A stretch of DNA of 64,000 bases from Gemmatimonadota bacterium (GTDB lineage Bacteria; Gemmatimonadota; Gemmatimonadetes; Gemmatimonadales; GWC2-71-9), in the NCBI GenBank assembly GCA_036679605.1, contig JAZDCZ010000324.1:1-64000 (forward strand). Reading direction: 5' to 3'. Shown in pieces: positions 1 to 64,000 of the stretch. How positions within the stretch are numbered: the first letter of the stretch is position 1; each line of letters opens with the position of its first letter. The notes under the pieces were generated by a model. The model worked only from the letters and a program-made list of their open reading frames with translations. It was not told the origin of the DNA and ran no database searches. A program made the translations under genes and the position numbers.

Positions 1-1170
1 CCCAGATACTAACCTGGCACGACGCCTGGCTTCCCAATCAAGCGCATGACCCCGTTTGCACGGGCTCAGTTAGGCGGCTGGGCTTGCCAGGCGCGGCCAC
101 TGCTGCTGTTTCGTTCGACCGAGCGGTTTGTTCTTGAACGAGCCGTTGAAGTTCTCTCCAGTACTCAGCACATGGTAAACGATGCGGGCAATCTCTAGTG
201 CAACGAGCGTACGAGCGACCTTGATGGGCTTCCTCCTGGCCTTGGCTCGGTAGAACGATCGGATCTCGGGGTAATACTGCACAGCTCTTATGCAGGCGTG
301 GCTGAATGCGATCTTCAAGTAGCGGTTGCCTGCCTTGGAGCCCGAGCGATGCCGGTTCTTGCCGGCCGAGTTGGGCACCAGGTACCAGACGGCAGTAAGA
401 GAAAAACTGCCGTACTGAGGGAAATCGTTCGATGTCGTCAATCTCGGTGTAGATGGTAAAGGCATTGACCTTTCCGATCCCAGGTATCCAGAGCATACGT
501 TGGACATCTGAGTTGGGGATTAGATGTGGGTGAAGAGCTGCCTCGAGGGCCTTTCTTTGCTGGTTCAGTAATTCAATCTGAAGCTCATGGCTGGCAGCTT
601 GCAGGCGATATAGTCCGTCCAGCTCGGCGACGCTTCTGGCGTTGAACTTTTCCAGAAGGCGCTCGATGCTGTTTTTGCAGCTGCCACATTTCTCAACCAG
701 CCGCAGCCGTGCACGCATGAGATCTCTAGGGGCACGTCTCTCTCTAGCGATCATGTGAGCTTCGGGAATGAGATCGGCTTGCAGCAGCAGGGCCAGGATG
801 TCGGAGTCGACTTTGTCTGTCTTCACCTTTGCGGCCGAGATTGCCTTGAGTCTGGTGGCATGAGCGAGCGTGAGTTCCACGCCCAGATCCCCGAGTAGGT
901 CGGCCAGCCAGTACCAGCTGCCAGTGGACTCGACCACCGCTTTGTGTGGTCCTGGGAATTGTGCGAAGTAGCGTCGGATGAGCAGCGGGCTGTTGGGTAC
1001 TCGTTCCTGTTTGACGATGGTGCTCTCCGGGCCATAGGTTGTGATGTAGGAATCCCGTTTGTGTTGATCGATGCCTGAGTAAAACATGGGGTGCCCTCCT
1101 GGGGTAATGGATCGACGAATCTCACTTGCCAATTGAGACGTTACTCCTCGAGGGCACTTCTTGGAAACAT
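1..1170 (-). mobile_element. IS110-family insertion sequence; left end near 1170, right end runs off the window
   Basis: Only about 80 bp separate the ATG from an attC-like sequence starting near 1171. Structured non-coding DNA follows the stop codon (1-69). Confidence 0.7.
70..1087 (-). pseudogene. IS110-family (IS1111-like) DEDD transposase/recombinase, frameshifted at about 373-376
   Basis: ATG at 1087 follows AGGAGG. N-terminus has SGIDQHK..VVEST..KTDKVDS (DEDD RuvC-like domain) and IPGIGKVNA. The C-terminal domain NSAGK..GSKAGNRYLK continues in a different frame (ORF 70..507). Confidence 0.9.
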
Positions 1171-1265
1171 CAAGCGATTGCTGCCGTCGCGATGAGCACT
1201 CAGGCTCGCGCGTACCGCTTGCGGTCCACATCTTGGACGCGCAGCAGAATCGCGGGACGTTATGT
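1168..1265 (+). other. attC-like recombination site with damaged R'' box
   Basis: GCGATT[G]CTGCCG pairs with GCAGCAGAATCGC, leaving an extrahelical G. R' is GTTATGT at 1259-1265. The left arm CAAGCGATTGCT matches the attC at 51681, but R'' reads ACAT-C rather than RYYYAAC. Confidence 0.7.
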
Positions 1266-1540
1266 GGCCTTCCCGGGTACGAGGTGATGGTCCTTGATCC
1301 GACAGCCGTGCTGCGCTGGCCTCGACCCGCATCATAAAATGGCTCGACCGTCTCTTACCTAATCCTCAAAAACAACTCCCGGACATGGGAAGCCGGGGAA
1401 AGCCCTGTGCTGGAAGGCCTTAGATGAGGGAGAGTTGACAGTGTCCTGGTATAGATTGCAAGTAGCCATTGCGGAGTCGGTGTGAGGAAGCCAGCATCCG
1501 CCCCGAGTGTTCTTGCCCCACCCCCTTAGATTCTTCCCCC

Positions 1541-3499
1541 GTGATCTCCATTTCCAATCTCGAGAAGTCCTTTGGAGACCGTACACTGTTTGCCGGGGTG
1601 TCATTTCAGCTCAACGCGGGCGAGCGGTACGGACTCGTTGGCGCGAACGGCTCCGGCAAGACAACCCTGCTCCGGATCTTGAGCGGCGACTTGGTTCCGG
1701 ATAATGGGACGGTCTCGCTCCCCAAACGACTCCGGCTCGGCGTTCTTCGTCAGGATCAGTTCCTCCATGACGACCAGGAGATTTTGGGTGTCGCGCTACA
1801 AGGCCATCCGGAATTGTGGAACGCGATGGTAGAAAAAGAAGCGCTGCTCGCGAAAGCCGAGGAGTACTTCGATGCCGATCGTTTCACCGCATTGGAGGAC
1901 ATCGTGGAACGACACGATGGCTACGCAGCCGAGGCGCGCGCCGCGACCATTCTGGAGGGATTAGGAATTCCGAGTGACGTACATCGCCATCCGCTCTCGA
2001 CCTTGTCCGGAGGCTTCCGCCTTCGGGTACTCCTCGCGCAAGTGCTTGCGGGCAATCCGGATGTGGTACTTCTGGACGAGCCCACAAACCATCTCGATAT
2101 CCTGTCGATTCGGTGGCTCGAGAAATTCCTGCGAGACTTCGCTGGCGTCGCCCTGGTGATTTCGCACGACCATCGTTTCCTCGACAACATTGCAACGACG
2201 ATCCTCGATGTCGATTACGAGACCGTGCTCTCGTACGCTGGGAACTACAGTGATTTTCTCAAAGCGAAGGTCGCTGAACGCGACCGTCGCGTGAAGAGCA
2301 TAGCGGCGCGCGAGCGTGAGATCGCGCACCACCAGAAGTTCGTTGACCGCTTTCGCGCCAAGGCGAGCAAAGCGAGACAGGCGCAGAGCAAAATCCGCAT
2401 GATTGAGAAGAAAGCGCAGGGGCTCGACGAGCTACCGCAGAGCTCACGGTGTTACCCCACGTTTCACTTGGGGCAGCGACGTGACAGTGGACGCGATGTG
2501 CTGATCGTGCGGGGCGTCACAAAGGCCTTCGACCGCAACGAGGTCCTGCACGATGTCGACCTCACGGTCGCCCGCGGTGACCGCCTGGCCATCATGGGGC
2601 CGAACGGGATCGGCAAGTCGACGCTTCTCAAGATCGTGCTGGGTCAGCTAGATGCCGACGCCGGGCAGGTGCAGTGGGGTTACGAGACCCATCCAGGATA
2701 CTTCGCCCAGAACCACCGAGACGAATTCGGGGCGAAGAAAGGCACTGCGGAAGATTGGGTGTGGAGTTTTTGCCCCGACAGAGATTTCGGATACGTGCGT
2801 GGTGCCATGGGGCGATTGCTCTTCACCGGCGACGACGGCAAGAAGCCATTGCGCGCCCTCTCGGGCGGCGAAACCACGCGCCTCGTGTTCGCCCGTCTCA
2901 GTATCGAGCAACCCAACGTGCTGGTTCTCGACGAACCGACCAACCATCTGGACCTCGAGTCGATCGAAGCGCTAGTAGAGGGTCTCGATGCCTATCCGGG
3001 CACGCTCATTTTTGTCTCGCACGATCGATGGTTCGTAAGTCAGTTGGCGACTCGTGTACTCGAGATCAAGCCTGACCGTATCACTGATTATCTCGGTACG
3101 TATGACGAATACGTCCACGCGTGCGGAGACGACCACCTCGACGTCGATCACGTCGTCCTGAAGGCTCGATTAGGAAAGCAGCGGAACGATCCAGCACACC
3201 TCGACGCATCCCGCAGTGCTCCTACGTCCAAGGCAAACCCCCAGAGAGAGCTGGACAGGTGCCGGCGCCGACTCCGAACCGTCACCGAGAGAATTGAGAT
3301 TGCCGAGAGCCGAGTACTCGCAATTGATGAGCTGTTTTGCCAATCGGACTATTCCGCGCGCTCTCGGTCCGAGGAGGTGCGCGAACTAGAAGAAGAGCGC
3401 ACCAATCTGCAGAGTGAACTCGGGGAACTCCTCACCGATTGGGAATCAATTGAAGATGAGGTCGAAACATTGGAGGATCTGCTCGGGGGTGCCGATTAG
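1541..3499 (+). CDS. ABC-F family ATP-binding protein (YbiT/YheS-like)
   Basis: Two ABC domains (GANGSGKT/LSGG/LLDEPTNHLD and GPNGIGKS/LSGGE/VLDEPTNHLD), inter-domain linker, C-terminal coiled coil, no TM segments. GTG at 1541 is the likely start. Confidence 0.92.
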   Translation: MISISNLEKSFGDRTLFAGVSFQLNAGERYGLVGANGSGKTTLLRILSGDLVPDNGTVSLPKRLRLGVLRQDQFLHDDQEILGVALQGHPELWNAMVEKEALLAKAEEYFDADRFTALEDIVERHDGYAAEARAATILEGLGIPSDVHRHPLSTLSGGFRLRVLLAQVLAGNPDVVLLDEPTNHLDILSIRWLEKFLRDFAGVALVISHDHRFLDNIATTILDVDYETVLSYAGNYSDFLKAKVAERDRRVKSIAAREREIAHHQKFVDRFRAKASKARQAQSKIRMIEKKAQGLDELPQSSRCYPTFHLGQRRDSGRDVLIVRGVTKAFDRNEVLHDVDLTVARGDRLAIMGPNGIGKSTLLKIVLGQLDADAGQVQWGYETHPGYFAQNHRDEFGAKKGTAEDWVWSFCPDRDFGYVRGAMGRLLFTGDDGKKPLRALSGGETTRLVFARLSIEQPNVLVLDEPTNHLDLESIEALVEGLDAYPGTLIFVSHDRWFVSQLATRVLEIKPDRITDYLGTYDEYVHACGDDHLDVDHVVLKARLGKQRNDPAHLDASRSAPTSKANPQRELDRCRRRLRTVTERIEIAESRVLAIDELFCQSDYSARSRSEEVRELEEERTNLQSELGELLTDWESIEDEVETLEDLLGGAD

Positions 3500-3599
3500 C
3501 AGCACGCTGCCAGCGCGGCCGTGGTCTTGAAGTTGCGCATCGGCGTGTCACGGTTCACCGACCAGACCCGATCCCTCACGGCCGCGGCCATTGCGCCTG

Positions 3600-3672
3600 G
3601 TGCTCACAGCGGGAGCCGCCTTCATTTGCGAAAACGTGGTTGGCGGTGCAGCTCAATCGTGATCCGTTAAAC
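3600..3672 (+). other. Degenerate attC-like site (right half recognisable)
   Basis: GGCGGTGCAGCTCAATCGTGATCCGTTAAAC ends in R' GTTAAAC (3666-3672). The cassette duplication at 7926 starts at the equivalent GTT. Confidence 0.5.
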
Positions 3673-3712
3673 TGCTTGTCTTACGCGGGCAAGCGAGTAC
3701 TGGAGATTACGC

Positions 3713-4207
3713 ATGCGAATGATCATTTGCGGACTTACCGCACTGATGTTGGTGTCCTTTCCGAGAAACGCCATTGCCCAGATGGGGGACAACGAGTCGT
3801 CTGCCAAAACTCCCCACTGGCTAGCGGGTTGTTGGGAGCGAAGCGCCGGCGAGCTAGTGATTGAGGAGCACTGGATGTTCGTGCGAGCTAGAACGATGCT
3901 GGGGATGAGCCGCACCGTTCGAGGGGACGAGTTGGTGGGCTACGAGCTGGTTCTACTCCGCGAAGAAGAATCTGGGTGGGCGTACGAAGCACATCCATCC
4001 GGGCAGCAGCAGGATAGCTTCAGGCTGTCAGCGATGACCGATACGAGCATAGCATTTTCCAATCCTGATCATGATTTCCCACAGACCATCACGTACTTCA
4101 GGCTTCGTTCAGACTCGTTGATTGCCCGGATCGCAGGTGAGCGAGGCGGCCAGCTTCGCGAAGTCGATTTTCCATATCGCCGTGTCGCTTGCCCGGGAAA
4201 TGACTAG
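3713..4207 (+). CDS. Secreted DUF6265-like protein, cassette-borne
   Basis: Signal peptide, WLAGCW..EEHW..FSNPDHDFPQTITY pattern, GGAG RBS. Lies between GTTAAAC and the R''-like GTCTAAT (4218-4224). Confidence 0.8.
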   Translation: MRMIICGLTALMLVSFPRNAIAQMGDNESSAKTPHWLAGCWERSAGELVIEEHWMFVRARTMLGMSRTVRGDELVGYELVLLREEESGWAYEAHPSGQQQDSFRLSAMTDTSIAFSNPDHDFPQTITYFRLRSDSLIARIAGERGGQLREVDFPYRRVACPGND

Positions 4208-4226
4208 CCGGCGAACCGTCTAATAC

Positions 4227-4353
4227 CTATAAGGCCTCCCTTGTCAAGCGGGCCGTAGCTAGACAACACGGGTTTTCTTGCTTCCGTTGTTCGGTTTGTT
4301 TTCCAGCAGCGGTGCTCTGACTTCATTTCAAATGCGGTGCGATGCTCCGATGG
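4227..4353 (-). repeat. IS1111-like right-end remnant, copy 1, inserted after an attC R'' box
   Basis: Minus strand ends GCTTGACAAGGGAGGCCTTATAG. Closely similar to 8057-8183, and the terminal 25 bp recur at 54260-54284. Confidence 0.6.
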
Positions 4354-4380
4354 TTTGCCACGGCTAAAGCCGCAGCTCGG

Positions 4381-6286
4381 GTGCGCCTGTGAGCGTGTTT
4401 GGTCGGAGAGGTGGAAGTCCTCTCCAGGCATGCACACTCCGGCCTGTAATCAACAGTAACTGCGTCCTTGCGAAAGGGGGTGGGAAGCAACTGGAGATGA
4501 AAGAGCAGTCCGTAGGATGACGAACTCGATTCGGCCGGGCCGACCGGCGAGCCTGCCCGAGCAGGGCGAAGCCCGGAAAGAGCCTGTCGCGCTGAGGGGT
4601 TGTGTGTTAAAGCGGCGTCAGGGGTTGGTCAGGTGGTTGGAGACGGAATGCTCTGAAGGCCAGACACGTGAAGCAGGGAGACCTGGGTGGCAAGAGGGAC
4701 GGAGTTCATACGCGTACAGCTGGCGCCGCTGCGCTGGCCGAGGCCGTCGAAGAGCCGACCACTCAGGAGTCAGAGCGTCCATAGTAGCGATGAAGCCGGG
4801 TAATGCCGGTGGAGCGAAGGGACGCAGGAAGGTGGATGAGGGATGACCAGATCATCGGAAACCAAACCGGGCGCAGTGTCTGGGGTGCGGCATCGCCGTG
4901 CCCGGACTCGACCCGACGGAGAGGTTCGCACCCGCTGGTCGTGGACTGAACCGGCGGTCTGGACAAACCGCATGTTGACGGCACTGGAGAATGGAGTGCA
5001 AGGAGGGAAATGGTTTCGACTGATTGACAAGGTCTACTCGGGAGCGAACTTGCTGGCTGCACACAAACGAGTAGCAGCCAACAAGGGAGCTGCTGGCGTA
5101 GATCAGGTGACGGTTGGTGCTTTCACGCGCTACCTGGATGACAATCTGCAGCGGCTAGGGCAGGCGTTACGGAAACAGACGTATCGTCCGCAGGCAGTTC
5201 GCCGTGTGTGGATACCCAAACCGGGCCGGAAGGTCAAGCGACCACTCGGCATACCCACGGTGCGGGATCGGGTGGTGCAAGCTGCACTTCGCAATGTAAT
5301 GGAGCCCATCTTCGAGCGGGATTTTGCCGAGCATAGCTACGGTTTTCGTCCTGGGCGCGGTTGTAAGGATGCGCTGCGACGCGTCAATGCGCTGGTGAAG
5401 GCGGGGTATCGTTACGTTGTGGATGCGGATCTGGAAAGTTATTTCGACACGATTCCGCACGATGGGTTGTTGGCGCTTATCCGGGAGAGAGTCGGCGATG
5501 GCCGAGTGCTGTCGCTTATTGAGATGTTCCTCAAGCAAGGTGTGTTAGATGGCCTCCATGAATGGACGCCGCAACGTGGCAGTCCACAAGGGGCCGTCAT
5601 CTCGCCACTGTTGTCGAACGTGTATCTCGATCCGCTAGATCATTTGATGGCAGAGCGGGACTTTCAGATGGTGCGTTATGCTGATGACTTTGTCGTGCTG
5701 TGTCGGACGCGAGCGGAGGCTGAGGCAGCATTGGAACTGGTGCGGGCGTGGACGGTCGAGGTTGGCCTCACCCTGCATCCTGAGAAGACGGACATCGTCG
5801 ACGTAGAAGTCGAGGGCGTGGATTTCCTAGGGTACCATTTCCAAGGGCGTACACGCTGGCCCCGGAAGCAGAGCATTGCTAAGCTCAAAGAGTTGATCCG
5901 GGCCAAGACTCGTCGGGCCAATGGACACAGCCTGAGTTTTATCATAGCAGATGTGAACCGGACGCTGCGGGGCTGGTTCGGCTACTATCAGCACAGCCAC
6001 TGGACCAGTTTTGGGAATTTGGATGGTTGGATCCGCATGCGCCTGCGTTCTATTCTGCGCCGCCGCGCCGGTCGTCATGGTCGAGGCTACGGCTACCGCG
6101 ATTACGCTCTCTGGCCGAACGCCTTCTTTGCCGAGCATGGGCTGTTTTCCCTAGTTACCGCCCATGGCTTGGTCCGTCAATCCTCTTAGAGGTGAGACTA
6201 CCAACTGGAGAGCCGGATGCGAGAGAACCGCACGTCCGGTTCGGAGGGAGGGGGGACCGAAACCAATCGGTTCTCCCTACCCCTAT
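4381..6286 (+). mobile_element. Group II intron (ribozyme plus RT/maturase ORF)
   Basis: 5' end GTGCG at 4381. Domain V GAGCCGGATGCGAGAGAACCGCACGTCCGGTTC at about 6208-6243. Domain VI hairpin ends CCCTACCCCTAT at 6286. Confidence 0.9.
4843..6189 (+). CDS. ltrA: Group II intron reverse transcriptase/maturase, no endonuclease domain
   Basis: NKGAAGVD, RPLGIPTVRDR, SYGFRPGR, PQGAVISPLL, RYADD, FLGY, and domain X LRGWFGYY. ORF is intact. Confidence 0.95.
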   Translation: MTRSSETKPGAVSGVRHRRARTRPDGEVRTRWSWTEPAVWTNRMLTALENGVQGGKWFRLIDKVYSGANLLAAHKRVAANKGAAGVDQVTVGAFTRYLDDNLQRLGQALRKQTYRPQAVRRVWIPKPGRKVKRPLGIPTVRDRVVQAALRNVMEPIFERDFAEHSYGFRPGRGCKDALRRVNALVKAGYRYVVDADLESYFDTIPHDGLLALIRERVGDGRVLSLIEMFLKQGVLDGLHEWTPQRGSPQGAVISPLLSNVYLDPLDHLMAERDFQMVRYADDFVVLCRTRAEAEAALELVRAWTVEVGLTLHPEKTDIVDVEVEGVDFLGYHFQGRTRWPRKQSIAKLKELIRAKTRRANGHSLSFIIADVNRTLRGWFGYYQHSHWTSFGNLDGWIRMRLRSILRRRAGRHGRGYGYRDYALWPNAFFAEHGLFSLVTAHGLVRQSS

Positions 6287-6318
6287 CTGCCCACGGCGAG
6301 TGAGCGCTGACGTTATGC
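6287..6318 (+). other. Right half of an attC-like site (3' exon of the intron)
   Basis: GCGAGTGAGCGCTGACGTTATGC, with R' GTTATGC at 6312-6318; similar to 51556-51580. Confidence 0.55.
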
Positions 6319-6494
6319 GCACCTGACCTACCATGTGATGCTGGACGCGAGGATCGACAGTTCGGAGCGTTGTGTGCGCGCTACTTGGTAGAGGGTCGAA
6401 CATGCGGCGAGATGTCGGGTATTCCACGTTGACCTGCCGGTGCCTACAGAGGCATGATCGCGAGTTTAAGAGACGAGTCAAGCAAGGAGACTGA

Positions 6495-7826
6495 ATGTAC
6501 TCCCACCAATCCCCGAAGATCTGGCACATGAAAAGCGCTAACGACTGGCTCCGGGGGCTGGCACCCGCTTTCCGATCGGCCGGAACCCTGTGCCTCCTGA
6601 TGCTCTTGGCCTCCCCAGGCGCTTCCGCACAGTCTGCTGAGAAGCAGCTCTCCGAGGCCAAGGTGATCACCGTTCGACCGGGTGACCCCCGTGTGGACGG
6701 ACACCAGCTTCCGTCTGTTACGGCAAGTTGGCGTGTGACTCGCACTGCACCCGGCGGGGAGGAATCTGAGGTTGGGGTCTGGACCGATACATGGAAGGTG
6801 GTCGAGCGAGACGGGGAAGAACTACAGCGTTTCGAGACCGTTGTTACGAGGGTCGATCAGGATCTTCGTCACGACATCACTTACAAACGCCTGCCAACCC
6901 TCGCGGTCGCTGCCGTCGAGCTGTTCAACTACAACGGCAAGGGCGGCTGGGCCTACCTCCACTATGACGCGGGGCGGGCGACGAGTGTCTTTCGCCGCGA
7001 GCAGGGCTCGGAGACCCTATCGGAGTCCGAGGATCTCGGGGAGCGAGTGTTCTCGGCGGGCTCAGAGGTCGAGTTGCTGCAATTTTTCGAGCCTGCGGTA
7101 GGTCTCAAGTTGCGCTACCCGACTCACGACCAGGCCAAGGGTGGAATCGTCTGGGTCACCGCTCAGGTCGTCGGAAGGCAAGTCGACGACGACGGGGCGT
7201 TTCGCGGAACGGAGGTCTGGCTAGTCGAGAACTCCCTTCAGTGGAAGTACCGGCTCCTGACACACCCTCCCTACGTGTTGCGGCTCGAAACCACAACGGC
7301 AGGCGGCGTGGTGACACGCTGGGAGCTGATCGATTACCGTCTCTTGGCGAAGTCGGGCACGGATGGAAGACATCCCGTGATGGCAGACGGCGACAGTCGA
7401 CTCGATGGGGTGTGGCGGCTGGTGATGGCCGAGGTGATCGGACCGGACGGCGTGCATCGTCCTGGCCACGCCCAGGAGAGCTTTCTCATGTTCTCAAAGG
7501 ACTACTACAGCATGAACTGGGCGGGGGGCAAGGCACCCGCACCATTTTCTGCGAAGCCGCTCCGTCCGACCGATGCCGAGAAGATTACTCGGTATAGCTC
7601 GCTCATCGTGAACGCGGGGCGTTTCGAAGTATCGGACGGGAAGCTGACGATCCGGCACGAGTGCGAACTCGGGCCGGAGTACGTCGGCGGCCTCGGCGAG
7701 TTCGACTATGCGGTGAGTGGCGATACGCTGGATCTCGTCTGGCGTACGATCGAATCAGCGGACGGCACGCCCGACCCGGCCACGGCCGCGGGAGTGCGTT
7801 TCCACTACACGTGGATTCGAAGGTAG
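6495..7826 (+). CDS. Secreted hypothetical protein with C-terminal lipocalin-like domain, cassette-borne
   Basis: AAGGAG RBS, signal peptide, LDGVWRLV..NAGRFEV motif. Lies between GTTATGCGCACC and the partly complementary GGTGCTTTATAAG. Confidence 0.7.
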   Translation: MYSHQSPKIWHMKSANDWLRGLAPAFRSAGTLCLLMLLASPGASAQSAEKQLSEAKVITVRPGDPRVDGHQLPSVTASWRVTRTAPGGEESEVGVWTDTWKVVERDGEELQRFETVVTRVDQDLRHDITYKRLPTLAVAAVELFNYNGKGGWAYLHYDAGRATSVFRREQGSETLSESEDLGERVFSAGSEVELLQFFEPAVGLKLRYPTHDQAKGGIVWVTAQVVGRQVDDDGAFRGTEVWLVENSLQWKYRLLTHPPYVLRLETTTAGGVVTRWELIDYRLLAKSGTDGRHPVMADGDSRLDGVWRLVMAEVIGPDGVHRPGHAQESFLMFSKDYYSMNWAGGKAPAPFSAKPLRPTDAEKITRYSSLIVNAGRFEVSDGKLTIRHECELGPEYVGGLGEFDYAVSGDTLDLVWRTIESADGTPDPATAAGVRFHYTWIRR

Positions 7827-7837
7827 CTGCCGGTGCT

Positions 7838-7932
7838 TTATAAGAAACGTTTGCTGCCGGCGCCGGAGACCTGTGTAGCGCTATCGCCGACTGGCCTCGC
7901 GGGCGCGCAGCGGAAATGGAGAATCGTTGGAC
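7838..7932 (+). other. attC site with mutated R''
   Basis: CGTTT[G]CTGCCG[G]CGCC pairs with GGCGCGCAGCGGAAATG. R' is GTTGGAC at 7926-7932; R'' has decayed to TTATAAG. Confidence 0.7.
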
Positions 7933-8054
7933 TGCTCGCCTTCGGCGGACAAGCGAGTGCTGGAGATTACGTATGCGAATGATCACTTGCGGACTTACCG
8001 CGCTGATGTTGGTGTCGCTTGCCCGGGAAATGGCTAGCTGGTGAACTGTGTAAC
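7926..8054 (+). pseudogene. Internally deleted second copy of the DUF6265-like cassette
   Basis: 7926-8016 aligns with 3666-3756 and 8012-8054 aligns with 4182-4224, joined at a shared GTGTC. Confidence 0.85.
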
Positions 8055-8056
8055 AC

Positions 8057-8183
8057 CTGTAAGGCCTCCGCTGTCAAGCGGCCGTAGCTAGACAACATGG
8101 GTTTTCTTGCTTCCCGTTGTTCGGTTCGTTTTTCAGCAACGGCGCTCTGACTTCATTTCAAATACGGCGCGATGTTCTGATGG
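8057..8183 (-). repeat. IS1111-like right-end remnant, copy 2
   Basis: Diverged copy of 4227-4353, again 2 nt after R'' (GTGTAAC, 8048-8054). Confidence 0.6.
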
Positions 8184-8269
8184 GAGCGGCAGAACCGTTG
8201 GGCCGCACAAGCGCTGAGGGGACGTCAGCGTCCTTGACTTGGCAGCGTTTGTTAGATATTTCCGACTCG

Positions 8270-8539
8270 ATGCCCCGCGTCTCATTTACTCCCAACATCC
8301 AGCGACACGTCGAGTGCCCATCCTCAGACGTCGTAGGCGAGACCGTTCGGGAGGTACTTGAAAATCTTTTTGCAGAGAAGACGAGGGCGCGCGGCTACGT
8401 GCTAGACGATCAGGGTGTTCTGCGGCAGCATATGGTAATCTTCGTCGACGGCAGGCCGGTTCAAGATCGCAAGGACCTGAGTGATCGGGTGTCGCCGGAT
8501 GCCGAGATCTACATTATGCAGGCGCTCTCCGGAGGGTGA
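8270..8539 (+). CDS. MoaD/ThiS family ubiquitin-like protein
   Basis: About 89 aa ending QALSGG; ATG at 8270. Confidence 0.9.
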   Translation: MPRVSFTPNIQRHVECPSSDVVGETVREVLENLFAEKTRARGYVLDDQGVLRQHMVIFVDGRPVQDRKDLSDRVSPDAEIYIMQALSGG

Positions 8540-8545
8540 CGAATC

Positions 8546-9661
8546 ATGAGTGACACGCTATGGGTGGCGACCCGAAAGGGTCTGTTTACCGTAAGTCGTG
8601 CAAGCGATGGGAAATGGGCGGTGTCGAATTCTGCATTCCTCGGTGATCATGTCTCGATGGTGTTGCCGGCTGGGGACGGCCAACTTTACGCCGGGCTCTA
8701 CCACGGTCACTTCGGATCCAAACTGCATCGCTCCATGGATGCCGGTAAGAGCTGGGCGGAGTGTGCGACGCCATCATTTCCTGAACGTCCCCCGGACGCC
8801 CCTGCCGATATCAGTCCGCTTAGTCAGCAAGAGGTCCCGTGGAAACTGATCATGATTTGGGCACTGGAGACCGGGGGCCCTGACCAACCGGAACTCCTCT
8901 GGTGCGGTACGATTCCGGGAGGACTGTTCCAATCGAGTGACCGCGGAGATTCATGGGAGTTGGTGCGCTCGCTCTGGGACCACCCGCTACGGCGGGAATG
9001 GTTTGGCGGTGGCATGGACTATCCGGGTATCCACTCAGTATGCGTCGACCCACGTGACTCCCGCCGGGTGACCGTCGGGGTGTCGTGCGGTGGCGTATGG
9101 GTCACCGAAGATGGCGGTGGGTCGTGGAATTGCCGTGCAGACGGAATGTGGGCAGCGTACATGCCACCGGAGCGCAAGAACGATCCCCAGATCCAGGATC
9201 CACACTGCATCGTTCAGTGCCACTCGAATCCGGACGTGATGTGGACTCAGCATCACAACGGAGTATTCCGAACCGTCGATGGTGCTGCCAATTGGTACGA
9301 AATCGAGAACGTGCCACCGTCAACGTTCGGTTTTGCAGTGGCCGTTCATCCAGAAGACCCGGACACGGCATGGTTCGTCCCGGGGATCAGTGACGAACAC
9401 CGCATCCCGGTCGACGGCAAGGTCGTGGTATCGCGCACCAATGACGGTGGCAAGTCGTTTGAGATGCTGCGGAACGGATTGCCGCAACAGCATGCCTATG
9501 ACCTCACGTTTCGTCACGCGCTCGACGTCGATGAGACTGGCAACCGTCTAGCATTCGGCAGCACTACCGGATCACTTTGGGTAACGGAGAATGGTGCTGA
9601 CACCTGGGCAAGCGTGTCGACACACCTGCCTCCAGTCTACTGCGTGCGCTTCGTCAAGTAA
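8546..9661 (+). CDS. BNR/Asp-box beta-propeller (sialidase-like) protein
   Basis: Repeated SxDxGxSW Asp-boxes; no signal peptide. Confidence 0.85.
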   Translation: MSDTLWVATRKGLFTVSRASDGKWAVSNSAFLGDHVSMVLPAGDGQLYAGLYHGHFGSKLHRSMDAGKSWAECATPSFPERPPDAPADISPLSQQEVPWKLIMIWALETGGPDQPELLWCGTIPGGLFQSSDRGDSWELVRSLWDHPLRREWFGGGMDYPGIHSVCVDPRDSRRVTVGVSCGGVWVTEDGGGSWNCRADGMWAAYMPPERKNDPQIQDPHCIVQCHSNPDVMWTQHHNGVFRTVDGAANWYEIENVPPSTFGFAVAVHPEDPDTAWFVPGISDEHRIPVDGKVVVSRTNDGGKSFEMLRNGLPQQHAYDLTFRHALDVDETGNRLAFGSTTGSLWVTENGADTWASVSTHLPPVYCVRFVK

Positions 9662-9667
9662 CCTGCC

Positions 9668-11527
9668 CTAGTTTTCCACTCTTCCACCTAGGTGTTTGGC
9701 CAGGAACCGTTCGGCCACGGCGTAGAACTTGAGTCGATTCTCCGGCTTTACAAATCCATGTCCTTCATCTTCGAACAGCATGTATTCATGGTCGATGCCC
9801 TTCGCCTTCATCGCTGCGACGATTTGCTCCGACTCCGCTTGCTTTACACGTGGGTCATTCGCTCCTTGCGCAATGAGCATCGGAATCTTGATCTGTTCGA
9901 CCTTCGAGATAGGCGAACGTGACGTGAGGAAGTCAGCCTCGGTTTCCGGATTACCGACTCTCTTGTGTAGCATGGCCAAATACGTAGACCAATATGCGGG
10001 GATCGTATTGATAAAGGTGATGAGATTGCTTGGCCCGACTATGTCGACGGCGCACTTGAACAGGTCGGGCGTGAATGTAGCACCGACCAACGCTGCGTAG
10101 CCGCCGTAGGACCCTCCGTAAATCGCTATTCGTTCTGGGTCGGCGATACCGCTATCCGTCACCCAACCGACAGCGTCCACCAGATCGTCGTGCATCTTGC
10201 CGCCCCACTCCCGATCACCGGCGTTGAGAAATTTCTTGCCATACCCGGTGGAGCCACGAAAATTTACTTGGAGAACGGCGTATCCTCGATTCGCCAACCA
10301 CTGAGTCTCGGCGTCGAACCCCCAGGTATCTCGATGCCACGGGCCACCGTGCACGTTGAGTATCGTCGGTAGCATCTGGCGCTCGGCACCTGGTGGTATG
10401 TGTAGGTATCCGTGAACGGTGAACCCATCCCGCGTCTCGAACGAAATAGGCTCCATAGACGTCAGCGTATACTCCGCTAGTGCCGGCCGGTTATGGAATA
10501 GGAACTCAGCTTGCTTTGTCGTGCGATCGTAACTGTAGTAGGCCAACGGCTGGCTGTCTTGGTTGAACCCAACGAGCCAGACGTTGTCATCGTGCGTGCG
10601 GTTGTAGATGCCGAAGTCTCCTGAAGCGACTTTGCCGATTGCATCGATATCCTGCTGTATCGACTGGTCGAGCACGGTATGTTCTTCCCGTGCCTTTACG
10701 AACGACACCATCTGAACTTCCCTGGTGTCGGGATGCAGCATTACATCGCCAACGTCGTAGTGTGGGTCACGGGCGAGGATTTCGGTATTTCCGGTTTCTA
10801 TATCTATGCGAACGAGTGGTGCCGCGTTCACATTCCGTGAATCGAGCAGGTAGAGGGACCTGCCGTTCTTGGTAAATCCTACCGGGCCGCTGGTCAGAGA
10901 ATCATCGGCATTCCATGATACAAGAGTGCGCCATTCCGCGTCCGCATTTTCGCGTATCAGTAGATCGAATCCACCATCATCGGTAGAGGCGGTCGCGCCA
11001 CGCACGTTGAGATCGGAATCGACAGTCCAGCCGGCTATGTTGCCCGGGTTCTTGGCCACCAGCTTCGTATCGCCGGTAGTGAGATCCAAGTGATAGACGT
11101 CGTGTAGACTCTCATCTTCCTTGTTCATGGCGATGAGTAACTCGTGCGGGTGGTGCTTGTCATGTTTGATCACTTGCACTTGGATACCATCGTGCGGAGT
11201 GAGATCAGATTCCGATCCGGTCTCGAGATCTACACTGAACAATCGCCAATTCTCATCACCACCTACATCCTGTAAGAACAAAATGTGCTTGCCATCATGT
11301 GCCCAGAAATAGACACGCACTCCCCGATCGGTATCGTGAGTTATTGGTTTGTAGTCTCTCCGATCGATCTGACCCACCCACACGTTCAACACCCCGTCCG
11401 TTGGAGCCAGAAACGCTAACCGGCTGCCGTCGGGTGAGATTTGTGGGTTGGCCTTTTCGGGGTTGCCGAACAAAACGTCGCGGGGAATTAGTGGAACTTG
11501 CGTAACGTCTTCTGCCATTATCTCCAC
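9668..11527 (-). CDS. S9 family peptidase
   Basis: VHGGPW, GGSYGG nucleophile, GANDPRV, DEGHG. Confidence 0.95.
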   Translation of the reverse strand: MEIMAEDVTQVPLIPRDVLFGNPEKANPQISPDGSRLAFLAPTDGVLNVWVGQIDRRDYKPITHDTDRGVRVYFWAHDGKHILFLQDVGGDENWRLFSVDLETGSESDLTPHDGIQVQVIKHDKHHPHELLIAMNKEDESLHDVYHLDLTTGDTKLVAKNPGNIAGWTVDSDLNVRGATASTDDGGFDLLIRENADAEWRTLVSWNADDSLTSGPVGFTKNGRSLYLLDSRNVNAAPLVRIDIETGNTEILARDPHYDVGDVMLHPDTREVQMVSFVKAREEHTVLDQSIQQDIDAIGKVASGDFGIYNRTHDDNVWLVGFNQDSQPLAYYSYDRTTKQAEFLFHNRPALAEYTLTSMEPISFETRDGFTVHGYLHIPPGAERQMLPTILNVHGGPWHRDTWGFDAETQWLANRGYAVLQVNFRGSTGYGKKFLNAGDREWGGKMHDDLVDAVGWVTDSGIADPERIAIYGGSYGGYAALVGATFTPDLFKCAVDIVGPSNLITFINTIPAYWSTYLAMLHKRVGNPETEADFLTSRSPISKVEQIKIPMLIAQGANDPRVKQAESEQIVAAMKAKGIDHEYMLFEDEGHGFVKPENRLKFYAVAERFLAKHLGGRVEN

Positions 11528-11530
11528 ACT

Positions 11531-12754
11531 CTATCGGATCGTCTCATCGGTCGATCGTCGTTGAATTATTGTTGCCGCGGCCATGTGGCCGGTAACGTTC
11601 ACTGCGGTTCTAACCATATCGGGGATGCGGTCGACTCCAAGGAGAATCGCGAGCCCGGCGGTGGGAACGCCCACGGCCGACAGAGCCGGTGCCAACGTGA
11701 TTATGCTGGCCGAAGGCACAGATGCTACCGTGAAGGAGACAAGAGTAGTGGCGAGTATCGCGATCGCAACCGTTACCGGAGTAAGCTCCACGCCGTATAA
11801 CCAGGCGAGGAATACTAGGCCGGCTCCTTGAAACAATGCACTGCCGGCTCGCCCTATCGCAGAGCCCAGCGGGATCACCAAGCTCGCAACGGCTTGGGAG
11901 ACCTCGAGATCGTCGGTAGCACCCTCCAAGAGTGCAGGTATCGCGGTCGCAGAACTGGTAGTGGTGAATGCTATCATCTGGCCACCGGAGCACGCCTTGA
12001 GAAATCGTGTTGGTCCGACGCCCCCGAAAAAGCGAACCACCGGCAAGTAGAATCCTGCCAAGAAGATCATGAGCGCCACAATGACGGCCACTATGAACAC
12101 GCCGAGACTCCGGAAAATGTCGAGACCAGAGCTGGCAGCCACAGGCGCAGAGAGCGCGAACACGCCCACTGGAGCGGTCCACAGGATCCAGTGGACCATC
12201 TTTATCAATGCCGCTGTCGTTGCCTTTGCAAGTTCCATGAGGCGCGCTCGAGTATGGTCGGGAAGTGTGCTGACAGCCGCAGCGAAGACTACGGTGAAAA
12301 ACATCAGTGGGAGCAACGCTCCGTCCGCCGCCGCTTGGAACGGGCTTGTCGGAATCAAATTCACCAAGAAATCAACCGGGCCTGGCAGGCTCGCGGCGTC
12401 TACTACCTCAGTCTGAGCCCCAAGGGACGGGACCGCTCCGGCGAGGGGCAGGAAAAGCTTCATGATGCCCATGCCGAGTGGAACGCTCACGAGCGTAGAG
12501 ATCAAGAAGAAGGCCAGCGTGGAGAGTCCAATCCGACCCAGCTGTTTGAGATTGCCCATTCCCGCCACACCAACGAATACGGTGGTGCCCACCAACGGAA
12601 CGACGACCATCTTGAGCAAACTGATGAATGCTGTTCCAAGCGGTCTCATGCCTTCGGCCACGGCCAGCAGTTCGGGCTGTTGGCTGACCGACGCTAGGAG
12701 ACCGAGGCCGAGACCCCCAATCAGGCCAATGGCGATGGCGAGGTGCAGCTTCAT
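11531..12754 (-). CDS. Dicarboxylate/amino acid:cation symporter (DAACS)
   Basis: FTTTSSATAIP and GVDRIPDMVRTAVNVTG motifs; multiple TM segments. Confidence 0.92.
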   Translation of the reverse strand: MKLHLAIAIGLIGGLGLGLLASVSQQPELLAVAEGMRPLGTAFISLLKMVVVPLVGTTVFVGVAGMGNLKQLGRIGLSTLAFFLISTLVSVPLGMGIMKLFLPLAGAVPSLGAQTEVVDAASLPGPVDFLVNLIPTSPFQAAADGALLPLMFFTVVFAAAVSTLPDHTRARLMELAKATTAALIKMVHWILWTAPVGVFALSAPVAASSGLDIFRSLGVFIVAVIVALMIFLAGFYLPVVRFFGGVGPTRFLKACSGGQMIAFTTTSSATAIPALLEGATDDLEVSQAVASLVIPLGSAIGRAGSALFQGAGLVFLAWLYGVELTPVTVAIAILATTLVSFTVASVPSASIITLAPALSAVGVPTAGLAILLGVDRIPDMVRTAVNVTGHMAAATIIQRRSTDETIR

Positions 12755-12793
12755 GGACTAACTTCTGCGGACATTGAAACCATATTGGAGGTT

Positions 12794-13594
12794 GTGTTGG
12801 CACACGCGCAAGAGACTACACCACGTCGTGCATTGATCTTGGGTGCATCCAGCGGCTTCGGCGAGGCTTGTGGAAGAGCGCTGGCCCAGGCTGGGTACGA
12901 CATAGTTGGTGTTCACCTGGATCGCAAGGCCGGCCTTGGGCATGTGGCCGAAATTCTGGCGGATCTGAAAGAGTCCGGTCGGGATGCTGTGTTCTTCAAT
13001 GTCAATGCTGCGGATGAAGCGAAGCGCCAGGAAGTACTCGATGCACTAGAGGATGACATTAGAGAACGAGGCGGGACGGTTGCCGTGCTGATGCACTCGC
13101 TTGCATTTGGCACACTCAGGCCGTACATCGGCGAGAAGGCGCTTACCAAGAAGAATATCGAGATGACACTCGATGTCATGGGCCACTCGCTCGTGTATTG
13201 GACCCAGGACTTGGTAACACGGGGTATGATGGCCAATGGCGGACGTGTTTTCTCGATGACGTCATCCGGATCGACACGAGTGATCCAGTCCTACGGGGCG
13301 ATCTCTGCTGCCAAGTGCGCGCTAGAGTCACACACTAGGCAACTTGCGGTAGAATTGGCTCCGTACGGCATCACCGTGAACGCGCTTCGTGGTGGTGTAA
13401 CGCGTACTCCCGCATCCGAAAAAATCCCTGGGAGTGACCGTCTGTTCGAGGAAGCGATCTTGCGCAACCCGCACAAGCGACTTACAACGCCGCAAGATGT
13501 TGCTAATGCCGTCGTCGCGCTGTGCGATCCTGGTACTGACTGGATAACAGGCAACGTGCTCAATGTGGATGGCGGCGAAGAAGTGTCCGGGTGA
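12794..13594 (+). CDS. SDR oxidoreductase, enoyl-ACP reductase (FabL/FabI-like)
   Basis: GASSGFG, YGAISAAK, ITGNVLNVDGG. GGAGG at 12787 precedes the GTG/TTG start. Confidence 0.85.
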   Translation: MLAHAQETTPRRALILGASSGFGEACGRALAQAGYDIVGVHLDRKAGLGHVAEILADLKESGRDAVFFNVNAADEAKRQEVLDALEDDIRERGGTVAVLMHSLAFGTLRPYIGEKALTKKNIEMTLDVMGHSLVYWTQDLVTRGMMANGGRVFSMTSSGSTRVIQSYGAISAAKCALESHTRQLAVELAPYGITVNALRGGVTRTPASEKIPGSDRLFEEAILRNPHKRLTTPQDVANAVVALCDPGTDWITGNVLNVDGGEEVSG

Positions 13595-13618
13595 TCCTGG
13601 CAACTCGGTGAATAGCGC

Positions 13619-14206
13619 CTATGCCCGCTTTTCTCGGAGCATTGCGAGTTCTTCCTCGAGTTGCTCGAGTCGACGAATGACATCGATCTCGCCGCCTTCT
13701 GACGCATCGAGTACCACTCCTTGCTTATTGAGCAGTGTCTCTACCAACACGTCGGTGTAGCCGACGACTGCGTGGGAGATTCCCCTGTCGAGCAAGCGGT
13801 TTAGTCGCAGCACTACAGTCATCGACTGCCTATTAGAAAGAGCTGCAATGATCTCCAAGAGGTTACGAATTAGGAGTTCCCTCAGATGTTGCAACTCTTC
13901 GACGACCTCGCCGGCCGCCAACCCGCGGGCCGCAGCAGCCCGACCGTAAGTGTCGCAGGCATCGACCCACAGTTCGGCAACCTGGCGTCTGAGTGGCCCA
14001 GCAGTTTCTATCACCAAGTCCACGAGCAGCGCCAACTGCCGCTCGATAGTAGCGCGATTGATAATGGGCACGTGGCTCATACGCCCAGTGACCCAATCCG
14101 CCCACTTACGGACCAGTTGATCTCGATTTGATTCTAACCAGCGACCCACTGCCGTGATCGCGGGGTTGGAGGGACGCGTTGTAATGCCCATTGCTGCGTT
14201 CCCCAA
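13619..14206 (-). CDS. Hypothetical helical protein (RsbR N-terminal-like)
   Basis: 195-aa ORF; pattern YGR..AARG....EVVEELQHLRE. Confidence 0.55.
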   Translation of the reverse strand: MGNAAMGITTRPSNPAITAVGRWLESNRDQLVRKWADWVTGRMSHVPIINRATIERQLALLVDLVIETAGPLRRQVAELWVDACDTYGRAAAARGLAAGEVVEELQHLRELLIRNLLEIIAALSNRQSMTVVLRLNRLLDRGISHAVVGYTDVLVETLLNKQGVVLDASEGGEIDVIRRLEQLEEELAMLREKRA

Positions 14207-14260
14207 TCGGTGAGTTCGCTGAGAATTTACCCTGCGGTCACCTGGAGGTCAAAATATCAG

Positions 14261-15106
14261 ATGGCAACTGTGAAGAAGACTCGGTTTGAGCTGAACGGTT
14301 CGGATGATAGGCCACTGCGGGGAGACGTGCGCACAGGAGGAGCCACGGACGATAGGCCGGTGGTGGTCGTATGTCATGGATTCAAGGGCTTCAAAGATTG
14401 GGGTTTTTTCCCATTCTTGGCCGAACGGTTGGCGAAAGCCGGCACGACCGCGATTTCATTCAATTTTTCGGGCAGTGGAGTCGGTCCCGATGGTGAGAGT
14501 TTTTCGGAACTGGACCGCTTTGCCCGCAATACATACTCTAAAGAATTGGTTGACCTGGGAATCGTGTGGGATGCAGTTCGATCCGGTACTCTGGCCGGCG
14601 ACCTGCCCCCCGCCCAAACCTTTGGCTTGGTAGGACATAGTTTCGGTGGCGCCATTTCGACTCTGTTTTCTGCCGATTGCTCCGACGTGAAAGCACTTGT
14701 CACGTGGGCGGCCGTGGCAAATCCGCTGCGCTGGGACGAGGAGACGATAGTTCAATGGAGAGCAGATCGAAAACTCGACATCGTTAATTCGCGCACGGGT
14801 GAGGTGCTTCCAATGCACCTGGACATGCTGCAGGATATCGAAGACAATGGAGTGGATAGGATAGTCCTGGCTGCAGAACGTGTGGCCGTTCCATGGCTCA
14901 TAATACACGGAGATGAGGATGAGTCGGTTGCTGCCGACGAGGCGCGGCGTTTGTATGATGCTGCCAACAAGGAATCTACAGAGCTAAATATTATTCCGGG
15001 CGGCGGCCACACTTTTGGCGCTCGTCATCCGTGGGCGGGTTATACAACGGAACTCGAGCAGGCAATGAATCAAACAGTAGAGTGGTTCTCGCGTCACATT
15101 TGCTGA
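14261..15106 (+). CDS. Alpha/beta hydrolase
   Basis: CHGFKGFKDWG, GHSFGG, HGDEDESV, GGHTF. Confidence 0.9.
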   Translation: MATVKKTRFELNGSDDRPLRGDVRTGGATDDRPVVVVCHGFKGFKDWGFFPFLAERLAKAGTTAISFNFSGSGVGPDGESFSELDRFARNTYSKELVDLGIVWDAVRSGTLAGDLPPAQTFGLVGHSFGGAISTLFSADCSDVKALVTWAAVANPLRWDEETIVQWRADRKLDIVNSRTGEVLPMHLDMLQDIEDNGVDRIVLAAERVAVPWLIIHGDEDESVAADEARRLYDAANKESTELNIIPGGGHTFGARHPWAGYTTELEQAMNQTVEWFSRHIC

Positions 15107-15110
15107 TGGC

Positions 15111-15144
15111 AAAAAAACGGGCAGAGTGCTTGAGCAACTCTGCC
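15111..15144 (-). terminator. Rho-independent terminator
   Basis: GGCAGAGT..ACTCTGCC hairpin followed by T7 on the minus strand. Confidence 0.75.
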
Positions 15145-15152
15145 ACTAAGCA

Positions 15153-15299
15153 CTAGAGACCGGCGGTGTAAAGCCGATCTATGACGTTGGGCTTCCGGCC
15201 CAACTTGGGCGCCTTAGGCGTAAACTTGCGCCGCCGCAGCAGGAAGCTGGCTGCAGCAACGGTAGCCAAAGCAATGAGTCCTACACCAAAGCTACGAAT
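15153..15299 (-). CDS. Putative 48-aa single-pass membrane protein with ATT start
   Basis: AGGAGG-TCGT-ATT, then IRSFGVGLIALATVAAASFLLRRRKF..DRLYTAGL*. A terminator follows directly. Confidence 0.5.
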   Translation of the reverse strand: MRSFGVGLIALATVAAASFLLRRRKFTPKAPKLGRKPNVIDRLYTAGL

Positions 15300-15556
15300 A
15301 CGACCTCCTGACTGATGAAATCACGGTCTGTGTGGCCGAGGCCACACGAATATGGCCGTCTATACAAGTCCGTCCTACAGGTCCGCTTCTAACTCTATCT
15401 GATGAACACCACGACTTGCGGGCAGTTCCATCTCTTGAGCGCGATGAGGTTCACCAGACAAAGAGTTAGGAGGATTACACAACGTATCCTCAGTTCCATC
15501 ATGTAGTTATGGAACAGACGCCTGCCGCATCTTGTTTTTTGTCGTAACTCTATATA

Positions 15557-15576
15557 AATTTAGGCCAGCATAACTT
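15557..15576 (+). promoter_or_regulatory. DtxR/MntR-type operator
   Basis: Imperfect palindrome AATTTAGGCCAGCATAACTT just before the regulator start. Confidence 0.65.
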
Positions 15577-15590
15577 ACCCGGAGCTAATA

Positions 15591-16292
15591 GTGACTGCAG
15601 TATCTCGGAGGTCTAGGCTCACCCGGTCAACAGAGGATTATCTCAAGACCATCTACGAGTTGGTGCACCACGGCTCGCCGGCCCAAACTAGCGCCATCGC
15701 CGAGGCGCTGGACATCGCGCCGCCCTCTGTCAGCGGCATGGTGAAACGGCTCAAGGAGTCAGGCTTTTTAGAGCACGTGCCCTACCGGGGTGTCAAACTC
15801 ACTCCGGATGGCCTTCGAGCTGCGCTAAAGATGGTGCGCCGCCACAGGATCGTTGAAACCTATCTGACGACCAAGTTGGGCTACGATTGGGATTCGGTTC
15901 ATGAAGAGGCCGAGCGATTGGAGCATGCGGTTTCAGACGAACTCATTGAGCGTATGGCGATGGCCTTGGGCAATCCGCAGTACGATCCCCATGGGGCCCC
16001 GATTCCGACCAAGGACGGTCGGGTGGAAGAGGCCCACTATGTGGCGTTGGCTGAGCTACCGGTGGGTGAAGTGGCGGAGCTGCGGATGGTCAGCGATAAA
16101 GACCCGGAGCGACTGCGATATGTGGCTTCGATCGGCCTCAGGCCGGGAGTTTCCTTCGAGGTCTTAGCAAGGCAGCCGTTTCAGGGGCCGACGACCATCA
16201 GAATAGCGCTTTCAACCTTGAAGGAGCAGGTGGTTGGCCATGAGTTGGGTTGTTCCTTGCTCTGCGCTCCGGTAGGAAGAGAGGTCGGATGA
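15591..16292 (+). CDS. DtxR/MntR family metal-dependent repressor with FeoA-like C-terminal domain
   Basis: EDYLKTIY, RRHRIVE, HEEAERLEH, DPHGAPIP. Confidence 0.93.
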   Translation: MTAVSRRSRLTRSTEDYLKTIYELVHHGSPAQTSAIAEALDIAPPSVSGMVKRLKESGFLEHVPYRGVKLTPDGLRAALKMVRRHRIVETYLTTKLGYDWDSVHEEAERLEHAVSDELIERMAMALGNPQYDPHGAPIPTKDGRVEEAHYVALAELPVGEVAELRMVSDKDPERLRYVASIGLRPGVSFEVLARQPFQGPTTIRIALSTLKEQVVGHELGCSLLCAPVGREVG

Positions 16293-17284
16293 TGGGGAAG
16301 GACGTCAGCCGCCGCGACTTGTTCAAGCGAGGTGTCCTCGGTGCTGCGGGCCTTGCATCGGTAGGGACCGTCGTGAACGCTGCGGAGCGTTTCGTAGACA
16401 AGGCCCACCAACCTAATACGTCGGGTACGGTAGGGACGGTGTCCCGCGGATCATTCGACGCGAATGCGTTCTTGGAATCGTTCGACTACGGTACGGTCTC
16501 CAAACTTCCTTCGGGGCAGGTAGTGCGCGAATTCGAGATGACTGCCATAGACAAGGAAATAGAAGTGGCTCCCGGGGTCTTCTATCCGGCGTGGACCTAC
16601 AACGGCCAAGTACCGGGACCGACTCTACGGGCAACCGAAGGTGATCTTGTCAGAGTTCGCTTTCAGAACCTCGGCACACATCCGCACAGCATCCATTTTC
16701 ACGGCATGCACCCAGGAAATATGGACGGCGTGTTCGAGCAAATTTCTCCGGGTGATACCTTTGTCTACGAATTCACCGCCGAGCCATTCGGTCTGCATCT
16801 GTATCACTGCCACACGATGCCGCTAAAGAAGCACGTCGCAAAGGGTCTTTACGGCACGTTCATAATCGACCCGAAAGGTGGCCGGCCGCCAGCCAGAGAA
16901 ATGGTCATGGTCATGAACGGGTTCGATACTAATTTCGACGGCGAGAACGAGATCTACGCGGCGAACACGGTGGCATTTGCCTATAAGAACAACCCGATCG
17001 AGATACGAAAAGGTGAACTGCAGAGGATCTACCTCGTGAACGCACTGGAGTTCGATCTGATCAACTCCATGCACATACACGCGACCTTCTTCCACGTTTA
17101 CAAGACCGGTACCTCGCTCGAGCCCAGCGAGTACACCGATACGTTGATGATGTGTATGGGCGAACGGCATATCATCGAGTTCACGTATCAGCACACCGGA
17201 AAATTCGTATTCCATGCGCATCAGTCGGAATTTGCAGAGTTGGGATGGATGGGGCTGTTCGACGTGGTTGAAGCGACGGCATGA
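16289..17284 (+). CDS. Tat-exported two-domain multicopper oxidase
   Basis: SRRDLFK Tat motif; HPHSIHFH, YHCH..H, MHIH, FHAH copper motifs. Confidence 0.9.
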   Translation: MMGKDVSRRDLFKRGVLGAAGLASVGTVVNAAERFVDKAHQPNTSGTVGTVSRGSFDANAFLESFDYGTVSKLPSGQVVREFEMTAIDKEIEVAPGVFYPAWTYNGQVPGPTLRATEGDLVRVRFQNLGTHPHSIHFHGMHPGNMDGVFEQISPGDTFVYEFTAEPFGLHLYHCHTMPLKKHVAKGLYGTFIIDPKGGRPPAREMVMVMNGFDTNFDGENEIYAANTVAFAYKNNPIEIRKGELQRIYLVNALEFDLINSMHIHATFFHVYKTGTSLEPSEYTDTLMMCMGERHIIEFTYQHTGKFVFHAHQSEFAELGWMGLFDVVEATA

Positions 17285-18447
17285 GCGCGAAGAGATCGTT
17301 GACCTGGTTTTGGGGCCTGCTCCCTTTGGCGTTATTGGGGGCCCTCTCCTTACTCCTCGCAAATACCGGACTATCGGACTTTATGCGTCGCGGGGTGCCT
17401 CCCGTGGAAGAGCTGTCGTTCGAACGCGTAGTCTTGTCGCCGAATCTAATCGAGATCGATGTGGTCAACGGTGGGCCGGATCCTGTCACCGTGGCACAGG
17501 TGAGTGTGGACGAAGCATTCTGGGAATTCTCGATCGAGCCGTCGGCTACCATCAATAGGCTGGGACGGGCCACACTGACGCTACCCTATCCCTGGGTGAA
17601 AGACGAAGCACATGAAATTACCGTGCTGACGTCTTCTGGCGTCACGTTTTCTCATGTAATTGAGGTGGCGACCATAACTCCCAAACCGGGAGTCCGCTAC
17701 TTCGGAGTGTTTGCGCTCATTGGGTTGTTCGTGGGGGTGATCCCGGTTGGCATAGGGCTGTTGTGGTACCAATTCATCAGGCGGCTCGACCGTCGCTGGA
17801 TCCACTTTGGCCTGGCTCTGACTGGAGGGCTCCTCATCTTTCTCGGTGCCGATGCACTGCACGAGGGTCTGGAGTCGGCTTCGCAGTTGGCGAGCGCTTA
17901 TCATGGGGAGACGTTGGTGGTGGTTGGTGCACTAGGGACCTTACTGATTCTGCAGATGATCTCGCGCAGCATGAAGGGTAGCACTGGTGTGGAGGAGCGG
18001 CGGGCTGTGGCTTTTCTCATAGCTCTGGGTATCGGGTTGCACAATTTAGGTGAAGGGTTGGCTATTGGCGCCGCTTATTCGCTTGGCCAGGCGGCGTTGG
18101 GCACCTTCCTTATTGTGGGTTTCATGTTGCACAACACCACGGAAGGACTGGGCATAGTGGTGCCGATAGCGAACGACCGACCGAAGCTCACGACACTAGT
18201 GGCACTCGGAGCCATAGCTGGTGCGCCGACGGTCTTGGGCACTTGGATTGGCGGACTGGCTTACTCCCCGCTGTTTGCGACTCTGTTTCTGGCCGTGGGA
18301 GCAGGAGCCATAGCGCAGGTGCTCTTATCGCTCTATGGAGTGGTTGCGAAGGAAGCAGATGGGATGGTCGTCAATCCGCTGACAGCCAGCGGAGTCTTGG
18401 CGGGGTTGCTATTGATGTACGGTACGGGTCTTCTAGTCTCGGTTTAG
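17281..18447 (+). CDS. ZIP family metal transporter with N-terminal extracytoplasmic domain
   Basis: GIGLHNLGEGLAIG and LHNTTEGLG ZIP signatures. Confidence 0.9.
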   Translation: MSAKRSLTWFWGLLPLALLGALSLLLANTGLSDFMRRGVPPVEELSFERVVLSPNLIEIDVVNGGPDPVTVAQVSVDEAFWEFSIEPSATINRLGRATLTLPYPWVKDEAHEITVLTSSGVTFSHVIEVATITPKPGVRYFGVFALIGLFVGVIPVGIGLLWYQFIRRLDRRWIHFGLALTGGLLIFLGADALHEGLESASQLASAYHGETLVVVGALGTLLILQMISRSMKGSTGVEERRAVAFLIALGIGLHNLGEGLAIGAAYSLGQAALGTFLIVGFMLHNTTEGLGIVVPIANDRPKLTTLVALGAIAGAPTVLGTWIGGLAYSPLFATLFLAVGAGAIAQVLLSLYGVVAKEADGMVVNPLTASGVLAGLLLMYGTGLLVSV

Positions 18448-19427
18448 CTCGACCCCGGTTTTTGGCCCGCCGGACCAGATGTGTGTCTGGCATGCTCCAT
18501 ACCCTGCAGTATGCCTGCTAGCCTTCGATCCCTGGCGCCCCGAATCAGTTCGATGTTCTCGCTGTAGGCGCGTTCGACCGCGTGAGTCAATTTGTGCTGC
18601 TCCTCCGGAGATAACTTGGACCAGCTGGCTAGGTCCTCCCATGTTGCTTCGAATGTCTGCAAGAGGTGCTGCAGGAACCCTTGCACGCCTAGCTTGCCGG
18701 CAGCTAGGTGATAGCTGAGATGAGGGCCGGCCGCCGCCCATCCCAGTGCCGGTCCTAAGGAGACGGCGCGGTCGAGATCGTCAACGTCGATGACCCCCTT
18801 GAGCACTAGGTCTATGCACTCGCGCCAGACTGCCGCAGCAATTCGGTTTGCCACGTTTCCGGGGACCTGCTTGTTGATCATCACGGGAATTCGACCCAGC
18901 GCCCGGAGCCATCCCTTGATCAGTTCGACCAGAGCATGGTCGGTGTAGGGACTTGGGGCTACTTCGACCATGGGAATGAGTTCGACGGGGTTTAGCGGAT
19001 GCACTACGAGACAGCGTTCTTGCCGTAAGCAGCGTCCGGCAACATCCTTTGCCGTGAAGCCACTGGTGGACGTGCTCACCACTCTTGCCTTCCCAGCGAC
19101 CGACTCGATTGCCTCGAACACCTTTTGTTTCGTCCGCAGATCTTCCCTCACGGCCTCTATGACCCACATTGCGTCTCCGCAGGCGTGAAGAAGACTACGA
19201 CCCACCCTGAGGGAAGCTATGCCCCGGTCAACGCTTTCATCGGTGGCGCGCTCCAGCGCGACCAATGAGCGAGCCCGCTCGCTCACTTCCTCAGTCGCCT
19301 GCTTGAGCGATGTGGCTTCGTTATCGTACAGGGAGACGGGCCATCCTGCAGCGACGAGAAGAGAAGCCCAGCCCCGCCCAATATCTCCCATCCCAACTAT
19401 GGCTGCATGTACATGCTCACCCGACAT
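18444..19427 (-). CDS. 3-hydroxyacyl-CoA dehydrogenase family protein (carnitine dehydrogenase-like)
   Basis: GMGDIGRGW, EAVREDL, HPLNP, VPGNVANRI. Confidence 0.85.
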   Translation of the reverse strand: MSGEHVHAAIVGMGDIGRGWASLLVAAGWPVSLYDNEATSLKQATEEVSERARSLVALERATDESVDRGIASLRVGRSLLHACGDAMWVIEAVREDLRTKQKVFEAIESVAGKARVVSTSTSGFTAKDVAGRCLRQERCLVVHPLNPVELIPMVEVAPSPYTDHALVELIKGWLRALGRIPVMINKQVPGNVANRIAAAVWRECIDLVLKGVIDVDDLDRAVSLGPALGWAAAGPHLSYHLAAGKLGVQGFLQHLLQTFEATWEDLASWSKLSPEEQHKLTHAVERAYSENIELIRGARDRRLAGILQGMEHARHTSGPAGQKPGSS

Positions 19428-20391
19428 AGTCATCTCCAAGTCTGTTGCAAAATAATCGACTCAATAGCTGCCTCATTATTGGTAGGTCCAGATCGAGAGC
19501 AACCTTCGTAGAGGAGCCGTCTGATTGCTCCCTTGTATGGCCACGATTCGGCCCTTCGTCAAGGTCGACGGCGATATCCAGGTCAGAGACCTCCAGCAGT
19601 CCAGGCGCCAGTAGCTCGCCGATGGTGAGCACATCGTTCACAACACATCCCTCCTGCCGTCGGTGTTTGACGTGAAACTCGACGGAGAATTGCAGCGCCA
19701 GTCCAAGCCACTGGACGAGCGAATTCGGAGATTCTGTCAGGCGCTTCACCTCGAGGGCGCCAATCAGCATGCGGCGGGTCGCGTCGAGCCCAACCATCAG
19801 CGTATCGAGTCCCGCTTTCAGCACTATGTCGGTCGCTTCTGGATCGCACCAGGCATTGAAATCCGCCCAGCGATTGGTGTCTCCGCGTTCGTGGATGCTT
19901 CCAAACATGCCAACATGACGCCTTACTTGGTGTACCACCGTTGCGGCGTCGTGCTCGAGGGCGCGTGCCAGGTTCGTAAGCGGACCCAACGTTACGAGTG
20001 TGACGGGCTCCGGTTGCTGCGCAAGTACATCTGCGAGAACATTGTCATTGGGTGTCTCCAGACGATTGGCAGGTGGTACGGGAGCGTTACCCACTCCGGT
20101 GCTGCCGTGAGCCTCGGGAGCAGTGACGAGTTCTTTGACCAACGGTCTGTGAGAACCGGGCATCACTTCGATGTCGCTACGCCCCGCCAGTCGGAGCACC
20201 TCCTTCGCGTTGCGGGTAGTTGACTCGAGAGTGGCATTACCGTAGGTCGTCGTGACCGCTGCGATACGGAGCGTGGGGGAGAGTGCGGCCAGGGCGAGAG
20301 TTACTACATCGTCGATACCTGGATCGGTATCGATGACGACATTGGTTACACCGTCTGCTGGACCCGGATCGGGGTGGCGATGTCGGTCCAT
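19417..20391 (-). CDS. Nucleoside hydrolase
   Basis: DTDPGIDD, LGPLTN, FNAWCDPEA. Confidence 0.9.
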   Translation of the reverse strand: MDRHRHPDPGPADGVTNVVIDTDPGIDDVVTLALAALSPTLRIAAVTTTYGNATLESTTRNAKEVLRLAGRSDIEVMPGSHRPLVKELVTAPEAHGSTGVGNAPVPPANRLETPNDNVLADVLAQQPEPVTLVTLGPLTNLARALEHDAATVVHQVRRHVGMFGSIHERGDTNRWADFNAWCDPEATDIVLKAGLDTLMVGLDATRRMLIGALEVKRLTESPNSLVQWLGLALQFSVEFHVKHRRQEGCVVNDVLTIGELLAPGLLEVSDLDIAVDLDEGPNRGHTREQSDGSSTKVALDLDLPIMRQLLSRLFCNRLGDDYVG

Positions 20392-20436
20392 TGGACCTAA
20401 CCTTGAAGGCGGTTTCAACGGGGCAAGTGATCTAAG

Positions 20437-20844
20437 GTGAGCGAAACAGCATCAAGATTGCAGGAAGTGCGAGCGGAGTTCGGCAAACTCGTGGAGAGGT
20501 TTGGCACGGGCTGGGAACAAGGGAGTGCCGAGCAGATCGCGGCGGTGTTTACCGAAGATGGCGCACTCATTCCATCACCGTTCGATCGACCCATCAAAGG
20601 CCGGCCGGCGATCATGGAGTACTGGAAGGACATTCCCCAAGAGCAGGCAGGGATATCGTTTAGGTTTGGCGAGATATTCGTGGTAGGTCCGTGGTTTTCG
20701 ACCGAAATAAAGTGCACGTTTCGCCGCCGCCGAACCGGGCAGCCCATCGATGTCCGAGGTGCGTTGTTCTGTGAGACGACCGACGGGAAGATAGCCGAGA
20801 TGCGGATGTACTGGGAGCGCAGAACGGGTGGGTCCGAGGGCTAG
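20437..20844 (+). CDS. NTF2/SnoaL-like protein
   Basis: FTEDG..GRPAIMEYW..GKIAEMRMYW. Confidence 0.8.
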   Translation: MSETASRLQEVRAEFGKLVERFGTGWEQGSAEQIAAVFTEDGALIPSPFDRPIKGRPAIMEYWKDIPQEQAGISFRFGEIFVVGPWFSTEIKCTFRRRRTGQPIDVRGALFCETTDGKIAEMRMYWERRTGGSEG

Positions 20845-21653
20845 TGACCGCAACGATCTTGTTGGGCTGCCAAGGTTGGGAGTATCCTGCCTGGATCGGA
20901 TCCCTCTACCCGGCTGGCACGAGACCGGCAGACATGCTGCGAGAGTATGGAACACGATTCAGCACAGTGGAGCTTGCGGATACGTTTGCGGGCATTCCAC
21001 CTGAGCCGATTGTGACCGACTGGCGTGACAGCGTCCCAATTGGATTCTTATTTTCCCTCAAGGTCCCTCAGCAGATTTCGCACGAAAGGCGCCTAAGAAA
21101 ATCCAAATCGTTGCTGGGCAAATTTGTGGACAGGGTGAGCTTGCTGGGGGACAAGCTTGGGCCGCTCCTCGTGCAACTACCGCCCAGTTTCCAACGAACC
21201 TCTGATAATGAAGCGGTCCTTCGATCGTTTCTGGAGGGTTTGCCCAGTGGCTTCAGATGGGCTGTCGAGTTTCGTGGAGCCGATTGGCTGACCCCCGATA
21301 TGAACGAGTTGTTGACGGGGTTTGGTGCCTCAATGGTGCTGGCCGACGGGCGGTGGGTCAAGCGGTCGATAATGCTGGATCTTGCCCGTCAGCCGCACGC
21401 TGACTTCGCCTATCTCCGCTGGGGTGGATCGACTCGAGCTAGAGCCACCGACTCATCGGGTGCCTTGTTGCACCGGCTCTCGGCCTGGAGTGTCGCGGTG
21501 GAGGAGTTATGCAAGGCCGTCGACACGGTATTCGGTTATTTTGGAAATCGATTTGGTGGTGACGCACTGGGCGATGTCCGGAAATTCCAGGACTTGATGG
21601 ACCGAGGCTCTCCGGTCTCAGATATTGCGCGGCGAGGCACTTTTAGTAATTAA
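20844..21653 (+). CDS. DUF72 domain protein
   Basis: GCQGWEYPAW, FSLKVPQQISH, LVQLPPSF, YLRW. Confidence 0.9.
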   Translation: MTATILLGCQGWEYPAWIGSLYPAGTRPADMLREYGTRFSTVELADTFAGIPPEPIVTDWRDSVPIGFLFSLKVPQQISHERRLRKSKSLLGKFVDRVSLLGDKLGPLLVQLPPSFQRTSDNEAVLRSFLEGLPSGFRWAVEFRGADWLTPDMNELLTGFGASMVLADGRWVKRSIMLDLARQPHADFAYLRWGGSTRARATDSSGALLHRLSAWSVAVEELCKAVDTVFGYFGNRFGGDALGDVRKFQDLMDRGSPVSDIARRGTFSN

Positions 21654-21669
21654 TCGAGTGGGAGGTTTC

Positions 21670-22266
21670 ATGTCCAAGCATTCGGTTCTATTCATAGACG
21701 ACGACGAAGGGGTCTTACGATCCCTCGGAAACTACTTCGAGAAGATCGGCCATACGGTCCATAGGGCAGCTACTGGTCAGGAGGGTTTGGACGTCCAAGA
21801 GCGAGTCCGGCCCGAAGTCACGGTTCTGGATCTCAGTTTGCCGGACATGACGGGGCTCGAGGTGCTGGGTGTGCTCCGCTCCAGGGGAGCCATGGTCATC
21901 ATGCTCACTGCCCACGGCGAAGTGGACGCTGCCGTCGAGGCCATGCGGCTTGGGGCCGAGAATTTCCTGAGTAAGCCGATCGAGATGAACCATCTGGTGG
22001 CGGCCGTGGAAAAAGCCGCTGAGAAGGTGGCGCTGCGCCGAGAGAACATAGCCCTCAGGCTGCAGCTCAGCCCGAGCATCAAACGGCGCATGGTCAAGTT
22101 GGGATTCTTTGTGCTCTTACTCGCTGTTGCCGCCGTGGTAGGCACGCTCATTGGAGGCGGTACTCAGGTGCAGGAACGTCCTCGTGCAGAGATTCCGGTG
22201 GGGGCAATCGATGATCCTCTCGATACCCAACCTGCGGCTCAGCAGGAGCCGGACTCAGGCCAGTAG
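21670..22266 (+). CDS. Response regulator receiver domain with C-terminal TM helix
   Basis: IDDD, LDLSLP, MLTAHG, FLSKP, then hydrophobic LGFFVLLLAVAAVVGTLIGG. Confidence 0.85.
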   Translation: MSKHSVLFIDDDEGVLRSLGNYFEKIGHTVHRAATGQEGLDVQERVRPEVTVLDLSLPDMTGLEVLGVLRSRGAMVIMLTAHGEVDAAVEAMRLGAENFLSKPIEMNHLVAAVEKAAEKVALRRENIALRLQLSPSIKRRMVKLGFFVLLLAVAAVVGTLIGGGTQVQERPRAEIPVGAIDDPLDTQPAAQQEPDSGQ

Positions 22267-22301
22267 CGACCATAGGCATCGCTCCGCTCGTCTTCCTGAC
22301 C

Positions 22302-23084
22302 TTGGCGCTCGTTGGAGTACCCCAGCGCGGTGCTACGCCCGAACATCGAGACATTACTCTGGCGACCACGACGTCAGTAAGAGATGCCGGACTTCTGGAT
22401 GCCATCCTTCCTCAGTTCGAAGCTGCAACGGGACACGTAGTCAAAGTGATCGCCGTCGGCAGCGGTCAAGCCATGGAACTAGGTAGGCGCGGAGAGGCGA
22501 GCATCCTGGTGGTTCATGATCCCGTTGGCGAAGAGCGTTTTATGGCACAGGGGTTCGGAACCGTCCGCGCATCACTGATGCACTCCGAGTTCGTCTTGCT
22601 GGGCCCCCCTGCAGATCCGGCAAGAGTCAGAGGACTGGCTATCATCGATGCTCTGAGTGCAGTAGAGAACACGCACTCCCTCTTCATCTCTCGCGCTGAT
22701 CGTTCGGGTACACACGTAAAGGAAATGCAGTTGTGGCAGAACGCCGGCGGGTTACCCAGGCCTGAGTGGCGTTGGGAGTCGGGCCAGGGAATGAGTGCGA
22801 CACTACAGATCGCCAGTGAACTCGGTGGATATACGCTTAGCGACGTGGGCACGTGGCTCGCTCACAAATCACCGCTCGATTTGGAGATCGTGGTGCAGGG
22901 AGGTGAGATCCTCGACAACCCCTATCACTTGATCTTGATAGATCAGAGCCGCTTTTCCTGGATCAACTCAGCGGGTGCGCGGCGGCTCATGGACTATCTG
23001 CTATCGCCCGAAGTCCAACAATTGATCGGGGAATTCGGTCGCAAGGAACACGGCAGGTCTTTGTTCGTTCCGGATGTCTCCTAA
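22302..23084 (+). CDS. Tungstate ABC transporter substrate-binding protein (TupA-like)
   Basis: ATTTSVRDAGLL, AVGSGQA, SRADRSGTH, GQGM. Start codon uncertain. Confidence 0.85.
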   Translation: MALVGVPQRGATPEHRDITLATTTSVRDAGLLDAILPQFEAATGHVVKVIAVGSGQAMELGRRGEASILVVHDPVGEERFMAQGFGTVRASLMHSEFVLLGPPADPARVRGLAIIDALSAVENTHSLFISRADRSGTHVKEMQLWQNAGGLPRPEWRWESGQGMSATLQIASELGGYTLSDVGTWLAHKSPLDLEIVVQGGEILDNPYHLILIDQSRFSWINSAGARRLMDYLLSPEVQQLIGEFGRKEHGRSLFVPDVS

Positions 23085-23099
23085 TTATCTTTAGCAGCT

Positions 23100-24905
23100 G
23101 TGACAATTCGGATAGCAATCGCCCAGATACGACCTAAGAAGGCTGACTACGCCGAGAATTTGAGGCGAGTTGGGTCGGTTTTCGCCACGGTCCGAGAGTG
23201 GGATTCACGTGTCGATCTGATCGTGTTTCCCGAAAGCGTGATGTCGGGCTATTTCCTAGAAGGTGGAGTGAGGGAGGTGGCGGTTACGGCCGGTGATCTC
23301 TACCGCGACCTGAACGACCAACACGCTGCCTCCGGAGCACCGCCAGTCGAGGTCGCGGTTGGATTCTACGAGGAATTCCGCAACCGCTATTACAACACGG
23401 CGCTCTACGCGGGTCTTGGTGAATCGGATGCGGGCATTCGGCACGTTCACCGGAAGGTATTTCTACCCACATATGGGTTATTTGACGAGCAGCGGTTTGT
23501 AGAGCACGGCGATTCGATAAGGGCTTTCGATACGCGGTGGGGTCGAGCGGCTATGCTGGTTTGTGAGGATGTGTGGCATTCGATAACCGGGACGCTCGCG
23601 GCGTTGGATGGTGCTCAGCTGATCATCGTGTTAAGCGCCGCGCCTGCGAGAGGAACGAGCCCGGAATCGAATGGCGACCGGAAGCTCGAGGGCAGGCCGG
23701 CTAGCGTTCGCCGCTGGGAGCGGTTGGTTCGGCACGTGGCCGAGGAACACGGCGTTTACGTTGCGCTGGCGCAGCTCGTCGGCTTTGAAGGTGGCAAAGG
23801 ATTTCAGGGAGGCTCCGAATTGATTGCCCCGGACGGAGCAGTCGTGGTGCGCGGCCCGGTGTTTGAGGAGGCACTCATTCAAGCCGACCTCGAGTTTGAC
23901 GCTATCACCCGTGCCCGCGCCGACCAGCCCCTGTTAGCAAATCTGAAAACTCAATTCCAGAATCTCCTAAAGGATGCTTCTCAGAGGACACGAGTCCGCG
24001 TAGAATATGACGCAGCCCGCAAAGGATCTTCAGTTGGGAGGCAAGAAACCCCTGCAGAACATCCAGTAGTGGTTCCGGCGCATAGCAGCGATCCAATGGA
24101 TATCGATTGTGAGCTGACCGAACGTTGGCTAGTTGCCTTTCTCGAGGAAGAGGTTGTGAAGCACCGCGGCTTTGAGAAAGGAATTGTCGGTCTATCGGGA
24201 GGTGTTGACAGTTCACTTACCGCTGCGGTTGCAGCTCGGGCCCTCGGTAGTCAGAACGTGATTGGTGTGCGAATGCCATACCATAGCTCGAGTCCCGAAA
24301 GCCTTGCCCACGCCGAGCAAATCGCTGAGCAGTTGGACATACAATTGGAAACGATCGATATCTCTCGGGCTGTGGATGGTTACTTCGAAGCTTCCGATCG
24401 AGAGGCAGATCCAAGGCGTCGTGGGAACGTAATGGCCCGTATACGTATGACGACGTTGTTCGACTTGTCGGCCAAGTATGATGCGCTTCCGCTCGGCACG
24501 GGAAACAAGACGGAACGGTTACTTGGCTATTTCACCTGGCACGCAGATGATTCGCCGCCGGTGAATCCTTTGGGAGATCTGTTCAAGACTCAAGTGTGGA
24601 TGCTTGCCCGACACCTGGGAGTTCCCGAAGAGATTCTCTCCAAGCCCCCAACGGCAGATCTGGTCCAGGGACAAACCGACGAAGGTGACCTGGGGATCAG
24701 TTACGAGCGTGCAGACCGGATTCTCTATTGGCTGCTGAAAGGACGTCGCAGAGATCAACTGTTAGCGCTCGGATTTGAGCCTGACGAGGTTGACCTTGTC
24801 AGCGACCGACTCCAAGGCACACACTGGAAACGCCGTCTCCCAACCGTCGCTATGGTAAGTGGAACAGCGATTGGGGAATCTTACTTGAGACCCGTGGACT
24901 ACTAG
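23100..24905 (+). CDS. nadE: Glutamine-dependent NAD+ synthetase
   Basis: Nitrilase domain (FPE, RKVFLP, VCEDVW) fused to a synthetase domain (GLSGGVDS, GTGNKTE, KPPTADL). Confidence 0.95.
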   Translation: MTIRIAIAQIRPKKADYAENLRRVGSVFATVREWDSRVDLIVFPESVMSGYFLEGGVREVAVTAGDLYRDLNDQHAASGAPPVEVAVGFYEEFRNRYYNTALYAGLGESDAGIRHVHRKVFLPTYGLFDEQRFVEHGDSIRAFDTRWGRAAMLVCEDVWHSITGTLAALDGAQLIIVLSAAPARGTSPESNGDRKLEGRPASVRRWERLVRHVAEEHGVYVALAQLVGFEGGKGFQGGSELIAPDGAVVVRGPVFEEALIQADLEFDAITRARADQPLLANLKTQFQNLLKDASQRTRVRVEYDAARKGSSVGRQETPAEHPVVVPAHSSDPMDIDCELTERWLVAFLEEEVVKHRGFEKGIVGLSGGVDSSLTAAVAARALGSQNVIGVRMPYHSSSPESLAHAEQIAEQLDIQLETIDISRAVDGYFEASDREADPRRRGNVMARIRMTTLFDLSAKYDALPLGTGNKTERLLGYFTWHADDSPPVNPLGDLFKTQVWMLARHLGVPEEILSKPPTADLVQGQTDEGDLGISYERADRILYWLLKGRRRDQLLALGFEPDEVDLVSDRLQGTHWKRRLPTVAMVSGTAIGESYLRPVDY

Positions 24906-24914
24906 AGCCTCAGA

Positions 24915-25421
24915 ATGACGAGCACACCAAAGCAATCCTTGACCCCTAAGCCGGCGAGACTCTCGCAGGCCACCATGACGGAACTCATGATGCCGAACAT
25001 GGCCAATGTCTTGGGCAACGTGTTTGGCGGTGTAATCCTGTCTCTGGTTGACAAGGCGGCAGCTGTTGCCGCTATCCGCCATGCAAGAGGTCCCTGCGTG
25101 ACTGTGTCAGTCGACCGTGTCGAGTTTCGTGAACCGATTCATGTGGGGGAATTGGTGACTGCAAAGGCGAACGTGAATTTTGTAGGGCGCACTTCTATCG
25201 ACGTAGGAGTGCGGATCGAGGCGGAGGACATAGTCACCGGAACACGACGCCACACGAACAGCTGTTACGCCACTTTCGTCGCCATCGACGGCAAGGGTCG
25301 ACCGAGGCCGGTTCCACCGGTGGTCCCGGAATCCGAGAGCGAAAAGGCATGGTATGAGCACGCTCAGCGGCGCAAACTCCTGCAGAAGAAGGAGAGAGCC
25401 GACAGATCCGGTGGGTCGTGA
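24915..25421 (+). CDS. Acyl-CoA thioesterase (hotdog fold)
   Basis: NVLGNVFGG..DKAA; VGRTSIDVGV. Confidence 0.92.
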   Translation: MTSTPKQSLTPKPARLSQATMTELMMPNMANVLGNVFGGVILSLVDKAAAVAAIRHARGPCVTVSVDRVEFREPIHVGELVTAKANVNFVGRTSIDVGVRIEAEDIVTGTRRHTNSCYATFVAIDGKGRPRPVPPVVPESESEKAWYEHAQRRKLLQKKERADRSGGS

Positions 25422-26278
25422 AACAATCACAGATAATCTGTGTGCTGAGTGGCGGCGGTGCGAAGGCGGCGGCGCATGTCGGCGCCGTTAGGGCTCTAAT
25501 GGAACGTGGTGTGAAGCCCGTCCACTATGTGGGTACTTCGATGGGGGCCGTAATGGCTGCATGCTTCGCGTATGGCCTTTCCTATTCTCAAATACTAAAA
25601 CGCATCACATCCATCACGCGCAGCGACGTTGCATCCCTTTCGCCAGCAGTGCTGCTCGGCCCGTTTGCCAACAATCTGTTTCGCGCTGGGCCTTTGAAGG
25701 ACACGATCGCCGCATTGGTCGGGACGGATACGTTCGATTCTCTTGAAGTGCCGCTGACCGTGACGGCAGTCGACAGCAAGAGCGGAGAGCTTGTTCTCTT
25801 TGGGGCCGGAGGAAGAACTAGTGTCTCCCTAGTTGAAGCGCTTTATGCTTCGTGTGCACTTCCGCTGTACTATCCCCCCGCTCAAATTGGGAACCGCGAC
25901 TATGTGGACGGTGGACTACGGGCAGTGCTCCCCTTGGATGTGGCCATGAGGTTTGATCCTGAACTCTTGTTCGCAGTCGAAGTGGGTCCATCATTACATG
26001 CGGAGCCCGCCGAGAAGGCCGAACGCCTGCCGCCGATGGTGCGCGCACATGGACAGGCGGTCGGAATCATGATGGCGGCGCAGACGGAGCAGACCATCGA
26101 ACGATGGAGGAATGGTCCGGTGCCGTGCGTACTGGTGCGTCCCAACCGCGAAAGCGAAGTGACGTTCGCAGTGCATCATGTTGTGCGGTACGTGGAGTTG
26201 GGTTACAGGGAAGCGAACGCCGCCTTGGACGAATGGATTGGCGATCAGCCGGACGACCGGACGGGAACGCGGCAATAG
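25418..26278 (+). CDS. Patatin-like phospholipase
   Basis: GGGAK, GTSMG, DGG. Confidence 0.92.
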   Translation: MKQSQIICVLSGGGAKAAAHVGAVRALMERGVKPVHYVGTSMGAVMAACFAYGLSYSQILKRITSITRSDVASLSPAVLLGPFANNLFRAGPLKDTIAALVGTDTFDSLEVPLTVTAVDSKSGELVLFGAGGRTSVSLVEALYASCALPLYYPPAQIGNRDYVDGGLRAVLPLDVAMRFDPELLFAVEVGPSLHAEPAEKAERLPPMVRAHGQAVGIMMAAQTEQTIERWRNGPVPCVLVRPNRESEVTFAVHHVVRYVELGYREANAALDEWIGDQPDDRTGTRQ

Positions 26279-27424
26279 GTGATACAAGAGCCCCTGACTG
26301 TTTTTCTCGTGCTTGTGGCGGTGGTGTTCGTTGCGATCCGTCTCGAGGAAAAAGTCAAGGTGGCGCGGATGTTGGGCTCAGTCCTGCTGGCCATCATGAT
26401 CGCTGCGATTCTGGCCAACACCGGAGTGCTCCCACAATCTTCGAGAACGTACGATCTGCTCGGTGGGCTGGGAGTCAACTTGGGGATTGCGCTTATTCTC
26501 CTCGGGGTCAATCTGCGGACTGTCGTGAGTGCCGGTCCAAAGATGTTGGCGGCTTTCGGATTAGGGGCAGTGGGTACTGTTGTGGGTGCCATTGTGGGCA
26601 GCTTGATGCTCCACAACCAGCTAGGCGGCGAGACCTGGAAATTGGCCGGCCAATACACGGGGACCTACATAGGCGGCGGGGTCAACATGGTGTCAGTAGG
26701 CCGCGGTCTCGGCACCAGCTCTGATGTCTTCAGTGCTGCCATCGCAGCCGACAATGTTACCACTGCGGTATGGATGATCATATGCTTTGGGCTGCCAGGA
26801 GTTCTAGGAAGCTGGTGGGGCGATTCTACCAGCAGCGCCAATGTTGGTATCACTGATAGTGAGGCGGCAGCGCATTCCTTTACGAGTAGCGTGACTGCTG
26901 TTCCAATCAAGGACGTCGCCGCCCTCGTTCTCCTTGCGGTCGGCGCTGTCTGGATCTCAAGTCTGATCTCAGATTGGGTGCCGTACATCCCGCAGGTACT
27001 TTGGCTGACCACAATCGTGCTCATGCTGGCGCAACTGGGGCCTGTGCGCTCTCTTTCAGGTGGCCCAATGTGGGGTAACTACATACTGCAAGTCTTTCTC
27101 GCGAGCATCGGTGCCCGGTCGATTATCTCGGAAATTGTGCGTGTCGGACCTGCTATCCTCTATTTTACGCTAATAGTCGTTGGGGTCCATGGTTTGTTAA
27201 CTTTCGGCGTGGGTCGTCTGGCAAAACTGGACCTTCCCACTCTTGTGGTGGCATCTCAGGCGAACATAGGAGGTCCTGCGTCCGCCATGGCGTTGGCGAC
27301 CGCTCGTGGATATGGAGACAAGCTATTGCCCGGAATAGCAATAGGTATCTTGGGATATGCAGTTGGTAACTACGCCGGCTTCGGTGTAGCTAGACTCGTC
27401 CACGCCTGGTTGACGGGCGGCTAG
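26279..27424 (+). CDS. DUF819 family membrane protein
   Basis: GTYIGGGVN, ASQANIGGPASA. Confidence 0.88.
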   Translation: MIQEPLTVFLVLVAVVFVAIRLEEKVKVARMLGSVLLAIMIAAILANTGVLPQSSRTYDLLGGLGVNLGIALILLGVNLRTVVSAGPKMLAAFGLGAVGTVVGAIVGSLMLHNQLGGETWKLAGQYTGTYIGGGVNMVSVGRGLGTSSDVFSAAIAADNVTTAVWMIICFGLPGVLGSWWGDSTSSANVGITDSEAAAHSFTSSVTAVPIKDVAALVLLAVGAVWISSLISDWVPYIPQVLWLTTIVLMLAQLGPVRSLSGGPMWGNYILQVFLASIGARSIISEIVRVGPAILYFTLIVVGVHGLLTFGVGRLAKLDLPTLVVASQANIGGPASAMALATARGYGDKLLPGIAIGILGYAVGNYAGFGVARLVHAWLTGG

Positions 27425-27573
27425 TATGCGACAGGAAGAATCGCAGTACTTCACGAAATCTGTCTCTGTTGGAAGTTAGGAGAACCGGAAGTACTCTATT
27501 GGCATGAGTCAGATGCAGGATTCTCTGACCGGCAGAAGATAGAACCCGAACTCGTTTCAAAGGGATCTGCGTA

Positions 27574-28041
27574 ATGACGATCTTGAGGTTAGTTCATTTT
27601 TTCGGATTGGCACTGTGGATCGGTGGCGCGAGCGCCGCGATGATAATGGCGATCTCGTCCCGGCGTGAATCGATGGAGGTACGGGCGGGTGTGTTCCGGC
27701 TGTTGGCCAACGTCCAGACCATCGCGGTCGGCGCTGGTGCTCTGATGACTCTCGGTTCAGGGCTGCTGCTGACGATAAAGTTGGCCCAAGCGATGGGTGC
27801 TGAGAATATGATGGGGTCACCTCGGATCTTGATTATGCAGGGTGCGGGTCTGGTAGCGGGGCTGTTGGTTCTACTGGTATCGATCCCGACTGCAGTCAAA
27901 ATGAGGGCACTCGCTGTGCCAACCGAGAGCGGGGAACTTCTCCCAGCGTTCGAGCGCTATCGAAAACGCCAGGCAGCCGTATCGTCCGTTGCCGGTGCGC
28001 TTGCAGTGGTGGCTCTGTTCGCCGCAGTGGTGCTTCGGTAG
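27574..28041 (+). CDS. Hypothetical 4-TM membrane protein
   Basis: Four hydrophobic segments; co-oriented with its neighbours. Confidence 0.7.
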   Translation: MTILRLVHFFGLALWIGGASAAMIMAISSRRESMEVRAGVFRLLANVQTIAVGAGALMTLGSGLLLTIKLAQAMGAENMMGSPRILIMQGAGLVAGLLVLLVSIPTAVKMRALAVPTESGELLPAFERYRKRQAAVSSVAGALAVVALFAAVVLR

Positions 28042-28056
28042 CCGGACAGCAATCCT

Positions 28057-28917
28057 TTGACCAAGAAGAAACACGCACTCGCTTCCATGACTCAACGCTG
28101 GCGCCTTACGGGATCCTATGCGGTAGTCGCCCGCAGATTTCCGAGTGTGCGGCAGTTGGTAGGGCGCACGAGCCTCCGGTCGATCAGCCATGTCGGGCGG
28201 GTTTCCTATCTCGTGTGGGAGATAGTTCGTGGGCTAGCGGAGTGGCGCATCTGGATGCCACGTGCGTTCGAACAGGCAGTACAAGTGGGATATGGTTCAA
28301 TGTTCATTGTGCTTCTTACGGCGGGCTTTGCCGGAGGCGTGACGGCCCTCCAGGCGGGGTATCAATTCACCGCCAGCATTCCGATTTACTTCGCGGCAGG
28401 TGTGATTGTCCAGTCGATCATTCTCGAACTCGGGCCCGTATTGACAGGATTGATACTTGCGGGGCGAATTGGAGCGCGCTACGCGGCGGAACTGGGGACA
28501 ATGAGGGTCACCGAGCAGATCGACGCTCTGGAAAGTCTCGGGCGGTCGTCGATCTCGCACCTCATCATTCCCCGCGTCATTGCCGGTACGATCATGCTGC
28601 CGATATTGGTGGTGTTCGCCGATGCCGCCGGTGTCGCAGCAGGTTGGTTGGGTGCGAAGGGAGCACTCGATATTAGCAACGCAGATTTTGTTTACGGTGT
28701 GCGCTATTTTTTCCGACCATTCGATCTGTGGTATTCGATGATCAAGTCGCTGGCGTTCGGCCTCGCGGTGACACTCATCCCATGCTACATGGGTTTCAAT
28801 ACCAAGCAGGGTGCGGAGGGAGTGGGCCGGTCGACGACGGCCGCTGTGGTCAGCGCATCGGTACTCATCCTGTTTCTGGACGTGGCGCTCGCCAAGGTCC
28901 TGTTGCGAGGGCAATGA
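28057..28917 (+). CDS. mlaE: MlaE family ABC permease
   Basis: ELGPVLTG..AELGTMRVTEQIDAL, GAEGVGRSTT. Confidence 0.93.
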   Translation: MTKKKHALASMTQRWRLTGSYAVVARRFPSVRQLVGRTSLRSISHVGRVSYLVWEIVRGLAEWRIWMPRAFEQAVQVGYGSMFIVLLTAGFAGGVTALQAGYQFTASIPIYFAAGVIVQSIILELGPVLTGLILAGRIGARYAAELGTMRVTEQIDALESLGRSSISHLIIPRVIAGTIMLPILVVFADAAGVAAGWLGAKGALDISNADFVYGVRYFFRPFDLWYSMIKSLAFGLAVTLIPCYMGFNTKQGAEGVGRSTTAAVVSASVLILFLDVALAKVLLRGQ

Positions 28918-29663
28918 TCGAACTAAAAGGGGTCTGTAAGAGTTTTGGCGAGCACGTCGTTCTGGACGGTGTGGACTTCACCGTCGCGGAGGGCGAGACC
29001 GTGACTCTCATGGGTCCATCAGGAACCGGAAAGAGCGTTCTACTAAAGCACATTAACGGGTTGCTCCGCCCAGACAGCGGCGAAGTGTTCGTCGACGAGC
29101 TGAACATTCATACTCTCAAGCGGTCTGAACTGGCTCACCTCAGGAATCGAATCGGTTACGTTTTCCAGTTCGGCGCTCTATTCGATTCCATGAACGTGTA
29201 CGAGAACATCAGACTGGGCATAACGGATGAGGACTGCGCATCCGATGTCGGTTTCTGTCGGAAGCGCGTGTTGGAATGTCTCGATCTGGTGAATCTCGCT
29301 ACGGAGACCTCCGACAAATTTCCGGCCAACCTGTCGGGAGGTATGAAGAAGCGCGTGGGTTTGGCTCGGGCGATCGCCGGGCAACCATCATACCTGTTGT
29401 ATGACGAACCCACGTCAGGGCTCGATCCCGTAAACGCCGACATAATCGACTCTCTCATTGAGAAATTGGGAGATGAACTGGGTGTTACGAGCGTTGTAGT
29501 TTCGCATGATGTACGCGGCTCCTTTCGCGTCTCGGATCGCATCGTTTTACTTTCAGACGGGCGAATCCGTGCGGTGGGAACCCCCGGTGAACTAAGAGAG
29601 AGTGACAACCTGATGGTACAGCAGTTCCTAGAACGCGACCTGGGCACCACTCCGGCGACCTGA
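28914..29663 (+). CDS. mlaF: MlaF family ABC ATPase
   Basis: GPSGTGKS, LSGGMKKRVGLARA, YDEPTSGLDP; ATGA overlap with mlaE. Confidence 0.92.
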   Translation: MIELKGVCKSFGEHVVLDGVDFTVAEGETVTLMGPSGTGKSVLLKHINGLLRPDSGEVFVDELNIHTLKRSELAHLRNRIGYVFQFGALFDSMNVYENIRLGITDEDCASDVGFCRKRVLECLDLVNLATETSDKFPANLSGGMKKRVGLARAIAGQPSYLLYDEPTSGLDPVNADIIDSLIEKLGDELGVTSVVVSHDVRGSFRVSDRIVLLSDGRIRAVGTPGELRESDNLMVQQFLERDLGTTPAT

Positions 29664-29676
29664 AAGGTCAAGCACT

Positions 29677-30564
29677 ATGGATCTTTATTACAAACAAGAG
29701 GTTAAGGTCGGTCTTTTCGTCATTGTGGCGATCGTCGGATTTTTCGGTGGTATGACGTGGTTGACTGGAAAATCGTTCTTCTCGAAAGACGTGGAGGTTT
29801 CGGTTCGGTTTGAAGATGTCGGGACGCTGACGAAAGGTGACCCGGTAGAGGTATCCGGTGTCCGTATAGGGCGCGTCTCGGAGACGGAGTTGGAGGCGGA
29901 AGGAAGGGTGCTGGTGGTCCTAGAACTGGACGAACGGTTCGCACCCAAGATAGATGCGAATGCGACCATTAAGTCATTGGATTTTCTGGGCGCGAAATTC
30001 GTAGACTACACACCTGGCACGTCCTCCATGGCGCTTGGCGCAGATCAGGTAGTGATCGGGACGGCCGGCACGGACTTGGCCGAAACCACCTCGAAGCTCA
30101 CGGATAACGCAGTGGGGGTGATGCTGAACATGCAGCGCATGTTATCACAGCAATTGAGCGAGGACGTGCACAACACGTTGGTTGCCACGCAGCGCGCGCT
30201 CGAAGTAATGACCAATGTGGGTGAGGGTCCGGTCGTAAATGAGATACAGGAAACGCTCGCTGCCTTCCAGAGTGTGGCGGTACGGCTCGACTCCACGCTT
30301 GCGAATCCGGGAATAAACAAATCGTTGAGTCAGTTGGATGAACTCACCGAGAGCGTACAGGGGATGACCGACGGAATCGCCGGTGCCACTACGGCGCTTG
30401 GCGACTTACTCAGGTCGATGTCGGATACGTCAGGCTCGTTGGGCAAGATCCTCAGTGACACTACGATTCACGGTGACCTGCACGAGTTGATGGTCTCTCT
30501 CAGGAAGTTGTTGGATGACATCAGAGAACGACCGGGGCGGTATACCTTTATATCGGTGTTTTAG
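29677..30564 (+). CDS. mlaD: MlaD/MCE family protein
   Basis: N-terminal TM, MCE motif L..GDPVEVSGVRIGRV, helical tail. Confidence 0.9.
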   Translation: MDLYYKQEVKVGLFVIVAIVGFFGGMTWLTGKSFFSKDVEVSVRFEDVGTLTKGDPVEVSGVRIGRVSETELEAEGRVLVVLELDERFAPKIDANATIKSLDFLGAKFVDYTPGTSSMALGADQVVIGTAGTDLAETTSKLTDNAVGVMLNMQRMLSQQLSEDVHNTLVATQRALEVMTNVGEGPVVNEIQETLAAFQSVAVRLDSTLANPGINKSLSQLDELTESVQGMTDGIAGATTALGDLLRSMSDTSGSLGKILSDTTIHGDLHELMVSLRKLLDDIRERPGRYTFISVF

Positions 30565-30614
30565 GGAATAGGGAGTAGGGAGTAGAGGGGGGAAAGTCCC
30601 TATATTCGTCCACA

Positions 30615-31535
30615 ATGTTATCCGTCAAATTTCTAGGTACATCCGCCGCTAGGCCCACGGTCGAGCGTTCGGTGTCGTCCATTGTGGTGACGCGCAAGGG
30701 CGAAACGCTGATGTTCGACTGCGGCGAGGGTACTCAGCGCCAAATGATGCGCTACGGTGTGAGCTTCTCGCTCTCAGAAATTTTCTTTACCCACTTTCAC
30801 GCAGATCACTACCTGGGGATTATCGGCCTGGTTCGGACCTTGGCGCTTCAGGGCCGGACCGACGTCATGCATCTCTACGGACCGAGAGGGGCGAACGCCG
30901 TCCTCGACGGATGTATGCAGTTAGGATTCGAGCGCCCGGGCTTCCGTGTCGATATTCATGAGATCAAGGCCGGAGATTGTTTGCAACGAGAGGAATACGA
31001 TATCGAGGTGGTCGCGGTAGAGCACGGCCGCGATGCCGTGGGATACGCCATCAGGGAGCATGAACGTCTCGGGCGTTTCGAACCCGAGAAAGCGCGCGAG
31101 CTGGGAGTGGTCGAGGGGCCGTTGTGGGGCAAGCTGCACAAGGGCGAGAGTGTGACGCTGGATGACGGCCGAGTGGTGGCGCCGGACGATCTCGTGGGGC
31201 CCAAACGCCCCGGTAGGTCGGTGGTGCTGAGTGGTGATACGCGGCCATGTGAGAGCGTAGTTGCCGCGGCCGAGGGAGCAGATCTGCTGGTTCATGACGC
31301 AACGTTCGGTGAGGAAGAAAAAGATCGGGCGCGAGATACCGATCATTCTACGGCTACAGAGGCCGCACAGGTTGCGTTGGCGGCCCGGGCCCGGAGGCTA
31401 GTGCTGACCCATTTGTCGGCGCGCTACTCAATAAGCGAGAAGCTATTGGCTGAGGAAGCGCAAATGGTGTTCAAAGATACGGTGGTGGCCCGGGATGGTA
31501 TGGTGATCGAGGTACCGTATGTCGGAGAAGGGTAG
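30615..31535 (+). CDS. rnz: Ribonuclease Z
   Basis: FLGTSAARP, DCGEGTQ, THFHADH, exosite GPLWGKL, SGDT, HDATF, HST, THLSARY. Confidence 0.96.
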   Translation: MLSVKFLGTSAARPTVERSVSSIVVTRKGETLMFDCGEGTQRQMMRYGVSFSLSEIFFTHFHADHYLGIIGLVRTLALQGRTDVMHLYGPRGANAVLDGCMQLGFERPGFRVDIHEIKAGDCLQREEYDIEVVAVEHGRDAVGYAIREHERLGRFEPEKARELGVVEGPLWGKLHKGESVTLDDGRVVAPDDLVGPKRPGRSVVLSGDTRPCESVVAAAEGADLLVHDATFGEEEKDRARDTDHSTATEAAQVALAARARRLVLTHLSARYSISEKLLAEEAQMVFKDTVVARDGMVIEVPYVGEG

Positions 31536-31554
31536 CAAGTGGGAAGTGGGAGGC

Positions 31555-31584
31555 TTGACTGGGTTTAGGCCCCTCCTTTACGTT
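31555..31584 (+). promoter_or_regulatory. Probable sigma70 promoter of the tRNA pair
   Basis: TTGACT-N18-TACGTT followed by a GC-rich discriminator. Confidence 0.5.
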
Positions 31585-31632
31585 CAGCGGCGGCCACCCC
31601 GCCCCTCAAAAGGGTGGGGTGCTGTATTTTAA

Positions 31633-31705
31633 GGGGCTGTAGCTCAGATGGGAGAGCGCTGCGTTCGCAATGCAGAGGTCAGGGGTTCGATCCCCCTCAG
31701 CTCCA
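31633..31705 (+). tRNA. tRNA-Ala (anticodon CGC)
   Basis: GGGGCTG acceptor stem, CTGCG-TTCGCAA-TGCAG anticodon arm, GGTTCGATCCCC T arm; CCA tail not encoded. Confidence 0.95.
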
Positions 31706-31706
31706 C

Positions 31707-31779
31707 TGCCCCGTGGTGTAACTGGCAACACGTCTGACTCTGGATCAGAAGAGTCCAGGTTCGAGCCCTGGCGGGGCAA
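31707..31779 (+). tRNA. tRNA-Gln (anticodon CTG)
   Basis: TGCCCCG/CGGGGCA acceptor stem, TCTGA-CTCTGGA-TCAGA anticodon arm, GGTTCGAGCC T arm; CCA tail not encoded. Confidence 0.95.
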
Positions 31780-31780
31780 T

Positions 31781-31820
31781 TCAAAATAGGTCGCGGCCCA
31801 AGAGGCCGCGGCCTTTTGAA
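31781..31820 (+). terminator. Terminator hairpin after the tRNAs
   Basis: AGGTCGCGGCC..GGCCGCGGCCTTTT. Confidence 0.75.
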
Positions 31821-32134
31821 TTGCCCCCACCAGGGCATCGCCGTCGTCTCTCGCCTTTGGCTCGAGACATACCGGTCGAGCCCATCGTGTTCGCCATCGC
31901 GTCTCGCTGCGCTCGACGCATTCCGGTCCGAGCCCTGGCAGGGGAACTATAAGCGAGTCAAGCGGTTAGGGTAGCTCGCTGTGGCATTTTGGAGGGCCCC
32001 TCACCGAAGTTGGTGTCCGGATTTTTTTCGCTGTGAGATCCTCGTCGCATGTTATGCTGCGTTGCTACCCACTGGCTGGCGACCTGCGTCCTCGCGCCGC
32101 ATCTTAGTGATGCTACCAGCCGGAGCGCTGCGCC

Positions 32135-32257
32135 GTGACCGAAGCCATGGAACGCCTCAAGACCGCCCTTGCAGACCGCTACGCCATCCAGGAAGAGATC
32201 GGCGCCGGTGGCATGGCGACCGTCTACCTCGCTGAGGATCTGAAGCACAACTGTTGA
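32135..32257 (+). pseudogene. N-terminal fragment of a Ser/Thr protein kinase
   Basis: MTEAMERLKTALADRYAIQEEIGAGGMATVYLAEDLKHNC*; the glycine-rich loop is present, then a stop. Confidence 0.85.
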
Positions 32258-32266
32258 GGAGACGCC

Positions 32267-32452
32267 ATGGTTAAGGGCACCAAGAAGAAGCCAGATAGGC
32301 GGAAAGCCGTAAGACGGCTCGCGAACATCCCCGTGATGGTCGATCACCGCGTGCATCAGCGTCGTAAGCACTCACCGATGAGCCAGGCACGTTACTGCGT
32401 CAAGTGCGGCACTCAGCTTGATCCGCCGGGTAGCACCTGTCCTGTTTGCTAA
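32267..32452 (+). CDS. Small protein with C-terminal zinc ribbon
   Basis: GAGGAG RBS; CVKC..CPVC. Confidence 0.5.
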   Translation: MVKGTKKKPDRRKAVRRLANIPVMVDHRVHQRRKHSPMSQARYCVKCGTQLDPPGSTCPVC

Positions 32453-32560
32453 CGACGACGCCGGAGTCCGTTTCCAGTCACACTCTCCGAGTCGACGCTG
32501 ACGTTGTAGACTCCCGATGACCGAGCGGCTAGATCAACGACGAGGATACGATGAAGACGA

Positions 32561-33001
32561 ATGACCAACGGGGATGCACGGCGACGCTCATTCGACCAAG
32601 GACGATGGATGTCCGAACGACAAAAACGTAGGTTGCTCGTCGTCGACGACCCTGCACCAGAAGATGGCGAACGAGCGGTATTTAAGGCCGACGTGAACCC
32701 CGCTCTCAAGGGCTCAGGAGAGCTAGATCTTGAGTGTGGGAGTTGTGGCGCCGTGCTCGCTCAATCCATCTGGCCTTATGTGGTCTATGACGTTGGATTG
32801 ATCTGTGCAGATTGTGGAGCTTTCAACGACACACCCTCAGCGGTAGGTGGGATGGCGTTAGGGCCCGTGCTTTACGTGCCTGTGGGAACTTATATATTTC
32901 CCGCGAGCCTTTCAGTCAGAAAAGATGTCCCGATTATTGGGGAAGCGTTTCCAGGAGCCGGTCCGCCTGCAGCGGGAAGTCTCGTCGAGCTACCTCACTA
33001 G
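32561..33001 (+). CDS. Hypothetical zinc-ribbon protein
   Basis: CGSC and CADC pairs. Confidence 0.6.
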   Translation: MTNGDARRRSFDQGRWMSERQKRRLLVVDDPAPEDGERAVFKADVNPALKGSGELDLECGSCGAVLAQSIWPYVVYDVGLICADCGAFNDTPSAVGGMALGPVLYVPVGTYIFPASLSVRKDVPIIGEAFPGAGPPAAGSLVELPH

Positions 33002-33007
33002 TAGCAA

Positions 33008-33358
33008 ATGGTAACCCCGAACAAAGGGACAGAAGGCGATATTATAGCACGCAGGTATCAACACGGTGTCCTGAAAGAGTTTTTCGTAATGCAATTCCTC
33101 AATGGCAAGATACATGACGGTGAGCGAACACTCCTAGAGGGTCTCTCGATCTACATCAAAGAGGTAACCAAGCCGTCTGGCATCAAGTCATGGTCCGGCG
33201 GGTTTGATCTACCCGAGGACAAATATATTGAAGTAGGTGGACCGTACAGAATCTCTCTTGAGGACGGACGCACAGGCGACATACTCGTAACCGAGGTAAA
33301 TTATTCGTCTCGCTCACCAATTCGGGTGTTCTTCAAAGGAGTTAGCCCGCTTGATTAG
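33008..33358 (+). CDS. Hypothetical protein
   Basis: Protein-like composition; start may be the ATG at 33089. Confidence 0.55.
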   Translation: MVTPNKGTEGDIIARRYQHGVLKEFFVMQFLNGKIHDGERTLLEGLSIYIKEVTKPSGIKSWSGGFDLPEDKYIEVGGPYRISLEDGRTGDILVTEVNYSSRSPIRVFFKGVSPLD

Positions 33359-33403
33359 AACCGTCCATCGGTGGTCGGGAGACATTAAACTCAACGGAGA
33401 GGA

Positions 33404-33664
33404 TTGCAAGAGAGAATGACAGGTTCACAGTACGACAAGTCTGAAATCGAAACAATCCGCACCCGAGCACGGCTCGGCGATCTCAAGGAGCTACGGTGCC
33501 CACGGGACAGCGAACGCTTGCTCACCGATATAGTAGCACGCTTGATCGACGAGGAAGAACCAGCCGTCGGTGTCAGATGTGGAGATAATCTCGACGTAAA
33601 GACTGTTTCGGTGACGTGCACGAAATGTGGCGCTGAGGCCGCTCTGATTCGCCTGGGTCGATAA
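33404..33664 (+). CDS. Hypothetical Cys-containing protein
   Basis: GAGAGGA RBS; CPRD..CTKC. Confidence 0.5.
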   Translation: MQERMTGSQYDKSEIETIRTRARLGDLKELRCPRDSERLLTDIVARLIDEEEPAVGVRCGDNLDVKTVSVTCTKCGAEAALIRLGR

Positions 33665-33695
33665 GGGAGGCACAGAGTACCGTACTCGATGCGTT

Positions 33696-33998
33696 GTGCA
33701 AACAGTTGGACTGAGAGAGAGCTTGACGAGGAGACGAGTGGGTAAGGTTTCTGACACCGACCACGAAATAGCTCGAAGACTACCTGACGAATTCCTCAGA
33801 GGTAGCGGCATCTCGGGTAACCGGGTTGTGCGACTGGTGAACGCGCATTGGGGGTCGTATGATAATCCAGCCCGTGCCGAACTTGCCCAGGCACTGCTGC
33901 CGATCCTGGAGGAACTTCTCTACGCCGGAGCCTACGTCACTGACGAACATCGTGATCTCTGCGAGGGTGTGGTGACGGTTTGGTTGGAGAGACAGTAG
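33696..33998 (+). CDS. Hypothetical protein
   Basis: ORF with GAGGAG before an internal GTG, the likely start. Confidence 0.45.
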   Translation: MQTVGLRESLTRRRVGKVSDTDHEIARRLPDEFLRGSGISGNRVVRLVNAHWGSYDNPARAELAQALLPILEELLYAGAYVTDEHRDLCEGVVTVWLERQ

Positions 33999-34106
33999 GC
34001 TCTGTGTCTACGTTGCAGAGAGCCACCTTACCGATACCCCAGCGAAAGCATAACTTGAATGCCCAACGACTATCTGGCAGCAAACCTCAGACAGTGAGAG
34101 CAAGCG

Positions 34107-34370
34107 ATGAACAAGAGGCTTAGTTGCGGTGGACACATTATCGTCGCGATCCCAGAACGTGTGCCAGAATCGACGGAGTGGTACGCCAATGGTCGTATTG
34201 AACGCCTACGCGCCGATGGACCAGCGGTGTACGAGCGTAGTCCCGGTAACATATGTGCCACCGAGGAAGAAGCTGTGAAGTGCTACCACGCCTTCGGACA
34301 GCAGGTCATTTACGATGGCATTCAACTCACCCTGTCTACCGGTGATCCGAAACAGTTGGGGAAGCAATGA
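34107..34370 (+). CDS. Small hypothetical protein, tandem paralog 1
   Basis: MNKRL..I.VA.P....EW....IE...ATEEEAV...HAFG pattern shared with the next ORF. Confidence 0.65.
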   Translation: MNKRLSCGGHIIVAIPERVPESTEWYANGRIERLRADGPAVYERSPGNICATEEEAVKCYHAFGQQVIYDGIQLTLSTGDPKQLGKQ

Positions 34371-34612
34371 ACAAGAGGCTTGAGTATCAGGGATACGTTA
34401 TCGTCGCGACCCCCACTCAAGTGCGAGAATCGGAGTGGAGCACCCGATGTGATATTGAACAACACTCCGACGACGGTTTTGTTATGATAAAGTACTTCGA
34501 CGCAACCGCGGATACATGGGCCACCGAGGAAGAGGCTGTGAGAGAGTCCCACGCATTTGGGATGCGGATCATAGACTGCGAAGTCCCCGGTCTGTCCATC
34601 GGGGGGTTGTAG
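34367..34612 (+). CDS. Small hypothetical protein, tandem paralog 2
   Basis: Same start ATGAACAAGAGGCTT and shared GCCACCGAGGAAGA.GCTGTG; ATGA overlap. Confidence 0.7.
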   Translation: MNKRLEYQGYVIVATPTQVRESEWSTRCDIEQHSDDGFVMIKYFDATADTWATEEEAVRESHAFGMRIIDCEVPGLSIGGL

Positions 34613-34619
34613 GAGAATC

Positions 34620-34882
34620 ACGTTAACAGGTTTTCTCGGCCTAACGACCTCTTTGAACGGTCTGAAGAACTGACCTAAGCTGATGTCCAGCGGTGCCAAG
34701 ATCGCCGCCAGTGTCTCCACCGTAACGCCGCTCTCGCCGCGTTCTAACCTACCCACATAGGTACGGTGCACCCTGGCCTTCTGGGCCAGAGATTCCTGCG
34801 ATGTAATCCCCGCCCTTAGCCGCAACTCTCTTAGTCGTTCGCCAATCCTCTTCCTGAACTTGGCGTTGATGTGTTGAGCCAT
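34620..34882 (-). CDS. XRE-family HTH regulator (3' end uncertain; ORF reads through to 34322)
   Basis: IGERLRELR..SQESLA..VHRTYVGRLERGE. Confidence 0.85.
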
Positions 34883-35008
34883 AGAGGATCATGCTACTTC
34901 TATGATTCAACTATGCCGCGTGCATTGCAGCGCCAGAAATGGAAAGGAGGACAGAAGGATATCGTACAGCGGTGCCGCAGACCAGTTGCTGTCGGCCTCA
35001 GCGACGGC

Positions 35009-35623
35009 CTATACCTCGCTCCGTTCGAATGGCACACGCGCCGCCCTCTGAAAAAGCAAAGCGGATCCAACGAAGAGCACGACGAAGAACGCGTTCAACC
35101 CCACGATCTCTCGCGGCCCGTTTACTGGGGCACCCAACCCGGCGATGAGCGCGATCACGGCGATCAACGCCTGGGTGAACGCCGCCGCGAACAACGCGCG
35201 TGCCATTCCACGGGGTCGGAAGCGCGCGATGATGGCACCGATGATACCGACTGCCAGCACCCCGCCATACATCAGGTTGGCGTCGTTGTTCTCGGACCCG
35301 ATGATGCCAACTGCGCCGTTCACCCAGACCAGGATGAACGCGGCCACGAGCGCAACGCCAACGCCGGCGCGGTACGCAGTGTCGCCTGACTTTCTCACTG
35401 CCAGTTCAAGGGGAATGCCGACGCCGAGCAGAAGGGCGCCGGCTAGAGCGAAGTCGGCCACACTCCAGTTCACCTCATCGGTGAACTGCATTGCAACCAG
35501 GGGCAGCAGCAGGACAACCGCCGCGGCTGACCAACCCGCGATCCTCCAACTGCTCCTGCGCCGTTCGCCTCCGCTTCCCGAGTCTCGTGTCATCGCCTTG
35601 TCTCCATGTCCGTCTATGTCCAT
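35009..35623 (-). CDS. Hypothetical multi-TM membrane protein
   Basis: LLLPLVAMQFTDEVNWS..WVNGAVGIIGSE; about six TM segments. Confidence 0.8.
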   Translation of the reverse strand: MDIDGHGDKAMTRDSGSGGERRRSSWRIAGWSAAAVVLLLPLVAMQFTDEVNWSVADFALAGALLLGVGIPLELAVRKSGDTAYRAGVGVALVAAFILVWVNGAVGIIGSENNDANLMYGGVLAVGIIGAIIARFRPRGMARALFAAAFTQALIAVIALIAGLGAPVNGPREIVGLNAFFVVLFVGSALLFQRAARVPFERSEV

Positions 35624-35711
35624 TGCCCAGCCATGATTCAGTAAAGTACTTTATGATACAAAGTTCGTCAACCGCTTAAGCTGCCCACCGAGCGGGTGAC
35701 CTCCACTATCT

Positions 35712-35812
35712 TCAACGTGGAGTCCTCGGTCTCACCACCTGCTTGAACGGTCTGAAGATCTGACCACGGCGGCCAAGATCGCCGACTCCGCTCTCACCGC
35801 GTTCTAGCCCAT
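35712..35812 (-). pseudogene. Eroded 3' fragment of a second copy of the XRE gene
   Basis: LERGESG..GQIFRPFKQVVRPRTPR* is collinear with 34630-34750, with deletions. Confidence 0.75.
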
Positions 35813-35898
35813 CGGGGTCAGTGAGTGTTCGCATCGTGGATGGTCGCGTTGAATCGGTTCTGTTTTCGACCGGAGCCCCATAGTATCTTTGTCGCATC

Positions 35899-36354
35899 AT
35901 GGTCACGCTACATCGGTTCGGCCACAGTCAGAAGAGGACGAGGTTAGTGGCATACTTTCGACGGGCCAGTCGTCTTAGTGAACTCGTGCTACCGCTGTTC
36001 ACTGCGCTGCTTCTCTTTGGGGGCGTCACGCTTCAGAGCGTGCGCACCTGCCCGCACCACGCTGCTCGCCACCATGGACCGAGTCAATCGGCGCTCGCGC
36101 CTACTCCAGAGTCTCAATCCGCTGAACAGACACACGCCGCAGCGGGCGAGAACCATGAGGGACGACCAGGCCCTTGTTCGTGCCTCGGCGCGTGTGAACT
36201 CGTGCAGAGCGCAGATCATGCCCATACCGGTGGAAGCACCTTTCTTGGTCTCCGCCCAACGCATGCACTCTCACTAGACAGACAGAGCACCGCCGCCGTA
36301 TGCAGCGCCGTCGCCCTGTTGCCTCCCGCGCGCGCCCCTCCAGTCACTTCCTAG
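35899..36354 (+). CDS. His/Cys-rich DUF2946-like leader protein ending in RAPP
   Basis: Hydrophobic N-region, CPHH, CSCLGAC, C-terminal PPARAPPVTS. Confidence 0.65.
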   Translation: MVTLHRFGHSQKRTRLVAYFRRASRLSELVLPLFTALLLFGGVTLQSVRTCPHHAARHHGPSQSALAPTPESQSAEQTHAAAGENHEGRPGPCSCLGACELVQSADHAHTGGSTFLGLRPTHALSLDRQSTAAVCSAVALLPPARAPPVTS

Positions 36355-36403
36355 CCACAACTCAGACTGCAAACAGCAAGCGGGCCGTAGCACGCTAGAA
36401 CAG

Positions 36404-37297
36404 GTGCTTACGGCTGTACGAGCGTCGTGGTGCCAACTCCTGAAACGGAGGACAAGCGTGCATATCAGAAGGTCTGAAATTCAAAGGATTACGGGGTCAA
36501 CTGTTCGAGTAGCATTAATGCTCGCAGTGCTCACATTCGGAGCACGTGAAGCCCGAGCCCAAGAGGGCGAGTCGCACGAAGAAGATGGTCACAGTCATGG
36601 ACTGCACTTCTCCCACCCACTGTTTACCGAGTCCATCTCTCCGGATACCAAACTCCGAGCCAACACTGGACGCGAGTGGGAAACGGACGGCAATGCATGG
36701 GAACTCGAAGCGGAGGGAGAATACGCTTTCGACCGCTCCTTCAGCATCGAGGTTGGCCTTCCCTACTTGGTTCTCCAACCATCCGGTCTGAGCAGCACTT
36801 CAGGAGTGGGAAACCTCGAGGTCCTTTTCAAGTTCGCGAACTTTGCGTTTGAAGAGCACGGGTTACTGCTGGGCTACGGCATCGAGTTCGAAGTTCCCAC
36901 CGGTGATGACGCCAAGGGCATTGGAAGCGGCCACATCTGGGAGGTTGCGCCCGTCTTGAACGTGGGCTACAAGCGCGGCAACTTCGAACTGGTCGGTTGG
37001 ACGATCTTTGGGATCCCGTTCGGCCAGGAAGCCGGCGAGGCAGTCGAGACCGACTTCGTGTATAACGGCTCCTTGCTCATGCACGTATCGCCGCGGGTCC
37101 AGTTGCTCGCAGAGCTAAACGGCGAGACCGTGCTGAGTGGTGCTGAGGCGGGCACTACACTGGTGCGGCTTTCACCCGGTGTGAAAGTCGCGCCGTCGCG
37201 TGCCATTCCGCTCCTTCTCGGTGTCGGTGTGACGTTTCCGTTGTCGGACTCGGAGCTAGACGCTGGAGTGCTGGTGTCACTGTTTTACCATTTCTGA
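36404..37297 (+). CDS. Outer-membrane beta-barrel transporter-like protein with His-rich N-terminus
   Basis: Signal peptide ending ARA-Q, HEEDGHSHGLHFSHP, alternating beta strands, terminal FYHF. Confidence 0.7.
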   Translation: MLTAVRASWCQLLKRRTSVHIRRSEIQRITGSTVRVALMLAVLTFGAREARAQEGESHEEDGHSHGLHFSHPLFTESISPDTKLRANTGREWETDGNAWELEAEGEYAFDRSFSIEVGLPYLVLQPSGLSSTSGVGNLEVLFKFANFAFEEHGLLLGYGIEFEVPTGDDAKGIGSGHIWEVAPVLNVGYKRGNFELVGWTIFGIPFGQEAGEAVETDFVYNGSLLMHVSPRVQLLAELNGETVLSGAEAGTTLVRLSPGVKVAPSRAIPLLLGVGVTFPLSDSELDAGVLVSLFYHF

Positions 37298-37482
37298 GCG
37301 GGCTCGGTTCGCGAATGACTTACGGGATGACCACCGGGAAACTTCGGTGACACAGTGACTCTCGTCATCCATTCCTCCGTAGTACGGTATATATATCGAT
37401 ACCGATATCGTAATACGGTAACCGCATTGAGGTGCACAACAATCTTTTGGAGAGGCTCTGGCCGAAGTAGACCTAGGTACGA

Positions 37483-37893
37483 TCAGGCGCCTGCGGCCCA
37501 CATTGTCTTTACAGCTTTGTAGCGTGCGATTCGCTGGTCGGCCGTTACCACGGTCGCTCCCAAAACGAGTGCGGTCGCGATGATCAAGCGATCGGCCGGA
37601 TCCCGGTGCACAAACCCCGGCAGCGCTATGGCGCGGAGAGCTATACGGTTATCGACCGGGACGAATTGGAGGAACGGCTGCGCCTCAGATCTAGCAACCC
37701 AATCGGCTATGCCAACAGTCAACTCCAGTCGCCCCCGCTCCACCAACATCGCCACCTCCCAGGTGCTGATGGACGAGACGTAGAGGCGGCCGCCGTCGCC
37801 GACGGTTTTATCGATGGTGGAGCGTGTGCGCCTGGGAATGCGTTTTGGATCTGCCACCCACCACACCCAGGCGTGGGTGTCGAGCAGCATCAC
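37483..37893 (-). CDS. vapC: VapC/PIN toxin
   Basis: LLDTHAWVW, SSISTWE, HRDPADRLI, TAD. Confidence 0.92.
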   Translation of the reverse strand: MMLLDTHAWVWWVADPKRIPRRTRSTIDKTVGDGGRLYVSSISTWEVAMLVERGRLELTVGIADWVARSEAQPFLQFVPVDNRIALRAIALPGFVHRDPADRLIIATALVLGATVVTADQRIARYKAVKTMWAAGA

Positions 37894-38132
37894 GAGCTGG
37901 TTGCTTCCCAGTCGTCTTCGGCCACCGGTTCTGTCGGTGCGTCATAGCGGACAACGGTGTCACGCAGAGCACGCAAGGACTCGGTAGGATCCTCGGAAAA
38001 CGGAACGAGTTTCAGAACCGGCGTGCCGCGATCGGTGATCACTATGGGCCGGCCCGTGCGCTCTACATCGCGAAAAAACTCGAGAGCCCGCGACTTGAAC
38101 TGCGATTTGGAAACCTTCGACAGATCTGACAT
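37890..38132 (-). CDS. Phd/YefM antitoxin
   Basis: SKSQFKSRAL..IVITDRGTPV; overlaps the toxin start. Confidence 0.9.
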   Translation of the reverse strand: MSDLSKVSKSQFKSRALEFFRDVERTGRPIVITDRGTPVLKLVPFSEDPTESLRALRDTVVRYDAPTEPVAEDDWEATSS

Positions 38133-38158
38133 GACTGTAGATATATTACTATAGTCAT
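38131..38158. promoter_or_regulatory. TA autoregulatory operator
   Basis: Inverted repeat ATGACTGTAG-N8-CTATAGTCAT at the antitoxin start. Confidence 0.65.
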
Positions 38159-38214
38159 AAGCTCACGGCAAGGCCCTGCGGGGGGGCTCTCCGCGGATAA
38201 CCCGATCATGGTGC

Positions 38215-38871
38215 TCATGCGGGAGGTATTACGTAGAACAGCACGGCGAAGAAGTGAAACAAGCTCCCAACCAGCACGAACAGGTGCCAGATGGCGTGAT
38301 GATATCGTAGTAGTCGCCAACCGTAGAACGCCACTCCTCCAGTGTACGCCAATCCTCCCGCGATCAGCAGCGCGATGCCGCGACTCTCCACGGAATGCAG
38401 CAGTGGCTTCACGGCTATAGCCGCGATCCAGCCCAACCCTAGGTACAACACAATCGAGAGAATCCTGAAGCGCTGCTTCGCTGTCGCTTCCAACACGACG
38501 CCGAGAGCAGCGAGCCCCCACACCAGTCCGAATAGGGTCCATCCCCAGCCACCTCTAAGGTTCACGAGAGTGAAAGGAGTGTAGGTACCGGCTATCAACA
38601 GGTAGATGGCGGCGTGGTCCAGGATGCGAAAGACACTCTTCGCTCCCGGCTTGGTCAGTGCATGATAGAACGTCGATGCAGTGTACAGGAGAACCAGCGT
38701 TGTGCCGTAGATGCTGACCGAGACGATGTGCCAAGCATCGCCGCGCAAACTGGCGAAGACGACGAGGATCACGAGGCCAGCGATGCTTAGCAGCAGCCCA
38801 GCCCCGTGTGTGATTGCGTGTGCAATCTCCTCTGCAACCGAATAGCGTTTGCTTGCCGCGTCGCTAACCAC
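38215..38871 (-). CDS. Hemolysin III / PAQR family membrane protein
   Basis: EEIAHAITH, STFYH, DHAAIYLLIAGTYTP, HAIWHLFV. Confidence 0.93.
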   Translation of the reverse strand: MVSDAASKRYSVAEEIAHAITHGAGLLLSIAGLVILVVFASLRGDAWHIVSVSIYGTTLVLLYTASTFYHALTKPGAKSVFRILDHAAIYLLIAGTYTPFTLVNLRGGWGWTLFGLVWGLAALGVVLEATAKQRFRILSIVLYLGLGWIAAIAVKPLLHSVESRGIALLIAGGLAYTGGVAFYGWRLLRYHHAIWHLFVLVGSLFHFFAVLFYVIPPA

Positions 38872-39024
38872 TTGGACCCTCCATTGAGATTTGCCTCAAG
38901 CCCTTCGGCTTGAACCTATCGTCACTGAGCGCTATGTTGCATAAAACATCAATAAACAGTAAAATATAGCGCCAAATCGTAGCATTTCTACCTCCGATTC
39001 GCTTGAGGCACAGAGGGGCAAATC

Positions 39025-39843
39025 ATGTCGGATACTAGCGAACAACCGCCCTCAGAGATTTCATCCAGCTACCAGAGCTTCGTGACCGCCCTCCTGTCCG
39101 ATCGAGAACGGCTGTTTTCGGAGGTCGTCGAAAGTGCCGACCTTGTGCGCAAGCTCAGGTACGCGGTGCTGACGGTCCTCTTGCTTTCGTCGTTTTACGG
39201 CCTGGCGACGGGTGCATATGCCGGTGTTCTCCAGGCGTTTGCCGCCGCCGTGAAGCTCCCGCTGCTCGTCCTGGCTACCTTCGTCATCTGTTTCCCTGCC
39301 TTCTATGTAGTTCAGATACTCGTTGGATCGCAGCTTCGGCTTACACAGGTGCTGGTGATGGTGCTGTCTGCTCTGGCGCTGACGGCAGTCCTCTTGGCAG
39401 CCTTCGTCCCTGTTACCGTATTCTTTCTGATCACGGGCGCCAACTACTACTTCCTTCAATTGCTCCATGTCTTGGCGGTGCTCGTCGCTGGATTGTTCGG
39501 TATGTATGCGCTCCATGAAGGACTGGCGGTCGTTTGCGAACAGCGGGGAGTCTATCCGAAAAAAGCCCTCACCATTATGCGAGCTTGGGCGGTGCTATTC
39601 GCCTTTGTTGGAATTCAAATGGCATGGAACCTAAGGCCCTTCCTGGGTGACCGCGGAGAACCGTTTCGCGTGTTCCGCACCTACGAGGGGAACTTCTATG
39701 CGGCGGTCGCCTACTCGGTAAACAAGTTGCTCACAGGTGGGGACAAGGCAGCCGGCCCCGCAGAGCGGACTGAACCGTCAACCGTCCTCGAAGACCTCTT
39801 GGCGTCGCCGGTAGACACCGGTGTGAAGCGACAAGAGCGGTGA
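39025..39843 (+). CDS. Hypothetical 5-TM membrane protein
   Basis: AVKLPLL..FVGIQMAWNLRPFLG..GNFY. Confidence 0.75.
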   Translation: MSDTSEQPPSEISSSYQSFVTALLSDRERLFSEVVESADLVRKLRYAVLTVLLLSSFYGLATGAYAGVLQAFAAAVKLPLLVLATFVICFPAFYVVQILVGSQLRLTQVLVMVLSALALTAVLLAAFVPVTVFFLITGANYYFLQLLHVLAVLVAGLFGMYALHEGLAVVCEQRGVYPKKALTIMRAWAVLFAFVGIQMAWNLRPFLGDRGEPFRVFRTYEGNFYAAVAYSVNKLLTGGDKAAGPAERTEPSTVLEDLLASPVDTGVKRQER

Positions 39844-40094
39844 CCGATCATCGGAGGGATGGATCGCACCTCGAAAATGAGATCCTTACGATAGAGGAGG
39901 TGGCAACCTATTTACGCCTCAAGCCGCAGACGATCTACAAGTGGGCGCAGGACAAGCGCATTCCGTCGGCGAAGCTCGGTAAGGAATGGCGGTTTAGGAG
40001 GAGTGTGATCGATCGGTGGCTCGACGATCAGATGTTCGGCGAGGACTCGAGGTTTCACCATTTGAGGGAAGGGCACGAACAGGCCAACGGGTGA
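39840..40094 (+). CDS. Excisionase-like HTH DNA-binding protein
   Basis: LTIEEVATYLRL..TIYKWA..IPSAKLGKEWRF. Confidence 0.88.
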   Translation: MTDHRRDGSHLENEILTIEEVATYLRLKPQTIYKWAQDKRIPSAKLGKEWRFRRSVIDRWLDDQMFGEDSRFHHLREGHEQANG

Positions 40095-40255
40095 GACTGA
40101 ACAACGTCTTGTTTTTGTCTATGTTCCGTCTTTGCACAATCGCTCGAAGAATGATGATCGGTTTCGGCAGGCGCTGGCAACAGTACGATGCAAAGAGACT
40201 GTCGACAACCTCCGTAGGACGTGACGACGTGACTCCTAGGGTGGACGGGACCTAG

Positions 40256-41752
40256 ATGCCCTCGACAGACGACATTCACAAGGACGCCCGAGACTTGGTG
40301 CAGGGTGCGCTGCTTAGTCTCCTAGGCACCGCTGCCAAAGTAAGCAAGTTTCTGTTTATCCTGATCGCGGCGCGCGTGTACGGTCCGACCGCTCTCGGGA
40401 TTTATTTTTTGGCCTGGAATGTCGTCGACTTTGCTTCCAAGTTTGGACTGTGGGGCCTGGACCGCAGCCTCATTCGTGATATTGCCAGAACTCTGTTCGG
40501 GATCATTCGCTTCAACCTCAGCGTAGCCATCGGCCTGAGTCTACTCGCAACGGCCGTTCTGCTCTACGCCAGCCGGGCAATAGCGCAAGGTTTCTTCCAC
40601 GATCTGCAACTACTCGTCCCGCTCCGCCTGCTTGCAGTGGCGATCCCCTTTGTCGTTCTGACCCAAGCTCTAATCGCCACTACCAAGGCGCTTCGGTTCG
40701 TCCGCTACGAAGTAGCCATCCGCCAAGTCCTGGAGCCTCTCGTTCTCTTGCTTGCCATGGTCGCGTTGATCCCATTCTCGTGGGGGGCCCTCGGTCTGGT
40801 TGTGGCTCACGTCTTCGCGAGTATTGTCGGGACGGGAGCCGCGGTCTTCGTTGCTTTCCACAAGTTCCGGTTCGTCGGATGGCGACCGGCGCCGCTTCCG
40901 GGTGCGATCAAGCGGGACACGCTGCGCTTCATATCACCGATGGCAGTCATGGACGGCCTCAATCTCATGGCTGCCCGAGTCGATATCCTGCTTGTCGGTG
41001 CGCTGCTTAGCGTCACCGCCGCGGGCTCATATGGTATTGGTATCGAAATCATTTCGGTGATCAAGCGCGTTCGCCAGGGGTTCGAGCCGATCTTCTCGCC
41101 CATCGTTGCCGAACTCCATTACGGCGAGCAACAAGCTCGGCTGCGCCGAAATTATGTCATCGTCACCCGCTGGCTATTGGCAGGTACGCTTCCCACCGTC
41201 ATCGCCGTCGGACTGTTTCCGACGCAGCTGTTGGCACTATTCAACGAACAGGCGACAGCCGCGGCCGGAGCACTTCTCGTACTCGCTGTGGGCCACGGGC
41301 TGGTCGCGGTGTTCAACGCCTCGGAAACGCTACTAGTGATGTCTGGGAAATCGTGGCTCAATACGTTTCTGGCGGCTGCGACGCTGACACTGAGTGCAGC
41401 CGTCGCGATTATCCTGATCCCGGAACTAGGTATCGTCGGTGCTGCGCTGGGAACGCTCGTCGGCTATGCGTTTGTGAGCGGATCGCGTGTTCTCCAGGGA
41501 TACCGCCTTATGGGGCTACACCCGTTTGGCTACACCCTGTTGTGGCCTATCGTAGTTGCCGGGCTGACTGCGGTGGTCGTCTATGGCGTCGGTGCAGCGA
41601 TCACGGTCGATTCAGTCTACAAGCTGATCATCATGCTGGTGATCACCGCCGTCACGTACGGCGGACTCTTCTTCTGGGGCGCGCGGGAGCCTGAGGAGCG
41701 GCAATTGATCGGCAAGCTAGTGGCCAAGTTCAAACGCGCCCCGAAGCGGTAG
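40256..41752 (+). CDS. MOP-superfamily oligosaccharide flippase
   Basis: ARVYGPTALG, 12-14 TM segments, LIPELGIVGAA. Confidence 0.85.
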   Translation: MPSTDDIHKDARDLVQGALLSLLGTAAKVSKFLFILIAARVYGPTALGIYFLAWNVVDFASKFGLWGLDRSLIRDIARTLFGIIRFNLSVAIGLSLLATAVLLYASRAIAQGFFHDLQLLVPLRLLAVAIPFVVLTQALIATTKALRFVRYEVAIRQVLEPLVLLLAMVALIPFSWGALGLVVAHVFASIVGTGAAVFVAFHKFRFVGWRPAPLPGAIKRDTLRFISPMAVMDGLNLMAARVDILLVGALLSVTAAGSYGIGIEIISVIKRVRQGFEPIFSPIVAELHYGEQQARLRRNYVIVTRWLLAGTLPTVIAVGLFPTQLLALFNEQATAAAGALLVLAVGHGLVAVFNASETLLVMSGKSWLNTFLAAATLTLSAAVAIILIPELGIVGAALGTLVGYAFVSGSRVLQGYRLMGLHPFGYTLLWPIVVAGLTAVVVYGVGAAITVDSVYKLIIMLVITAVTYGGLFFWGAREPEERQLIGKLVAKFKRAPKR

Positions 41753-41825
41753 GGCCGCGGCAACGCTCCTTCATGCGTCACCGCGGCCCATCAGCAGGAT
41801 CACGCCAAATAACTAACCGGGCCGG

Positions 41826-44489
41826 TTAGAACGTAGCGGTCGCTCCTCCCAACATGCGACGGCCGACCAACGACCCGCCAAACAGATGGAACCGGTCTTG
41901 ATCGAACAGATTGGTCACCAGGACCGACAGCCGAAGGTTGGGATTCAGTTGGTAGCCGGCGGTGACGTCGAAAGTCTGGCTGGACGGAATGCGACCCTCG
42001 AAAACTCCGGCAGCCCAGTCGAAACTATCAACGAGGCGTGCCTTGACCGACGCGTCGAAACCCTGGAGTCCGTTGTAAGAGAGCGCGATGGATCCCTTGT
42101 GCTTCGGCGTATTCGGCACGATGTCGTCAGGCGATATCTGGTCGATGTCGAAATCGAAAAAAGTGTACGTACCGTCTATCCGAAACTCAGGTGAAGCAGC
42201 AACGCCTATCCCGACCTCTACGCCCTTTTCGGTCACCTCTCCAGCGTTGGCATATGAGATCACCAGGGCACGGTTGCCACCCGGCAACGTCGCCAGCAGT
42301 GGACCGGCGCCGGCAGCTAGCTGCTGGAAGCCTGGGCGCAACAACGTGTCTATTATCGCGCGCAGAGGATGTGCCGCAGGCAATCCAGCGCCTGCCAGCA
42401 CAGCGTCGATGTTAGTCAAGTCTCCAAGAACGTCTGTGCCGCCGTCTGACAGGCTGTAACCCGAGTACTTCGGATTCCCACCCGGCAGCAACACCGCCGG
42501 TAGCAGGTCGGTGACGAAGTCGGTGATTTTGCTGAGAAAGAAATCGACGCTCACATAAGCGCGGTCTGCTATCGTGCCCTTATAGCCCAATTCGAATGAG
42601 GTGACGTGCTCTACGTTGGTAGTCGGATTCCCCAGAGCGAACGCGCCGGTCGCCGCGTCGAAGTTCCAAGGGATGTCCGCTGGGAGTCCAAGACCGCCCA
42701 TCACCGCGGCGAGGCCCGGTCCGACGACCAATGGATTCTGCACTGTGGCATAGTAACCCTCGAGTCCGGCTTCCAAATCACCTGGGCTCGTGGTCCCGTT
42801 CCCCGGTATGTTGACCCGAAGGAAGAACTCGGAGTAGTTAGGGACCTGGAACGCGCGGTTCACCGTGAACCGGATGGCGTGGTCTTCATTCGGACTGAAA
42901 ACTATCGCTCCCTTTGGCGAGAACTGAGTGTTGAACAAGTCACCCTTGTCGACACGAGACGCCGCCACGATGCGCCATTGAGGCGTCAACTTGTACTCGA
43001 ACTGTCCGTAACCGGAGAAGTAGCCATCAGTACGGTTGTCGTCGGCCAACGACATGAGCGTGTTCTCGGTGTCGACGTGGTAACTACGTGCCGAGCCGCC
43101 TAGAACGATTCGCGCCCGGTCCTCGGCGAAGCTCCGGTTATACTGACCTTCGATATGGAGAATTCTCGAACTTTCCTCCAGCGGCACTCCACTGGCCAAT
43201 GAAAACTGCGGGTCAAGCGACTTCCTGCCACTGTACCAGGCCATCAGGTTGTAGTTGGGATTGCCCCAGCTCACACGTGCCCACGGTCTCAAGGCCTTGG
43301 TTACCTGAACGCGCCCGATGCCTGTTACGAATACCTCGTTCTCGACCTGCGTGGCACCACCTTCGATGCTGAAGAGTGAGTTGTTGCCGTAGTAGTCGAA
43401 GCGGCCGGATCCGAAAATATTCCTCAAGTCGTCCCGGTCTCCGGTGGCCGAGGTACCGGGTGCGCCCGTCTGTCCGTCCAGCGGCCGCAATTCGAATCCG
43501 GGTGTCGGGGCCGTGATCACCTCGTCGGTGACGCCGGCGTACTCGCTTGCCAGATCTGTTGCACCAGTGCGCGACCGGGTCCAAGTACCGCTGGTGTAGA
43601 AACCGGCGTTGAACTTGTAGCCGAACTTGCCGTCTGGAGTGACACCGGCATGCCGGATGTCTGTCTTGAACGTGCTCAATTCGCCGCCGCCCACGGAGAT
43701 CTTGGTTCCGATCACTTCGCGGGCGGTTGGCGTAGTGATATTGATGACTCCGCTAAAGGCATTGGCTCCGTAAAGCGCGGAGCCAGGGCCCCGTACCATC
43801 TCCATCGTACCGATGTCTTCCAGCGGCATGGACAGGCTGTTCCACTCCTGCGAGCCGAGGAAAGCGATCGCCAAGTCGCGGCCGTCCTGGAGCACAAGCA
43901 CTCGGCGGTTGAGCGAAGAGTTGAATCCTCGAGCATTGACGTTGAAGTCGTTGACACCGCTCTGTACCACGTCGGTACCAGGCAAGTGGGCGAGCGCCAG
44001 CGGCACCTGGCTGGTTACTGAGATATCACGAAGTGTGGCGGCACTTACCACGCTGACTGCCGCCGGTGCCTCTACCACCCGTTCCGGCGCACGCGACACG
44101 CCGGTCACGACTACCTCGCCAAGAGAGATCGCCTGAGCCACCAGAGCTGCGTCGGCTGTGGCACTCCCACCAGCGGTTACGGTGACAGCCACCTCAGCAG
44201 GTTGGTAGCCGATCCACCTAACCAAAATGACCTGCGGCCCGACTGGAACGCGGGCGAATTCGTACTGCCCATTGCTGTTGGTCACCGTGCTGATGCGTGT
44301 GCCACGGATGGTCACTGTCACGCCGGCGAGCGGCGCTCCGTTATCGGCCCGGGTCAAGGTTCCTCGGACGGCTGCAGTTCCTTGGGCAGCCAGCGTTGAC
44401 GGAACTGCCCAGGACAGTAGTGCCACGAGCATGGCTAGAAACACGGGCCAGCGGCATTGGGCTCGCGGGACGCTCTTGAACATGTGCAC
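41826..44489 (-). CDS. TonB-dependent receptor with N-terminal carboxypeptidase-regulatory-like domain
   Basis: Signal peptide, EVVVTG TonB box, EMVRGPGSALYGANAFSGVINI, NLFD, terminal Phe. Confidence 0.93.
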   Translation of the reverse strand: MHMFKSVPRAQCRWPVFLAMLVALLSWAVPSTLAAQGTAAVRGTLTRADNGAPLAGVTVTIRGTRISTVTNSNGQYEFARVPVGPQVILVRWIGYQPAEVAVTVTAGGSATADAALVAQAISLGEVVVTGVSRAPERVVEAPAAVSVVSAATLRDISVTSQVPLALAHLPGTDVVQSGVNDFNVNARGFNSSLNRRVLVLQDGRDLAIAFLGSQEWNSLSMPLEDIGTMEMVRGPGSALYGANAFSGVINITTPTAREVIGTKISVGGGELSTFKTDIRHAGVTPDGKFGYKFNAGFYTSGTWTRSRTGATDLASEYAGVTDEVITAPTPGFELRPLDGQTGAPGTSATGDRDDLRNIFGSGRFDYYGNNSLFSIEGGATQVENEVFVTGIGRVQVTKALRPWARVSWGNPNYNLMAWYSGRKSLDPQFSLASGVPLEESSRILHIEGQYNRSFAEDRARIVLGGSARSYHVDTENTLMSLADDNRTDGYFSGYGQFEYKLTPQWRIVAASRVDKGDLFNTQFSPKGAIVFSPNEDHAIRFTVNRAFQVPNYSEFFLRVNIPGNGTTSPGDLEAGLEGYYATVQNPLVVGPGLAAVMGGLGLPADIPWNFDAATGAFALGNPTTNVEHVTSFELGYKGTIADRAYVSVDFFLSKITDFVTDLLPAVLLPGGNPKYSGYSLSDGGTDVLGDLTNIDAVLAGAGLPAAHPLRAIIDTLLRPGFQQLAAGAGPLLATLPGGNRALVISYANAGEVTEKGVEVGIGVAASPEFRIDGTYTFFDFDIDQISPDDIVPNTPKHKGSIALSYNGLQGFDASVKARLVDSFDWAAGVFEGRIPSSQTFDVTAGYQLNPNLRLSVLVTNLFDQDRFHLFGGSLVGRRMLGGATATF

Positions 44490-44877
44490 TCCTTGGTTCG
44501 ATCGAAGGACAACGGCTGCCGGGAGCGGTCTGGTCCCCCCGGGGGATCGGGAACAAGATGCAACCTATAGGGCGTTTGCGCGAGGTCTTTCGCAAGTCCC
44601 ACCTCTTGAGCTCCGCTCAGTGAACGCCCGCGCCGATCATTCCTACGGACACAGGACGTTAAGTTTCGATGAAATTTGTGTGAAGCGTCCCGCCAATCCG
44701 ACAGGGATGGTTTCCAATGACAGCGTATTTGCTAGTAGATATCGAGATTACTGATCCAGAAGGCCTCTGCTGAGGCCAAAAAACTGAGACAGCAATGTGC
44801 GACGACCCGGATGGTTGCAGTCGAGGGGGTCTCTAGCTATTGAGTACTGGGAGGCACCACGCGCATCGAAGCTGATA

Positions 44878-45318
44878 TTAGGAAGCGACAGATTCCACCA
44901 CGATCTCTCTCGCGATATCAGGATCCAGCGCCAGCTCGGTTTCGTCTACTCGGATCACACACGACGGGAGTTGTTGCAGGACGGTGACAACTGTTCCCGG
45001 TACTAGTCCGAACGTTGCCAACGTGTTGTGACGTGATGACCGATCGGCACCGAGACAGAGAACCTTTGCCCTCGTGCCACTCTTCAGTAGCCGTAGAGTT
45101 TGGAACTCTTCAGAAACCTCCTGCGTCTGTCGTGGCTTCATACGCATCAACCGCTTGAACCACGATACTCCACGCGGTGTCTCAGGAAATTCGTACGCGC
45201 AGCTAGGGCAGCGGATCAAGCGGCACAACGGTCCTAAGGGACAACCGTGTGCACACAGGGTGTCTTCCTTCTCGAACTCGAATCCGCAAAACGGGCACGT
45301 TAGATATTGGCTATCCAT
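44878..45318 (-). CDS. FeoA domain protein with N-terminal Cys-rich domain
   Basis: CPFC..CAHGCP....C....CPSC, then an SH3-like FeoA domain (LATFGLVPGT..ELALD..IA). Confidence 0.85.
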   Translation of the reverse strand: MDSQYLTCPFCGFEFEKEDTLCAHGCPLGPLCRLIRCPSCAYEFPETPRGVSWFKRLMRMKPRQTQEVSEEFQTLRLLKSGTRAKVLCLGADRSSRHNTLATFGLVPGTVVTVLQQLPSCVIRVDETELALDPDIAREIVVESVAS

Positions 45319-47306
45319 CTTCCGATCCAATTCACCAGTCCACCGACGAAAAACGCAAAGGGGAAAATGAACCCTGCCATACGCCACGCCATTTTCTGGC
45401 CTTGTTCCTTGGAGATCATGAGAAAATTGGCGATGCAGGGCATGAACAAGGTGATCGTCACCATGGCAACCAACACCTGATGGCTGGTCAAGACAGCGTT
45501 AGGACCGATCGCAGCATCTAGGATGTATACGGCACCGAAATCACGCCGCATGAATCCAACAAGGAAGGCGTTTGCCATATCGCTTGGCAATCCGAGCCAC
45601 CCGACGACGAGTGGTTCTCCGAGTCGGCTGATCTTTCCTAGGATATGCAGCTTGTCGAGAATGAAGAGTAGTGCCGTCCCCAACACGAAAATTGGGATTA
45701 CTTCCTTGATGTACCAGTTCAAACGGCTCACGGTCTTGACGAGTACGTTCGAGATTTGCGGTCGCCGCATGGGCGGGATCTCGAGAATGAACTCGCTGGT
45801 ATCACCTTTGAAGAGACGAGAGGTAAGCCATCCTACCGAGAACATGATGCCGACCACCAATCCTACCCACACGGCAGCGCCCACCGGCGACAGCATCGAC
45901 ATCATTGCCAACAAGACTCCCAGTTGAGCGGAGCACGGGACGGCGAGTGCCAGTAACATTGTCGTGACGACACGTTCCCTGCGCGTCTCGAGGATCCGGG
46001 TGGTCATGGTGGCCATGGTGTCGCAGCCGAGCCCCAAGATCATCGGCAGCACCGCCTTGCCGTTGAGCCCCATCGGCCGGAAAATCCGATTGACCATGAT
46101 GGCCATGCGCGAGAAATATCCCGAGTCTTCCAGAACACTGAAGACGAGGAAGAAAGTGGTGACGATCGGCAGGACGATGGCGAACGCGTAACTGAGCGCC
46201 ATGGTGATAGCACCGTATTCACCGACAAAGAAGTCGTGCACGAATTGCAACGTACGTTGCAGCCAACTCAGGTTCGTGTTGGGCTCGATCGTGTACCCTG
46301 GAACAACAACGTCCTTAATGACCGAACCAATCGCAATCTCGTCCACCGGCGTGATCGGAACGGAGAGCGAGTAGGTCACAACCTCAGTGTCGTGGATATG
46401 CGGAAACGGCAGAGTCGCATCGACTGCGCCGATGACCAGCGGACCTATTCGTTGTTTGAAGACGGCCGTTTCCGCCATGTCCACCAGCGTACCCGCACCG
46501 AACAACCCAACGAACCAGAATACCGCCAACAGTACGACGCCCAAGAACGCGAGCCCTTTGACGGGGTGCATGGCCCAGAAGCCGAGCCGCACTTGTAGGG
46601 ACGCACGGTCAGGCTGGCTGATGGTGTAGGTCTGGGAAACGATCTCCTTCACTCGCGCGAGGCGTTCCCGGTTGGACTCGTAGTTATGATTCTGCTGTTC
46701 CTTGGCGGCTCCGTTCACGGTAGGCGGACGGGCGGCGGGCAATGCCCGAATAAGTTCCTCGGTTCCCTGGTTACGGACCGCAACCGTGCCGACGACTGGT
46801 ACGCCCAGCAGTGCGCTCAGCCGTTCGAGGTCGATGCTGCCACCCCGTTTCTCTAGCTCGTCCAGCATATTGAGCACTAAGATCATGGGACGGTGCAGCG
46901 TGGCCAGTTGCAAGGTGAGCAGGAGTGCGCGCCGCAGGTTCTTTGCGTCCGCTACCTGAACCACAACTGCGTCCTGATACTGATCGAGCACTTTGGCGGT
47001 GACTCGAGCGTCTTCGCTGCGAGGAGCCAGGTCGTTGACTCCGGGAGTGTCGATTACCTCTACGCTATCTGAACCAATATTCGTCCGTGCCCTAACGATC
47101 TCTACTGTGGTCCCGGGGAAGTTCGATACAGTGACGTATCGATTTGTGAGGTTCTTGAAAAGGACGCTCTTCCCGACGTTGGGATTGCCCACGAGCAACA
47201 TCGTCTTCGATAGCGCGGCCGTGTTGTTCTCAGTCGCAACACCACCATGGCACCCGCACGCGGCTGGGCCGGTCCTCTTCTTCCGAAGTACAAGCGATCG
47301 CAACAT
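45300..47306 (-). CDS. feoB: Ferrous iron transporter FeoB
   Basis: GNPNVGKS, NFPGTT, DTPG, NMLD, LEDSGY, GLGC, VPCSAQ, FMPC. Confidence 0.95.
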   Translation of the reverse strand: MLRSLVLRKKRTGPAACGCHGGVATENNTAALSKTMLLVGNPNVGKSVLFKNLTNRYVTVSNFPGTTVEIVRARTNIGSDSVEVIDTPGVNDLAPRSEDARVTAKVLDQYQDAVVVQVADAKNLRRALLLTLQLATLHRPMILVLNMLDELEKRGGSIDLERLSALLGVPVVGTVAVRNQGTEELIRALPAARPPTVNGAAKEQQNHNYESNRERLARVKEIVSQTYTISQPDRASLQVRLGFWAMHPVKGLAFLGVVLLAVFWFVGLFGAGTLVDMAETAVFKQRIGPLVIGAVDATLPFPHIHDTEVVTYSLSVPITPVDEIAIGSVIKDVVVPGYTIEPNTNLSWLQRTLQFVHDFFVGEYGAITMALSYAFAIVLPIVTTFFLVFSVLEDSGYFSRMAIMVNRIFRPMGLNGKAVLPMILGLGCDTMATMTTRILETRRERVVTTMLLALAVPCSAQLGVLLAMMSMLSPVGAAVWVGLVVGIMFSVGWLTSRLFKGDTSEFILEIPPMRRPQISNVLVKTVSRLNWYIKEVIPIFVLGTALLFILDKLHILGKISRLGEPLVVGWLGLPSDMANAFLVGFMRRDFGAVYILDAAIGPNAVLTSHQVLVAMVTITLFMPCIANFLMISKEQGQKMAWRMAGFIFPFAFFVGGLVNWIGRWIANI

Positions 47307-47418
47307 GTACGTAAGGTGTACTCCACCGGTGCTGCCGGTGGTGAAGGCGGTATGAAGAAATCATGAAGCCCGAAGGTCTAGCTGTTCCTGGGCGCGGAGG
47401 GTATCGTTTAGGTAGATA

Positions 47419-47871
47419 TTGCTCGAGGGCCAAAACGTGTCGGATCAGGATGGGACGGGCGTCGCCGAGAGACTGGCGGCGTACTTAGACTCAAGCAGCG
47501 GCAGACCGTTACACCGGCAGATCGTCGATCGGTTGTGGTTGGAGGTAGTGACGGGAACACTGGAAACCGGTGAGAGGCTACCCACGATTCGGCAGCTCGC
47601 CGTGGACTTGAATCTCAGCCCCAATACGGTCGCCCAAGCCTTCAAGGAGCTGGAATCTCTCGGCGTTGTGGTTACGCGTCAGGGAACCGGAACTTTTGTC
47701 GGGTTGCGCGATCCGGATCGATCGGAACTAGAGCGCCGCGCCCAACTCGAACGCCTATGCGATGACGTCGTGTCGCAGAGCAGCGCATTGGGAATACCGT
47801 TGGGTGATGTAGTAGATGCGCTCGAAGATATGCACTCGCCTGGCCACGATGGAAACTCCAGTGGGAGATAA
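47419..47871 (+). CDS. GntR (YtrA-type) regulator
   Basis: GERLPTIRQLA..SPNTV....ELE..G..GTGTFV. Confidence 0.9.
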   Translation: MLEGQNVSDQDGTGVAERLAAYLDSSSGRPLHRQIVDRLWLEVVTGTLETGERLPTIRQLAVDLNLSPNTVAQAFKELESLGVVVTRQGTGTFVGLRDPDRSELERRAQLERLCDDVVSQSSALGIPLGDVVDALEDMHSPGHDGNSSGR

Positions 47872-47873
47872 CT

Positions 47874-48866
47874 ATGACCCTCGTTCCAGTGTCCACCGGA
47901 ATACGTGCGGCAAAGAAGAGATCTCAGCAAGTGGCCATGACTAGGCAATCTCCCAACGATACTCGTTATCCGTTCCCTGCGATCGTATCGGGCGTGATCG
48001 CTGGCGCGGGTCTGGCCGGCGTCCTGTCGCTGTTTCCCTTCGGGGGTGAGTTGTGGAATGGAGTTCTGTTGCCTGCGATATCTGTGTTGGGTGGCGTCTT
48101 GACCGGCACGTCGATGAAGTTTGCGGATCAATGGGAAAAGGCAGTGGTGTTGCGGCTGGGAAAATACCGCGGGTTGCGAGGCCCCGGGGTTTTCTTTGTG
48201 ATCCCGGTGGTGGACCGGATACCCTACCACATCGATCAGCGGATCCGCACTACCGATTTCGGAGCAGAGTCGTGCCTGACTAAGGACACGGTGCCTGTCG
48301 ATGTCGATGCTATCGCGTTCTGGATCGTCTACGATGCCGAACGTGCCGCACTGGAGGTTCAGCAATACGAACAGGCCGTGATCCTCGCTGCGCAGACCGC
48401 GTTGCGGGATGCCATTGGCAAACACGATCTGGCCGAGTTGATACAGTCCCGCAAGGAACTGGGACACGGGCTCCAGCGAATCCTGGACGAGAAGATGCAC
48501 GACTGGGGAATTCAGGTGCAGTCGGTCGAGATCCGCGACGTGATTATTCCCAAGGCCCTGGAGGAAGCGATGTCGCGTCAGGCGCAGGCCGAAAGAGAGC
48601 GTCAAGCACGCATCATCCTAGGAACCGCTGAAACGCAGATCGCATCGAAGTTCGTGGAAGCGTCCAAGAGTTACGCCGACAATCCGGTAGCGCTCAACCT
48701 GCGCGCTATGAACATGTTGTACGAGAGCATAGTCAAGCGCGGATCGCTCATGGTCGTACCTTCCGGCCTGGCGGACTCGCTAAATCTCCCGGGCATATTG
48801 GGACTGGCCGGCGCGAAAGGTCTGGCGAATCCCACCGATGAGAAGGAGGATGAGGCCGAGGGTTGA
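47874..48866 (+). CDS. SPFH/slipin family protein
   Basis: VVLRLGK, LTKDTVPVDVDA, AQTALR, QAQAERERQA. Confidence 0.92.
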   Translation: MTLVPVSTGIRAAKKRSQQVAMTRQSPNDTRYPFPAIVSGVIAGAGLAGVLSLFPFGGELWNGVLLPAISVLGGVLTGTSMKFADQWEKAVVLRLGKYRGLRGPGVFFVIPVVDRIPYHIDQRIRTTDFGAESCLTKDTVPVDVDAIAFWIVYDAERAALEVQQYEQAVILAAQTALRDAIGKHDLAELIQSRKELGHGLQRILDEKMHDWGIQVQSVEIRDVIIPKALEEAMSRQAQAERERQARIILGTAETQIASKFVEASKSYADNPVALNLRAMNMLYESIVKRGSLMVVPSGLADSLNLPGILGLAGAKGLANPTDEKEDEAEG

Positions 48867-48875
48867 TCGGAGCGA

Positions 48876-49379
48876 TCAGCCCCCGTAAAAAATCTTCTCG
48901 CCCAAGTCCTTGAGCCACAAAGTGACATCGTCGGGGCGGCCTTCGATTTCTCCTGGAACCGATGCCTCCACCACCTCACCCACAACGATCGAGTGATCGC
49001 CTTTTTCGATGAACTCTACGACAGAACACTCTATTGATGCCGGAGCGCTTGCGAGAATAGGTACCCCGGTAGCGCCGGTGCCAAACGTGTGACCACCGAT
49101 CTTGTCACCGTCACGACTTGCTGGTTTGAAAAAGTCGTATGCGATGCCACCCTGATCCTTGCCCAAGACACTCAGTGCAAAGCTACCGGTATCCTTGATA
49201 ATTCCATGAACGCCCGAATCGGCCTTCACGCCCACGACCAATAGAGGTGGTGCGAATGACGCCTGTGTTACCCAGTTAACGGTTGCCGCTCCGACTCGGC
49301 CATCCTCGGCCTCGGCGGTCAATACGTACAGGCCGTACGGGATCATTCGCAAGGCAGTCTTCTTGGCGTCGGTATCCAT
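48876..49379 (-). CDS. Flavin reductase family protein
   Basis: IPYGLYV, QASFAPPL, GDHSIVVGEV. Confidence 0.92.
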   Translation of the reverse strand: MDTDAKKTALRMIPYGLYVLTAEAEDGRVGAATVNWVTQASFAPPLLVVGVKADSGVHGIIKDTGSFALSVLGKDQGGIAYDFFKPASRDGDKIGGHTFGTGATGVPILASAPASIECSVVEFIEKGDHSIVVGEVVEASVPGEIEGRPDDVTLWLKDLGEKIFYGG

Positions 49380-49418
49380 GTAATCCTCTTCGTTAGTTGT
49401 GTGTTCAAAGAAAGCCCG

Positions 49419-49874
49419 TTATGGGTATTCCGGTCCCAGCGGCCATACTCGCAGCGGAATTTGCCGCTGCGTACATGCGTTCTCGAGAACGGAGTAATAG
49501 GGTGCCCAGCCATCCGTCTCCCGAGGCCTGGCGTAAAAAAGAATCGATGTCGCACCTCGCGTAACGAACCGTTCCGCTACTCTTGCAACAAGAGTGGCAA
49601 TGCCATCGGCGACTAGCAAGTGATCGTAGTGGGGAATCCGGTCGTCGGCGTCGAGTAGTCCGTACTTTCCGGAGAGAATCGCGAACGGCAGATCCAATCG
49701 CTTGCTCTCGGCAAAGACGTATTGAATCCGCTTACTGATGTATCTGTGAATGGCCGGTAGCGGATCCGGATCCCTACGCTTTCGCTTGCAGCAAATTGTG
49801 CAGAGATATTGCACGGCGATTCCCAGGTCTCCAAGGTGCTCGGCCATAGGCCGAGTTGTCTCGCTCGGCACCAA
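49419..49874 (-). CDS. Hypothetical protein (DUF6884-like)
   Basis: CCKRK..ILSGKYGLL..IPHYD pattern. Confidence 0.6.
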   Translation of the reverse strand: MVPSETTRPMAEHLGDLGIAVQYLCTICCKRKRRDPDPLPAIHRYISKRIQYVFAESKRLDLPFAILSGKYGLLDADDRIPHYDHLLVADGIATLVARVAERFVTRGATSILFYARPRETDGWAPYYSVLENACTQRQIPLRVWPLGPEYP

Positions 49875-49927
49875 CGTCAGTCTGACCTCGTGCGTAATCC
49901 TACATAGTCAACAGGTTTACTTGAAGG

Positions 49928-50614
49928 GTGAACAGAGACCTAACCGATAGCGAGAGGCGGAGAATGGTAGAAGCAAAGGTGGCGGTATCGATAGTAGCGC
50001 TTACGGTCTTGCTTGGAGCGACGGGAATGAAGCCCGCAGTATCGCCGTCGAGCGTAGGAGATAGCACTAGGCTGGTGCTGGCGCCCGAGGGTAACGAAGC
50101 GCGCTACATGGTACGGGAGCAGCTCGCACGATTGTCGTTCCCCAGTGATGCCGTGGGTATGACCAAGGACCTTACAGGTGCACTCGTGATCGATGAGCAT
50201 GGCAAGGTGGTGCCGTCGGAGTCGAGGTTCACGGTAGACGTTACCACACTGAAGAGCGATCGTGAGCGCCGCGACCGGTATCTTCAACGCCGCACACTTC
50301 ATACGAGTGAGTTTCCCACGGTCGAGCTGAATCTGACCGAATTACCGGGGCTCCCTGTTCCCCTACCCGCGTCTGGGGCCTTCGACTTCGAACTCGTGGG
50401 TGATCTAACTGTTCATGGAGTCACGCGGTCTACAAGGTGGAAAGTCGTTGCGGAGGCTGAAGGTGCAGGGTTCTCCGGCACGGCGTCCACGTCATTCACC
50501 TTTGGCGACTTTGGTCTCGCCAAGCCCCGCATCGCCATGCTGTTAAGCGTCGCAGACACCATTCGGCTGGAGTACGATTTCCACTTGATCCCCGATCAGA
50601 AAGCTGAGCCATAG
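49928..50614 (+). CDS. YceI family protein
   Basis: LKSDRERRD, FPT, GDLTVHGVT. Confidence 0.9.
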   Translation: MNRDLTDSERRRMVEAKVAVSIVALTVLLGATGMKPAVSPSSVGDSTRLVLAPEGNEARYMVREQLARLSFPSDAVGMTKDLTGALVIDEHGKVVPSESRFTVDVTTLKSDRERRDRYLQRRTLHTSEFPTVELNLTELPGLPVPLPASGAFDFELVGDLTVHGVTRSTRWKVVAEAEGAGFSGTASTSFTFGDFGLAKPRIAMLLSVADTIRLEYDFHLIPDQKAEP

Positions 50615-50625
50615 AGGTTCTCGAG

Positions 50626-51162
50626 CTAGCGGTTCAGTTGCGCGAGGCGGGCCGAGCATTCTGCAACACCCGTCTGCACATTGAGCGCCGTGTAGAGTGC
50701 CTTGGCCTCTTCCCACAATCGTCTCGCTTCTGCCACATCTCCCGAATCTTGTTTGAGGATCGCCAGCGGCCGGATGGCGTTTGCGAGATCGAGCTTGGGA
50801 GCCCGCTCGTGGTTGCGATATAGAGCAAGCGCCTCGTGGTAACATGGCTCTGCTAGTTCCGCGCAACCCGCATCCCGGTGGATGTCGCCTAAGTGTCGCA
50901 CGGTGTGCGCCAATGTGAGAGGGTCACTCTCTTCGCGGCAAAGGGCGACGGCCTCCTCGTACAACGGCCGCGCCGCATCGCCGTGTCCGGAATCTCGCTC
51001 GATTTGCCCCAGTGCCTTGAGCGCCCGCACCAACTCCTGTCGTTGGCCGGCCTGACGACAGAGCGACACCGCCGCCAGCAGATCGCGATGGGCATCGGCC
51101 AGTCGGTTCTCTCGCCGCGCGGAATCGGCGCGTCGAAGGAGTGTTTCGGCAGAATCTGACAT
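50626..51162 (-). CDS. Tetratricopeptide repeat protein
   Basis: Repeated LG......G....A...Y.EAL units. Confidence 0.85.
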   Translation of the reverse strand: MSDSAETLLRRADSARRENRLADAHRDLLAAVSLCRQAGQRQELVRALKALGQIERDSGHGDAARPLYEEAVALCREESDPLTLAHTVRHLGDIHRDAGCAELAEPCYHEALALYRNHERAPKLDLANAIRPLAILKQDSGDVAEARRLWEEAKALYTALNVQTGVAECSARLAQLNR

Positions 51163-51263
51163 TCTGGCCTCGTTGGTGAGGACGTCGCGCGATGCAAGGA
51201 CCGCCATGGCAATATCGGTGAGTTGAGAGTGACCGGCAACTCGGCGACGGTGAGGTTCATGCG

Positions 51264-51362
51264 TTACTCGGTCATCGCGACGTGCGGACAACGATGATCA
51301 ATGCGCACGTGCTGAACCGGCCGGGGCTCGGTGTTAGGAGCCCGGCGGACGAGATGGGATAA
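51264..51362 (+). pseudogene. intI: C-terminal relic of an integron integrase
   Basis: Translates [32 protein letters not shown], matching the IntI tail LLGH.DV.TTMIYTHVLNR...GVRSP.D. Catalytic Tyr replaced by Asn. Confidence 0.88.
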
Positions 51363-51580
51363 CCCGCTTGCTAACTCGCTACGCGGCGTAGTGGACTGCT
51401 TCCCAGGCTGCATATTGCCGGGTGCAGATCGGAACCGTATTCTTGAAGTTGTTGTGAGTGTTGGACTAACGCGAAGGGCCCTTGCGCTAACTGGCCGGAA
51501 AGCAATAGGAGCCACGGCGAGACAACTCGGAGCCGTGTTTCACCCCTGTGCCACGCAGCTGAGCGCCCAATCCGTTATGC
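51363..51580 (+). other. Putative attI-containing region and first cassette junction
   Basis: Non-coding stretch between the intI stop and GTTATGC (51574-51580); no complete attC left arm. Confidence 0.5.
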
Positions 51581-51599
51581 CGCAGAGGATGGGGGAGAT

Positions 51600-51686
51600 A
51601 TGGGACCGGGACGGTACATCGAGGTGAGATGTCTAGTTGGCTTGGTCGCCTGCTTCGTGATCGGCCATCCGCTGAGTGCGTTCTAA
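51600..51686 (+). CDS. 28-aa hydrophobic cassette ORF, possibly truncated
   Basis: GGGGGAGA RBS; MGPGRYIEVRCLVGLVACFVIGHPLSAF*; stop lies in the R'' box. Confidence 0.4.
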   Translation: MGPGRYIEVRCLVGLVACFVIGHPLSAF

Positions 51687-51781
51687 CAAGCGATTGCTAC
51701 TGGCACGTATGACATCAGGGTCGCGCGCTACGCACGCGGAGGTCAGATTGCACACGCGGTAGAATTGCAAATCCGTTATAC
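51681..51781 (+). other. attC site A
   Basis: R'' TTCTAAC; GCGATT[G]CTACTG pairs with CGGTAGAATTGC; R' GTTATAC. Confidence 0.85.
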
Positions 51782-51838
51782 CGCACAAGTTTACGATCCG
51801 ACCCCATCATTTCGTCCTCGGTTGACCCCCTTCGACAG

Positions 51839-51859
51839 AGTAATTACATTGTAATTACT
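51839..51859. promoter_or_regulatory. TA operator palindrome
   Basis: Perfect AGTAATTACA-T-TGTAATTACT upstream of the antitoxin. Confidence 0.8.
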
Positions 51860-51875
51860 ACATCAGAGGTAAACA

Positions 51876-52124
51876 ATGAAAACTAGGATTGTCAAAATCG
51901 GAAACTCTCGCGGGATCCGGATTCCCAAGCCGTTACTTGAACAGGCTGGCCTCCAAGATGAAGTCAAACTCGAGATCGATGAAGATGGCCTCCGTATTAC
52001 ACCTTCAGCCAACGTGCGTAGGGGGTGGAGTGAAGCAGCTCAAGTGATCGCAAATCGGGGCGAAGATGGCCTGCTTGATACGGAGACTCAGACCAACTTC
52101 GACGTGGCGGAGTGGACGTGGTAA
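51876..52124 (+). CDS. AbrB/MazE family antitoxin
   Basis: KIGNSRGIRIPK. Confidence 0.92.
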   Translation: MKTRIVKIGNSRGIRIPKPLLEQAGLQDEVKLEIDEDGLRITPSANVRRGWSEAAQVIANRGEDGLLDTETQTNFDVAEWTW

Positions 52125-52453
52125 CGACTACCCGGCCCCGAAGAGGTGACGTGTTCCTGATTGGACTAGATCCGACAAGAGGGCGAGAGATCCGCAAAAC
52201 GCGGCCCTGTCTGGTAGTGTCGCCCGACGAACTGAACGCCCATCTCAGCACGACTATTGTCGCACCAATGACCACCGGAGGGCATGCGTACCCTTTCCGC
52301 ATTCAATGTCGTTTTCAGCGCAAGTCGGGCTTCGTGGTGCTAGATCAACTCCGCACCATCGATTCTGCTCGATTAGTGAAGAAACTTGGCAAGGTATCTC
52401 CGACAATCCTGTCTAAGGTGCTGGACAGACTCCGCGAGATGTTCACGGCCTAA
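52112..52453 (+). CDS. PemK/MazF family toxin
   Basis: RGDV..LDPTRGREIRKTRPCLVVS..DQLRTID..RL. Confidence 0.93.
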   Translation: MDVVTTTRPRRGDVFLIGLDPTRGREIRKTRPCLVVSPDELNAHLSTTIVAPMTTGGHAYPFRIQCRFQRKSGFVVLDQLRTIDSARLVKKLGKVSPTILSKVLDRLREMFTA

Positions 52454-52462
52454 AGGAGTGCG

Positions 52463-52598
52463 GCATAACTAGCGCATGATACTGACGCCGCCGCGAGCGT
52501 CCGTAGCGGTGGATACTTGGTTCAATACGAGAGTACTATCATGGGTATGAAGAGGAGGGTTGGAGGAGCGGCGCAGTATACGCGCAATGTCGTTAGGC
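52463..52598 (+). other. attC site B
   Basis: R'' GCATAAC; GCGCAT[G]ATACTG[A]CGCCGC pairs with GCGGCGCAGTATACGCGC; R' GTTAGGC. Confidence 0.9.
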
Positions 52599-52625
52599 GG
52601 ACAGGTTCAGCTCGCGAAGGAGATC

Positions 52626-53150
52626 ATGACAGTGGCCAAAGCGATCATCGGTTTCTTGGCGGGCAGCCTCGTAACGTCGCTCATCGCCTGGGCCTTCGCC
52701 ATCCCGCAGGTACGCCAATCGTACCGCACGCCACCCCCCAACCACCGCACATCGGAGGTTCACATGAAGCGAGTCACTGGCATCGGCGGCATCTTTTTCA
52801 AGGCGAAGGATGCACCGGCGCTGCAGGCTTGGTACAAGGCTCATCTCGGCATCGATGTCCAGGCGTGGGGCGGTGCCGCATTCGACTGTGTCGACTCGGA
52901 TGGCAAGCCCACCGGCGGAACGACCACCTGGTTGGTTGCTTCGGAGGAAAGCAAGCAGTTTGCTCCAAGCAAAGCCTCGTTCATGGTCAACTACCGCGTT
53001 GAAGACCTTCACGCTCTGGTCGCGGCGCTCAAGGCGGAGGGCTGCAACGTCCTCGACAAGATCGATGACTCTGAGTACGGCAAGTTTGGCTGGGTCATCG
53101 ATCCCGAGGGAAACAAGGTTGAATTGTGGCAACCACTTGCCGGTCAGTGA
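52626..53150 (+). CDS. VOC/glyoxalase family protein, cassette-borne
   Basis: RVTGIGGIFFKA..MVNYRV..DPEGNKVELWQP; alternative start at 52764 with GGAGG. Confidence 0.9.
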   Translation: MTVAKAIIGFLAGSLVTSLIAWAFAIPQVRQSYRTPPPNHRTSEVHMKRVTGIGGIFFKAKDAPALQAWYKAHLGIDVQAWGGAAFDCVDSDGKPTGGTTTWLVASEESKQFAPSKASFMVNYRVEDLHALVAALKAEGCNVLDKIDDSEYGKFGWVIDPEGNKVELWQPLAGQ

Positions 53151-53181
53151 AACGCGCCCACGCTCCCTGCGGCAGTCTGCG

Positions 53182-53259
53182 GCCTAACCCTTCGCTGCAG
53201 CCGACCTGCTACCCCTGGCTCCGCCAGCCTCCGCAGGCGGCTGAACTCAATCGTTAGGT
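53182..53259 (+). other. attC site C
   Basis: R'' GCCTAAC; CT[G]CAGCCG[A]CC pairs with GGCGGCTGAA; R' GTTAGGT. Confidence 0.93.
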
Positions 53260-53281
53260 GGCTCCGACGGGAGGTCAAGAT

Positions 53282-53887
53282 ATGACCGCCATCGCGACAA
53301 ACGGGGACGACGTGAGAATGGAAGCGGCGCGCATCGCCTTCGCACTGATCCGCTTTGAGGGAGTCGCGGCCCACCCGATGGGAGCGTCCATACCGCCAGA
53401 CTCGCTCCGGGTCGGGACCGAGGCGTTCTTCCTCCCGTCCTGGCGCGAAGTTCCATACGACGAGGTCGAAGCCTTCCTCGTCGGCTTGCCGTCCCCCGCG
53501 CTACTGGCACCGACCACGATGCGCGGCGTAATTGCGCTCGCGCTATTGCACGAGCTGAGTGGCGATCGGCAACGCTGGGCCGAGAAGACCCTGAGCAACT
53601 TCGCCGCAGGGCTTGAGGAGATCGCCCCGCAGCTTGGCTTGTCGCCCACGTCGCGCATTCTGCTCGAGTTTGACCAAGAATCGCATGCTTTTTCCTTTGC
53701 CGGGATCCGCGAATGGACGCAGCAACTTCCCGTGCAAGTGGGGTGGAGCATCTCGCCGCTTGAGGGCGACGACCGCGCGGACGCTTGCATGATGCTGAGG
53801 CGCAGCGATGGCAAGCGGTTTCCGGGACAGTCGTGCACGATCCCGCCCGGTTGGTCGCCTCGTGAGCCTGAGAGCGGAGCCACCTAA
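53282..53887 (+). CDS. Hypothetical cassette protein
   Basis: GGAGG RBS; stop inside R''. Cassette ends GTTAGGTGGCTC and GAGCCACCTAAC are exactly complementary. Confidence 0.75.
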   Translation: MTAIATNGDDVRMEAARIAFALIRFEGVAAHPMGASIPPDSLRVGTEAFFLPSWREVPYDEVEAFLVGLPSPALLAPTTMRGVIALALLHELSGDRQRWAEKTLSNFAAGLEEIAPQLGLSPTSRILLEFDQESHAFSFAGIREWTQQLPVQVGWSISPLEGDDRADACMMLRRSDGKRFPGQSCTIPPGWSPREPESGAT

Positions 53888-53994
53888 CGCGCGCCTGAAG
53901 CTGGCAGGCGGAGAGGATTCGATTGGTTGGTGCGTATGGTGAGAGTTAGAGAACGACTGAGTCGCCTGTAGCTTACGCGCCGGAGCCGTTAGGC
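53882..53994 (+). other. attC site D
   Basis: R'' ACCTAAC; T[G]AAGCTG[G]CAGGCG pairs with CGCCTGTAGCTTA; R' GTTAGGC. Confidence 0.88.
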
Positions 53995-54013
53995 GGCGCC
54001 ATAGGAGGCTTAT

Positions 54014-54208
54014 ATGACTGAAACCGACTCACCGTTAGGACGATCAATCGGCCTCTCTGGTGTCATTCGCTTCTTAGTTGCCGTGGCCGTGGTCGTCGCT
54101 GTTGGCGCGGCGTTCGCTGACGGTCACTACAGGTTGGGGATCGCTGGCGTCATATTCGTCGTGGCCGCTGTGATCCTGGGGTATCGGGCTTGGCGCGCTC
54201 GGCAGTAG
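54014..54208 (+). CDS. 64-aa two-TM cassette protein
   Basis: AGGAGG RBS, two hydrophobic helices. Cassette ends GTTAGGCGGCG and CGCCGCCGAAC. Confidence 0.75.
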   Translation: MTETDSPLGRSIGLSGVIRFLVAVAVVVAVGAAFADGHYRLGIAGVIFVVAAVILGYRAWRARQ

Positions 54209-54259
54209 GCTGGAGTGCCCCGACGGGGCAGCGATTCTAAGTCGAGCGCCGCCGAACTC

Positions 54260-54284
54260 CTAATAAGGCCTCCCTTGTCAAGCG
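54260..54284 (-). repeat. IS1111-like right-end remnant, copy 3 (25 bp), replacing most of an attC
   Basis: CTAATAAGGCCTCCCTTGTCAAGCG, 2 nt after the R''-like GCCGAAC (54251-54257). Confidence 0.6.
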
Positions 54285-54303
54285 CATACAAAAGGAGTCG
54301 GAT

Positions 54304-54519
54304 ATGAGGGCGTACATGAAATCATTTATCAGTTTTCTAGTCGCGCTCACCGGAGCAGACGCGATTTTCACGGCGTTGGATATTGACCACCATATCTTCC
54401 GTGATCCGTTTAAAGCCGTAAACGTCGTTATTTATCTCGGTGTTGTGGCTGGCTTCTTTCGGCTTACAATTTGGCTCTTGGAGCGACTTCCTTATTTCAG
54501 CAACAAACGCGGTGCCTAA
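54304..54519 (+). CDS. 71-aa two-TM cassette protein
   Basis: AAGGAG RBS; lower GC than the flanks; stop inside R'' GCCTAAC. Confidence 0.75.
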   Translation: MRAYMKSFISFLVALTGADAIFTALDIDHHIFRDPFKAVNVVIYLGVVAGFFRLTIWLLERLPYFSNKRGA

Positions 54520-54609
54520 CTCGCCGTTGCTACCGACGGCGCCCGGCGGTGGCGAGCTAGACTGAGCGATTCAGTAGGGCGCCGTAGCAGAACGGCAGAG
54601 CTGTTAGGC
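54514..54609 (+). other. attC site E
   Basis: R'' GCCTAAC; GCCGTT[G]CTACCG[A]CGGCGCCC pairs with GGGCGCCGTAGCAGAACGGC; R' GTTAGGC. Confidence 0.9.
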
Positions 54610-54654
54610 GGCGTCGGATGTTCGGTTCTACCATGTCGGATCATTGGAGGAAAC

Positions 54655-54804
54655 ATGTTCGAAATCTGGGTTAGCGTCGCGTTGCTGGGGCTGTGGAGTT
54701 GCGTCGGAGTCCTGTATGGCAACAGCAGGAAAGCCTCCAAACAACTTGATGAAATAGTGGCGCTCCTGACACGAATGGCGGGAGAGCAGCCCGGTCGCGA
54801 CTGA
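54655..54804 (+). CDS. 49-aa single-TM cassette protein (not in the ORF track)
   Basis: GGAGG RBS; MFEIWVSVALLGLWSCVGVLYGNSRKASKQLDEIVALLTRMAGEQPGRD*. Confidence 0.7.
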   Translation: MFEIWVSVALLGLWSCVGVLYGNSRKASKQLDEIVALLTRMAGEQPGRD

Positions 54805-54879
54805 CTTCCCATTCCCATGCCGCTTTGCCCTTCGCTAAGGTGAAGCATCTTGGAAATCGGAGATCGAGATTCTCACGCC

Positions 54880-54920
54880 GTTTAACTAGCAAATGATACT
54901 GACGCCGCCTTCGGGGGTCT
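54880..54920 (+). other. attC site F, left arm only
   Basis: GTTTAACTAGCAAATGATACTGACGCCGCC is nearly identical to the left arm of attC B; no matching right arm found. Confidence 0.7.
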
Positions 54921-55149
54921 AAGATATGGACATGTGGTGAGGGACGAGAGCAAACTATGAAAATGAAGAATTTGATGAGGATTGGGACCACGGCATGACG
55001 ATCACGCTGCTGGGGAAACCTCACCTCTAGCTCGGCACATCGCATTAGCGCAGCCACTCCATTGCAATCCTACTGCATGGGCAGGTTGTTCAGTTGCCCC
55101 CGTTGGACTGGCAACCTCGCCGACCGACGGGTAAGTTCGTCAGCCCCGA

Positions 55150-56769
55150 GTGTCACAGGAGGCCACCGTGCAACGAATCGCGCAACTCTCTTTCATCGCA
55201 GCGGCCGCTCTAATTGCGGTCCCCCAGCAGGCAACCGCTCAGCAACGTGAGGTAACCCCGGCACCCAACCGCGCCGAGGGTGAAGGCCCATTCAACCGGT
55301 TGGTAATTCGCGGCGCAATCGTCATAGACGGTACCGGCGGGCCGCCCCGTGGTCCGGTGGACATCGTCATAGAAGGCAATCGCATCGAGCGAATCCAAGG
55401 AGTGGGTGTGCCGGGAGTACCGCTCGACTCGATGGGTCGACCGGCGCCCGGCACCAAAGAAATCGACGCCACCGGCATGTACGTGCTGCCGGGTTTTGTG
55501 GATATCCACCTGCACACGGGCGGGGTCCCCAAGGCACCCGAGGCTGAATACGTCTACAAGTTGTGGATGGCACACGGGATCACGACGGGGCGAGGCGTCG
55601 CGTTCGGGCCGGTCGATTGGTCGCTTAGCGAGAAGAAGAGAAGTGCGGCAAACGCGATCACGGCACCACGCATGTGGGTATACCAACGTCCTGGCCAGGG
55701 GTGGGACGGCGGCCCGATAAGAACCCCCGACACCGCGCGCGCATGGGTGAAATGGGCCGCCAAGAAAGGCATCGACGGCATCAAGCTCACAGCCCATCCG
55801 CCGGCCATCATGGAAGCGCTGCTTGATGAGGCCAAGAAGAATCACATGGGCTCGGTGGCGCATCTTGCCCAAACCGGTGTGGCGGAGATGAATGCCTTGG
55901 ACGCCGCGCGACTTGGCTTGGGCACCGTAACACACTACTACGGTTTGTTCGAAGCTCTGTACGACGACCACGACGTGCAGCCGTGGCCGGCCGACATGAA
56001 CTACAACAACGAGCAGCACCGCTTTGGCCAGGTTGCGCGACAGTGGAACATGATCCATCCGCAGGGGAGCGACGAGTGGAAGGCGATGCTCACGGAACTC
56101 AAGGAGCTGGACGTGACGCTAGACCCCACGATGACCGCGTATCTCGCGAGTCGTGACGTCATGCGCGAGCGAAGGGCCGAGTGGCAAGACAAGTACACGC
56201 TCCCCAGCCTGTGGGATTACTATCAGCCGAGCAGGACGAATCACGGTTCCTATTACTACAATTGGACTTCCACCGATGAGGTGGCGTGGAAGAATTTCTA
56301 TCACGTGTGGATGCAGCTCTTGGACGACTACAAGGACATGGGTGGTCGTGTGACCGTGAGTTCTGACGCCGGGTACATCTACAACCTGATGGGATTTTCG
56401 ACAATCGAAGAGATGGAATTGCTCGAGGAAGCCGGGTTCCATCCGTTGGAGGTCATTCGCAGCGCAACCAAGTACGGTGCGGAAACGTTGATGAAACCGC
56501 TCGGCAAGCCAATCGATTTCGGGATCGTGCGCGAGGGGTTCTTGGCGGACCTCGTGATAGTGGACGAGAATCCCATCGAAGATCTCAAGGTCCTCTATGG
56601 GACCGGCGTGGTGCGGCTAAACGACAAGACCGGAACGGCCGAACGAAGGGGCGGCGTGGTTTACACGATCAAGGACGGGATAGTGTACGACGCGAAGCAA
56701 CTCCTGGCCGACGTGGCTCGCATGGTGGCCGACCAGAAGCGTGCTCGAGGCATGATACCGCAGCAGTAG
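55150..56769 (+). CDS. Secreted amidohydrolase family protein
   Basis: Signal peptide, PGFVDIHLH, SSDAG, G.LADLVIVDENP. Confidence 0.9.
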   Translation: MSQEATVQRIAQLSFIAAAALIAVPQQATAQQREVTPAPNRAEGEGPFNRLVIRGAIVIDGTGGPPRGPVDIVIEGNRIERIQGVGVPGVPLDSMGRPAPGTKEIDATGMYVLPGFVDIHLHTGGVPKAPEAEYVYKLWMAHGITTGRGVAFGPVDWSLSEKKRSAANAITAPRMWVYQRPGQGWDGGPIRTPDTARAWVKWAAKKGIDGIKLTAHPPAIMEALLDEAKKNHMGSVAHLAQTGVAEMNALDAARLGLGTVTHYYGLFEALYDDHDVQPWPADMNYNNEQHRFGQVARQWNMIHPQGSDEWKAMLTELKELDVTLDPTMTAYLASRDVMRERRAEWQDKYTLPSLWDYYQPSRTNHGSYYYNWTSTDEVAWKNFYHVWMQLLDDYKDMGGRVTVSSDAGYIYNLMGFSTIEEMELLEEAGFHPLEVIRSATKYGAETLMKPLGKPIDFGIVREGFLADLVIVDENPIEDLKVLYGTGVVRLNDKTGTAERRGGVVYTIKDGIVYDAKQLLADVARMVADQKRARGMIPQQ

Positions 56770-56815
56770 CTTGGCGGATAGGCGATCGAACAACCATTTA
56801 CGGAAGGACCTGTTG

Positions 56816-59800
56816 ATGTGTAAGCTCACTTGCAAAGTGGGATTCGTCCTGCTGGTTGCATTCACGTTTCCCTTTGGTGCTGAGGCCACCGCCCAGGTAC
56901 TGAACCGCGACAACATTGCAGGGGCAGTGGCGGGTCTCAAATTGAGAGGTATTGGGCCCGCGGTGATGGGCGGGCGCATTGCGGACGTTGCAGTGGACTC
57001 CCACAGAAAATCCACGTGGTACGTGGCCGCAGCGTCCGGTGGTGTCTGGAAGACCACCAACGCCGGAATCACGTGGAAGCAGGTGTTCGGCAATCAACCG
57101 TCTTACTCAATCGGTACCGTCGCGCTCGATCCCAACAATCCCGCAGTGGTTTGGGTGGGCACAGGCGAGAACGTGAGCGGCCGGCACGTGGGTTGGGGTG
57201 ACGGTGTGTACAAGAGTTTGGACGGCGGCGCGTCGTGGCGCCGCATGGGGCTCGAGACATCGCAGCACATCGGAAAGATCCTCATCGATCCACGCGAAGG
57301 GAACGTCGTTTTGGTTGCAGCCGAGGGCCCGCTCTGGTCATCGAGTGGAGAGCGCGGTGTTTACAGGAGTACTGATGGTGGCAACACGTGGAGGGCGGTG
57401 CTCGAGATCGATGAGAATACAGGTGTAACGGATATCGAGTTCGATCCCTCCAACCCGGACGTAGTATACGCGGCTGCGTATCAACGTAGGCGGCGCATCT
57501 GGTCGTTGCTGGGCGGCGGTCCCGGCTCGGGGATCTACAAGTCGACAGATGGGGGCGAGAGTTGGCGCAAGATCACGAAGGGTCTTCCCAAGAGCGAAAT
57601 GGGCAAGATCGGTCTCGCGGTTACGCCGGCCGATCCTGCTCTAGTGTATGCAACGATCCAGGCGAGCGACGAGGAGCGCGGCTTCTACCGCTCGCGCGAC
57701 AATGGCGAGAGCTGGGAGCGGAGGAACTCGTACATCTCTGGCGGTACGGGTCCCCACTACTACCAGGAGATCGAGGCGTCGCCCACGAACCCCGACCTCG
57801 TATATCAGATGGACGTGTTTCTTCACGTGACGCGCGACGGTGGTGCAAACTTCGACTACCTGGGGACGGGCAGTGAGAAGCACAGCGACAATCACGCGCT
57901 GTGGATCGATCCCGCGAACGGCGATCACATGATCGCGAGCACCGACGCCGGTCTGTACGATACGTTCGACGAGGGCACGACCTGGCGTCACTTTCCCAAC
58001 CTGCCGGTCTCCCAATTCTACAAGCTCGCGCTCAGTAACGCCGAGCCGTTCTACGACATACTGGGCGGAGCGCAGGATCTGGGAACGCTGTTCGGGCCTG
58101 CGCGCACCGCGAACGTGGAAGGTGTGCGCAACCGCGATTGGTACGCGCCCATGGGTGCAGACGGATACAGCGTGGCGATCGATCCCACAGATCCCAACAC
58201 GCTCTACCTGGAAACGCAGGTGGGTAATCTGTACCGCTACGACCGCGCGAGTGAAGAGGCGCTGGGTATCCAGCCTCAGTCTGAGCCGGGCGATCCACCC
58301 GAGCGCTGGAACTGGGATTCACCGATCGTCATAAGCCCGCACGCATCCAACCGTCTCTACTTCGGTTCGCAACGACTGTGGCGTAGTGACGATCGCGGCA
58401 ACTCGTGGACGCCCGTTAGCGGAGATCTCACGCGTAACCGCAACCGTTACGAGCTGGAACTCATGGGACGCGTGTGGAGTGTGGATGCTCTGTACGAAAA
58501 CTCAGCCATGTCGCAGTACGCGACCATAACCACGATCTCCGAGTCTCCTGTAGCGGAAGGCTTATTGTATGTGGGGACCGACGACGGCTTGATCCAGGTG
58601 AGTGAAGACGGCGGGGAGAATTGGAGAGCGGCTGACGATCTTCCCGGCGTACCCGAGCTGTCGTTCATCAATAGGGTCGTGGCCTCGCAGAACGATGCCG
58701 CTACTGTGTTTGCCGTTGCCGACGCTCACAAGACGGGCGATTTCAGTCCCTACCTGTTCCAGAGCAGGGATCGCGGTGGCAGTTGGCGCTCGATCAGTGG
58801 TGACCTTCCGGCCGGTACCATCGTGTGGGCGGTGCAGCAGGACCATGTCGATCCCGATCTGCTGTTCGTAGGTACCGAGTTCGGCCTCTACTTCACGCCG
58901 AACATGGGAACCAACTGGTTCAAGTTGAGTGGTGGTGTGCCGACCATCGCGTTCCGCGACATCAAACTCCAGAGGAGAGATCAAGATCTAGTGGGCGCCA
59001 CGTTCGGCAGAGGGTTCTACGTGCTGGACGATTACTCGCCGCTCAGGGAGATCGCCGCGGGTGCGTTACAAGCGACCACGCTGTTCCCCGTACGGGACGC
59101 GTGGTGGTACGTGCCATACGTTCCCATGCAGGCTCGCGGTAAGCCCACGCTCGGGAGCACCGATTACACCGCACCCAACCCGCCGTTCGGGGCGACGTTC
59201 ACCTATTACCTGGCGGACAGCACCGTGACCGAACGCGATGCGCGTCGTGCGACCGAGCGTGCGCTCAGCGAGCGAGGCGAAGACGTGCCGTTTCCCGGGT
59301 TCGATGTGCTGCGGCAGGAAGTGATGGAGAGTGCGCCGCGCGTTTTGTTGATGGTGAAAGATACTGACGGTGCGCCCGTGCGGTGGGTCGAAGGGTCTGC
59401 CAAGCAGGGACTTCACAGGGTCAGTTGGGACTTGCGGAGGCCGCCGCCCGACCCGACTAACCTCGATCAGCAGGACTTCACTCCACCGTGGGTGTCGCCG
59501 CCGCAGGGTGCACTCGTTGCGCCGGGGAAGTATAGTGTCGAACTGGTACGTATCTCGAGTGCCGGTGTGGAACTGTTGGGCACGCCGCACGAATTTCAAG
59601 TGAAACCCGTGCCGACCACTGCTACCGGCACAGACTTCGTTGCCGTAGCCCAGTTTCAGCAGGAGACCGGCGAACTCATGCGGCGCGTGGCCGGGGCCGG
59701 GCGTGAGCTAGGGCGTGTGCGCACGCGTCTTCGGTTGATGCGGGCCGCGCTCGTGGAGACGCCGCGTGCCGATCCCGTGCTGTTTACGCGCATGGATCAG

Positions 59801-60103
59801 CTCGGCGCACGGCTCGACAGTCTACAGACTCGGCTCGGCGGCGACCGCGTGCGCCGCCAATTGAACGAGGCGACCGTACCGTCGATCCGTGGCCGAGTGG
59901 GCAGTGTGATCGGAGGACATTGGGACACTAGGCAGCTGCCCACCGCGACACAGCGAAGCAACATCGCGATCGCGCGCGAGGGTTTTGACAGACTACGCAC
60001 GGAGCTGTCGGCTCTGGTAGATACCGATTTGGCAAAGCTCGAGGCGGATCTAGCGGCGGCGGGGGCGCCGTGGACGCCGGGTCAGCGGCTGCCTGCGCGT
60101 TGA
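56816..60103 (+). CDS. Secreted VPS10/BNR-repeat glycosyl hydrolase-like protein
   Basis: Signal peptide, IGPAVMGGRI, many SxDGGxSW boxes, ATFGRGF. Confidence 0.9.
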   Translation: MCKLTCKVGFVLLVAFTFPFGAEATAQVLNRDNIAGAVAGLKLRGIGPAVMGGRIADVAVDSHRKSTWYVAAASGGVWKTTNAGITWKQVFGNQPSYSIGTVALDPNNPAVVWVGTGENVSGRHVGWGDGVYKSLDGGASWRRMGLETSQHIGKILIDPREGNVVLVAAEGPLWSSSGERGVYRSTDGGNTWRAVLEIDENTGVTDIEFDPSNPDVVYAAAYQRRRRIWSLLGGGPGSGIYKSTDGGESWRKITKGLPKSEMGKIGLAVTPADPALVYATIQASDEERGFYRSRDNGESWERRNSYISGGTGPHYYQEIEASPTNPDLVYQMDVFLHVTRDGGANFDYLGTGSEKHSDNHALWIDPANGDHMIASTDAGLYDTFDEGTTWRHFPNLPVSQFYKLALSNAEPFYDILGGAQDLGTLFGPARTANVEGVRNRDWYAPMGADGYSVAIDPTDPNTLYLETQVGNLYRYDRASEEALGIQPQSEPGDPPERWNWDSPIVISPHASNRLYFGSQRLWRSDDRGNSWTPVSGDLTRNRNRYELELMGRVWSVDALYENSAMSQYATITTISESPVAEGLLYVGTDDGLIQVSEDGGENWRAADDLPGVPELSFINRVVASQNDAATVFAVADAHKTGDFSPYLFQSRDRGGSWRSISGDLPAGTIVWAVQQDHVDPDLLFVGTEFGLYFTPNMGTNWFKLSGGVPTIAFRDIKLQRRDQDLVGATFGRGFYVLDDYSPLREIAAGALQATTLFPVRDAWWYVPYVPMQARGKPTLGSTDYTAPNPPFGATFTYYLADSTVTERDARRATERALSERGEDVPFPGFDVLRQEVMESAPRVLLMVKDTDGAPVRWVEGSAKQGLHRVSWDLRRPPPDPTNLDQQDFTPPWVSPPQGALVAPGKYSVELVRISSAGVELLGTPHEFQVKPVPTTATGTDFVAVAQFQQETGELMRRVAGAGRELGRVRTRLRLMRAALVETPRADPVLFTRMDQLGARLDSLQTRLGGDRVRRQLNEATVPSIRGRVGSVIGGHWDTRQLPTATQRSNIAIAREGFDRLRTELSALVDTDLAKLEADLAAAGAPWTPGQRLPAR

Positions 60104-60154
60104 GAGGGGGTCGGTGCAGGGAAAGCCCGGCATCACACTGTGAACCCGGGGTCG

Positions 60155-61225
60155 CTACTTCGCTTTCAACTCGGCCAGATACTCCCGGCACTCGATCTCC
60201 TCGAGTGTACGGGACTTGTCCGTCTGGATGACGAAGTCGCCCCACTTGCCGTCAGGGGCGGGCTCGAAGGTGTCGATGTCCTCCACTGGTCGCAGGACAA
60301 CGATCATACGCGAGGTGCCGGGTCGGTAGGTCTCGAGGTGCTCCGGCGTGCCGGTACCGCGCGCAACGTGGAAACCGCCGACCATGTGCAATACGATGGC
60401 GTCCGGCTTCTGCTCCAGGTACTCTGAGATCCAGTACGCCATCGTCGCGTCCCACAACACCTGGCTGTGGAGCTGATTTCCCATGTTGTCGTGTGATCCG
60501 ACGGGGGCCCGGGCCTGCACCGCCTCTTCACCTTCCTCGGGCTCAGGGATCGGCAGGCCGCACTTCATGCCCTCTTCCTGCATCACTTGGGAGATGACCT
60601 GGATCCACTGGTCGCGGTATTCCTTGGAGGGTTGTCCATAGGGCAGGGGTGCCAAGCTTGCCAGGGCCTCGGCACTTAGGTCGTAGAGTGACTCGCGCCC
60701 GTTCCTCGTCACCCGGGTCGTGTACCTCCGCGGTGCGTTCGCCGCGATCACTGCCAACCCGTTCTCCTTCGAGAACTTGATCAGGGAGCGGTAGTCAGTC
60801 TCGTATCGGGGCCAGGGCCGACTGTCGTTTCGAAACGACTTCTCGGTGATCAGGCCGGCTAGATATTCGTCGACGATAGGCTGCACGTCATGTTGAAAGA
60901 ACTCGAGCGATAGCGCCACTGTGCGTGGGGCGCTGTTGTTCGACTCCCGGTGCCCGTAGGCCTCGTACGCCCGCTTGAGCAGCTCTGCCTCGAGCATGTG
61001 GCCGGTCGGGTCGTCATGGGTCTCGCCGACGAACACGACCTGGTGCCGTCCCATCTCGGCGACGATGTCATCGATCGAGGCAGGCTCGCCTGCCCCAGTA
61101 AACACGCGGTATTCGCCCGCAACGTACGCGCTGTCTCCCAATCTCGGGGAAGAGTCCTGCGCGCGCGCCGGCGTGGCGATCAGGACAACGAGCGGCAGGG
61201 CCGCAAGAATCATTTTTCTATCCAT
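60155..61225 (-). CDS. ChaN family (heme-binding uptake-like) protein
   Basis: VFVGETHD, LSLEFF, IAANAPR, QVLWDATMA, GGFH. Confidence 0.85.
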   Translation of the reverse strand: MDRKMILAALPLVVLIATPARAQDSSPRLGDSAYVAGEYRVFTGAGEPASIDDIVAEMGRHQVVFVGETHDDPTGHMLEAELLKRAYEAYGHRESNNSAPRTVALSLEFFQHDVQPIVDEYLAGLITEKSFRNDSRPWPRYETDYRSLIKFSKENGLAVIAANAPRRYTTRVTRNGRESLYDLSAEALASLAPLPYGQPSKEYRDQWIQVISQVMQEEGMKCGLPIPEPEEGEEAVQARAPVGSHDNMGNQLHSQVLWDATMAYWISEYLEQKPDAIVLHMVGGFHVARGTGTPEHLETYRPGTSRMIVVLRPVEDIDTFEPAPDGKWGDFVIQTDKSRTLEEIECREYLAELKAK

Positions 61226-61290
61226 GGTATTGATGATATAACGGTGAGAGGCCCGCGGGGAGTCTCGATCCAAACTATCGAGACGATTCA

Positions 61291-62199
61291 CTACGGCAAC
61301 TCCGTCAACCAACGCTGTGCCGCGGGATGCAGTGGAATAGGCGCGCGACCGAGCGCAGTGAGATCGATTTGCCGGGCAATGGCGTTCACCTGGATCAAGT
61401 GATCGCGCCGATCACGCAAGATGTCCAATAGATGCTGCACCACCTCGTCCTCCAATCGCTCGGGCCCCACGATCCAATTCATTACAGCAACTGTTGGGAT
61501 GTCGGTATCGACGCCGCGATAACTTCCCGCCGGAATTGTCCCCGCCATGTAGTACGGATAACGCGCGGCCAATAATCCAACGTGGGAAGAGTCGACAGGC
61601 AGCAGCCGTGCACGGGCGGTTGTGGTGGCCTCGAGTACGGCCGACGCGGGATAACCGACCGATATAATTGCTGCGTCGATCGCGCCGTCGCGCAACGCAT
61701 CGGCAGATTCGCGGAACGATAGGTAACGCACGTCGATGTCGCCGTAAGCGATTCCGTACGCTTCCAGCGCCTGCCGTGATAGCTGCTCGGTGCCGCTGCC
61801 GGCGGAACCAACCGACACTTTGCGCCCGCGTAGGTCACCTGGCGATTGCGCAGTCGAGTTGCGCGGCACGAGTATGTGCGTAACGTTGGGATACAGCGGC
61901 GCCAAGATCCTCAAGTCTCCGCCGTCGTAGCCCTGGTACACTGCGGTAGCCATCGCGAAGCCCAGGTCCATCTCACCGTTCTTGATCCGGTTCACGTTCT
62001 CTACCGACCCCCCGGTAACCTCAGCGGTGTAGCGATGTGTGGAATCGGCAGTCGACATGAGATTTGCGAGTGCGCCGCCTAGCGGATAATAGATTCCGCC
62101 GGTGCCGCCCGTACCGATGCTCAAGAACGAACCGGAACCACCCCCCGCGGAACAACCAGCAAGCACGCAAACCACTGCCAAGCAGAACTGTTTTCTCAA
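61291..62199 (-). CDS. TAXI family TRAP solute-binding lipoprotein
   Basis: LAGC lipobox, IGTGGTGGIYYPLG, TGGSVEN, GSAGSGT, IPLHP; TTG start at 62199. Confidence 0.92.
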   Translation of the reverse strand: MRKQFCLAVVCVLAGCSAGGGSGSFLSIGTGGTGGIYYPLGGALANLMSTADSTHRYTAEVTGGSVENVNRIKNGEMDLGFAMATAVYQGYDGGDLRILAPLYPNVTHILVPRNSTAQSPGDLRGRKVSVGSAGSGTEQLSRQALEAYGIAYGDIDVRYLSFRESADALRDGAIDAAIISVGYPASAVLEATTTARARLLPVDSSHVGLLAARYPYYMAGTIPAGSYRGVDTDIPTVAVMNWIVGPERLEDEVVQHLLDILRDRRDHLIQVNAIARQIDLTALGRAPIPLHPAAQRWLTELP

Positions 62200-64000
62200 C
62201 TCTTCCTCACAATAATGATTGAACCCACTGCCCCGGCCGCAACGTTGCTCAACATTCCGGGCAACATCAATGTCACCCCAACGGCCAGTAGCGCCAGCCG
62301 CTCCCACAGCATGAGCGTCCGGCGTCCGTAACCTATTGTTCCTGCAGCGAGTGCTGTAACTCCCAGTGCTGCAGTGGCTGCGGCACCCAGCACTTGGAGG
62401 AACGATCCGTTCAACAATAGGGGCGGTCCGTAAACGAATGCGAACGGTACGGCGAAACCTCCTGCCGCCAATGCGACTGCGGCCACGGCGGTCTTGATGG
62501 GCGGCGCATCGGCGATACCGGCGGCAGCGTAGGCCGCCAAGGCAACGGGAGGAGTTACGTTGGACAGCGCACCGAAGTAAAAGATGAAAAGATGTGCGGC
62601 CAAGAGAGGCACGCCGAGTTGCGTGAGCGCAGGTGCACCCAATGCTGCCAACACGACGTAGGCAGCGGTGGTGGGCAGACCCATACCGAGTAACACAGAT
62701 CCCATAGCGGTGAGAAGCAATGCAACGGGGAGGTGTCCACCAGAGAGCGTGACGATCACCTGCGACATGCGTAACCCGATGCCGGTCAACGACGCCACGC
62801 CAACCACGATGCCTGCTGCGGCGCACGCCGCCGCGACCTGAACGGTGCCGCTCGCCGCGGTCACGACTGCGGCACGAGTCTTGGACCAATCGAGTCGGGT
62901 GGATTTTGCAACCAGCGTCATCGCTGCAGCCGAGATGACTCCCCAGAACGCAGCGCGCATGGGAGAGCGACCCAGTCCCAAGAACAATACGATCACGGCG
63001 AGCGGGAGCAGCAAGTGAAGTCGCGAAAGTGTTGCGGTCGCCTCGGTAGGCGCTACCGCAACGTTCATCTTGCGGGCGCGCAGGTGAATCGCCATGAATA
63101 GCGCCACGTAGTAGAGTAGCGCGGGGATAGCAGCTGCAAGCGCGACCCGCGCGTAGGGGATGTTGGTCCAGGTCGCGAGGATGAACGCTCCGGCGCCCAT
63201 TACGGGCGGCATCAACTGTCCTCCGGTGCTGGCCGCAGCCTCGATGGCCGCTGCAAAGTGTGGTTTGAATCCCGTTCGCTTCATCACCGGAATTGTGATG
63301 GTGCCGGTCGTAACGACATTGGCTACTGCACTCCCTGACAGCGATCCCATGAGTGCACTGGCCACCGACGCGGTCTTGGCGGGTCCGCCGGCGCTGGACC
63401 CGGCGATCTTGGCCGACAGTCCTATCAGCAACTTGCCGCCGCCTGCTGCGTCGAGAACCGCGCCGAACAGCACGAAGAGATATACGAAGTCGGCGGAGAC
63501 ACCGAGTGGCACACCCCAAATACCTTCGGTGGAGAGATAGAGATGCTCGATGAGACGGCGGGCTCCATAGCCGCGGTGTGCAAGGAGCCCTGGGAGGTAC
63601 GGTCCAGCGAACGCGTAGCAGATCGCAAGCAGCGCAACGCTGAGGAGGCCCCACCCTGCCGTTCGCCGAGCGAGGTCCAGCGTCACGACCACGGCGAGCG
63701 TACCCATGAGGAGATCCAATGGCGTGGACGCTCCCGACCTGCGGACCAGTTCACCGTGCTCGATCACGATATAGCACGCAGCTACGAGTGCGGCGGCAAT
63801 AAAAAGTGTGGAGATTGCCGTCGACAGACCATCGAAGGTCCGGCGCCGGCGAACGCCCACACCGAGGTAGGCGAGAACGGCCATGAGCGCCCAGTGCACC
63901 GGCCGCTGTACCAACGCCGTGAATGGAGAGATGCCGGCGGCATACAGATGGAATACCGCCGCTGCCAGCGCTACGGCAGTAACCAGTGCACGGATCCGAT
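62196..64000 (-). CDS. TRAP transporter fused permease (TAXI-type), 5' end outside the window
   Basis: GGPAK, SGSAVANV, ASTGGQLMPPVMGA, GMGLPTTAAY, TPPVALAAY; frame stays open to the window edge. Confidence 0.92.
   Translation of the reverse strand, partial: RIRALVTAVALAAAVFHLYAAGISPFTALVQRPVHWALMAVLAYLGVGVRRRRTFDGLSTAISTLFIAAALVAACYIVIEHGELVRRSGASTPLDLLMGTLAVVVTLDLARRTAGWGLLSVALLAICYAFAGPYLPGLLAHRGYGARRLIEHLYLSTEGIWGVPLGVSADFVYLFVLFGAVLDAAGGGKLLIGLSAKIAGSSAGGPAKTASVASALMGSLSGSAVANVVTTGTITIPVMKRTGFKPHFAAAIEAAASTGGQLMPPVMGAGAFILATWTNIPYARVALAAAIPALLYYVALFMAIHLRARKMNVAVAPTEATATLSRLHLLLPLAVIVLFLGLGRSPMRAAFWGVISAAAMTLVAKSTRLDWSKTRAAVVTAASGTVQVAAACAAAGIVVGVASLTGIGLRMSQVIVTLSGGHLPVALLLTAMGSVLLGMGLPTTAAYVVLAALGAPALTQLGVPLLAAHLFIFYFGALSNVTPPVALAAYAAAGIADAPPIKTAVAAVALAAGGFAVPFAFVYGPPLLLNGSFLQVLGAAATAALGVTALAAGTIGYGRRTLMLWERLALLAVGVTLMLPGMLSNVAAGAVGSIIIVRKS

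What the first reader, a model, noticed from the sequence alone, without database searches (positions are those of the whole stretch)
4218..54284. The same IS1111-like end interrupts three attC sites at the same position (R'' + 2 nt, then CT)
Seen: GTCTAAT-AC-CTATAAGGCCTCCCTTGTCAAGCG (4218), GTGTAAC-AC-CTGTAAGGCCTCCGCTGTCAAGCG (8048) and GCCGAAC-TC-CTAATAAGGCCTCCCTTGTCAAGCG (54251). The third follows an unrelated cassette about 46-50 kb away, so there were at least two independent insertions. On the minus strand the end reads GCTTGACAAGGGAGGCCTTAT(T)AG, with an outward TTGACA near the tip. Known: IS1111-group right ends carry such a -35 box, and CT is the core dinucleotide of the IS621 bridge system. 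Inference: these are footprints of a second attC-specific IS110-family element, antiparallel to the cassettes. The roughly 127-bp copies may be non-autonomous and keep part of the guide RNA, and they would immobilise cassettes by destroying attC.
Basis: partly seen in the sequence, partly recalled or inferred. Interest (0 to 1): 0.7.

Follow-up and report, generated by a model that had tools for sequence, protein, structure and literature searches.

The report
Relics of an attC-seeking jumping gene
The three repeats are broken-off ends of an RNA-guided jumping gene that lands in the recombination sites of integron gene cassettes; intact relatives carry a guide RNA with two target-reading loops instead of the usual one.

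Summary
The repeat is real. It is the right end of a ~1.6-kb IS110-family element of the ISGsu4/ISMahy12 clade, inserted antisense at the attC R'' boundary. The recombination core is CA (AAC|A), not CT.

The window copies are deletion stubs (about 124, 124 and 28 bp), not MITEs. They have no left end and stop just short of every guide. Copies 1 and 2 are one duplicated cassette, so the window records two insertions; the genome holds 14 right-end stubs.

In intact relatives, 49 of 50 flanks end in AAC. The lineage differs from the known IS1111-attC group: 20% protein identity, and an insertion point about 5 nt away.

The new feature is the 430-530-nt downstream RNA. It folds (49 of 69 pairs compensatory) into two target-binding loops plus one donor loop, across several phyla. 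Loop 1 matches the site used; loop 2 keeps only a generic CTAAC/TTG guide, and its role is inferred.

No paper on such an RNA was found in the library searched. This scan noted a two-target-loop bridge RNA and attC-seeking IS110s before on other DNA (unchecked).

The parts
3713..4207 (+). Cassette gene (DUF6265) whose attC is hit at site 1; the cassette starts at a GTT near 3665
4218..4225 (+). R''-like box GTCTAAT plus A; core position 4224-4225 (CA in relatives, here TA)
4226..4349 (-). Right-end stub 1 of the ISGsu4-clade element: subterminal repeat 4228-4239, -35 box TTGACA 4242-4247 (minus strand), 3' tail of the non-coding region; no guide
4354..4380 (+). Central remnant of an attC with a small hairpin; 5' exon of the intron (by eye)
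   Evidence: inference
4381..6286 (+). Group II intron (RT/maturase ORF 4843-6189) inserted in the attC remnant, in the sense orientation
6287..6318 (+). Right half of the attC ending in R' GTTATGC (6312-6318)
7925..8055 (+). Second, internally deleted copy of the DUF6265 cassette with R''-like GTGTAAC (8048-8054) and core CA (8054-8055)
8056..8179 (-). Right-end stub 2, with the same truncation point as stub 1; an R'-like GTTGGGC follows at 8197-8203
51255..54610 (+). 3' remnant of an integron integrase (51255-51356) followed by a cassette array; one attC passes the strict test (53182-53259), others are by eye
54251..54258 (+). R''-like GCCGAAC plus T (core position 54257-54258)
54259..54286 (-). 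Right-end stub 3 (about 28 bp), fused to the leader of the next gene
1..1172 (-). Second IS110 lineage at the same AAC|A position: left end to 1170, core CA 1171-1172, transposase 38-1087 (frameshifted near 372), single target loop at about 1-95; used as a one-loop control

Best explanation
The three repeats are deletion relics of the right end of a ~1.6-kb IS110-family element of the ISGsu4/ISMahy12 clade. SHOWN BY SEQUENCE: the intact element has a short left end (76-96 nt), a DEDD recombinase gene (347 aa) and a 430-530-nt downstream non-coding region. It has imperfect 10-12-bp subterminal inverted repeats and a CA/TG core at both junctions. It sits antisense to the cassettes, exactly at R''(AAC)|spacer. 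The non-coding region folds into three loops of the same geometry. TBL1 has guides that match R'' and the spacer and vary with each element's own flanks. The donor loop has guides that match the element's own ends. TBL2 is a branch on the donor-loop stem with a short generic guide (CTAAC / TTG). Joining the ends gives TTGACA-17/18-GATACT or GATAAT. INFERRED from IS621, seekRNA and CazIS110 work: a circle forms, the junction promoter drives recombinase and RNA, TBL1 and the donor loop pair with attC and circle, and strands are exchanged at the core; both handshake dinucleotides favour insertion. Insertion splits R'' from L'', and later deletions left the stubs, which cannot move on their own and leave a dead attC. 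For TBL2 I commit to (about 45%): it grips the flanks of the resident copy, whichever attC TBL1 chose, during copy-out or direct transfer, while TBL1 captures the new site. The confidence below is for identity, target and RNA architecture, not for the role of TBL2.
For: Full elements carry this end 430-480 nt downstream of an antiparallel IS110 gene (L003, L004, L009). 41 of 89 loci had both ends. 49 of 50 distinct right-end flanks end in AAC; the AA was not in the search pattern, the C partly was. 14 of 34 rebuilt empty sites pass a strict attC test, against 0.07 expected from shuffles. RNA structure: 92.2% of cells paired, 49 of 69 pairs compensatory, 0/500 shuffles as high, slid controls 34-47%. 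Own-flank match: LTG1 295 vs 270.6+-5.0 and RTG1 190 vs 162.9+-6.0. Own-end match: LDG 218 vs 201.3 and RDG 288 vs 273.2. Each was 0/5000 permutations. TBL1 fits the site better in 29 of 34 elements, TBL2 in 0, with 5 ties. Handshake: TBL1 AT in 44/44, donor loop TT in 40/44, TBL2 AT in only 3/44. Two target-loop motifs also appear in 4 of 4 marine plasmid members, by eye, and in this genome's own C273 copy. The genome has two integron integrases over the family cut-off.
Against: No intact element was found in this assembly, so the link to full elements rests on 73-87% DNA identity of the ends. 20 of 34 rebuilt sites failed the strict attC test; some are long or decayed attC and some may be off-target. 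An insertion annotated ISGsu4 lies inside gene GSU1771 (PMC11077965), so the clade is not strictly attC-bound. Single-sequence folding is unremarkable for L037 (z 0.29) and modest for L003 (z -2.5). The structure was chosen on the same alignment it was counted on. The permutation tests ignore relatedness. No RNA was shown expressed. TBL2's handshake is weaker but points the same way as TBL1's in 35 of 44, so it is not an excision-type handshake. A sister lineage manages with one target loop.
Confidence: 0.87

Rival explanations
1. The ~127-bp copies are non-autonomous miniature elements that keep part of the guide RNA and are moved in trans.
For: Two window copies end at the same point. Two other stubs (C243, C278) share 670 bp downstream but sit behind different cassettes. 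Mini RNA modules are reported for ISPpu9 (abstract start only).
Against: None of 14 right-end stubs has a left end with it; 5 left-end stubs lie elsewhere without a right end. Lengths vary from about 25 to 1423 nt. The window pair shares its upstream cassette, so it is one event duplicated. The stubs hold no guide.
Confidence: 0.04
2. TBL2 is a second, low-stringency target selector that widens the range of attC variants used (for example TAAC versus GAAC or CAAC).
For: LTG1 and LTG2 differ over the last 7 nt in 43 of 44 elements; some carry GAAC in one loop and TAAC in the other. RTG2 shows a weak own-flank signal (25/5000). At differing positions the flank followed guide 2 in 21 of 153 cases.
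Against: TBL2 fitted better than TBL1 in 0 of 34 insertions, and guide 1 won 93 of 153 differing positions. LTG2 shows no element-specific match (671/5000).
Confidence: 0.25
3. TBL2 is a structural or regulatory leftover (an extra protein-binding module or decoy) whose guide is not used productively.
For: A sister lineage at the same site has one target loop. TBL2's handshake drifts (6 different dinucleotides).
Against: The AAC end of LTG2 is kept in 41 of 44 elements and the stems show compensatory changes, across a clade reaching down to about 50% protein identity. That implies selection on pairing with R''.
Confidence: 0.27
4. It is an ordinary member of the described IS1111-attC group (ISPa21/ISKpn4/ISPst6/ISPa25).
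For: Same target class and orientation (PMC3001079 passage); downstream non-coding region and subterminal repeats.
Against: 20% identity to the attC-inserted IS110 of pKP-Gr642, on a separate long branch (quick tree). The known group inserts 6 nt past R'' (target table in PMC13604230), this one 1 nt past. Its non-coding region is about twice as long.
Confidence: 0.04
5. The repeat is part of a private long attC family, not an IS end.
For: It always follows an R''-like box.
Against: It is continuous with the recombinase gene in full elements and is the inverted partner of the left end. Empty sites rebuild to normal attC without it.
Confidence: 0.01

Closest known systems
IS1111-attC group (ISPa21, ISKpn4, ISPst6, ISPa25; Tetu & Holmes 2008 and Post & Hall 2009, not held, known via PMC3001079 and PMC11187229)
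   Same: [quoted passage not shown] Degenerate footprints in cassette arrays were, from my recall of the Tetu & Holmes abstract, already described.
   Different: 20% protein identity; crossover at R''(AAC)|A instead of 6 nt further in; non-coding region 430-530 nt instead of about 250; two target loops.
ISGsu4, ISGsu5, ISShfr7, ISShwo5, ISMahy12 (ISfinder names seen in supplements of PMC11187229 and PMC11208160)
   Same: Same transposase clade, judged by eye from shared motifs in the supplement text; not aligned by a tool.
   Different: No paper in the library describes their attC targeting or RNA; one incidental mention of ISGsu4. ISfinder entries could not be seen.
IS621 bridge RNA (PMC11208160; PMC13626964)
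   Same: Target and donor loops, each with a left and right guide, a 2-nt core and handshake dinucleotides set for insertion; promoter formed at the circle junction.
   Different: RNA downstream of the gene; core CA/TG; donor loop closed by a three-way junction; an extra target loop.
CazIS110-1 direct-transfer pathway (bioRxiv 10.1101/2025.10.25.684509)
   Same: A second target-loop RNA works beside the full bridge RNA.
   Different: There it is a truncated transcript of the same loop; here two loops with different guides are encoded in tandem.

Membership tests
IS110/IS1111 superfamily | DEDD recombinase with PF01548 and PF02371 | tested here: met
   (P0001 and the genome's C273 copy)
IS110/IS1111 superfamily | No target duplication beyond a 2-nt core; junction promoter on end-joining | tested here: met
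   core at both junctions (left core fixed by the search pattern; right core CA in 39 of 50); TTGACA-17/18-GATACT or GATAAT in 36 of 41 junctions. Promoter activity not tested.
IS110/IS1111 superfamily | Circular intermediate and RNA-dependent movement | not testable with these tools
   No raw reads were available.
IS1111 family (Hall definition) | Long non-coding region downstream of the transposase gene | tested here: met
   433-527 nt (one 681) against 76-96 nt on the left
IS1111 family (Hall definition) | Subterminal inverted repeats of 11-13 bp, 7 and 3 bp inside the ends | tested here: inconclusive
   Imperfect 10-12-bp repeats at about these offsets; definition
IS1111 family (Hall definition) | Transposase related over its full length to IS1111-type proteins | tested here: not met
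   20% identity to the one IS1111-type attC protein aligned; separate from both IS1111-type proteins in a quick tree with long branches
IS1111-attC group | Insertion in attC, near its 5' end, antisense | tested here: met
IS1111-attC group | Same insertion position as ISKpn4/ISPst6/ISPa25 | tested here: not met
   R''+1 here against R''+6
IS1111-attC group | Monophyly with ISPa21/ISPst6 transposases | tested here: not met
   the name ISPa21 for the pKP-Gr642 element is recalled, the record says only 'IS110 family transposase'
Bridge RNA | Conserved fold with loops matching target and donor | tested here: met
Bridge RNA | One target loop and one donor loop | tested here: not met
   Two target-type loops in all 44 aligned regions
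MITE / non-autonomous IS | Both element ends, uniform length, independent flanks | tested here: not met

The most novel reading that the evidence does not exclude
A cross-phylum clade of bridge recombinases uses a natural three-loop RNA with divided labour: one target loop picks the new attC, and a second, generic target loop fused to the donor loop holds the resident copy's flanks for copy-out or direct transfer. IS110-type elements would then have come to target attC in at least three lineages (this clade, the window's one-loop lineage, the ISPa21/ISKpn4 group) at two positions.
Probability: 0.45. Interest if true: 0.8.

Novelty: new variant of a known kind. Interest (0 to 1): 0.6.

Why it matters
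The stubs themselves are ordinary debris. Their parent matters for two reasons. First, how IS110 elements get out of a site when their RNA is tuned for insertion is an open question: for IS621, excision was about 2,000-fold weaker in vitro (PMC13626964). A conserved second target loop is a natural, testable candidate solution, and a scaffold with three separately programmable loops. Second, it suggests that attC, an abundant and renewable site, is attacked by several separate RNA-guided lineages. That may shape how environmental integron arrays decay.

Tried and rejected
- Genome-wide attC scan, to ask whether surviving attC sites avoid the CA core: 28 hits against 18 in a reversed-genome control, too unspecific, dropped.
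- Expression: two RNA-labelled runs held only 4% of the words. Laid contigs were short diverged pieces of other organisms' relatives and say nothing about transcription. The DNA run covers the C273 stretch in pieces and showed no intact element or circle, which proves nothing.
- TBL2 as an excision-handshake loop: its first handshake base still favours the donor in 35 of 44, so this is not supported.
- TAAC/GAAC division between the loops: too few cases.
- Whole-region alifold on 49 sequences recovered only part of the stems. The BLAST part printed nothing and was redone. Local-aligner extents for C278b, C5b and C243 over-ran, so BLAST spans were used.
- The careful tree did not finish; only the quick tree is cited, and its groups were my own labels on proteins chosen by similarity.
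- P0001 at E<=1e-30 hit 3 of 40 related genomes, all at about 32-34% identity, so no close copy was found in those searched.
- L010 is a chance match inside a gene.
- Two left-end pattern hits (C173:85609, C295) and five right-end pattern hits (C214, C237, C240, C251:83185, C319:140419) were judged chance and not counted.
Full report
OBSERVATION. Sites 1 and 2 are 88% identical over 173 bp, and site 3 shares 22 identical bases with site 1. A 21-mer with up to 3 mismatches occurs 9 times in the 6.7-Mb genome, always as this end. The similarity of sites 1 and 2 starts at the G|TT of the upstream cassette. Site 2 is an internally deleted copy of the DUF6265 cassette of site 1. Both stubs leave the element at the same base and share four more bases. 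They are therefore one insertion, truncated and then duplicated. Site 3 is separate and lies in an array behind an integrase 3' remnant at 51255-51356. The remainder of attC 1 carries a group II intron.

WHAT THE END BELONGS TO. A pattern scan of GTDB genomes gave 15 loci. 12 have AAC plus one base before the end, 2 identical ones have a variant, and 1 is chance. Three loci hold a complete antiparallel IS110 gene 430-480 nt from the end. A metagenome scan with that protein confirmed 591 of 600 stretches and kept 80. Of 89 loci with a protein hit, 73 had a left end, 52 a right end and 41 both. Elements are 1558-1654 bp (one 1810), with 76-96 nt before the gene and 433-527 nt (one 681) after it. 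The left end carries the inverted partner of the window motif.

TARGET. Of 50 distinct right-end flanks, 49 read AAC, 33 RYYNAAC and 20 RYYYAAC. The next base is A in 39, C in 10 and T in 1. The left junction reads CA, but my pattern required that. Left flanks show the 5-bp spacer and a TGCAGC-like L'' box. Rebuilt empty sites passed a strict attC register test in 14 of 34 (those with at least 100 nt of flank, duplicates removed), against 0.07 expected from shuffles. Joined ends give TTGACA-18-GATACT (22), TTGACA-17-GATACT (9), TTGACA-18-GATAAT (5) and five variants in 41 junctions. In the inserted state no such -10 box follows.

THIS GENOME. It holds 14 right-end stubs, 5 left-end stubs and one internal piece, none with both ends. 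Retained right-end lengths run from about 25 to 275 nt, plus C273, which keeps 1423 nt and lacks the left end and gene start. The guide nearest the right end starts at about element position 132. The window stubs stop at about 124 and 28 nt and contain none. They are relics, not miniature elements. Two integron integrases over the family cut-off are present elsewhere. A fragmented assembly could hide an intact copy.

THE RNA. I aligned 44 of the 52 right-end-bearing regions. Dropped were this genome's copy, one over 600 nt, one duplicate, four at 90% identity or more, and L012 with an internal deletion. A 69-pair structure, chosen on this same alignment, has 92.2% paired cells and 49 compensatory pairs. 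No shuffle of 500 reached it, and slid controls gave 34-47%. It holds three loops with one geometry: left guide ending in the first core base, inner stem, right guide with core and a two-base handshake. Loop 1 reads GCCTAAC or GTCTAAC in 33 of 44. Its guides match each element's own flanks better than other elements' flanks (0/5000 for both arms). The donor loop matches each element's own ends (0/5000 for both arms). Loop 2 matches R'' only over CTAAC (671/5000), with a weak signal on the other arm (25/5000). These permutations ignore kinship, which matters most for the donor tests. Loop 1 explains the occupied site better in 29 of 34, loop 2 in none, with 5 ties. Handshakes are AT in 44/44 for loop 1, TT in 40/44 for the donor loop, and mixed for loop 2. 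By the rule in PMC13626964, loop 1 and the donor loop each gain one pair on insertion. Both target loops are visible by eye in four marine plasmid members at 50-54% identity and in C273. The window's other IS110 lineage (30% identity) uses the same AAC|A position; a full relative shows one target loop and one donor loop in about 300 nt (read by eye). Two loops are therefore not needed to hit attC.

MECHANISM. Shown: anatomy, target, core, fold and guide matches. Inferred from IS621, seekRNA and CazIS110 studies: circle, junction promoter, RNA-guided strand exchange. For loop 2 I favour holding the resident copy's flanks (about 45%). It is tethered to the donor loop and keeps just the bases common to every site loop 1 picks. 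A preprint shows a separate target-loop RNA acting beside the bridge RNA in direct transfer. Against this, its handshake does not point to excision. A wider target range (25%) and a leftover (27%) remain open.

RELATION TO KNOWN ELEMENTS. IS1111-attC elements insert near the 5' end of attC, antisense (PMC3001079), at 6 nt past R'' (table in PMC13604230). The attC-inserted IS110 of pKP-Gr642 fits that position by eye, has about 250 nt downstream and is 20% identical to ours; its name ISPa21 is recalled. Our protein resembles ISGsu4 and ISMahy12 by eye, and Durrant's table clusters ISGsu4, ISGsu5, ISShfr7 and ISShwo5. So the clade is named, and attC footprints are a known phenomenon (recalled from the Tetu & Holmes 2008 abstract; paper not held). 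One ISGsu4-annotated insertion lies in a gene.

LITERATURE SEEN. PMC11187229: passages, section 9, supplement 1 part 1, searches of its supplements (file 5 unreadable). Its preprint: passages; supplements closed. PMC11208160: passages, section 12, supplement search (files 3 and 4 cut when stored, file 2 unreadable). PMC13626964, PMC3001079, PMC11616780, PMC13604230, PMC11077965 and PMC11322120: passages. bioRxiv 2025.10.25.684509: abstract, sections 8 and 9. PMC12288879: search listing only. Figures were not seen. 'Not in print' rests on searches; (six phrasings of two or more target-binding loops) returned 0 papers. Subscription papers, ISfinder and unseen supplements may already describe this RNA.

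EARLIER NOTES OF THIS SCAN. I noted the three-loop reading. At the scan's notes showed a two-target-loop bridge RNA (e1-7963192) and attC-seeking IS110 RNAs (e1-8063227, e1-7877631) on other DNA. They are unchecked, and no sequence look-alike of L037's region was found, so the two-loop design may not be unique to this clade.

VERDICT. The footprints are real and of a known kind. The parent is a distinct attC-targeting lineage with an unusual three-loop guide RNA. New variant of a known kind; interest 0.6.

Noticed in passing
window 1-1265: A second IS110 lineage sits at the same attC position (core CA 1171-1172). Its gene is frameshifted near 372, and its single target loop is readable at about 1-95 on the minus strand. 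A full relative is in G160 (L124).
   Followed up: partly
window 4381-6286: Group II intron in the sense orientation inside an attC remnant, right after a small hairpin; the described IIC-attC introns insert antisense (PMC3001079 passage).
   Followed up: no
window 51255-51580; also C173, C276, and the downstream module in C243, C278, C326, C5, C165, C154: 3' remnants of an integron integrase lie in the same orientation as the cassettes that follow, with a repeated ~200-bp module between them (about 10 copies). This looks like decayed inverted-type integrons, unlike the two intact divergent integrases.
   Followed up: no
L018 (C243) and L019 (C278): Two right-end stubs share 670 bp downstream (87% identity) but have different upstream cassettes, suggesting recombination between stubs or movement as a block.
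   Followed up: no
window 52464-54610: The four apparently intact attC sites of this array have T, C, G and C after AAC rather than A, so they lack the CA core. A genome-wide test was too noisy.
   Followed up: partly
alignment A2, columns 349-352 and about 508-511: The left donor guide has an invariant mismatch to the element end (TTC against ATC), and a downstream GAAA is invariant; these might pair and mask the guide.
   Followed up: no
L111 (Vibrio campbellii plasmid) about 1070-1145: The marine member sits in a Vibrio-type cassette repeat (by eye), next to another IS110 gene.
   Followed up: no
L003, beyond the left end: The flank is not an attC but reads like the end of an IS91-type transposase gene (by eye).
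   Followed up: no
window 31633-34612: Two tRNA genes are followed by a run of small genes with no Pfam match (one DUF6566), two of them paralogous.
   Followed up: no
window 51876-52453: MazE/PemK toxin-antitoxin pair carried as a cassette.
   Followed up: no
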